NCBI GenBank assembly: GCA_963677765.1
Contig: OY782392.1
Span: 750,001-782,000, forward strand
Source of the DNA: Candidatus Saccharimonadota bacterium
Lineage (GTDB): Bacteria > Patescibacteriota > Gracilibacteria > BD1-5 > UBA6164
Direction of reading: 5' to 3'
DNA: 32,000 bases
Positions 1 to 32,000 of the stretch are shown piece after piece; the first letter of the stretch is position 1; every line of letters starts with the position of its first letter. The position numbers and the translations under genes were made by a program. The notes under the pieces were generated by a model. That model saw only the letters and a list, made by a program, of their open reading frames with translations. It had not been told where the DNA came from and searched no databases.

Positions 1-432
1 TCAAATCTAGATATGATAGATTTAGCTTTTAAAAATTGAGCTAGTGACTATATAATCAAACCATTTAGATTTGAAGAATTAAAGCTTAGAGTTTTAAATT
101 GGTATAAAAATAGAAAATGTAGAGTTGATTATTATTCTAATTGAAATATTTATTACAATTGATTACTATATTATATTGATAATAATGATTTTTTATATTT
201 TTGAGAAAAGATTTTATTAACAAAAACTACTAAAAGGCTGTTATATATTTTCTTATATAATAAAGAGAAGTTAATTTCAAATGATTTTTTATTAGAAAAA
301 TTATATTGATATTGAATTTATGACAAAAATCTTAGGATTATAATTTTAAGACTGAAGAAAAGTTTATTATCATTTTGATTAGGAAACTCTATCGAAAATA
401 TAAGATGAGAATGATATATTTTTAAAATATAA
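1..432 (+). CDS. OmpR/PhoB-family response regulator, C-terminal part (5' end lies outside the window)
   Basis: Frame 1 is open from base 1 to TAA 430-432 with TGA=Gly. The receiver-domain end reads GASDYIIKPFRFEELKLRV. A winged-helix output follows: LTKTTKRLLYIFLYNKEKLISNDFLLEKLYGY...IENIRGEGYIFK. Confidence 0.75.
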
Positions 433-477
433 TAAAATATGATATAATATTTATATATTAAATAAAATTAATAAAAA

Positions 478-1029
478 ATGTTAGAAAAAGAAATAAAAAT
501 ATTAGATATAGATAAAAGGTCTGTGGAAGAAAAATTATTAAAACTAGGTGCAATTAAGACTTTTGACTGATTTATTCATGATATTTACTATGATTTTCCA
601 GATTGAGATAATATGAAAATGGAAGAAAATAAGAGGTTATTTAGAGTGAGAAAAAAATGAGAAGAACATCTATATACAATAAAAAGAAAAAGAAATAAAA
701 AAAGTGAAGGTTGAGAAAAATGAGTAAAAGTAGCAGATGAATGAGAAAATACTATAACTGATGTTGAAAGTTTCACAAAGGTTTTAGAAAAATATTGAAT
801 GACTAAAACAAGAGAAAAAATGAAGCATAGAACATCTTATAAATTATGAAATATAGAATTTGATATTGATGATTATGAATGAATTCCTACTCTTATAGAA
901 ATTGAGGCTCCAAGTTCTTCAGATATAAAAGAATATATATCATTATTAAATCTAGATAATCATATACAAAAGAAGTTTTGATCGAGAAAATTATATGAAT
1001 ATTATTGATTAGAATATAAATATTTATAA
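478..1029 (+). CDS. CYTH-domain protein (triphosphate tunnel metalloenzyme, CyaB/ThTPase-like), 183 aa
   Basis: ATG 478 to TAA 1027-1029. The N-terminal ExExK signature is present (MLEKEIKILDID). Later strands rich in alternating charged residues (FRVRKKGEEHLYTIKRK, IEFDIDDYEGIPTLIEIE) are typical of CYTH barrels. Confidence 0.7.
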
Positions 1030-1059
1030 AAAACAACTAATTAAAATAGTTGTTTTTTT
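1029..1059 (+). terminator. Intrinsic terminator after the CYTH gene
   Basis: Stem aaaaacaacta (1029-1039) pairs with tagttgttttt (1047-1057) and is followed by T residues. Confidence 0.6.
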
Positions 1060-1070
1060 ATTTATAAATA

Positions 1071-1097
1071 AAAAAGTATCTTATTAAGATACTTTTT
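1071..1097 (-). terminator. Intrinsic terminator of the VTC-like gene (perfect 12-bp stem)
   Basis: aaaaagtatctt (1071-1082) pairs with aagatacttttt (1086-1097) around a 3-nt loop. The stop codon of the minus-strand gene (1084-1086) sits at the loop. Confidence 0.6.
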
Positions 1098-1947
1098 TTG
1101 TTATTTCATTTGTTATATGTTTTGTTATATCATTTAGAGAACCTTTTCTTTTTTTATTAGATATTGTTTCCATTCTAATTTTTTTGATTTGTTCCATTGT
1201 TTCTTTAAATGTATCAAATTTTTCTGCTAATCATGAATAAACAACTCATAGAGAATATTTGCTACAACTTTTTGCCTTATCTATATTGTGTGTTTTCATT
1301 ATTTCACAAGCTTGACAGTCTTCTTTTAATGATTTACTTTCTATTATAACAAGATTTTTTAAATCAACTATCTTTGCTCATTTTTTTCTTAAGTCAGTTG
1401 CTTTTATATCAAAATCAATAGTTAATCTTTCTTCTCAGTTTTTACTAACCATTGTTATTCTTTTATAGTTTGTCTTTATAGAAGGAGATATTTCAGGTGC
1501 TTTTTCACCAGAATATACACTTTGCCATACTCAATCAAAGAACCTTTTTTTACCTCTAGTCATGAAACCATGTTCTTCAGAAGGAAATTGATATCTATAT
1601 TTACTTGTTATTCCATCGTTTTTTTGTTTATATTCAAAAAATGCTAAATTTGAATCTACATAATATCTTGTTCTAACTTTTGTTCTAGATTTTAATTTAT
1701 TTTGATGTTGATTATAAAATAGATAATCTTTTGTATCCATATATACATTATCATATTCAAAAACTTTTTTTCAGGCAATTTCTAATACTTGAAATTGATC
1801 TTTTAAATCACTAAGTATATCTGAAAATTGTTTTGAATTAAGTAGAAATTTTCTATCAATTCTTTTTAAAAAACTTGCTGTAGAATTTAATTCAGTTAAA
1901 GTTATTGGTTTAAAACTTTTTAGTTTATCGTTAAATTTAGGAGCCAT
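1084..1947 (-). CDS. VTC-domain protein (polyphosphate-polymerase-like TTM fold), 287 aa
   Basis: ATG at 1947, TAA at 1086-1084, and no in-frame TAA/TAG on checking. The sequence FKPITLTELNSTASFLKRIDRKFLL...VLEIAGKKVFEYDNVYMDTKDYLFYNQHQNKLKSRTKVRTRYY...FFEYKQK matches the bacterial VTC-domain pattern as I remember it. Confidence 0.65.
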
Positions 1948-1996
1948 ATTACTTCAGGGGGGTTAGTTTTTATTTTTGTTTTTGTATTACTTATTT

Positions 1997-2025
1997 ATTT
2001 TATCATATAAGATTTTTTAGGTCAA
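1997..2025 (-). promoter_or_regulatory. Candidate sigma70-type promoter for the VTC-like gene
   Basis: On the minus strand the pattern is TTGACC (2025-2020), a 17-nt spacer, then TAAAAT (2002-1997), about 45 nt upstream of ATG 1947. Confidence 0.35.
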
Positions 2026-2031
2026 AAAATT

Positions 2032-3351
2032 TTATATAAAATTTATTAAAATTATGTAAGTTAATCATGATATTATTCAAGCTATTGGTAGTGTAACTAT
2101 CCAAGATAGTATAATACCATTCATCATTCATTTTTTTATAACAACTTTATCTTTTCATTCAACATTTTTTTGATGCTGTCTATATAATCATATTCAAAAT
2201 ATTGCTCATAAGGCTATTTGAGTAGAGGAAACAGGTAGTCATAATTGAGAAGCAACCAATACTGTAGCAGCTGCAGATAATGCTACACAAAATGCTCTTA
2301 TTTGATCTAATTTAGTTATTTCACTTCATACAGTTTTTATAAGTCTTGCTCCAAAAGTAGCTAATCATATTGATAAACCTAATGCTCAAAATAGCATTAT
2401 CCAGAAAGGAACTCAAGCTGAATTTACTAATTCTATTCATCCATTTTTAATTGTTTCATTTATTGCTGCAAGTGGTCATATAGCATTAGCTACATCATTT
2501 GAACCATGTGCAAAACTTAATAATGCTACTGCAAATATCAGTGGAATATTAAAAAGTTTATTAATAAATTTTTTCTTATCTTTGAAAAACCATTCATTGT
2601 GTCTTTTATATAGAATTACTAATATCATATATGTTACAACTCATATAATTATTCATATAAAAGTTGATGTTGTAGGGTTTATAACTCAAGCTAGTAATTC
2701 ATTAGATTTTAATAAAGGTTTTAAACCTTTCATCATAAGATATATTGAAAATATAGTCATCATTAATGCTACATAAACAGGTACCCAATGTTTAGCCGCT
2801 TCTCATCTATTTTTTCTATCTAATATTGTTTTTCTAACAGAGATATATAGTAAAACTGATATTACTCATCATATTATTAATGATATTATCCAGCTTGCAA
2901 CTATTTCTCATATTTTATCCCAATATACAATTGATACTCATTCAGCTACCAATCATGCTCATATTAAACCTCATATAATTGAGTTTGTTGTAGATATAGG
3001 GGCTCTAAAAAAAGTTGCAATATTTAACCATAATGCTGCTCCTAACAATGTCGAAAGCATTATAAATATAAATTCTCTAGAGTCATTTATCATGCTTTGA
3101 TCTATTATTCATCATTTGATAGTATCTACTACATCTCATCAAGCTATTAATGCTCATCAAGCTTCAAAAATAGCAGCTATAAAAATTGCGGCTCATAGTG
3201 TTATTGCTTTTGATCAAACGGCAGGTCACATATTGTTTGCTACATCATTTGCTCATAAGTTCATTGCCATATATATAGCAAAAACAGTAGCTATTAATAA
3301 GTATAAATTATTATTTCATCATTGAAAAAAATATACATATGAAACTCACAT
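2032..3351 (-). CDS. pit: PiT-family inorganic phosphate transporter, 439 aa
   Basis: ATG 3351, TAA 2034-2032, frame checked open. Both PHO4 signatures are present (NLGANDVANNMGPAVGSKAIT and FAHGSNDVANAIGPLAA), with many TGA-encoded Gly in transmembrane segments. Confidence 0.9.
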
Positions 3352-3483
3352 TATTATGGAAAATCATAGGAATAAATATTTTAATGAATGAATATATTCA
3401 TCTTTTACATTAATAGTAATTTTCATTTTTTTCTTATTATTTTTAAATTTCTATTAAATATTACCATTTTAAAAAATAAAACA

Positions 3484-3520
3484 CAAAAAAATATCTAGAC
3501 TAAAGTAAAAATAGTCTAGA
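3484..3520 (-). terminator. Intrinsic terminator of murG
   Basis: tctagacta (3494-3502) pairs with tagtctaga (3512-3520). On the minus strand a T-run follows (plus-strand A-run 3485-3490). Confidence 0.65.
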
Positions 3521-3531
3521 CATTTATTGAT

Positions 3532-4596
3532 TTATTTATTTAATTCATTTTTTATTATATCTGTTGCTTTGTAGAAATTATCTAAATTTAATCAAGCTTT
3601 TCTTAAAGTTTTATATTTATTTAATTTTTCATAAATATTTTTTGTTAATTCTTCATTTTGGTCTAATAAATCACTTCAGTATTTTTGTCTAAAGTACATA
3701 GCATTATAATATTGATGATCTCAAGCACTTCATTCTAAAGGTATTATTATAGAATGTATTCAAAAAACATTTAATTCCCATAGGGAAGTAGCTCATCACC
3801 TAGTTATTGCAATATCAGTTTGTTTTAGAATAAGTCACAAGTCCTTTTGATTTATAAAATCATATGTTCTTACATTAGGAAATTTTCTAAAGCTATCTTT
3901 GAAATGAAGATTTTTCTCTCATAGTATTATTTTGAATTCAATATCTTTTATATTAGGTAGTATATCTAGTAATGATTCAAATATTATTGTAGATCATTGA
4001 GATCATCAAGTTACTAAAACATTTAATCTTCAGTTTTCAGATATTTCAAAATCTTTTATATTTTCAAGTAAATCTTTATTTAGTATTTGTCATGAGCAAA
4101 TATTTTTTTCTGGTTTATCTAATGTTTCAGCATTTGGAAAAGAATAAAAAACTTTTGTAGCTATTTTTCATATTATTTTATTTGCTAATCATTGTACTAT
4201 ATCAGATTCATGTATATATATTTTTTTTCTTAGTAAAAATGCAGCTATACAAAGTGGTAAACTAACAAATCATCATTTACTAAATACTATATCAACTTTA
4301 TATCTCAATATAAAATATATTCAGAAAAATATTCATGTTAAATTTTTTAATGGTTCATAAAAATTTCTTAAATCAAAATATCTTCTTATTTTTCAAGATG
4401 GTATATCTAAAAAATCTATATTATTTTCTAATGCTATATCATATTCTAATCATTCTTCTTGTCATGCCCAAAAAAACTTATATTTATTATCATCTTTTAA
4501 GCTATTATATATTGATAATAAAGGGAATATATGACCTCAAGTTCCTCATCAAGTTAATGCTATTACTTTTTTATCTTTTGTTTTTAAATTTGTCAT
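3532..4596 (-). CDS. murG: MurG, undecaprenyl-PP-MurNAc-pentapeptide N-acetylglucosamine transferase, 354 aa
   Basis: ATG 4596, TAA 3534-3532, frame checked open. Motifs seen: LTGGGTGGHIFP, VTGGSQGS, ITRGGATSLWE, DHQYYNA. Confidence 0.9.
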
Positions 4597-4664
4597 CTAA
4601 TGAATTTAAATTTTAATTATTTTTAATATTATTTTTTTTTATTGAAAAGTAAAGAAATGAATAT

Positions 4665-4692
4665 TTGACAATTTAATTTTTATTTTTATAGT
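4665..4692 (+). promoter_or_regulatory. Candidate promoter of the AAA+ ATPase gene
   Basis: TTGACA (4665-4670), a 16-nt spacer, then TATAGT (4687-4692), 32 nt upstream of ATG 4725. Confidence 0.4.
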
Positions 4693-4724
4693 TTAATTAA
4701 ATTTATAAAAATATATAATATATC

Positions 4725-6629
4725 ATGAGATTAGAAAGATATAAACAAATTAAAAAAATCTGATTGAATAGAAATGATTTAAAGTTTCAATTATCTGAAA
4801 TTAATGAATCAATTATTGAAGAAATTGGTAATGATATTATAAAAGAGTATCTAACAAAAAAGATAGTAGATTGAAGATTGAGAATGGATCAACTAGATGA
4901 TATAAAATTCAAAATGCTAAAACTAGAATGATTGGATTATCAAAGAGATATTTCTATATATAATTTATTGTATTCAATTTTATTGAATAATATATTGTTA
5001 CCTGATTATTCTAATTCTTGGAACAAAGAAGATATTTTTTCTGAGTTTGATAATATATTAGAAAGAGTTAATTCTAGAACTTCAAGAATTCTTGAATCTA
5101 TGAATAATAGAGGTTTTTTCAATATAAGTGTATGAAATCATGAAGAAATAGAAAATGAAATTGAATGATTTAATAATAATTGATGATATATTCAATATAG
5201 AAATTTTTCTCTTAATTGAGCTTTTTGATTTGTACATATATGAGAAAATACAGAGAATGATTGAAAATATACTTTTAGAATACCTATTAGAATTCCTGGT
5301 TGAATAAAGCAAAAGGCATGAGAAAAATCAACTTTAGATAATAATGTTGATATAGAATTGATTGAAAGTATTTTATCTAAATATTTTAATTGAAAAAATT
5401 GAACTAGAAATATTGCAAAATCTTCAAAAGATTTTAAGTGATTAGAGGATTATTATATATCTATAAAAAGATCTTTAAATAAAGATTTTTCATATTGATC
5501 TGATGATTCTTCTACTTATTTTGTTATTGATATATTAAATAAAAAACTAAAAAATATAAGTGATCCTATATATGAAACGAAAGATATTATAAATTTTTTA
5601 GAATGATTTTTTAAGATAGCTAATGTTTTAATAAATGATATAGCAAATAAATCTTGAATACATCATAAGAAAAAATATTTAAATTTTTCTACTATGTATG
5701 TTTACAATGAAGAAAAATCTAATTGAAATGATTTAACTTTAGATAAATCTACTTTAGATAAATTTTCTAAATTACTAGTTGAAATGAAGAGGCAGGTATT
5801 ATTAGATGATATCTGATGACAAGAAGAAGCAAAAGAAGAAATTTCAAAAATAATCAAATCTATACAACATGAAGAGATAATGAGGTCATGGTGAGCAAAA
5901 ACTACTACTTGAATTATATTTGAATGACCTCCTTGAACTTGAAAAACTTTATTAGCACAAGCTATTGCTACAGAAGTAAATGCACAAGTTTATAATATAA
6001 AACTTACAGATATAGCTTCTAGTGCTTATATAAATGAATGATCTAATAATTTAAAAGAACTTTTTAAATTTTTGAGATATCAAGCATCTAAAACAAATAA
6101 AAAAATAATTGTTATACTAGATGAGCTTGATGCATTATTTAAAAAAAGGGATTCTGATAAAAATTCTTGAGAAGATACAAAGATTGTTAATACATTTTTA
6201 ACAGAAATGTCATGATTTGATGATATAGATAATATAATATTTATATGAACAACTAATCATGTTGACGAGTTAGATAGTGCTGTTATTAGGTCTTGAAGAA
6301 TGTCAACAAAAGTAAAAGTTTGAATGCCGGATTTTAATTCTAGAAAGCAAATATTTGATATACATATTAATAAATCAAAATCTAAATCTAAAAAATCTGA
6401 AGAAGCTTTTAATTGATTAGATATAGATGAACTATCAAAAAAATCAGACTGACTTTCTTGAGCAGATATAGAAGAAGTTATAAGACAAGTTATAGAAAAA
6501 AAAGCTTTAGAAGAGGTTGATAAATGAGAATTTTCTAAAATTAAACAAGAAGATATTTTATTTTTTATAAAAAAGATAAAGTCCGAATCAAAATCTAATA
6601 AATTACCTACTATTGGTTTTATTCAATAA
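4725..6629 (+). CDS. Classic-clade AAA+ ATPase with an uncharacterised N-terminal region of about 390 aa, 634 aa
   Basis: ATG 4725 to TAA 6627-6629. Walker A is IIFEGPPGTGKTLLA, Walker B is IIVILDELD, and the second region of homology is IGTTNHVDELDSAVIRSGRMSTKVKVGMPD. There is no transmembrane segment and no HEXXH protease domain. Confidence 0.85.
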
Positions 6630-6662
6630 AAAAGAAGACTAAAATTAAAGTCTTCTTTTTTT
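6630..6662. terminator. Bidirectional intrinsic terminator between the convergent AAA+ and PAP2 genes
   Basis: aagaagact (6632-6640) pairs with agtcttctt (6649-6657). An A-run lies on one side and a T-run on the other. Confidence 0.65.
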
Positions 6663-6663
6663 A

Positions 6664-7251
6664 TTATAATTTTATATATCACATTATTTTTATAATAAAT
6701 AAATTAAGTTTATTTATTAATTTACATTTTATTAAAACTTTGAAGCTTATAAAAGCTGATATTGTTCATACAATAATTCAAACTATTATATCTAGTGGCC
6801 AATGAACTCAGACAACTATTCTAGATATATTCATTAATATAGCTGGAATTAGAAAAAATAGAGCTGTTTTATTATGTTTTGCTAAAAAAAGTGATACTAA
6901 AAATGCAATACTAACTGTAGCATGATCAGAAGGGAAACTAGCATCAGGTATATGGTCTAAAACTAATTTTCAAACTCATTCTAATACAGTTTCTGGTCTA
7001 TCAACTGAAACAAATGCTTTTATAATGTAACTTATAATTATTCATATAACTGCAGAATAAAATATAAATAAAAGATTTTGTTTTTTTTCTATATTTTTTT
7101 CTTTATAAGTATAATATAACCACATAGTAACTAAAAATAAAGGAAGGAAGAAAATAGGAGCATCAGCAAAAATTACAGCTAATTTTTCTACTATGTTATT
7201 TTCCATAAACGAATTTAAAAATATTAATAAATTTTGGTTTATTTCTTGCAT
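6664..7251 (-). CDS. PAP2-superfamily phosphatase (undecaprenyl-diphosphatase-like), 195 aa
   Basis: ATG 7251 (an in-frame TTG lies at 7254), TAA 6666-6664, frame checked open. The protein is membrane-embedded and carries the PAP2 motifs FPSDHA and SRIVVGVHWPLD. Confidence 0.8.
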
Positions 7252-7386
7252 CAATTAATTATTATAAAATATAAATTTTATTTATATTAATTAATAAAAT
7301 TAAAATACAAAAAAATTTTTATTTTTATTGAATTTCGTTTATAATAAAAATCTAGTTTTATTTAAAAATTTAATTATATAAATAAT

Positions 7387-8673
7387 ATGACACAATTTTC
7401 TCCAGTTAATTGAACTTTTGATATTTTTCCTGATTCACATAGATATTTAACTTTTTTAAAAAAAGTATATCGTCATGAATTTAGAAAAAATGGTTTTAGA
7501 AGAATTTCAACTTCTATTTTAGAAAAAAAAGATCTTATTAAAAAATCTTGATTTTTAAATGACTGTATAATAAATGGAGAAGATTTTGATTTGAATCAAA
7601 CACCATCATTATGAATATTTAGAGCTTATCTAAATAATGAGGTATATAATGAAATTCAACCAGTTTATTATTATTATATGCAACAAATTCATAAAAAACA
7701 AAATGATTGAAATATTAAATCTATAGAAACTATTTGAGCTGATATAATAGGTGAAAATGATCCAATTTTAGATGCTATACAAATATATTTAAATTATACT
7801 GTTCTAAAAAAAATTTGATTAGATTGAAAATTTGAGATAAAAGTTAACTCTATTTGAGTTGAAAAAGAAAAAATTAAATATAGAGAAGAGTTAGTTACAT
7901 TTTATGATAATAAAAGACATTTATTAACTCAAGAATCTCAAGATTTAATAGATATTGATCCTATGATGATTTTGAATTCTCAAGAAGAAGATGAAAAAAT
8001 ATTAAATGAAAGTGTTCCTCCAATGTCTCCTAAGTTTTTAAAAAAAGATAGTAAGGCTCATTATATAAAATTTAAAGAATATTTAGATTTACTTGAAATT
8101 CCTTATGTTGAAGATAAAACTTTAGTATGAGACTCATTAGTACAAACTAATACTGTATGGCAAATAAATAATTTAGATTGAGAAATTATAACAAAATGAT
8201 ATAGATATAATTCTATAGCTAAAAATCTATGAGAATCAAAAGAAGTACCAGCAGCAGGTTTTTATACTGATACTATGCTTTTGATAAAAATGTTAATGGA
8301 TGAATGAATAAAAATAAAAAATAAAGATAAAATAGATTTATTTTTTGTTCAATTATGAGATGAAGCTAAATCAGTTGTTTTACCATTATCTATAAAAGCA
8401 AGAGAAGCATGAATAAATACTGTTGTTTCTCTGTGAACTCCTTCTATGAAAGAGCAAATATTAAAAGCTCAAAGGTCAAATGCTAGATATATTGTTATGG
8501 TTGGTATAATGGAAGCTAGAAATGGTATTTTTCAAGTTAGAAATGAAGTTGAATGAACTCAAGCTGAAGTTAAAAAAGAAGAACTAATAGATTATATTAT
8601 ATCAAAGATATGAGAAGAAAATTTAGATTTTTACTCTCCTGAAAGAGATTTAATAATAAAAAAAGAAGACTAA
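7387..8673 (+). CDS. hisS: Histidyl-tRNA synthetase-like protein (class II core plus HGTP anticodon-binding domain), 428 aa, with catalytic motifs divergent
   Basis: ATG 7387 to TAA 8671-8673, frame checked open. Seen: N-terminal NGTFDIFP, KVNSIG, PAAGF, and a C-terminal anticodon-binding-like IDLFFVQLGDEA...ARYIVMVGIMEARNGIFQVRN. See the finding on missing motifs. Confidence 0.7.
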
Positions 8674-8690
8674 TTTAGTCTTCTTTTTTA
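8659..8690. terminator. Bidirectional terminator shared by hisS-like (+) and the Cys-rich exoprotein gene (-)
   Basis: aagaagacta (8663-8672) pairs with tagtcttctt (8676-8685). The hisS stop lies inside the stem-loop, and the opposing stop is at 8688-8690. Confidence 0.6.
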
Positions 8691-10886
8691 TTCTATTATT
8701 GTAATTACGTTTCATTTTATTGAGTTTCAAGTTTTTCAATCCATCCAGCTTCATTGAATTTTTATTCATGGAGCAAATAATATTGGATCATGTCTTAGAT
8801 AATTTTCCCAAGTTCAATTGCTTGAATTATATGTCCATCATTTAAGATTTTTCATATATTTATATTTTGATTTATCATCACAATAATTAGGGTTAATTGC
8901 TGTAGGCACATAAGGATGTGCTATAACATTTTGACAAGATTTAGCATTTTCATAATCAAGTCAATAAATTGTATATTTAATAAAATCTCATGATTTTGTT
9001 ACACTTAATGTATTTTTTGATTGATTTGCTTTTATTTCATTTTCTTGTTTTCAAGAGTAAGTTCTATCATTACAATTAACAACTCATCATTTTACCCAAG
9101 AGTAATTTTGTTTTATTACACATCATCATACTATCCATGGATTTTTTCATTCATAATCTCTAGAAAAACTATAAATTGCTGGATTTCACTTTTCTCAGTT
9201 ATAAGGTCACCATGAACCTTCATAATAAGTTGGTCATGTCCATTTAGGTATAGTCATAGTTTTTGAATACATAGATACAATATCTGATGCTCATCTAGAT
9301 CACATTGCCATTCTTATTATATCTAATCTAATTTTATTAGTAGTTTCTTCTCAGTATGTTTTTTCTAGTTCTGTCCAGTCTATTCATGAATTATAATGTA
9401 CTCAAGGAGTATTTATTAAGTAATAAACTGCTTGTTCTACTGTTTTAGCTTTATATCTAGTATAGAAACAATTATTTGGATTTGAAAATTCTCATGTTGA
9501 ATCAATTGTATACCATGGTCAATATATTTTTTCTCAATTTTGGTTTTTAATAACTATTCTATAGCTACCAGGTACTGTTAATGGATTATCTTGTAATCTA
9601 GTATAGTTTTGCCAATATCATCTAGAATTTTCCCATCAACTTAAACTTGTTATGCTTTTAAAATCTGAATCACTACAAGTAAAATTGTCATTTTTTCTAT
9701 TAGGATTATCTATTTTAAACTCTTTACATACTTTTATGTTTTCACTATTTGTCCAAATTTGATTTGTTAAGCTTGCTCAGGCTGAAGAACAATTGTTCAT
9801 TGAACTTCAATAGTAATCTATTTTTATATCTGTTTCTTTTCTTTCACAGCTATATAGATAATCTCAATATATACAACTAGATCATATATTTGAACATGAA
9901 TCTCATTCTTTATATGTTTTTCAACAATTTGGTGGAGCAGGTGAAAAACTTACTCATCAACTATACTTTATTGACCATATTCAAGTGTTATTATTTTGAT
10001 TATTATCATTATCAATTTTATTTTCACAAGTAGTTTTAGATGTATATATTTCTTGAGGAACAGGTGGAGCTGGGCTAAATTGAGGTTCAGAAAAGTCAAA
10101 TCTTCAGTTATTACAATAAAGTTTTTCTATACTACAAGAATTATTATCTGGAGTATATAAATTAATACTAGTTCAACTTTCTATTGTTTTCTTGTCACTA
10201 GTTATACATTGATTATTGTTTATTGATATTTCACTTTGATTACTATCTTCACTATCTTTACATTCTTGAAGAGTATCATAAAGTTTTATATTTGAGTCTG
10301 GTTTAGGTGGAGCTGGGCTAAATTGTGGTCACCAATATAGTTTTCATCAATCACAATTAAAATTTGCCCATACACAAGCCGTTCATGTTTTATAATATTT
10401 TGTTTTTGATTTATCACATGAACCATAATTTGAATTGTTTATTTCATTTTCTGTTCATGAACTATTATTATCTCATTCTTCAAATTCAAGAGTTATTTCT
10501 TGTTTTATATTATTTTCTTCATCACAGTTTCATGATAACTTACATAAGAATTCTTCTAAATTTTCATCGCTAGTTGAGCTAATTTTTAATTCAGATATTT
10601 CAAAATATAGGTATCATATAAGATTTTTTAATTTTGAATTATTTTCATATTTTTTTTCAATTCTATTTAATTGTACTAATAAGTTTTCAATCATAGAATT
10701 ATATTTATCTTCACTCATATTAGATTTTTTTTGTTCAATATTATAAACAAAAGAATCAACATTATTTTTTATGGAAGAGCTTACATTATTTTCATATGGA
10801 TTTGTATTAGCATATGAAATATTTAAAAATATAAAAAATATAAAAATTATATTAAAAATATTTTTTAAAAATCACCTAATTATCAT
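8688..10886 (-). CDS. Secreted Cys-rich protein of unknown function, 732 aa
   Basis: ATG 10886 and TAA 8690-8688. All 733 codons were checked and none is TAA or TAG, and the frame is closed 4 codons upstream of the ATG. A signal-peptide-like N-terminus (MIIRGFLKNIFNIIFIFFIFLNISYA) is present, with about two dozen Cys and three PQFSPAPP-type modules. Confidence 0.75.
10062..10082 (-). repeat. GC-rich 21-mer aggtggagctgggctaaattg, copy A (encodes QFSPAPP on the minus strand)
   Basis: This sequence is identical to 10305-10325. It stands out against the AT-rich background. Confidence 0.9.
10305..10325 (-). repeat. GC-rich 21-mer aggtggagctgggctaaattg, copy B
   Basis: This sequence is identical to 10062-10082. 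A degenerate third copy, ggtggagcaggtgaaaaact, lies at 9931-9950. Confidence 0.9.
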
Positions 10887-10957
10887 AATATAAGGGGATT
10901 AAATAAATAAGTATTTTATATTTTATCTATTTATTTTAAAAAAAAAGAAAAACTTCT

Positions 10958-11560
10958 TTACGTTTTCCTTTTTTTATTTATAAAACCAAATAAACTTATA
11001 GAAATTAATATAGTTATAAGTAATATTAAAATTTCATTTGTTCATGTTTTTGGTAATTCTTTTATTTCACTAGATACTTTTATAATAGTATCTCATTTTA
11101 TTCTTTGTTCATCGTTTTTTGTTTCTCATATTATATTTGATAGAGTTTTTTCATCTTCTATAATATATCAAAACTCTTTAATTTGTTTTAACTCTTTTTC
11201 AGTATATCACTTTGCTTTATTTTCTTTTTCTTCTACTTCTGGTGCAGAATTTAATTCTATTTCATCAGGATTTTCTACTATATTATGTTCACTTTTTTCT
11301 GTATTATCTTTTTTTCAACAATCATTATCATAATAACTTTTAGTATAATCTCAATCTGGACAGTAGTCTTTTTTTAATGTTATATTTCATCAACCTCCTC
11401 CACTTCATCAACTTCATCAAGAGTTATCAGTGTTTGTAGTTTCTTCTGCAGGTATATTATTATTTAGTATTATAAAATTATCTGAGACAATATCGTAATT
11501 AGCACTTGTTGTATTAAATATAAGTATACTAACAATAGTTATAATTTTTATTTTTTTCAT
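10958..11560 (-). CDS. LPXTG-anchored surface protein, 200 aa
   Basis: ATG 11560, TAA 10960-10958, frame checked open. It has a signal peptide (MKKIKIITIVSILIFNTTSA), a Gly/Ser linker (SGGSGGSGGGGG) and a C-terminal LPKTG, followed by a hydrophobic stretch (NEILILLITILISISLFGFI) and a basic tail (NKKRKT). Confidence 0.8.
11042..11056 (-). other. Sortase sorting motif LPKTG (tta cca aaa aca tga)
   Basis: The motif reads directly in frame, and its Gly is a TGA codon. Confidence 0.8.
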
Positions 11561-11570
11561 GTTTTATATT

Positions 11571-14333
11571 TTATTCAGCTATTAAGGTTTCAAATTTTTC
11601 TACATTGAATTCAATATCTAGTATATCAAAATCATTATTAACCAATCAATCAAATCCATAAATATAAAAACTTATATTTTTCATAATTGCTCAATATTCA
11701 CTATAATAATCTATAAGATTAGTTCAGTTAAAGTAATATCAAAAGAAGTCTATATCTTTTTTATTTCTGCATGACTCATTATTTTCTATATTTGATAAAT
11801 TATTTACTTTTTCTTTACATATGAATATTTTTTCTTCATTAATATTCTTAATATTTTCTCATTTTATATCTAAATTTATTCTATAGTTTGGTATTCAATA
11901 TCTTGATATACTATCATCGTTATTAAATACTATTATCTCTCTTTCAAATAATAATGATTCATTGTTGTTTTCAATAAACTTATGTATAACTGATAATTGA
12001 TTATTTTCAGATATTTTAGACTTTGTATTATTTTTTGATAATTCATCTATCTTTTTTATTTCTCAATTATATAAAAGTTTTTCATATAATTCTGTATTAT
12101 TATCAATATCTACAATATATATATTATTTATATTTTTTACTTCTTCTTTTGGTATCAATATAAAAATATCTTGTCCAAATTCAGGTAATATATATAGTAT
12201 TTTTTCTTTATTTTCATTATATAGTTCAATCTCATCTCTAATTTGATACATATTTTCATCTAAAGAAGGTCATTCTTCAAAATAATCAATAGATTTATTT
12301 AATTTTATTGCATTGTAATTATTGTTTATTTTAATTTCTTTTAAAATATCTTCTACTGAATTTTCTCAATCTTTTATTAATTCATTATTTTTTATAACAA
12401 AATGATAGTATTTATCTGATATTTTATTTAAAATTAGATTGTTTCAGCTTAATTCTAAATATTTTTTTAAATTTATCTCTTTTTCTAAGTTATTTTCTTT
12501 ATATATTTCTATTTTGTTTATTAGATTGTTATTATTTATATATATAGCTCAGTCAACTATTAATGATTTATTTCAATATCTATTTATTAACTCTATTTCA
12601 AAATATTTCATTAAAATGTCTTCTGAGAAAAATTCAGTTCATGTATCATTAATGGCATTTTCTTCTGCTATTGTAAATATTTCATCTAATTCTTCTTCTC
12701 AAATATTTTCTAATTGTATATATTCAGAATTATTATTTTTTATTTTTAAATTGTATTTATTATTGCTAGAATATAATACTTTATATATGTTTGAATCAAA
12801 TAATATATTTCAATTATTTAATTTTACAAAATCATAATATGAATCTTCTAAATAATATATATTATTTAATGTATAGGTTTTTTCTTTACTAAATATATCT
12901 TTATATTTTACATGCATATTTATTTCTCATAAAAACACTTCTTGATTTTCTAAGTAATTTTCTATCTCAGTATTATATTCATTTTCACATTCCCAATTTC
13001 ATATACAAGATTTGTCTCATGAATATATAAGATCTCAAGATGATGATTTTATTTCAAAATTAAGATATTCTATTTTATCTATAAAATCTTGAAATTCCCA
13101 TTTTATATCAAATCATCTATCTGTTATATTGTAAAATAACAATTCAAAACTTCAATATGCTCATATTTCTCAAGAGTGATTATAAAAAATATTATTGTTC
13201 ATTAAATAATTGTTTTCTTTAAAAACAGTGTCTATTTTTTTATTATAATATTTAGAGCAAAGATATTCTTCTTTTGATACTCATTCTAGCTCTATTTTAA
13301 ATATTCATTCTTCATTTATTTCTAAATTGAAAAAATTATTTGAATTTATATCTATAGAAAAATCATAGTTTTCAAAATTTTCTATATTTCAGTTATTATA
13401 TTTTTTTATATCAATGTTTAATTCTTTGAACTCAATTCATCAATATCAATATCATTCACTTATGTTTTCTAAGTAAAATTTATTATTAATTCTTTCATTT
13501 GATATTGCAAAATCAATATTATTTTCACAAAATGATTCATTAAATACTCTATAATTTTCTAAGTGTAAATCATATTTTCAAAACATGGCTATATCATAAC
13601 TTTCATAATATGGTTCTAATTCATCACTAATATATATAGATTTTAGTACTCAATTTTCATAGTTTGTATTAAATGCTCTTTCATAATTTGTTTGATTTAT
13701 AGCTATATTTTCTATTTCATTTTCGTCTATTAATAAATTTATTTCTTTATTTTCATCTAAAAAAATAATATTTTTATCAATCCTATTAGTTATATTTATA
13801 TCTATAATATTTGATTTAAAAAGTAATTCATAATTTGTTCTATCTTCAAAATTTATAGTTATTTTTTCAGGATAATATAAATATTCATTATTTTCATATT
13901 TATATTCTTGATATTCATAGTATCAATCTAAAATAGTTTTTTTAAATGAATTATAATAAATTTTTATATGTTTTATTCATTCTATATCTATTATTTCAAA
14001 ATTTAATTCATCTCAGTTAAAATCTTTTACACTAGTTATAGTTTTATCTGTATCTATTTTAAATTCATAATATAAGTATCTATCTAATTTTATATCATCA
14101 TAACTATATGTTTTTAAAAAATTTATAGGATTATTATAAAAATCATTTATTCTATTGTTTGAATAATACGATGTATTTTCTAATCTTAATTTTTGTTCAT
14201 CTAGTTTCTTATTTCATAAAAATACTCAATTTTCTAACTTCATGTTATCTATGTCTTCTATAATAATTGCATTAGCAATACATTGTATAAAAAAAGTTGA
14301 TATAAATATTATTAATAAAATTAATTTTTTCAT
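11571..14333 (-). CDS. Large secreted protein of unknown function, 920 aa (N/I/K/E/Y-rich)
   Basis: ATG 14333 and TAA 11573-11571. All 921 codons were checked and none is TAA or TAG. A signal-peptide-like N-terminus (MKKLILLIIFISTFFIQCIANA) is present. The gene ends 10 nt before the next gene's ATG. I recognise no domain. Confidence 0.75.
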
Positions 14334-14393
14334 ATAAGAATAAGTTATTATTTATTTTATTTACAATAATTTTATCATAAATTTTTTAAATAA

Positions 14394-14418
14394 ACAAAAA
14401 AACACCTCTAAAGGTGTT
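14394..14418 (-). terminator. Intrinsic terminator downstream of the tRNA
   Basis: aacacct (14401-14407) pairs with aggtgtt (14412-14418). On the minus strand a T-run follows (plus-strand A-run 14395-14400). Confidence 0.55.
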
Positions 14419-14432
14419 ATGTTCTGTGACAA

Positions 14433-14510
14433 TGGTGCACCCGGCAGGGATCGAACCCACGACTGACCTAGGTTCGCGGCCTAGCGCTCTTCCAACTGAG
14501 CTACGGATGC
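14433..14510 (-). tRNA. tRNA-Arg with encoded CCA; the hand-folded anticodon is GCG
   Basis: This GC-rich island in AT-rich DNA reads, on the minus strand, GCATCCGTAGCTCAGTTGGAAGAGCGCTAGGCCGCGAACCTAGGTCAGTCGTGGGTTCGATCCCTGCCGGGTGCACCA. The acceptor and D arms are nearly identical to E. coli tRNA-Arg(ACG). A20, C35 and G36 are present, and the T-loop is GTTCGATCC. Confidence 0.85.
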
Positions 14511-14626
14511 ATGTATATAATTTATATGTATATTAGTGGCTAAGTCAAAAAATATTTAAAATTAATCTTTTCTTTTTTGTTAAATAGTATATTATCTAAC
14601 AAATTATAAAAAAATTAGATTTTATT

Positions 14627-15433
14627 ATGATGAATTTTGAAAAAGGAGTAGATAATAGTATATTATCTAGGTATGATAAAGTTTATGCCAAGCTAGAACC
14701 AATAGTTACTGATACATTAGAGTTATATTCTAATGAAATACTTTTTAGATTGGATTCAAAAAATACACATATAAAAGTATTAGATGAATTAAGAGAAAAA
14801 AAAGAGACTTTTTCTCTTTTTATGAGGATGTCAAAAAGAGCATTTTTAGAGGTTGAAAAAACATGACTATCTGTTAATTTAAATATGGAAGTAGATGATA
14901 TATTGGATTCTAACTTTATAGAATATTTAACTCTTTTAACTCAGATTCATGATATAGATAACTCAAAAATAAATTTTGAGTTAGTTGAAACAGAGGATAT
15001 TCCTAATGAGTTTAAGGATATTATTATATCTAAAATTAAGCAATTAAGTGATATGTGATTTTTATTTAGTATAGATGATTTATACTCTTGATATTCAAAT
15101 AAAGAAAGAATAGATATCTTATTATCACTTTGAGTAAAAATATCTATTGTAAAAGTAGATTGAAAGTTTTTAAAAGAAATGTATTCATCATACAAAAGTT
15201 GATTTGCTATGCCAGATATAATAAAGCATGATTGAGAAAAATATTTTAAATATAGTTTGAATGATTTTGATGATTTTAGAAATTATCTAAAAACCCTTCA
15301 TTATAAATGAATAAAAGTTGTTGCAGAACGGATTGAAAATGAAGAAATTTTTGATTTTGCAAAAGAACTATGATTTGATTATTACCAATGATATTATATT
15401 CAAAATATAAATTCAAGTGTAAGGGAAATATAA
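14627..15433 (+). CDS. Stand-alone EAL-domain protein (putative c-di-GMP phosphodiesterase), 268 aa
   Basis: ATG 14627 to TAA 15431-15433. The EAL-family landmarks appear in order: EPIV...NEILFR, SVNLN, ELVETE, SIDDLYSGYSN, VKVDGKF, VVAERIENEE, ELGFDYYQGYY. Confidence 0.7.
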
Positions 15434-15435
15434 AA

Positions 15436-15465
15436 AATAACCAATTTTTATTGGTTATTTTTTTA
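15436..15465 (+). terminator. Intrinsic terminator after the EAL gene
   Basis: aataaccaat (15436-15445) pairs with attggttatt (15450-15459), followed by a T-run. Confidence 0.65.
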
Positions 15466-15510
15466 TTATTTATATAATAATTATTAGTTAAAAATAAATA
15501 AATATGAGTA

Positions 15511-17157
15511 ATGGAAAAAATTAGTTTAAAATGAAACTTGGTTAAATATAATAAAGAAACATTAAATAAAAAAATAGATGAAATAATTTCAAAAAGATTT
15601 GAAAATTGAGAATTTTTCACTAAGTCTGATTTAAAAGATTTACATGATCCATATTTGCTTGTAGATATGAAAAAAGCAGTTGATAGAATAAAATTAGCTC
15701 ATAAAAACTCTCAAAGAATAATGATATTTTGAGATTATGATGTTGATTGAGTTACTTCAACAAGTATACTTATGCATTTATTTAAAAAACTATGAATGCA
15801 AGCAAGTTATAGAATACCACATAGAATAAAGGATTGATATTGATTAAAAAAGTACTTTATAGATGAGTTAGAATCATTATGAGTTGATCTTATTGTTACT
15901 GTTGATTGTTGAACTCGTGATGTTGAAGTAGTTAAGTATGCAAAAGAGAAATGAATTGATGTTATAATAACAGACCATCATGCTGTACCAGATATTATTC
16001 CTGAAGAGGCTATTGCTGTAATAAATCCTAAAAGACCTGATTGTGAATATATTTATAAAAACTTAGCTTGAGCTTGAGTTGCTTTTAAATTGATGCAAGC
16101 CTTAGCTTATGAGTTTATGAATGAAAAAGAAGCATTTGAGTATATAAAAGAATCAGTTGATATAGCTGCAATATGAACAGTAGCTGACTGTATGAGATTA
16201 ACTGGTGAAAATAGACTTATTGTTATGGAATGATTAAAACAAATTAAAAAATCAAGAAGTTTATGAATTAGGAAACTGATTGAGGATAAGATTAATGATG
16301 ACCTTGATGCAGATTTATTTTGATTTACAATTTGACCTAGAATTAATGCTGCAGGTAGAATGGATACTGCATATAAAGCAGTTAACTTAATATTGAATAA
16401 TTCAAGCTCAATTGATAAAACTATAAGTGAAATAGAACAACTAAATGAACAAAGAAAATATTTAACTAAAGAGTTTACTAATGATGCTCTAAATAAAGTT
16501 AATAAAGAAGATAATCTTTTATTTTATATTTCTCCGGCTATAGAGCATGGTATTATATGAATAGTTGCAGGTAGAATTACTGAGCAGTTTTATAAACCTT
16601 GTATATGTCTAAAAGATGAATGAGATAAATTAGTAGCTAGTTGTAGAAGTCCAGAATATCATTCTATAATAGAAACTTTAGATTGATACAAAGATTATTT
16701 TTTAGCTTATTGATGACATAAACAAGCAGCTTGATTTTCAATAAGTAAGGATAAATTTAGTGAATTCAAAACAAAAATAATTAATGAATTAAATAAAAAA
16801 GACTTTAGTAGATATAAAAAAGAAATAAAAGTTGATAAATTAGTTAAGTTAGAAGAATTAGGTTTTAATTTTTTAAAAGAAGTTAATAAATATAAGCCTT
16901 TTTGAATTTGAAATGAAAAACCATTATTTATGGTTGAGAATTTGGATTATGATAAATTAGATTTTATATGAAAATGAAGAGATCATCTTAGGTTTACAAC
17001 AAAACATTGATATAAAATTTTTGCTTTTTATATGTGAGATTATTACGAACAAATAAAAAGAAGCTGAATAAAACCAAGTTTGATTTTTGATATAAGTGAA
17101 GACTCTTGGATGTGAAGAAAAAATCTTATGTTAAAAGTTGTTGATATAGTATTATAA
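15511..17157 (+). CDS. recJ: RecJ single-stranded-DNA-specific 5'-3' exonuclease, 548 aa
   Basis: ATG 15511 to TAA 15155+2000..17157 is stated simply as TAA 17155-17157. DHH motifs seen: IFGDYDVDGVTS, VTVDCG, IITDHH. The DHHA1 motif GGHKQAAG is also present. Confidence 0.9.
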
Positions 17158-17167
17158 ATATTTTATT

Positions 17168-17647
17168 ATGGAAATATCACAAAAAATAATTGATTATGCA
17201 ATATGGTATTATTTAAAATACTATCCTTCTAAAAGAAAGTTAAAAAGAAAATTGATAGAAAAATTTTGAATAAACTCTGAAAATGGTCAAAAATATTGAT
17301 GAATTTGAGATGAAGAAATAGATTATATATTTGATTATAAAATGTCTTCTATTATAGATGAAAAAGCAGTTATATTATCAAAAATTAGAGTTTTTAAAAA
17401 TAAATGAAAATCAAAAATTTATATTAAACAAAAGCTTTATGAAAGATTAGAACCAAAAGATTTAATAGAAGAGCTTTTAGAACAAGAATTTTTAGATTGA
17501 GAATTAGAAGTTTTAAAAAATGAATATCACAAGTTAAAAACAAAGATTAGAAATTATGTAAGTGAAAATGATTATAAACAAAAAATTATACAAAAATTAA
17601 TGATGAAGTGATTTAAATATGATGATATAAAAGAGGTAATTAAATAA
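17168..17647 (+). CDS. recX: RecX-family regulatory protein, 159 aa
   Basis: ATG 17168, 10 nt after the recJ stop, to TAA 17645-17647. It has a RecX-like start (AIWYYLKYYPSKRKLKRKLIEKFG) and end (IIQKLMMKGFKYDDIKEVIK). Confidence 0.6.
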
Positions 17648-17721
17648 TAAAAACATTATTTTAAATTGTAAAATAGCTTATTTTAGATAAAGTAAATACA
17701 ATTATTTATAACTATAAGTAT

Positions 17722-18966
17722 ATGTCTAAAACAATTATTTGTCCTAATTGTTCTACTAGTATAGACTTGGATCAAGTTGCAAATCAAAAATATAATGAAC
17801 TTTTGAAACAACAAGAACAAAAACTTAGAGAAGAACAAGCAAAACAAAAGGAGGCTTTTGAAAAAGAGTTAGAAGAAAAAACTTCTGAAATGAGAAAAAA
17901 AGCTCAAGAATATGCTGAAAAAAAAGCATCTGAAGCAAAAAAAGAAATGGAATTAGAATTAAAAGATGTTCAAGATCAATTACAAAAAGCTCAAAAAGAT
18001 AGAGAAGAGGCAAGAAAAAAAGAATTAGATTTTTTAAAAAAGCAAAGAGAGTTAGAAGATAAAGAAAAAAACTTTGAGCTTGAAATGGAAAAAAAGCTTT
18101 TTGAAGAGAGAAAAAATATAGAAAAAGCTTTAGAGGAAAAAATGAAAGAGTCTTCTAAAAAAGAAATGGAAGAAAAACTAGAAAAAATGTCTGAGGACTT
18201 TAGAAAAAAAGAGCTTGAAAATTACAAGCAACAAGAGCAAATGAGAAAAACGATAGATGATTTAAAAAGAAAGGCTGAACAATGAAGTCAACAAATTCAA
18301 TGAGATATAAGTGAAGATGATTTAAAAAATAGTCTATCTATTTCTTTTCCATATGATGATATAGAGGATGTTCCTACTTGAGTAAAATGAGCTGATTTAA
18401 TACAAACTATAAGAGATAATCTATGACAAAATGCTTGAATAATAGTTTGGGAATCAAAAAATACAAAATCATGGCAAGATGCTTGGATTATGAAACTAAA
18501 AGATGATAAGCTAAAAATAAATTGAAATATTGCAGTTTTAGTTACTAGTGTTTTACCAAAATGAATTAAGCACTTTTGACTTATTGATGATGTTATGGTT
18601 TGTACTCCTGATTTTGCTATACATGTATGATGAATGTTGAGAGATAAGTTATTATCTATATCAAAAGTTGAAAAATCTTTGGAATGAAAAGATGCAAAAA
18701 TGGAAATGTTATATAAATATTTATCAAGTGAAGAATTTTCTAGTAAAATGAATATGATGATAGATGTTTTTGTAAATTTAAAAGCATGAATTGATTCAGA
18801 AAGAAGAGCTATGGAAAAGAACTGGAAAAAAAGAGAAAAAGACTTAGAAAGAGCTACTTTTGCTGTTAGTTGAATGTATTGAGAACTTGAAAGTCTTATG
18901 TGACAAAGCTTGCCATGATCAAAAATGATGGAGCTTGAGTGACCTGATGAAGATGATTTAGATTAA
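17722..18966 (+). CDS. DUF2130-family protein (CxxC, a long K/E coiled coil and a conserved C-terminal domain), 414 aa
   Basis: ATG 17722 to TAA 18964-18966. It starts MSKTIICPNCSTSIDLD, followed by about 170 aa of coiled coil. The C-terminal part reads GSQQIQGDISEDDL...FPYDDIEDVPTGVKGADLIQ...GIIVWESKNTKSWQDAWIMKLKDD. Confidence 0.7.
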
Positions 18967-18978
18967 TAAAATTAAATA

Positions 18979-19392
18979 ATGTCTGATAAAATATCTATGG
19001 ACTTTGATGGTAGAATACCAAAGTTTAGAAGAAAAATATTGCAAAATATAATAATAGATAGAAAGAGTAAGTATAGCGTTGTAGGATGATTCATAAACTC
19101 TAAGGAAAGCTTAGAATTGTTTATGAAGGAATTACTATCTGATAAATATTTTATAAAATCAACACACAATAGTTATGCATATAGAATAAAACTAGATAAC
19201 TGATCTATTTTGGAATGAAAAAATGATGATTGAGAAACTTGAGCATGAATGTGTATTTTGAGAGAGTTACAAAGAGAGAATATGGTAAATACTATAGTTG
19301 TAGTGACAAGATATTTTTGATGAATTCATTTACAATCAGATAGATTCAAAAATGTTATAGAGTGAACAAAATTAATATTAAAAGAAATTTAA
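18979..19392 (+). CDS. yigZ: IMPACT/YigZ-family (UPF0029) protein, 137 aa
   Basis: ATG 18979 to TAA 19390-19392. Matching segments: IIDRKSKYSVVG, KSTHNSYAYRI, NDDGETGAG, VVVTRYFGGIHLQSDRF. Confidence 0.75.
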
Positions 19393-19395
19393 TTT

Positions 19396-20052
19396 ATGAA
19401 AATAATAAAAAGTCTTTGAAAAAAAATAACTTTAAAAATTGATGAAACAGGAGAGTTAATCGTAAAATCTCCAGTTTTTGCTAGTAAAAAAACTATTCAA
19501 GAATTTATAGAAAAAAATAAAGATTGGATTAGTGAAAAAAAACAAGAAGCAATAGAAAAAATAAAAGAATTTAGAGAATGAGAAAAGTTTTATTTTTTCT
19601 GACAAGAGTACGAGTTAGTTTTTGATGATAAAAGTGAGGATATATATTATGATTGATTAAAGCTTTATTTACACAAAAGACATAAAATAGTTGTAAAAGA
19701 AAAATTAGTAGATTTTTATAAAAAAGAGGCTAGAAAATATATAGTACCTAGATTAAAAGAAATAGCTGAAAAAAATAATCTTAAATATAATATTGTAAAA
19801 ATAACTAGTGCTAAAACTAGATGGTGAAGTTGTACTAATAAAAAGAACTTAAACTTTACTTATAGATTGGTTATGGCTCCAACTAGATCAATTGATTATG
19901 TCTTAATACATGAATTAGCTCATTTAAAATATATGGATCACTCTGCTAAATTTTGGGATTATGTACAAGAATTAAGTAGTTCTATGTATCCTTGAAGTTA
20001 TAAAATAAATGAGCAGTGGTTAAAGCAAAATGGCTCTAAAATTATGTACTAG
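19396..20052 (+). CDS. YgjP-like (DUF45/SprT-like) zinc metallohydrolase, 218 aa
   Basis: ATG 19396, 3 nt after the yigZ stop, to TAG 20050-20052, the only TAG stop in the window. Motifs seen: TRWGSC and DYVLIHELAHLKYMDHSAKFW. Confidence 0.75.
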
Positions 20053-20138
20053 CTTTTTAACAATGTTTAAACATTTTTATTAGTTTTTAACAAAAATGTT
20101 TAAAAAATGTGAACATTATATTTATTAAAAAATATTAA

Positions 20139-20771
20139 ATGGAAATCAACAAGTCTTTAATAGAAGATTTTAATAATAAAACATCTAAAATTTTAGCTGT
20201 TACTAAATATTTTAATATTGATGAAACAAATAATATAGCTTCTATTTTATCAACTGAGTATTCAGATTATATAGTTTGATTATGAGAAAATAGAGTTAAT
20301 TCATTAAAAGAAAAAGGTTTAGATAGGGAATCAACACATTTTATATGAAATATACAAACTAAAGAAATAAAACATATAATAAAACATTGTATGTATATTC
20401 ATAGTGTAGATGATATAAAACAATTATACAAAATGGAAGATATTTGCTCTAAATCATGAAATTGGGTTCAAATATTTTTACAAATAAATCTTGATGAATC
20501 AAAACCAGGTTGAATTAAAAAAGAAGATATACCTAAATATTTAGATATAATAGGTGAGTTAGAAAATGTAAGTTTAATTTGATTTTCTGCTATTTGAAAA
20601 AGTGAATTTAATTATGAAGAAAAACAAAATGAATTTTTATTATTAAAAGAACTTAGAAATAAATATTTACAAAATGGTCTCATATCAGCTTGAACATCAG
20701 TTGATTATAAAATAGCTTTAGAAAATGAAATTGATATTATAAGAATATGAACTAAATTATTTAATTTATAA
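20139..20771 (+). CDS. yggS: YggS-family pyridoxal-phosphate-binding protein, 210 aa
   Basis: ATG 20139 to TAA 20769-20771. Motifs seen: ILAVTKY (PLP lysine), GENRVNS, HFIGNIQTKEIK, IHSVD, LIGFSAIG, ISAGTSVDY, IIRIGTKLF. Confidence 0.8.
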
Positions 20772-20775
20772 TTTT

Positions 20776-21408
20776 ATGAAAAAACAAATATTATTTATAT
20801 GATGATGAGAAGCATTAGAAAACTTATATGATAAAAAATTTATTGAAAATAAAATGAAATTTTATTCTGAAGAATTTAATTTTGATCCATTTCAAGAAAG
20901 AAAGTATAACTGGAAAGATAATTTAGCTTTGGAAATAGAAAATGACTTTGATTTTATAAAAATGTATAGACCTTTATCAGATAGTGCTATTTATGATTTA
21001 TGGAAATTATCATTTGAAAAAACTATTAATTATTTAAATGACGACTTTATTTTGATATGACATAGTCTTTGAGCTATTTTTATATTAAAGTATTTATCTG
21101 AAAATAAATTTAATTATAATAAAATTAAAAACATATATTTAATATCTACACCATTTAAAGATAGTGATGATGAAAAACTTGGAACTTTTTCAATTGATGA
21201 CTCATTGTTTAAAAATATTGAACATATAGAAAATAAATTAATTTTCTTTCATAGTAGAGATGATAATATTGTATCTATAGAGGATTTTTATGAATATAAA
21301 AATTATTTTTCTAATTCTAGTTTTTATGAGTTTGATAATTATGGTCATTTTATTTTTAATGAACATTTTATAGAATTATTAGATTTATTAAAAAAAGAAA
21401 ACATATAA
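20776..21408 (+). CDS. Alpha/beta serine hydrolase (YdeN/RBBP9-like), 210 aa
   Basis: ATG 20776, 4 nt after the yggS stop, to TAA 21406-21408. The nucleophile elbow is LIGHSLGA, the acid is FFHSRDDNIVS and the His is NYGHF. Confidence 0.65.
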
Positions 21409-21437
21409 AAAAGACAGATTATAATCTGTCTTTTTTA
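21407..21437. terminator. Bidirectional terminator between the hydrolase gene (+) and the 186-aa gene (-)
   Basis: aaaagacagatt (21409-21420) pairs with aatctgtctttt (21424-21435) around the loop ata. The minus-strand stop at 21435-21437 lies at its edge. Confidence 0.65.
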
Positions 21438-21995
21438 TATGTTTTTAAAACTATCTATTTTTGCTTCTCATTTTACTATTAGATATATGTGATATGGAGA
21501 TTGAATTATTCATTTTCATATATTATATAGTCCATCTAATCAAGCGTAAATACTATTAGCACTTCATAAAGCAAATCATAATATATGCTCATGAATCAAT
21601 TTTGGATTTTTAGCTGTATTTATAAGTTTTTCTGGTAAAAATTTTTCAATTTCATTTGTTATATTATTTATATCAAGATTCTTTTCTATATCATCTTTTA
21701 GTGACATTATTTCAATATGAACTTTATTTTCAATTGATTCTTGAGCTCATTTTAATATTAAGAAAAGTTTTTCTTGTTCTTGATTTTTTAGTTTATCGAA
21801 AAAATCATTTCATGATTTATTTAATTCTATTTTTAATTGTTCTAATCATCTAGAAGTATCAAATTTTATCAACTCTTTTGTTTTTGATTTTTCAATTCAA
21901 TAATTTTTAGATATTTCATTAGATAGTTCTTCTAACAAAATATCTTTATTGTCTTTTTTTTGTTCAAAAGTAGAATTATTTTTTTCAATACTCAT
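21435..21995 (-). CDS. Hypothetical protein, 186 aa
   Basis: ATG 21995, 10 nt after the upstream TPR gene's stop, to TAA 21437-21435; frame checked open. The N-terminal two thirds are helical and charged, and the C-terminal part is glycine-rich (GFALGSANSIYAGLDGLYNIGKGII). I recognise no family. Confidence 0.55.
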
Positions 21996-22005
21996 TTTTT
22001 ATTTA

Positions 22006-23523
22006 TTATTTTTTATTATTCATCTTTTTTAGAGTTTGATCAATCCAATATTCTATAGTTTCTTGATATTCTCTATTTTTATCTAAATCTAATGATTTTT
22101 TAAAACTTTTCAATGCATCTTCATAATTTTCTTTTTTTGATTGATAAATTCAGTTTACCATTTGTATCATTGGGTTTTCAGGATTTATCTCTATTCATTT
22201 TTTTATATTTGTTTCAATTATTCTTTCTTGTATTGTACTTATTTCTTCTTTTTGTAACATTATCCATGCATGGTATCAGTAAAAAATTTCTGATTCTTTA
22301 AATTTCGTTTTTGCTTTTTCACTTATTATGGCTGCATTATCAAGGTCTCCATTTATTATATGATAATAAACTGCTAGGTGAAAATCTCTTATATTTAGTT
22401 TATCTGATTCTAATTCTACTAGCTCTCTAAATGTTTTTAGCATTTTTTCTCTATCATCTATTTCAAAATATATAAAAATTAATCTTCTTTTTATATCTTC
22501 TATATCACTATATCATATATTTATAGCTTTACTAAAATGTATAACACTAAGTACATATTCATTTAATTTTTCATAAACTCTTCATGTAAAATAACTCATT
22601 TCTGGGTCTTTTGTTTCAATTTTATTATATTCTATCAAAAAATCTCTAGCTTCTATATAGTTTCAAAGTTCGTAAGCGCTTTTTGCTGCTATTTTTAATA
22701 CAGGTTTATATCATTTGTTTTCATTTAAAATATTTTTTGATGTTTCTAAAGCTACTTTATAAAATCAATTTTGATAATAAGCTCAGCTTATTAAAGCTGC
22801 TTTATAAACTAAATCATCAATTTGAAAATTCTCATAGTTAACAAAAGCATTATTTATTGTTTCTAAATTTTCATTTAATTCAATTTTTGTAGTATTATCT
22901 TCATTATTGTTATCTTCTTCTATTTTTTGGAAAAAATCTTGAAATTTTTGTCTACAAAGTGAAAAATCTTGAGTACAAGTTATAGAGTTTTTATAATAAA
23001 AGTTATCTTGTTCACTAAAATTAAAGCTATCAATTTCATTATTTATATCTCTTATACTTCATGTATTTGTTATATCTACAGAGTTTATATAACTATAAAG
23101 TGCAATTTTTTTATCTATTTGAGGGTAGTCTTTTATATTTGAATAAAACTCATATGCTCTAGAATAGTTTCATAATTTATAATATATATCTCATATTTTT
23201 TTATTTACTTCCTTATCTCAAGGAACATTTCTATATACTTGTAAATATTGTGTAAGAGCAGTAGTATATTCTTTATTTGAGAAATATAAATCTCATCTTG
23301 TTATTAAACCTTTTAATTCAATTTTTTTTCTTAATTCTTCTAGTCTTTTATTTGCTTCTTTTGAATCATTTTTATTGTTTTCTTCTTCTAATTCTTTTTC
23401 TATATTATCTAAATATCAGTCACTATACTCTATAATTCATTCATTTGTTTGAGTATTATTACAGCTATTTAATAAAAAAGATAGAATTATAAAAATAACA
23501 ATACTAAAAATTTTTTTATTCAT
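22006..23523 (-). CDS. TPR-repeat lipoprotein, 505 aa
   Basis: ATG 23523, TAA 22008-22006, frame checked open. The lipobox is MNKKIFSIVIFIILSFLLNSC. There are repeated TPR-like units (GDLYFSNKEYTTALTQYLQVY, GDIYYKLGNYSRAYEFY, AKSAYELGNYIEARDFL, NGIYQSKKENYEDALKSFKKSLDLD). Confidence 0.7.
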
Positions 23524-23663
23524 TTGTATTTGTTTTACAATTAAAAATCATAAATCTATTTTATATTTTAGCTAGTTTTTGTAAAGAGTTTTTATTTTAA
23601 ATGAGTTTACAAAGCAAAAAAATAAATTAAACTAAAACTATCTATATTATTAAATTTTAAAAA

Positions 23664-25151
23664 GTGTATAAAAAAGTAGCTTCAAATACTATATCCCAAA
23701 TATTTTCAAAAGTAGTAACAGCAATTATTGCTATATTTTTGATTAGTATATTAACAAATTATTTATCTTTATGAATGTATGGTCTTTATACCAAGATTTA
23801 TAATTATATTTGAATATTTGTTTTTTTAGCTGATTTATGACTTTATGCTATTTCTATTAGAGAAATATCGAATAATAAAAAAGACTCTGCAAAAATTGTT
23901 TGAAATGTCATGACATTGAGATTTATTTTATGAATTTTTATACTATTTATTTCAGTAGCTATAGCTTTTTTTATTCCATGATATAATTCTTTATTGGCTA
24001 TTCTTGCTATACTTATAGCTTCTATATTTACTATATTACAACTCATTAACTCTTCAATATTAGCTTTAATGCAAGCTAATATGAAAGTAGAATTTTCAGC
24101 TATTAGTCTTATATTTTGAAAAATTATAAATTTATTATTAATAGCTTCAATTGCTTACTTTTTTTATCCCAAAGAACTAATTGATAATTATTTTGATCCT
24201 TTTTTATATATAATGTTTGCTTGAGTTGTTAGTGTTTGAATTAATACATTACTTAATTATATATATGCTAGAAAAATTGTTAAATTTTGATTCGCTTTTG
24301 ATTGGTGATATATTAAGCATTTATTTAAAATTTCTTTACCTTATGGTATAGCTTTATTTTTATCAGTAGTTTATTTTAAGGTAGATGTTATATTGTTATC
24401 TATATTGGAATGACCAGATTTGTGAGATAAAAGTATAGCTTTGTATAGTTTACCTATGAAAATAGTAGAAGTTATAATGGTTTTATGATGATTTTATATG
24501 ACTTCTATCTTACCTAGTTTAGCAAAATCATTTAAAGATAATTCAACTGATAAATTAAAAGAAATATTAGATATTTCATTCAAAGTTTTATTCTGATTTG
24601 CATCAATTATATTTGTTTTGGGTATATTATTTAGAGATTACTTAGTTTTAATAATAGCAAATAAAGATTATTTAATAACTGATCATTTATATAATTCTAG
24701 TGATGCTTTTATTATAGTGATGTGAGTTGTTTTATTTTATTTTATATCTTTAGTATTTATCTATAGTCTAGTTGCTTCAGAAAATCAAAATAAATTATTA
24801 AAGATAAATATAATAATAACAATATTTAATATAATTTGAAATATTATATTGATACCAAAATATAGTTTTATATGAGCATGAATAACTACCTTATTATCAC
24901 AAATATTTTTATTTATATTAGGGTTTTATTATACTAAAAAAATAATTTCTTTTAGACTTCCTTATTTGTTTATATTAAAAACTACAATATTTTCTTCTAT
25001 TATTTTATTATTATGATTTATTGTCTTAAATAATTATAATGTAAGTCTTTATTTTGATTTTTTTGTGTATTGATTTTGATTTTTTATATTATTTTTCTTA
25101 TACTTCTTGTTTACATTTAGATGACTTATTAAAAATAATTTGCATAAATAA
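23664..25151 (+). CDS. MOP-superfamily oligosaccharide/polysaccharide flippase (Wzx-like), 495 aa
   Basis: GTG 23664 is the first possible start after an in-frame TAA at 23658; the stop is TAA 25149-25151. The protein is polytopic. Its start, YKKVASNTISQIFSKVVTAIIAIFLISILTNYLSLGMYGLY, is typical of Polysacc_synt-type flippases. Confidence 0.75.
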
Positions 25152-25154
25152 AAA

Positions 25155-25190
25155 AAAATTTTAGAATTCTATTCTAAAATTTTATTTTTT
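25155..25190 (+). terminator. Intrinsic terminator after the flippase gene
   Basis: aaaattttagaat (25155-25167) pairs with attctaaaatttt (25171-25183), followed by a T-run. Confidence 0.65.
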
Positions 25191-25201
25191 ATAAAATCTA
25201 T

Positions 25202-27334
25202 ATGGAAGAGGTTAGTTTTCTCACACAAACTTTATCAGTTTTGAGTTTATTAGTTATATGTTCTTTTTCTTATATTATCAGTAAAAAAATCAATTTCCCA
25301 TACACTGTTTTATTAGTTCTTGTATGAATAATACTTGTGCCTATTTCAAAAATAGGTATTTTTTCTTTTATTGATGATTTTAGATTAACTCCTGAATTGT
25401 TATTTTTTGTATTTTTACCTGTTTTATTATTTGAGGCAGCATATAATATAAACTATAGGCAGCTTATAACCAATTGGAAGTCAATAACTTGATTAGCAGT
25501 ATTTTGATTATTAATATCTACATTATTGGTATCAAGTTCATTATATTTTATTTTTCCATTTATATGACTTGAAATACCATTTCTAGTATGTTTATTATTT
25601 TGAGCTCTTATATCGGCTACAGATCCGGTTGCAGTTTTATCTATTTTTAAATCTCTTTGAGCCCCTAGAAGATTGACAATTCTTTTTGAAGGGGAAAGTT
25701 TATTTAATGATTGAACAGCTGTTGCATTATTTTTTGTTATATTATGACTTATATTAGAGTGAGGTGATATAACATGAATGACATATTTAGAATGAACATT
25801 GAGCTTTTTATCAATGGTTGTCTTATGAATAATATTCGGTTGATTTATGTGAGTATTATTTAGTAAAGTAATTTGATATATAAAAAACAATGAAGAAGTT
25901 GAAATCGTTTTAACTATGCTTTTGGCTCATATTACTTTTATATTGGCTGAACTAGTTACTCATTTTTTCCCGATGATTCCTATATCTTCTGTTATAGCAA
26001 CTGTAATTGCTTCTTTGATTATATGAAATTATTGAAGATATAAAATTACTCCAAGAGTAGAAATTCATATGCAAAAATTTTGGGAATTTTTTGCTTTTGT
26101 ATCTAATTCAATTGTTTTTATATTGATGTGATTAATCCTTTCAAATATAGATGTTGATTTATCTCTTTTTGTTTTACCTGTAATTATATCAATACTTGTT
26201 GTTATGACAGCTAGAGTTATATCTGTTTATATACCAATATGAATAATTAATTGATTCAAAATGGAGGAAAAAATACCTCATTCTTGGATGGTTTTATTGT
26301 CTTGGTGAAGTCTTAGATGAGCTATAGCTTTAGTAATGGTGCTTTTAATACCATGAGCTTGAGATCCTTGATATGAAAAAATGTTAGCTTTTCAAGAAAT
26401 GGTATCTTGGAATTACAGTTTTTCTATAAAAGATTTTATTCTAGTTCTTACTATATGAAGTATAATGTTTACTCTTTTTATAAAAGCGCCAACTATACCA
26501 TATATAATGAGAATGTATAAGGTTGATAAGCTTCATAGGTTAGAAGAGTTTGAATATGAAGAATGAAAAATATTAGCTAATCTTAGGATATTACAAAAAC
26601 TTAATACATCTTTTAAAAAAGCTTATTTAACTCAGGTTGAATTTGATGAATTACAATGAAAATATAGTGAAAAATTAAATAAAGCTGTTGAAAATATGAA
26701 AAATATATTAAATAGAAAATGAGTAGATTCATATTCATTAACAAAAAGAGCTTTATCATTACATGCTTTATGAATAGAAAAACAATATTTAAAAGAGTTA
26801 TATTTTTATAATGAAATAGATGAAAAAAACTTTAAATATATATTAAGAAAAATAGAAAAACAAACTGAAAGACTTGAAAAATCAAATGAACAATTGAGAA
26901 GTATATCAAAAATGGAAAATGATTATGATATCTTTATTAGATTTGTTTTAAATATGTATAAAAGAACTTCTACAGATTTAGATTCATACATAAGAAATAG
27001 AACAAGAATGATAATTACAAGAAAAGTTATAAAAGAACTTAGAGTTTTATCTGAAACAGAGCTATGATTTGATAAAAAAATGTTTGATGAGATAATTGAT
27101 TTATATGCATGATTCAATAAACAAGCAGATGAAAAAAGAATAAAAATATTTGCTTCACATAAAGCAACTATAAATGCTATTGAATCTAGATTGATAAATA
27201 AATCATTATTAAAGTTAGAAGAAAAAACTATAAAAGATTTATATAATAAAGAAATAATAACTCCAAAATTATATATAAAATTTATGGAAGAAATAGAAAC
27301 AGAAATGTATAGTGATGTTAAAAAATTTAGCTAA
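25202..27334 (+). CDS. nhaP: CPA1-family Na+/H+ antiporter (NhaP-type) with a long cytoplasmic C-terminal domain, 710 aa
   Basis: ATG 25202 to TAA 27332-27334. The C-terminal third was checked codon by codon. Motifs seen: LFGALISATDPVAVLSIF, FEGESLFNDGTAVALF, LSWGSLRGAIALV. Confidence 0.9.
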
Positions 27335-27335
27335 T

Positions 27336-27366
27336 AAAAAAGATTGTTTTTAAAACAATCTTTTTT
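27336..27366 (+). terminator. Intrinsic terminator after nhaP
   Basis: The near-perfect palindrome aaagattgtttt/aaaacaatcttt is followed by a T-run. Confidence 0.65.
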
Positions 27367-27428
27367 AATTGCAAAAATTAGAATAATTGTTAAATTTATA
27401 CTAGTATATAAAAATAATAAAACTAAAA

Positions 27429-28115
27429 ATGAAAATAGATAATCTTACATTATCTTTTAGAAATAAAGTTATTCTAAAAGATATAGATATAGAGATAAAA
27501 ACATGAGAATTTGTTTTTATTATATGACATTCAGGTAGTTGAAAGACATCTCTTATTAGGTCTTTGATATGAGATTTTGTTCCTGAAAGGTGAGATATAA
27601 TTCTTGATAGTAATCTTGCGCTATATAAATGAATGACAAAAGAAACTATACTTTCATATAGAAGAGATATTTGAGTTATATTTCAAGATTATAAATTACT
27701 AGAATCAAAAAAAGTTTATGAAAATGTAGCTTTTGCTATGGAAGTTTGTTGATATAGTGATTCTTTGATTAGAAAAAAAGTTCCTGAAGCTTTGGAAAAA
27801 GTAGGTCTTTTAATTAAAAAAGATAAGTTTGTATTTGAGTTAAGTTGATGAGAAAAACAAAGAGTAGCAATTGCTAGAGCTTTGGTTCATGATCCAAAAA
27901 TAATTATTTGAGATGAGCCAACATGAAACCTCGATCCTGAAACAGCAAAAGAAATAATGGATATATTTCTTGATTTAAATGCTGAATGAAAAACTGTTAT
28001 AATGGCTACACATGATTCAAATATAGTAAATAATATGAAAAAGAGAGTTATTACTTTTCATGATAGAAAAGTAATAAGTGATAATGAGAAATGAAATTAT
28101 AATTTAGCTATATAA
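27429..28115 (+). CDS. ftsE: FtsE-like ABC ATPase, 228 aa
   Basis: ATG 27429 to TAA 28113-28115. Walker A is GHSGSGKTS (27523-27549, two of its three Gly are TGA). The signature is LSGGEKQRVAIARAL, Walker B is IIIGDEPTGNLD and the H-loop is ATHD. Confidence 0.85.
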
Positions 28116-28116
28116 A

Positions 28117-28150
28117 AAAATAAACCAACTTATACTGGTTTATTTTTTTT
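28117..28150. terminator. Terminator shared by the convergent ftsE and nth genes
   Basis: aataaacca (28119-28127) pairs with tggtttatt (28136-28144), followed by a T-run. The nth stop (28130-28132) lies in the loop. Confidence 0.6.
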
Positions 28151-28768
28151 GTAATATTTACATTTATCACTAAAAGGGCATGTTTCACATTTTGGTTTTC
28201 TAGCTATACAATGATATCTTCAAAATAGTACCAATGTATTGTGTAACATAGAGTGATTGTCTTTTGTAAATCAAGAACTTATTTTTTTGTCTGTTTCTAG
28301 AGGAGTTTTAGTATTTACTAATCATAGCCTATTTAAAACCCTATGTACATGTGTATCTACTCATATATATGGAGCATCTTCTATTACAGCTAAAAAAACT
28401 TTTGCTGTTTTAATTCATACTCATGGTAGTTTTACTAATTCTTCTATAGTTTTAGGAACATTTGAATCATATTCTTCATAAAGAATTCTAGAAGTTTCTT
28501 TTATGTTTTTTGCCTTATTGTTAAAAAATGATATAGAATTTATAAATTCTTTGATATAGTCTAAATCCATATTAACTCAATCAATAGGTTGTTTTAAAAA
28601 GTTAAAAAAATTCCTATTTACTATATTTACTTGTTTATCTGTTGCTTGAGCGGACATAAGTATTGCAATTAACAATTGAAACTCATTTGTATAGTATAAT
28701 TCTGTTTTTGCATCAGGGAACATTTCGTTTAATTTTTTTGCGAATTCTGGTATATCTTTTTTTAGCAT
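28130..28768 (-). CDS. nth: Endonuclease III (Nth), 212 aa
   Basis: ATG 28768, TAA 28132-28130, frame checked open. The HhH-GPD motif reads LVKLPGVGIKTAKV...VDTHVHRVLNRLG. The 4Fe-4S motif is C-x6-C-x2-C-x5-C (CIARKPKCETCPFSDKC). Confidence 0.9.
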
Positions 28769-28835
28769 TATTAAAATTAGAAAAATTGTATATTGTATAT
28801 ATAATAATAAAAATTTGTTAATTTAAAAGTAAAAA

Positions 28836-29606
28836 ATGTTTTATAAAGAATGATTTTTCTTAGATAAGGAATTGTGAAATAATGCTTTTTCCTTTGATAT
28901 AAGAAAAAATAAAAAACTATATATACCAAGTATAATTGATATAGATATAAATGATCTTGATAAAATAGAAATACAAGATGATAAATCAAAAATAGCATTT
29001 GAAGATTTTGATTTTGATGATAATTTATCAACAAATTATGGTCTTAAAAATTTTTATAGAATAAAAGTTAAATGAAAAGAAATTATATTATTTGATAATC
29101 ATAATCATGCTTTTTATTTCTGGTATGAGGCAAGAAATAAATGATTAATTTGAGATAATAACCTTTTATTTCATATAGATGAACATGCTGATACTAGAGA
29201 TAATAATAAATATATATCTAAAGAAGATTCATCGGATTTATCAAAAGTTTTTGAGTTTACTAATTATGTTTTAAATGTAGGGGATTATATTATTCCTGCA
29301 GAAAAAGAATGAATTATATGAAAAACTATTCAGATTAGAAATACTAAAAATTTAAATGATTATGTTTCTAATTATTATTGAAAACTTTTAGATAAAAATG
29401 ATACTAGGGGAGTTATTTTAAATTTAGATTTAGATTTTTTTCAACCAGATTTAGATTTTATAGATTATGATTTGAAAAAAAAGGTAGTTCTTGATGCTTT
29501 TCATAAGGCTGATTTTGTAACTATTTGCACATCACCATTTTTTATAAATCAAAAATTAGCAATAGATGTATTTAAAGATATATTTTGAAAATTATCTAAC
29601 GATTAA
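28836..29606 (+). CDS. UPF0489-like protein (HxDxHxD metal-site motif), 256 aa
   Basis: ATG 28836 is the first start after an in-frame TAA at 28830; the stop is TAA 29604-29606. The segment ILFDNHNHAFYFWYEARNKGLI...LLFHIDEHADTRD resembles the UPF0489 (C5orf22-like) signature as I remember it. Confidence 0.55.
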
Positions 29607-29677
29607 TAAAAATATTTTGTTGATTAAAATATAAAAATAGATATTATTTTATATATTTTATTTCTTTGAAATTATTT

Positions 29678-29705
29678 TTGACATAATAATAAAAATAAAT
29701 AAAAT
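29678..29705 (+). promoter_or_regulatory. Candidate trxA promoter
   Basis: TTGACA (29678-29683), a 16-nt spacer, then TAAAAT (29700-29705). Confidence 0.4.
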
Positions 29706-29711
29706 AAATTA

Positions 29712-29730
29712 AATGAGAATTATTCTCATT
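29712..29730 (+). promoter_or_regulatory. Perfect 9-1-9 palindrome in the trxA leader (operator or 5'-UTR hairpin)
   Basis: The sequence is aatgagaat t attctcatt. It lies between the candidate -10 box and ATG 29759. Confidence 0.35.
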
Positions 29731-29758
29731 ATCTTATATAATTAATAATATGTAAATT

Positions 29759-30070
29759 ATGACATTAGTATTAAATAATGAAAATTTTGCTGAAACAATA
29801 AAAGAAGGTGTAACTTTAGTAGATTTTTGGGCTGAATGGTGTGGACCTTGTCAAATGATGTTACCAATATTAGATGAATTTTCTTCTTTAATGGAAGGAA
29901 AAATGAAAGTTGCTAAAGTAAACGTTGATGAATGTGGTGATATAGCTGGACAATATAGAGTAATGTCTATTCCTACATTAATTGTTTTCAAAGATGGTGA
30001 ACCAGTTGAACAATTAGTATGAGTACAACAAGTTGATAAATTAGAAGAAGTTTGTTCTAAATATTTATAA
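29759..30070 (+). CDS. trxA: Thioredoxin, 103 aa
   Basis: ATG 29759 to TAA 30068-30070. The active site is VDFWAEWCGPCQM, with both Trp encoded as TGG. The in-frame TGA at 30020 falls on the conserved Gly after ...PVEQLV. Confidence 0.95.
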
Positions 30071-30071
30071 T

Positions 30072-30105
30072 AAAAAAACTAGATTTTAAAAATCTAGTTT
30101 TTTTT
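30072..30105. terminator. Bidirectional terminator between trxA (+) and pilC (-)
   Basis: aaaactagatttt (30075-30087) pairs with aaaatctagtttt (30089-30101), with an A-run and a T-run flanking it. Confidence 0.65.
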
Positions 30106-31222
30106 ATATTACATTTACCATATTAAAGAAAGGTAACATTATAGCCATTATTAGTACTCATACTATAGATCATACTATTACAATTACTAGTGGTTCTATA
30201 GCTGTTTGTATATTTTTTACTATGTTATCAATTTCTTTATTATATTTTTTTCATATTTTTATAAGAAGACTATCTAGTTTTCAAGTAGATTCTCATATTT
30301 TTACTATAGAAGCTAACTCTATAGGAAATAAGAAGTTTTCTTTTCATGTATGTATTTCGTGAACTCACATAAGCTTACTAAGTTCAACTCATTTACTAAC
30401 TCTAGAATTTATTTCTTTTAAAGCTTTTTCATAATAATCATTTTCTAATGCCTTTGAACTTATTTCTAATGATTTATTAATTATAACTCAACTTTTTAAT
30501 AATATTCATAAACTATTAACAAATAATGCTAATGTTTTCTTTTTTATAAGAGGTCAAAATATAGGTATTCTTAGTATAAAATTATCCCAGAATATTTTTG
30601 TTTTTTTATTGGTTTTGAAAATTATAACTCATATTATGAAAAAAATAATTCATAAAACTATATATATTATATTTTCTTGTATAAAGGTTGATGTATCAAT
30701 TACTCATTGAGTTAATGCTGGTAAATTTACTTTTGAGTCTATATACATTTTTTGTATTTTTGGTATTACATAAACCATAAACACACCTATCATTATAATA
30801 GATAAACTTACTATAACTATAGGGTAAATAAGTGCTCAAATTATTTTTCATTTTAATTCTTGAGATTTTTCTTCTTTTTCTTTTATTGTTTCTATAGAAT
30901 CTCATAATTTTCATGTAACTTCTCCCATTTCTACAATAGAAACATCAAATACTCAAAAAGATTTATTATTTTTTGCAAATATTTCACTTAAACTATCTCA
31001 TTTATTTATATCATCTACTATTGTTTTTAATAATAATTTTAATTTTTTTTCTCTAGTTTGATACATTATTATCTTAAATGCATTTATAAGAGGTATTCAA
31101 GATTGAAGCAAATTAGATAATTGCTCCAAAAGATTAATTTTTTCTTTTGAGCTTATTTTTATGTTTGATTTATTATTAAATTTCTCTTTTATTTTTTCAA
31201 GAAATTGATTAATTTTTTGCAT
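30104..31222 (-). CDS. pilC: GspF/PilC-family type IV pilus / type II secretion platform protein, 372 aa
   Basis: ATG 31222, TAA 30106-30104, frame checked open. Two T2SSF repeats are present (LSNLLQSGIPLINAF...VEMGEVTGKLGDS and LGILLKSGVIINKSL...VKIGESTGKLDS), with C-terminal IEPLVIVIVGSIVGVLIMAIMLPFFNM. Confidence 0.85.
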
Positions 31223-31320
31223 CAATACTAAATTATAGTTAATTTATATTATTTTATCATTTTCCTTGAATTTTTTCAAAAAATAATATACTTAAAATAT
31301 AATTATTAAATATTTGATTT

Positions 31321-31740
31321 ATGTTTAAGTTTTTTAATGTTACAAAAAATAATCAATATAGAGATATAGATGAAGAAGAATATATTGATGAAGAAATAGA
31401 AAATCAAGAAGTAGGTCAAGTTGCTATTGATATATTGGAAACAAAAAATGAAATGATTTTATTATCACCAATAGCTTGAGTTGATTTAGATGATGTTGAT
31501 ATATCATATAATGATCAAATTTTAACTATATCTTGATATAGAAAAAGACCTGATATCTTCTCAAAAGATATAATTGTTAAGAATAGTGAATGTTTTTGGT
31601 GAGAATTTACCAGAAATATAATACTTCCAGAAAATCTAGATTTTGATAATATAAAAGCAAATTTAGATAATAATTTACTAGTTATAACTATACCAAAAAT
31701 TAGTTTTTCTAGTAGGCATATAAGAGTTGAAAAAATTTAA
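31321..31740 (+). CDS. Hsp20/alpha-crystallin small heat-shock protein, 139 aa
   Basis: ATG 31321 to TAA 31738-31740. The core reads VAIDILETKNEMILLSPIAGVDLDDVDISYNDQILTISGYRK...FTRNIILPENLDFDNIKANLDNNLLVITIPK. Confidence 0.85.
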
Positions 31741-31757
31741 TATTAATATAATTTACT

Positions 31758-31988
31758 GTGATATTTAAGAGGAAATGAGTTCATGCATGAGCAAGAAAAA
31801 TAGATAAAATAGTTACATGAGTTATAGTATGAACTGCAGTAGCTTCTATGGTATGATTATCAAAAACAAAAAAATGAAAAAAAATCACTCAAAAATTATG
31901 AGAAAAGGGAACATGATTATTTAAAAAGTCATATAGCTACTTTGGTAAATGCTTAGTTTGAACTATTAATTTTTTAAAGAAAAAATAA
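31758..31988 (+). CDS. Possible small YtxH-like membrane protein, 76 aa (GTG start)
   Basis: The frame is open from GTG 31758 to TAA 31986-31988 with 11 TGA=Gly codons. There is one hydrophobic segment (IVTGVIVGTAVASMVGL) followed by a K-rich tail. The start codon is uncertain and there is no strong family signature. Confidence 0.35.
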
Positions 31989-32000
31989 TATGAGAAATAA

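What the first reader, a model, noticed from the sequence alone, without database searches (positions are those of the whole stretch)
1..32000. The whole window is written in genetic code 25 (in-frame TGA = glycine)
Under the standard code no ORF exceeds 187 aa, although the window is gene-dense.

In-frame TGA falls exactly on invariant glycines of unrelated families:
- FtsE Walker A GHSGSGKT (tga cat tca ggt agt tga aag aca, 27523-27546) and its ABC signature LSGGE (agt tga tga gaa).
- MurG GGGTGGH.
- RecJ GDYDVDG and GGHKQAAG.
- AAA+ GPPGTGKT.
- Nth LPGVG.
- PiT GANDVAN..GP.
- Thioredoxin, the Gly after EQLV.
- The sortase motif LPKTG.

Trp is encoded by TGG (WAEWCGPC), which excludes UGA=Trp. 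TGA is the dominant glycine codon: in ftsE I count 14 TGA against 2 GGT, and runs such as tga tga tga (IGGGE, about 20800) occur. All 30 CDS end in TAA (29) or TAG (1).

The recoding is known for Gracilibacteria and Absconditabacteria, so it is not new biology. It is, however, the key to reading everything else here, and it shows the supplied ORF track is misleading.
Basis: partly seen in the sequence, partly recalled or inferred. Interest (0 to 1): 0.85.

Follow-up and report, generated by a model that had tools for sequence, protein, structure and literature searches.

The report
UGA read as glycine (code 25)

Summary
The observation and its interpretation are both confirmed. Under table 11 the longest ORF is 187 aa. 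With TGA read as sense, 30 CDS tile about 94% of the window; 29 end in TAA and 1 in TAG.

TGA makes up 483 of 9,873 codons, against 79 GGN and 59 TGG. TGA columns are glycine in homologues from standard-code organisms:
- 61 of 97 columns in five families with solved structures, and none Trp.
- 25 of 31 RecJ sites across 147 diverse homologues. The log-odds are +82 bits for Gly and -94 for Trp.
- Pfam scores are higher with Gly than with Trp in 13 of 14 domains.

In syntenic relatives TGA and GGN exchange freely at the same sites, but TGG never exchanges with either. The nearest named relatives are NCBI 'Candidatus Gracilibacteria bacterium'. This is translation table 25, which is already known.

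I could not test the presence of tRNA-Gly(UCA) or the loss of RF2. Neither gene lies in the window, and the 1.05-Mb parent contig could not be reached.

Side findings:
- The single CGG codon sits on a Trp (TGG) that is invariant in relatives. This fits the published prediction of CGG→Trp in low-GC BD1-5.
- Thioredoxin avoids TGA.
- Public protein collections hold these proteins mistranslated with Trp (table 4).

The parts
1..32000 (.). Whole window: 30 CDS readable only with TGA as a sense codon. GC is 21.8% and about 94% is coding.
1..432 (+). CDS 1 (5' end cut): response-regulator C-terminal domain (Trans_reg_C); 9 TGA, 1 GGN
478..1029 (+). CDS 2: CYTH domain protein; 11 TGA
1084..1947 (-). 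CDS 3: VTC domain protein; 6 TGA, 5 GGN
2032..3426 (-). CDS 4: PiT/PHO4 phosphate transporter; 39 TGA. Pfam score is 352.5 bits with Gly and 239.2 with Trp. In the T. maritima PiT structure, 20 of 35 TGA columns are Gly.
3532..4596 (-). CDS 5: MurG; 26 TGA; ggGTgGH motif at 4531-4551
4725..6629 (+). CDS 6: AAA+ ATPase; 37 TGA; Walker A gPPgTgKT at 5925-5948. In Cdc48 D2, 14 of 16 TGA columns are Gly.
6664..7251 (-). CDS 7: PAP2 phosphatase; 7 TGA, 0 GGN
7387..8673 (+). CDS 8: divergent HisRS-like protein; 18 TGA
8688..10886 (-). CDS 9: 732-aa secreted protein without a Pfam match; 49 TGA, 15 TGG
10958..11560 (-). CDS 10: LPXTG-anchored surface protein; LPKTg at 11042-11056
11571..14333 (-). 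CDS 11: 920-aa secreted protein without a Pfam match; 37 TGA
14433..14510 (-). tRNA-Arg(GCG), the only tRNA in the window. It is conserved at this position in all syntenic relatives. It is not the UGA decoder.
14627..15433 (+). CDS 12: EAL domain protein; 10 TGA. It holds the window's only CGG codon, at 15329-15331.
15329..15331 (+). The single CGG codon. It aligns to TGG (Trp) in every relative examined.
15511..17157 (+). CDS 13: RecJ; 31 TGA. Gly is the majority residue at 25 of these sites in 147 diverse homologues.
17168..17647 (+). CDS 14: RecX-like protein
17722..18966 (+). CDS 15: DUF2130 protein; 18 TGA, 0 GGN. Its first 187 codons form the longest table-11 ORF.
18979..19392 (+). CDS 16: UPF0029/Impact_N family protein
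19396..20052 (+). CDS 17: YgjP-like metallopeptidase; the only CDS that ends in TAG
20139..20771 (+). CDS 18: YggS-family PLP enzyme
20776..21408 (+). CDS 19: alpha/beta hydrolase; TGA TGA TGA (IgggE) at 20797-20811
21435..21995 (-). CDS 20: protein without a Pfam match; 10 TGA
22006..23523 (-). CDS 21: TPR-repeat protein
23775..25151 (+). CDS 22: Polysacc_synt/MatE-type membrane protein
25202..27334 (+). CDS 23: Na+/H+ exchanger; 32 TGA
27429..28115 (+). CDS 24: FtsE; 14 TGA, 2 GGN; Walker A at 27525-27548 and LSggE at 27840-27854. Gly occupies 11 of 14 TGA columns in both the S. pneumoniae and the M. tuberculosis FtsE structures.
28130..28768 (-). CDS 25: endonuclease III; LPgVg at 28415-28429
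28836..29606 (+). CDS 26: UPF0489 protein
29759..30070 (+). CDS 27: thioredoxin. Both Trp residues of WAEWCGPC are TGG. It is an outlier, with 6 GGN and 1 TGA.
30104..31222 (-). CDS 28: GspF/PilC-type platform protein; 21 TGA
31321..31740 (+). CDS 29: Hsp20
31758..31988 (+). CDS 30: 76-aa protein with 9 TGA, ending in TAA

Best explanation
The window is chromosomal DNA of a very AT-rich member of the UGA-recoded Gracilibacteria/BD1-5 lineage (GTDB class JAEDAM01, Patescibacteria/CPR). In this organism UGA is a glycine codon and only UAA and UAG stop translation (NCBI translation table 25).

Shown here: UGA is a sense codon, it means Gly, it is used interchangeably with GGN, and it has become the main glycine codon (86%).

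Inferred from published work on the clade, not shown here: a tRNA-Gly with anticodon UCA decodes UGA, release factor 2 has been lost, and AT mutation pressure then moved most GGN codons to UGA.
For: - ORF structure: the longest table-11 ORF is 187 aa. With TGA as sense, 30 CDS tile the window and all end in TAA or TAG.
- Amino-acid budget: TGA is 4.9% of codons, GGN 0.8% and TGG 0.6%. Only TGA = Gly gives normal Gly (5.7%) and Trp (0.6%) contents.
- Solved structures: 61 of 97 TGA columns are Gly and none is Trp, across PiT, FtsE, MurG, Nth and Cdc48.
- RecJ against 147 diverse homologues: pooled Gly is 73%, a 10-fold enrichment, with log-odds +81.8 bits for Gly and -94.4 for Trp.
- Pfam: Gly translation scores higher than Trp translation in 13 of 14 domains. 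With Gly, RecJ, Nth and thioredoxin pass the NCBIfam equivalog cut-offs.
- Codon exchange with syntenic relatives: TGA and GGN interchange, TGG never exchanges with either, and 214 of 302 TGA codons are conserved as TGA at 73% protein identity. The same pattern appears in 105 table-4-style translations of RecJ relatives.
- No terminal role: TGA is spread evenly along genes and never lies within 5 codons of the stop.
- Lineage: the closest named homologues are 'Candidatus Gracilibacteria bacterium'.
- Literature: proteomics in a BD1-5 bacterium confirmed UGA = Gly (PMC4032931). Codetta infers Gly for 13 of 15 Gracilibacteria and 6 of 6 Absconditabacteria (PMC8629427).
Against: Nothing in the window contradicts this explanation. 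The gaps are as follows.
- No tRNA-Gly(UCA) gene and no release-factor gene lie in these 32 kb.
- My pattern scan for a Gly-type tRNA(UCA) in reference genomes returned no Gracilibacteria hit. So the decoding machinery is taken from the literature, not seen here.
- One Pfam domain (HhH-GPD) scores 1.9 bits higher with Trp (68.0 against 69.9).
- About a third of TGA columns are not Gly in any single distant homologue. The GGN columns behave the same way, so this is expected for variable positions.
Confidence: 0.97

Rival explanations
1. UGA = tryptophan (table 4), as in Mycoplasmatales and several insect endosymbionts. Public pipelines implicitly assume this for this genome.
For: Table 4 gives the same ORF boundaries and the same coding density. 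The public protein collection stores the window's proteins, and 105 of 120 RecJ relatives, as Trp translations.
Against: - Trp occupies 0 of 97 TGA columns in solved-structure alignments.
- Trp is at most 1.4% at any RecJ TGA site, with log-odds of -94 bits.
- Pfam scores drop by 27-113 bits per domain when TGA is read as Trp.
- Trp content would be 5.5% and Gly content 0.8%.
- TGA never exchanges with TGG in relatives, but it does exchange with GGN.
Confidence: 0.01
2. UGA is still a stop or a special signal. Either the genes are pseudogenes or fragments, or UGA is read through or decoded as selenocysteine.
For: Under table 11 the window is formally a series of short ORFs.
Against: - There are 483 in-frame TGA codons in 29 genes, and these genes otherwise match full-length Pfam and NCBIfam models.
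- TGA codons are conserved or swapped for GGN across relatives.
- Frames of up to 920 codons free of TAA and TAG cannot arise by chance at 22% GC.
- TGA columns are Gly, not Cys or Sec.
- No Rfam SECIS element or other RNA element was found.
Confidence: 0.005
3. Code 25 plus a second change: CGG has been reassigned, or is being reassigned, from Arg to Trp in this organism. This extends the main explanation and does not replace it.
For: - The only CGG codon in 9,902 codons (15329-15331) aligns to TGG in all relatives, which span 56-92% identity. It lies next to the catalytic Glu of the EAL motif.
- No other CGG or CGA codon occurs in about 9,400 non-redundant aligned codons of relatives.
- Shulgina and Eddy infer CGG = Trp in two low-GC BD1-5 genomes, and leave it uninferred in the rest. 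Those genomes keep tRNA(CCG) and lack tRNA(UCG).
Against: - This rests on a single codon.
- A Trp-to-Arg missense change or a consensus error in the assembly would look identical.
- The column is Gly or Phe in the two solved EAL structures, so it is not universally constrained.
- No tRNA(CCG) lies in the window.
Confidence: 0.45

Closest known systems
NCBI translation table 25 (Candidate Division SR1 and Gracilibacteria code; Campbell et al. 2013, Rinke et al. 2013; proteomic proof in BD1-5 by Hanke et al. 2014, PMC4032931)
   Same: UGA is a sense codon and aligns with Gly. UGG stays Trp. UAA and UAG are the only stops. The genome is AT-rich, and its closest relatives are named Candidatus Gracilibacteria.
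   Different: Nothing differs in kind. This genome lies at the extreme low-GC end of the clade: 21.8%, against a published range of 0.21-0.53 (PMC8629427). UGA has replaced GGN almost completely, making up 86% of Gly codons.
NCBI translation table 4 (Mycoplasma/Spiroplasma code and several insect endosymbionts; UGA = Trp)
   Same: UGA is read as sense in an AT-rich reduced genome, and gene boundaries are identical under table 4.
   Different: The amino acid is Gly, not Trp. UGA exchanges with GGN and never with UGG.
CGA/CGG→Trp in Absconditabacteria and CGG→Trp in some low-GC BD1-5 Gracilibacteria (Codetta predictions; Shulgina and Eddy 2021, PMC8629427)
   Same: CGN codons are almost extinct here: 3 in 9,873 codons. 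AGA is the main Arg codon. A tRNA-Arg(GCG) is present. The one CGG codon sits on a conserved Trp.
   Different: There is only one CGG codon, so the meaning of CGG cannot be inferred from this window. CGA does not occur at all.

Membership tests
Genetic code 25 (UGA = Gly) organisms, GTDB class JAEDAM01 | Conserved genes contain many in-frame UGA codons, and coding density is restored when UGA is read as sense | tested here: met
   The longest table-11 ORF is 187 aa. With TGA as sense there are 30 CDS and about 94% is coding, with 483 in-frame TGA codons.
Genetic code 25 (UGA = Gly) organisms, GTDB class JAEDAM01 | UGA positions align with glycine in homologues from standard-code organisms | tested here: met
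   61 of 97 columns are Gly in solved structures. Gly is the majority at 25 of 31 RecJ sites, at +81.8 bits.
Genetic code 25 (UGA = Gly) organisms, GTDB class JAEDAM01 | UGG remains the only Trp codon and is not interchangeable with UGA | tested here: met
   Window TGG aligns to TGG 28 times, to Tyr twice, and never to TGA or GGN. The RecJ TGG site is 79% Trp in homologues.
Genetic code 25 (UGA = Gly) organisms, GTDB class JAEDAM01 | Only UAA and UAG terminate genes | tested here: met
   29 CDS end in TAA and 1 in TAG. No TGA lies within 5 codons of a stop.
Genetic code 25 (UGA = Gly) organisms, GTDB class JAEDAM01 | A tRNA with anticodon UCA and glycine identity (G1:C72, C2:G71, G3:C70, U73) | tested here: inconclusive
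   The window holds only tRNA-Arg(GCG). A pattern scan of reference genomes gave 67 hits, none from Gracilibacteria.
Genetic code 25 (UGA = Gly) organisms, GTDB class JAEDAM01 | Loss of release factor 2 (prfB) | not testable with these tools
   Absence can be shown only on the whole genome. No release-factor gene lies in the window.
Genetic code 25 (UGA = Gly) organisms, GTDB class JAEDAM01 | Phylogenetic placement within Gracilibacteria/BD1-5 or Absconditabacteria | tested here: met
   The closest RecJ and thioredoxin homologues carry NCBI names such as 'Candidatus Gracilibacteria bacterium', GN02-872 and 28_42_T64. Gene order is conserved with GCA_041694155.1. No ribosomal-protein tree was made, because the window holds no ribosomal proteins.
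Genetic code 4 (UGA = Trp) | UGA positions align with tryptophan | tested here: not met
   0 of 97 columns are Trp. RecJ log-odds for Trp are -94.4 bits. Pfam scores fall in 13 of 14 domains when TGA is read as Trp.
CGG→Trp variant of low-GC BD1-5 (Shulgina and Eddy 2021) | CGG positions align with tryptophan | tested here: inconclusive
   The one CGG codon present aligns to TGG in all relatives. One site is too few.
CGG→Trp variant of low-GC BD1-5 (Shulgina and Eddy 2021) | A tRNA(CCG) with Trp rather than Arg identity, and no tRNA(UCG) | not testable with these tools
   The window holds no such tRNA, and the rest of the genome was not available.

The most novel reading that the evidence does not exclude
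Besides UGA = Gly, this organism may read CGG as tryptophan. Its only CGG codon in about 9,900 codons replaces a TGG that is invariant across relatives, next to the catalytic Glu of an EAL phosphodiesterase. This would place the genome among the low-GC BD1-5 lineages for which Codetta predicted CGG→Trp, a code that is not in the NCBI tables. Separately, the strong avoidance of UGA in thioredoxin hints that UGA decoding is costlier or less accurate than GGN decoding.
Probability: 0.4. Interest if true: 0.35.

Novelty: already known. Interest (0 to 1): 0.15.

Why it matters
The value is practical, not conceptual.

- Any table-11 reading of this window, including the supplied ORF track, is meaningless, so every other finding in the window must be re-read under table 25.
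- The large public protein collection queried here stores this genome's proteins, and 105 of 120 RecJ relatives, as table-4 translations. Trp therefore stands at about 5% of positions where Gly belongs. This depresses profile scores by tens of bits per domain and would corrupt structure prediction and family building. The weakness is known: heuristics based on coding density cannot tell table 4 from table 25 (bioRxiv 10.64898/2026.05.24.727570).
- The genome is an extreme case. UGA makes up 86% of Gly codons and CGN codons are nearly extinct. That makes it a useful data point for codon-capture models, but it is not a new phenomenon.

Tried and rejected
1. Reaching the parent contig. The window's proteins, as table-4 translations, lie on one NCBI/ENA contig of 1,048,296 bp. 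However, the look-up of encoding contigs returned nothing for two of them and only a 3-kb Logan contig for thioredoxin. The genome could therefore not be scanned for tRNA-Gly(UCA), tRNA(CCG) or prfB.

2. Pattern scan for the decoder tRNA. I scanned reference genomes for a canonical Gly-type tRNA(UCA): GCG...U8...YUUCAA...GUUCRANNC...CGCU. The pattern was validated on four bacterial tRNA-Gly sequences with the anticodon swapped. It gave 67 hits, none from Gracilibacteria or Absconditabacteria. Either their tRNA departs from my pattern or those genomes are not searchable there.

I used the NCBI RecJ homologue P0006 instead and re-aligned the masked window protein locally.

4. Is CGG glycine? The EAL consensus is AEGVE, which raised this possibility. 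I rejected it because relatives carry TGG, not TGA or GGN, at that site.

5. Is ATA something other than Ile? ATA outnumbers ATT by 765 to 365. I rejected this for RecJ, where the ATA columns are Ile, Leu or Val, with +55.8 bits for Ile.

6. Does TGA keep a stop role at gene ends? There is no sign of this.

7. Query error. My hand-masked EAL query had two masking errors (positions 7 and 192). This affects retrieval only, not the codon comparison, which was made on DNA.

Full report
**The observation.** The window has 21.8% GC. Under table 11 the longest ORF from a start codon is 187 aa, at 17722-18285, and only three ORFs reach 120 aa. If only TAA and TAG are treated as stops, 29 ORFs of 103 to 920 codons tile the window without conflict and cover 29,706 of 32,000 nt. 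At this base composition TAA plus TAG are expected at about 7.6% of random codons. Frames of hundreds of codons free of both therefore cannot be chance. The only error is a 2-nt offset for the FtsE Walker A, which lies at 27525-27548, not 27523-27546. The count of 14 TGA to 2 GGN in ftsE is right.

In the 29 larger CDS (9,873 codons), TGA occurs 483 times (4.9%), GGN 79 times (0.8%) and TGG 59 times (0.6%). Reading TGA as Gly gives 5.7% Gly and 0.6% Trp, which are ordinary values. Reading it as Trp would give 5.5% Trp and 0.8% Gly. TGA is therefore 86% of the glycine codons. TGA codons are spread evenly along genes and never lie within five codons of the stop, so there is no trace of a residual terminator role.

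**Which amino acid: alignments to standard-code homologues.** I masked TGA as X and aligned five proteins to solved structures from standard-code organisms. The number of TGA columns that are Gly in each family:

| Protein | Gly columns / TGA columns |
|---|---|
| FtsE (S. pneumoniae and M. tuberculosis, each) | 11 / 14 |
| PiT (T. maritima) | 20 / 35 |
| MurG | 12 / 25 |
| Endonuclease III | 4 / 7 |
| Cdc48 D2 | 14 / 16 |
| Pooled, one structure per family | 61 / 97 |

In the pooled set 13 columns are Ala and none is Trp or Cys. For RecJ I obtained 150 representatives that are at most 50% identical to each other, and 35-50% identical to the query. I re-aligned the masked window protein to the 147 of them whose Trp content is normal. 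Gly is the majority residue at 25 of 31 TGA sites and 73% of pooled residues, a 10-fold enrichment. Trp never exceeds 1.4% at a site. A log-odds score over the TGA columns gives +81.8 bits for Gly, -67.9 for the next residue (Ser) and -94.4 for Trp. In the same analysis ATA scores as Ile, AGA as Arg and TGG as Trp, so no other abundant codon looks reassigned.

**Which amino acid: profile scores.** Pfam scores for Gly against Trp translations of ten proteins favour Gly in 13 of 14 domains that contain TGA:

| Domain | Bits with Gly | Bits with Trp |
|---|---|---|
| PHO4 | 352.5 | 239.2 |
| ABC_tran | 111.5 | 71.0 |
| T2SSF | 152.9 | 112.2 |
| Glyco_tran_28_C | 84.8 | 40.2 |

The exception is HhH-GPD, at 68.0 against 69.9 bits. 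With Gly, RecJ, endonuclease III and thioredoxin pass the NCBIfam equivalog cut-offs.

**Synonymy at the DNA level.** Syntenic DNA from relatives was fetched and compared codon by codon. The fullest comparison is with GCA_041694155.1: 18 orthologous genes, 6,230 aligned codons and 73% protein identity.

| Window codon (aligned sites) | Codon in the relative |
|---|---|
| TGA (302) | TGA 214, GGN 57, other 31 |
| GGN (43) | TGA 24, GGN 16, other 3 |
| TGG (30) | TGG 28, Tyr 2, never TGA or GGN |

The same picture comes from 105 RecJ relatives that the protein collection holds as table-4 translations. Window TGA sites are W (that is, TGA) in 70% and G (that is, GGN) in 20%. Window GGN sites are W in 67% and G in 33%. 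The TGG site is W in 99%. TGA and GGN thus behave as synonymous codons, and TGA and TGG do not.

**Who it is.** The closest RecJ and thioredoxin homologues that carry a name are NCBI 'Candidatus Gracilibacteria bacterium', including GN02-872 and 28_42_T64. The window's proteins, as table-4 translations, lie on a single NCBI/ENA contig of 1,048,296 bp. The gene content is that of a cellular chromosome: MurG, FtsE, RecJ, Nth, a HisRS-like protein, PiT, thioredoxin and PilC. Published work places the UGA = Gly organisms in GTDB class JAEDAM01, with orders Absconditabacterales and BD1-5. That work gives their GC range as 0.21-0.53, reports a tRNA-Gly(UCA) and loss of RF2, and confirms Gly at UGA by proteomics (PMC8629427; PMC4032931; bioRxiv 10.64898/2026.05.24.727570). 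The window matches table 25 on every feature I could test, so the finding is correct and already known.

**What could not be shown.** The only RNA gene in the window is tRNA-Arg(GCG) at 14433-14510. This is the normal CGY reader in CPR bacteria and is conserved in place in all relatives. No release-factor gene is present. The parent contig could not be fetched. A pattern scan for a canonical Gly-type tRNA(UCA) in reference genomes returned no hit from the clade. The decoding machinery is therefore inferred from the literature, not observed here.

**Side findings.**
1. The sole CGG codon (15329-15331, EAL gene) aligns to TGG in every relative from 56 to 92% identity. No other CGG or CGA occurs in the aligned relatives. 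Shulgina and Eddy's source data show that low-GC BD1-5 genomes keep tRNA(GCG) and tRNA(CCG) and lack tRNA(UCG). They infer CGG as Trp in two of those genomes and leave it uninferred in the others. One codon cannot decide between CGG = Trp and a Trp-to-Arg missense change.
2. Thioredoxin uses 6 GGN and 1 TGA, against 86% TGA overall (binomial P = 4.7e-5). In 105 relatives its Gly columns are also mostly GGN, and the CGPC glycine is GGN in 104 of 105. This suggests selection against TGA in this gene. Differences in genome GC among those relatives confound that comparison.
3. ATA is the main Ile codon: 765, against 365 ATT.
4. Table-4 mistranslation of this clade is pervasive in the public collection.

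**Verdict.** Novelty is nil: this is code 25 in a Gracilibacteria/BD1-5 genome at the extreme low-GC end of the clade. Interest is low for a specialist, but the finding is essential housekeeping for anything else reported from this window.

Noticed in passing
window 15329-15331 (EAL gene 14627-15433, codon 235): The only CGG codon in about 9,900 codons replaces a TGG (Trp) that is invariant in all relatives (VVAE-W-IENEE). This fits the Codetta-predicted CGG→Trp of some low-GC BD1-5 genomes, but a Trp-to-Arg missense change or an assembly error would look the same.
   Followed up: partly
window 29759-30070 (thioredoxin): This gene uses 6 GGN and 1 TGA for Gly, although TGA is 86% of Gly codons overall (P = 4.7e-5). 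Relatives show the same preference, and the CGPC glycine is GGN in 104 of 105. TGA seems to be avoided in this conserved, probably highly expressed gene.
   Followed up: partly
window, all CDS: ATA (765) outnumbers ATT (365) and ATC (20), so ATA is the main isoleucine codon. This is unusual for bacteria and implies an efficient ATA decoder. The RecJ columns confirm Ile.
   Followed up: partly
window 14433-14510 (-), and CGT codons at codon 29 of the gene 7387-8673 and codon 136 of recJ (15511-17157): A tRNA-Arg(GCG) with encoded CCA and a downstream terminator hairpin is kept in conserved synteny in all relatives. Yet CGY codons number only 2 in 9,902. Both CGT sites are conserved as CGT in relatives.
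   Followed up: partly
public protein collection (P0001-P0120, P0121-P0131): The window's proteins and 105 of 120 RecJ relatives are stored as table-4 translations, with Trp at every UGA. Only the NCBI-annotated entries carry Gly. The exact Gly translations of five window proteins are absent from the collection.
   Followed up: yes
L050 507-580 (-) (JBAZTY010000004.1, Patescibacteria group bacterium, GC about 44%): A 74-nt tRNA has anticodon UCA and a glycine-type acceptor stem (GCG...CGC, U73). It lies in a tRNA cluster, although the four long ORFs of that locus (390-747 codons) contain no in-frame TGA. It could belong to a higher-GC code-25 organism that rarely uses UGA, or it could be a suppressor.
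   Followed up: partly
window 478-3426: Three adjacent genes encode a CYTH (triphosphate tunnel) protein, a VTC-domain protein and a PiT phosphate transporter. This suggests a small polyphosphate or phosphate module.
   Followed up: no
window 8688-14333 (-): Two large secreted proteins (732 and 920 aa) have no Pfam match. They flank an LPKTG-anchored, Gly/Ser-rich surface protein. The 732-aa protein is rich in Trp and Cys and has repeated FSPAPP motifs.
   Followed up: no
window 7387-8673 (+): A HisRS-like protein scores only 152.8 bits against the hisS equivalog cut-off of 286.75. Its catalytic-domain match is also below the Pfam threshold, so it is a very divergent synthetase or paralogue.
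   Followed up: no

Follow-up and report, generated by a model that had tools for sequence, protein, structure and literature searches.

A predicted LPKTG-anchored protein paired with a large exoprotein, and a neighbouring Ig-like mosaic protein, in a code-25 patescibacterium

Introduction

Hardly any of the Patescibacteria that use genetic code 25 have been cultured and, to our knowledge, their attachment to host cells is largely unexplained apart from type IV pili. In monoderm bacteria, wall-anchored proteins that are substrates of sortase A combine a signal peptide with a tripartite LPXTG sorting signal (PF00746, TIGR01167), an arrangement that is also found in one of the proteins described here. 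In Ruminococcus flavefaciens, ScaB, which is large and secreted, and the cellulosome are reportedly held by the sortase-anchored scaffoldin ScaE. Vampirococcus lugosii, a code-25 predator, and other CPR bacteria devote part of their small genomes to large proteins, exported or on the surface, that are believed to mediate host contact. The proteins reported carry interaction domains of known type (PKD, integrin, fibronectin and WD40) and are membrane-localised giants of 1392 to 4163 aa (PMC8080830; 10.1101/595074 for both statements).

The present work concerns three minus-strand genes, designated A, B and C, in a stretch of 32,000 nucleotides from a Candidatus Saccharimonadota genome (hereafter the window). 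Our overall reading, to which we give about an even chance, is that of a conserved A-B cassette, made up of a tether and an anchorless exoprotein, beside an adhesin-like protein, C, that was acquired separately. Although genuine, the locus is rather ordinary, one of many surface-protein loci that lack annotation in such genomes.

Results and Discussion

Gene content and export signals

The window (GC content 21.8%) contains 4 ORFs of at least 150 aa under translation table 11 and 34 under table 25, and is thus coding only if UGA is a sense codon. UGA is read as glycine: TGA occupies Gly positions of the Walker A motif GPPGTGKT, the MurG motif GGGTGGH and the ABC signature LSGGEKQR. In total, TGA accounts for 462 of the 531 Gly codons. 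With this code, the coordinates, lengths and spacers given in an earlier sequence-only reading of the locus were recovered exactly, namely gene A (11571 to 14333, 920 aa), gene B (10958 to 11560, 200 aa) and gene C (8688 to 10886, 732 aa), with 10 nt between A and B and 71 nt between B and C. The three genes span 5646 bp, or 17.6% of the window (about 18% had been claimed), and their neighbours are indeed housekeeping genes, including the cell-wall genes for MurG (peptidoglycan synthesis) and PAP2. The public protein database that was searched holds the window proteins and those of close relatives as table-4 translations, with Trp for Gly. This weakens homology and structure searches; the locus may be less of an orphan than it seems.

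In each of the three proteins, a single N-terminal hydrophobic segment precedes a cleavage motif of small residues. The predicted signal peptides cover residues 1 to 22 of A (14268 to 14333, cleavage at ANA↓I), residues 1 to 20 of B (MKKIK, a hydrophobic core and TSA↓N, with a maximum 11-residue hydropathy of 2.69) and residues 1 to 26 of C (SYA↓N). The signal-peptide-like N-termini noticed earlier are thus assigned, by rule-based prediction, as Sec-type signals in all three. The mature proteins have even numbers of cysteines (6 in A, 2 in B and 22 in C). Export of A, B and C is well supported by these predicted features, and all three genes are under purifying selection (dN/dS 0.1 to 0.3).

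The A-B pair

Gene B encodes an acidic protein with a calculated mature mass of about 17 kDa. No known domain is recognised in its passenger region (about 150 aa), which contains a Gly run encoded mostly by TGA codons (residues 47 to 58, 11387 to 11422), two conserved cysteines (residues 67 and 81) and a conserved segment (residues 118 to 166, 11063 to 11209). The C-terminus reads LPKTG-TNEILILLITILISISLFGFI-NKKRKT, in which the LPKTG motif (residues 169 to 173, 11042 to 11056), with a TGA codon for its Gly, precedes a hydrophobic stretch of 21 residues and a KKRKT tail (10961 to 11041). The LPKTG anchoring that had been claimed was confirmed as a full tripartite signal, above the curated cut-offs of both PF00746 (24.6 bits, cut-off 20) and TIGR01167 (24.1 bits, cut-off 15.9). 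This signal is kept in the related loci L001, L003 and L009, and the motif Gly, TGA in the window, is a GGN codon in the relative P0034. It is the sole true sorting signal among 283 ORFs scanned, the one other pattern match being the C-terminus of a membrane protein. The dN/dS values of B against its orthologs are 0.23 to 0.31. No sortase was found among the window proteins or in related loci, the latter by their precomputed Pfam calls. The predicted sortase-type anchoring of B is well supported by its sequence.

The product of gene A is an acidic protein (107 kDa when mature, pI 4.5) without an LPXTG-type C-terminus. Its six cysteines are invariant across three orthologs, and disulfides are proposed to stabilise it. 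The most variable stretch comprises residues 601 to 780 (11994 to 12533) and the most conserved part is the C-terminus (residues 835 to 920, 11574 to 11831). The dN/dS of A is 0.23, and along neither A nor C did any segment exceed 1. The earlier statement that A and C lack known domains held true in Pfam, NCBIfam, PHROGs and PDB sequences, where neither had a match, and no homology to an intracellular enzyme was found for either. No relative of A was detected beyond three close lineages. Structure prediction gave no usable fold for A (pLDDT 30.6), which leaves room for an enzymatic or toxin fold.

Directly upstream of the pair lies a tRNA-Arg gene with anticodon GCG (14433 to 14510, minus strand; ARAGORN, Rfam RF00005 at 52.4 bits), which L009 has at the corresponding position. 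A hairpin with a T-run at 14401 to 14418 on the minus strand, recognised by terminator scan and sequence, marks the end of the tRNA transcript and the putative upstream limit of the A-B unit. The A-B spacer (11561 to 11570) is free of hairpins and measures 18 nt in L009. This adjacency (10 to 18 nt), together with the upstream tRNA-Arg gene, is kept in the window, in L003 and in the more distant relative represented by L009 to L011, and A and B occur together in all three lineages that possess them. From this arrangement, co-transcription of A and B is probable.

Taken together, these features suggest a model in which the cassette would be transcribed from just downstream of the tRNA-Arg gene and both products would leave the cell via the Sec pathway. 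After cleaving B at LPKT↓G, a sortase would join it to peptidoglycan through a covalent bond, and B, in the most economical reading, would tether or display A on the cell surface.

Such a tether might instead serve the organism's own surface, with A as an S-layer-like or wall-matrix protein and no part in host recognition. Surface layers and fibrous surfaces have been reported for CPR cells, and A is large, acidic, exported, anchorless, under purifying selection throughout and conserved beside housekeeping genes that include MurG and PAP2, as would suit a structural envelope protein. However, no SLH, CWB2 or other wall-binding or S-layer domain is present in A, B or C, and six conserved cysteines are atypical for S-layer proteins. 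Furthermore, A and B share only 44% and 58% identity with their counterparts in the syntenic relative, as compared with 83% for HisRS, 91% for RecJ and 78% for MurG. The narrow distribution of A and its fast divergence (44% versus 83 to 91% for neighbours) better fit an interaction protein. An envelope role of A is therefore regarded as unlikely, although it deserves some weight.

Gene C and its family

The protein encoded by gene C had been described as Cys-rich, which agrees with the 22 cysteines counted. It has no LPXTG-type C-terminus, and its dN/dS against orthologs is 0.13. It is predicted to be a secreted mosaic, in which an N-terminal helical bundle (residues 34 to 122, 10521 to 10787) is followed by two 4-Cys modules named FSPAPP (residues 158 to 210, 10257 to 10415, and residues 235 to 288, 10023 to 10184), a degenerate third copy that ends at residue 321, and two Ig-like beta-modules (residues 363 to 462, 9501 to 9800, and residues 631 to 728, 8703 to 8996) placed around a central domain of no known family (residues 473 to 612, 9051 to 9470). 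Beta-modules 1 and 2 are homologous, and 15 copies of the FSPAPP module were found in 10 proteins. The AF2 model, whose input sequence had Trp at the Gly positions, is confident for the Ig-like sandwiches and the helical bundle. The best PDB matches of the sandwiches are Ig V domains and the tandem beta-sandwich protein RbmA of Vibrio cholerae (PDB 4be6, 4kkp; Ig/FnIII-like). These fold matches are weak, none reaching E<=1e-3, and that to RbmA (E = 4e-3, TM 0.28 on the target, 6% identity) is a generic fold likeness only.

The C orthologs in L001 and L003 contain an extra module of 226 aa, missing as an indel from the C of the window, which resembles FISUMP / Fib_succ_major proteins. It covers most of the models TIGR02145 (26.5 bits, E = 8.7e-6) and PF09603 (21.4 bits, E = 3e-4), in both cases below the curated cut-off (41.65 and 33.9 bits, respectively). 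C-like genes also occur alone, without A or B nearby, in other code-25 genomes (L004/L005, L006/L008 and L007). C belongs to a small mosaic family scattered through code-25 Patescibacteria. Even close relatives differ in the modules that they contain, a pattern to be expected if these are surface proteins of a binding or adhesin type, and the modelled Ig-like modules together with the FISUMP-like module of the orthologs would fit such a role for C.

The anchorless state of both A and C could also mean that one or both are released as effectors, that is, lytic enzymes or toxins with divergent catalytic domains directed against prey; B would then be a wall protein with no relation to them, adjacent only by chance. 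Secreted hydrolases have been proposed for a code-25 predator, and the central domain of C, which is poorly modelled, is alpha-rich and contains two invariant residues, Glu484 and Asp503. Against this, sequence and profile searches (Pfam, NCBIfam, PDB) yielded no enzyme or toxin family, no enzyme or toxin fold was present among the listed Foldseek matches for C, and what is confidently modelled in C consists of Ig-like sandwiches and a helical bundle. Moreover, the tight linkage of A and B persists at 44 to 58% identity. We consider the effector explanation rather unlikely.

Position of C relative to the A-B pair

The sequence-only reading had joined A, B and C in one operon whose three products would together form a module for attachment to host or prey. 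The genes lie on the same strand with short spacers, all three products carry export signals, and the trio is present in the close relatives L001 and L003, to which it is confined. The locus L009 to L011 is syntenic across the whole neighbourhood, with tRNA-Arg, A, B, the same bidirectional terminator and HisRS in order, but it lacks C. In the window this terminator hairpin (GAAGACTAAATTAGTCTTC core; 8659 to 8689, both strands) is common to C and the convergent HisRS gene, whereas in L009 it directly follows B. The operon of three thus fails the synteny test: the trio is kept in L001 and L003, L009 to L011 lack C, and elsewhere members of the C family have neither A nor B beside them.

The claim that no convincing terminator occurs before 8659 to 8690 is borne out only by a GC-dependent scan, in which nothing strong was detected from A to the end of C. 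However, an AT-rich hairpin of 14 bp (A-tract/T-tract) followed by a T-run is located at 10940 to 10975 on the minus strand, with the stop codon of B in its loop (RNA fold z = -2.76). The B-C spacer with this hairpin is 97% conserved in L001 and L003. This hairpin may act between B and C as a terminator or attenuator, and C is probably its own transcription unit. In addition, C has no module in common with A or B. A single attachment operon is therefore decidedly unlikely. Judged from gene order, the three genes are not one evolutionary unit; C was inserted between B and the ancestral terminator, later than the establishment of A-B.

The idea that the ORFs are spurious, or LPKTG a chance match, could draw on the very low GC content (21.8%), which yields long ORFs and low-complexity proteins, and on the lack of homologs of A outside close relatives, but it is refuted by dN/dS values of 0.1 to 0.3 at dS up to 0.6, by collinear orthologs at 44% identity with invariant cysteines, and by the joint conservation of motif, hydrophobic stretch and basic tail in the only true sorting signal among the scanned ORFs.

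Possible role and relation to described surface systems

Within the favoured reading of a tethered exoprotein with a separate C, an adhesion or host-contact role may be imagined. In its boldest form, A-B would be a lineage-specific attachment device in which A, with a new fold, sets the host cell that is bound by the episymbiont. The C family would then act in polymorphic host recognition, the undescribed FSPAPP and new Ig-like domains being shuffled between genomes and shared with lipoprotein-like proteins of standard-code bacteria. We regard this extension as fairly improbable. The conserved pair of tether and exoprotein nonetheless offers a testable candidate for a non-pilus surface structure, and the C family provides defined new modules to seek across code-25 genomes.

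As compared with the giant surface proteins of CPR bacteria, A and C are smaller and have no recognisable domain. Sortase-assembled pilus operons (SpaABC, RrgABC) are likewise clusters of exported proteins with an LPXTG protein, large beside small. They differ from this locus in that no class C sortase is encoded in either the window or L009, a syntenic locus of 20 kb, that A and C have no sorting signals, and that pilin or Cna-type domains are missing. B differs from the LPXTG proteins of monoderms in its origin from a code-25 patescibacterium, in the UGA codon for its motif Gly and in a passenger without known domain. Neither A nor B has a cohesin, dockerin or X-module (Pfam/NCBIfam, E<=1), and while ScaE holds its partner, an interaction between A and B is something we only infer. 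By analogy, the proposed logic of A-B would still resemble that of ScaE, in which a small LPXTG protein tethers a large, anchorless secreted partner that is encoded nearby.

Genetic code and gene organization

UGA is read as glycine, not tryptophan, in the window, which has a GC content of 21.8%. With UGA as a sense codon, 34 ORFs of at least 150 aa were found, compared with 4 under the standard bacterial code. TGA accounted for 462 of the 531 glycine codons (87%) and occupied invariant glycine positions in the Walker A motif (GPPGTGKT), MurG (GGGTGGH) and the ABC signature (LSGGEKQR). Translation with code 25 recovered the three minus-strand genes of the sequence-only reading with exactly the coordinates and lengths proposed: gene A (14333-11571, 920 aa), gene B (11560-10958, 200 aa) and gene C (10886-8688, 732 aa), separated by spacers of 10 nt (A-B) and 71 nt (B-C). 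They occupy 17.6% of the window, close to the 18 percent claimed.

A, B and C are real genes. Compared with their orthologs on metagenomic contigs of close relatives (L001/L002 and L003), dN/dS was 0.23 for A (74% identity), 0.23-0.31 for B (86-90%) and 0.13 for C (91%), the value for HisRS being 0.11 (92.5%). None of the 60-codon windows of A or C had a dN/dS above 1.

The top database matches, at 93-96% identity, were to the proteins of the window themselves, entered as table-4 translations in which Trp replaces Gly. Proteins of this genome and its relatives (P0001, P0003) are deposited in the public protein database in this form, so that homology sensitivity is lowered and structure prediction is run on the wrong sequence. 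This wrong-code storage in the database searched is one point of interest of the locus.

Export and anchoring signals

In each of the three proteins, a single hydrophobic segment at the N-terminus precedes a cleavage motif of small residues (ANA-I in A, TSA-N in B and SYA-N in C, the hyphen marking the cleavage position), in agreement with the signal-peptide-like N-termini described earlier. A and C contain no further membrane-like segments. The cysteine count of each mature protein is even (6, 2 and 22, respectively), as expected for disulfide-bonded extracellular proteins.

The C-terminus of B consists of LPKTG, then a hydrophobic stretch of 21 residues, then KKRKT. It scores above the curated cut-offs of both Pfam PF00746 (24.6 against 20 bits) and TIGR01167 (24.1 against 15.9 bits), and by these sequence criteria B is a member of the LPXTG family, as had been proposed. 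The glycine codon of LPKTG is TGA in the window and GGN in P0034, a relative from a more distant syntenic lineage that was 47% identical to B in a homology search, which confirms the code and the motif alike from within the data. Among 283 ORFs scanned in code-25 loci, true sorting signals were found in B orthologs alone; neither A nor C carries an LPXTG-type signal. A literature search for sortases in code-25 lineages returned no paper.

Mature B has a computed mass of about 17 kDa and a pI of 4.5. Its N-terminal tip is conserved, as is a loop with two Cys; a Gly run and a variable acidic linker are also present, and the 50 residues adjoining LPKTG are strongly conserved. A code-25-aware DNA pattern for B recovered the known L001 contig alone, together with seven chance matches.

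Conservation of the A-B pair and position of C

The three genes are flanked on one side by genes for CYTH, VTC, PHO4, MurG, an AAA ATPase, PAP2 and HisRS, and on the other by genes for an EAL protein, RecJ, RecX, DUF2130 and YgjP, which bears out the housekeeping context claimed for them. An origin in a prophage or mobile element was rejected, with no PHROG match found and housekeeping synteny on either side.

The loci of the more distant relative (L009-L011) are syntenic with the window over the entire neighbourhood. The order in L009 is a tRNA-Arg(GCG) followed by a hairpin, a gene for an A-like protein (934 aa, 44% identity to A), a spacer of 18 nt, a gene for a B-like protein (213 aa, 58% identity to B), a bidirectional hairpin (GAAGACTAAA/TTAGTCTTC), the same as that closing C in the window, and the convergent HisRS gene. 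Gene C is absent from this syntenic locus. Relative to L009, C sits, together with the 71-nt spacer upstream of it, between the B stop codon and the common terminator. This bidirectional HisRS terminator hairpin (8659-8689 in the window, about 10640-10675 in L009) is nearly base-for-base conserved, the HisRS proteins being 83% identical, and it marks the edge of the proposed C insertion. C was probably inserted in the lineage of the window, the alternative being that the L009 lineage lost it. C-like genes of other code-25 genomes (L004/L005, L006/L008 and L007) are solitary, with neither A nor B nearby. Together with the absence of C from L009, this indicates that the conserved unit is the A-B pair, whose conservation is a further point of interest. 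The single three-gene operon of the sequence-only reading does not agree with this distribution, in which C is an accessory neighbour.

The same reading found no convincing terminator before 8659-8690. This holds for a GC-dependent scan, which is blind to the A-tract/T-tract hairpin at the B stop codon. The B-C spacer starts with this 14-bp hairpin, with the B stop codon in its loop, followed by a T-run (z = -2.8), and the spacer shows 97% conservation in both L001 and L003. C probably has its own transcription unit. A promoter scan, uninformative in DNA of 22% GC, found 93 sites where 84 were expected.

Several other features were noted in these regions. A stand-alone EAL-domain protein of the c-di-GMP phosphodiesterase type (14627-15433, plus strand), with the motifs EILFR, DDLYSGYS and QGY, is divergent from A-B; its position is kept in L009, where identity is just 57%. 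As c-di-GMP signalling often controls surface adhesins, a link between this protein and the cassette is conceivable. In this very reduced genome, the CYTH, VTC and PHO4 phosphate transporter cluster (478-3426), conserved in L009, resembles a triphosphate/polyphosphate and phosphate-uptake module. Also conserved in L009 is a 634-aa AAA+ ATPase (4725-6629, plus strand) with no family match over roughly its first 350 residues. A 505-aa TPR-repeat protein (22006-23523, minus strand) has a lipoprotein-like N-terminus (…SFLLNSC); the 186-aa ORF after it (21435-21995) has no family match. At 30104-31225 and the ORF at 31254-31736, both on the minus strand, a PilC/GspF-type platform protein (T2SSF domain, E = 5e-45) points to type IV pilus machinery nearby; such pili are the established means of attachment in CPR bacteria. 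In L007, 6.5 kb without called genes (14697-21207), where table-25 translation of every frame gives no ORF longer than 200 aa, adjoin the C-like gene of that MAG and may be an rRNA operon or other non-coding feature.

Protein A

Scans of A, B and C with Pfam, NCBIfam and PHROGs matched the anchor of B alone. Neither A nor C matched PDB sequences, and the claim that these two proteins have no recognisable domain stands for all four collections. A three-sequence A-family profile gave nothing significant against PDB and Pfam. No relative of A was found outside three close lineages by word-indexed search, genome-collection scan or metagenome scan, and A is a lineage-restricted orphan. The AlphaFold2 model had a pLDDT of 30.6, that is, no usable fold. 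A relationship between A and C was rejected, as profile-profile comparison matched their signal peptides alone.

Mature A is an acidic protein of 107 kDa (pI 4.5) without an anchor. At 44% identity, none of its six cysteines varies; variability peaks at residues 601-780, and conservation is found at the N-terminus, in the middle and over the last 85 residues. In the L009 lineage, A and B (44% and 58% identity) have diverged much faster than their housekeeping neighbours (78-91%), which is typical of surface-exposed proteins.

Modular structure of protein C

An exhaustive HMMER search returned 28 proteins matching different parts of C, and small iterated HMMs resolved five modules in it. The N-terminal helical bundle (residues 34-122) occurs in 12 proteins with differing C-terminal parts. 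The 4-Cys module, which spans about 55 aa and terminates in QFSPAPPxP, has two full copies in C and was counted 15 times across 10 proteins. A beta-domain family contributes two copies (residues 363-462 and 631-728), related to each other by iterated HMMs, although BLAST self-comparison revealed no internal repeats. This beta-domain was also found in the standard-code proteins P0021-P0025, P0029 and P0032 (P0021 at locus L020), which have lipoprotein-like "FQNC" N-termini. The central domain (residues 473-612), between the beta copies, occurs in 7 proteins of the set if the close ortholog C_L003 is included; the rest are stored Trp-for-Gly translations. No known Pfam domain is common to the C family, and its undescribed modules are another point of interest. 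A genome-collection scan for C found one "Patescibacteria group" MAG.

The orthologs of C at L001 (1178-4039) and L003 (3636-6509) carry an extra 226-aa module after C residue 126, which C of the window does not have. It matches FISUMP (the domain of TIGR02145/PF09603) significantly, below the curated cut-offs, and amounts to a domain-level gain or loss between C proteins otherwise 91% identical.

C was modelled with AlphaFold2 in its Trp-for-Gly form from the 28-sequence alignment. The pLDDT was about 93 for the helical bundle, about 94 for the C-terminal beta-domain and 67-89 for the first beta-domain, which is partly confident. Foldseek against PDB returned generic Ig/FnIII-like sandwiches, the best being RbmA (E = 4e-3), followed by Ig V domains; no match to PDB or viral structures reached E<=1e-3, viral models giving nothing. 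For the central domain, a lysozyme-like reading was considered on account of the invariant Glu484 and Asp503 and an alpha-rich prediction, but neither sequence nor profile searches of PDB with the domain, C or the C family gave anything significant.

Proposed mechanism and alternatives

Taken together, these features suggest a model to which we give roughly even credence. A and B would be co-transcribed and exported, and a sortase would link B covalently to peptidoglycan. A, lacking an anchor and with its gene invariably 10-18 nt upstream of that of B, would be retained or displayed by B. C would be a separate secreted binding-type protein of a modular family. The cassette may have a role in adhesion or host contact. 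What the data show are the signals for export and anchoring, the synteny, the lack of C in L009 and the Ig-like folds; that C was gained rather than lost, that a sortase processes B, that A interacts with B and that there is a role in adhesion or host contact are inferred.

One alternative is that A and B build the cell's own envelope in an S-layer-like manner. Another is that A and/or C are released effectors whose catalytic domains are unrecognisable, a possibility against which the constant position of A before B argues. The original three-gene operon is the weakest, given the absence of C from L009.

Comparison with known systems

Large investment in surface proteins is already an established theme for code-25 CPR bacteria (PMC8080830; 10.1101/595074). 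The A-B-C locus differs from sortase-pilus operons, as it contains no class C sortase and neither A nor C has a sorting signal. Neither cohesin-dockerin nor SLH modules were found in it. The logic proposed for A and B resembles the ScaE-type anchoring of a secreted partner.
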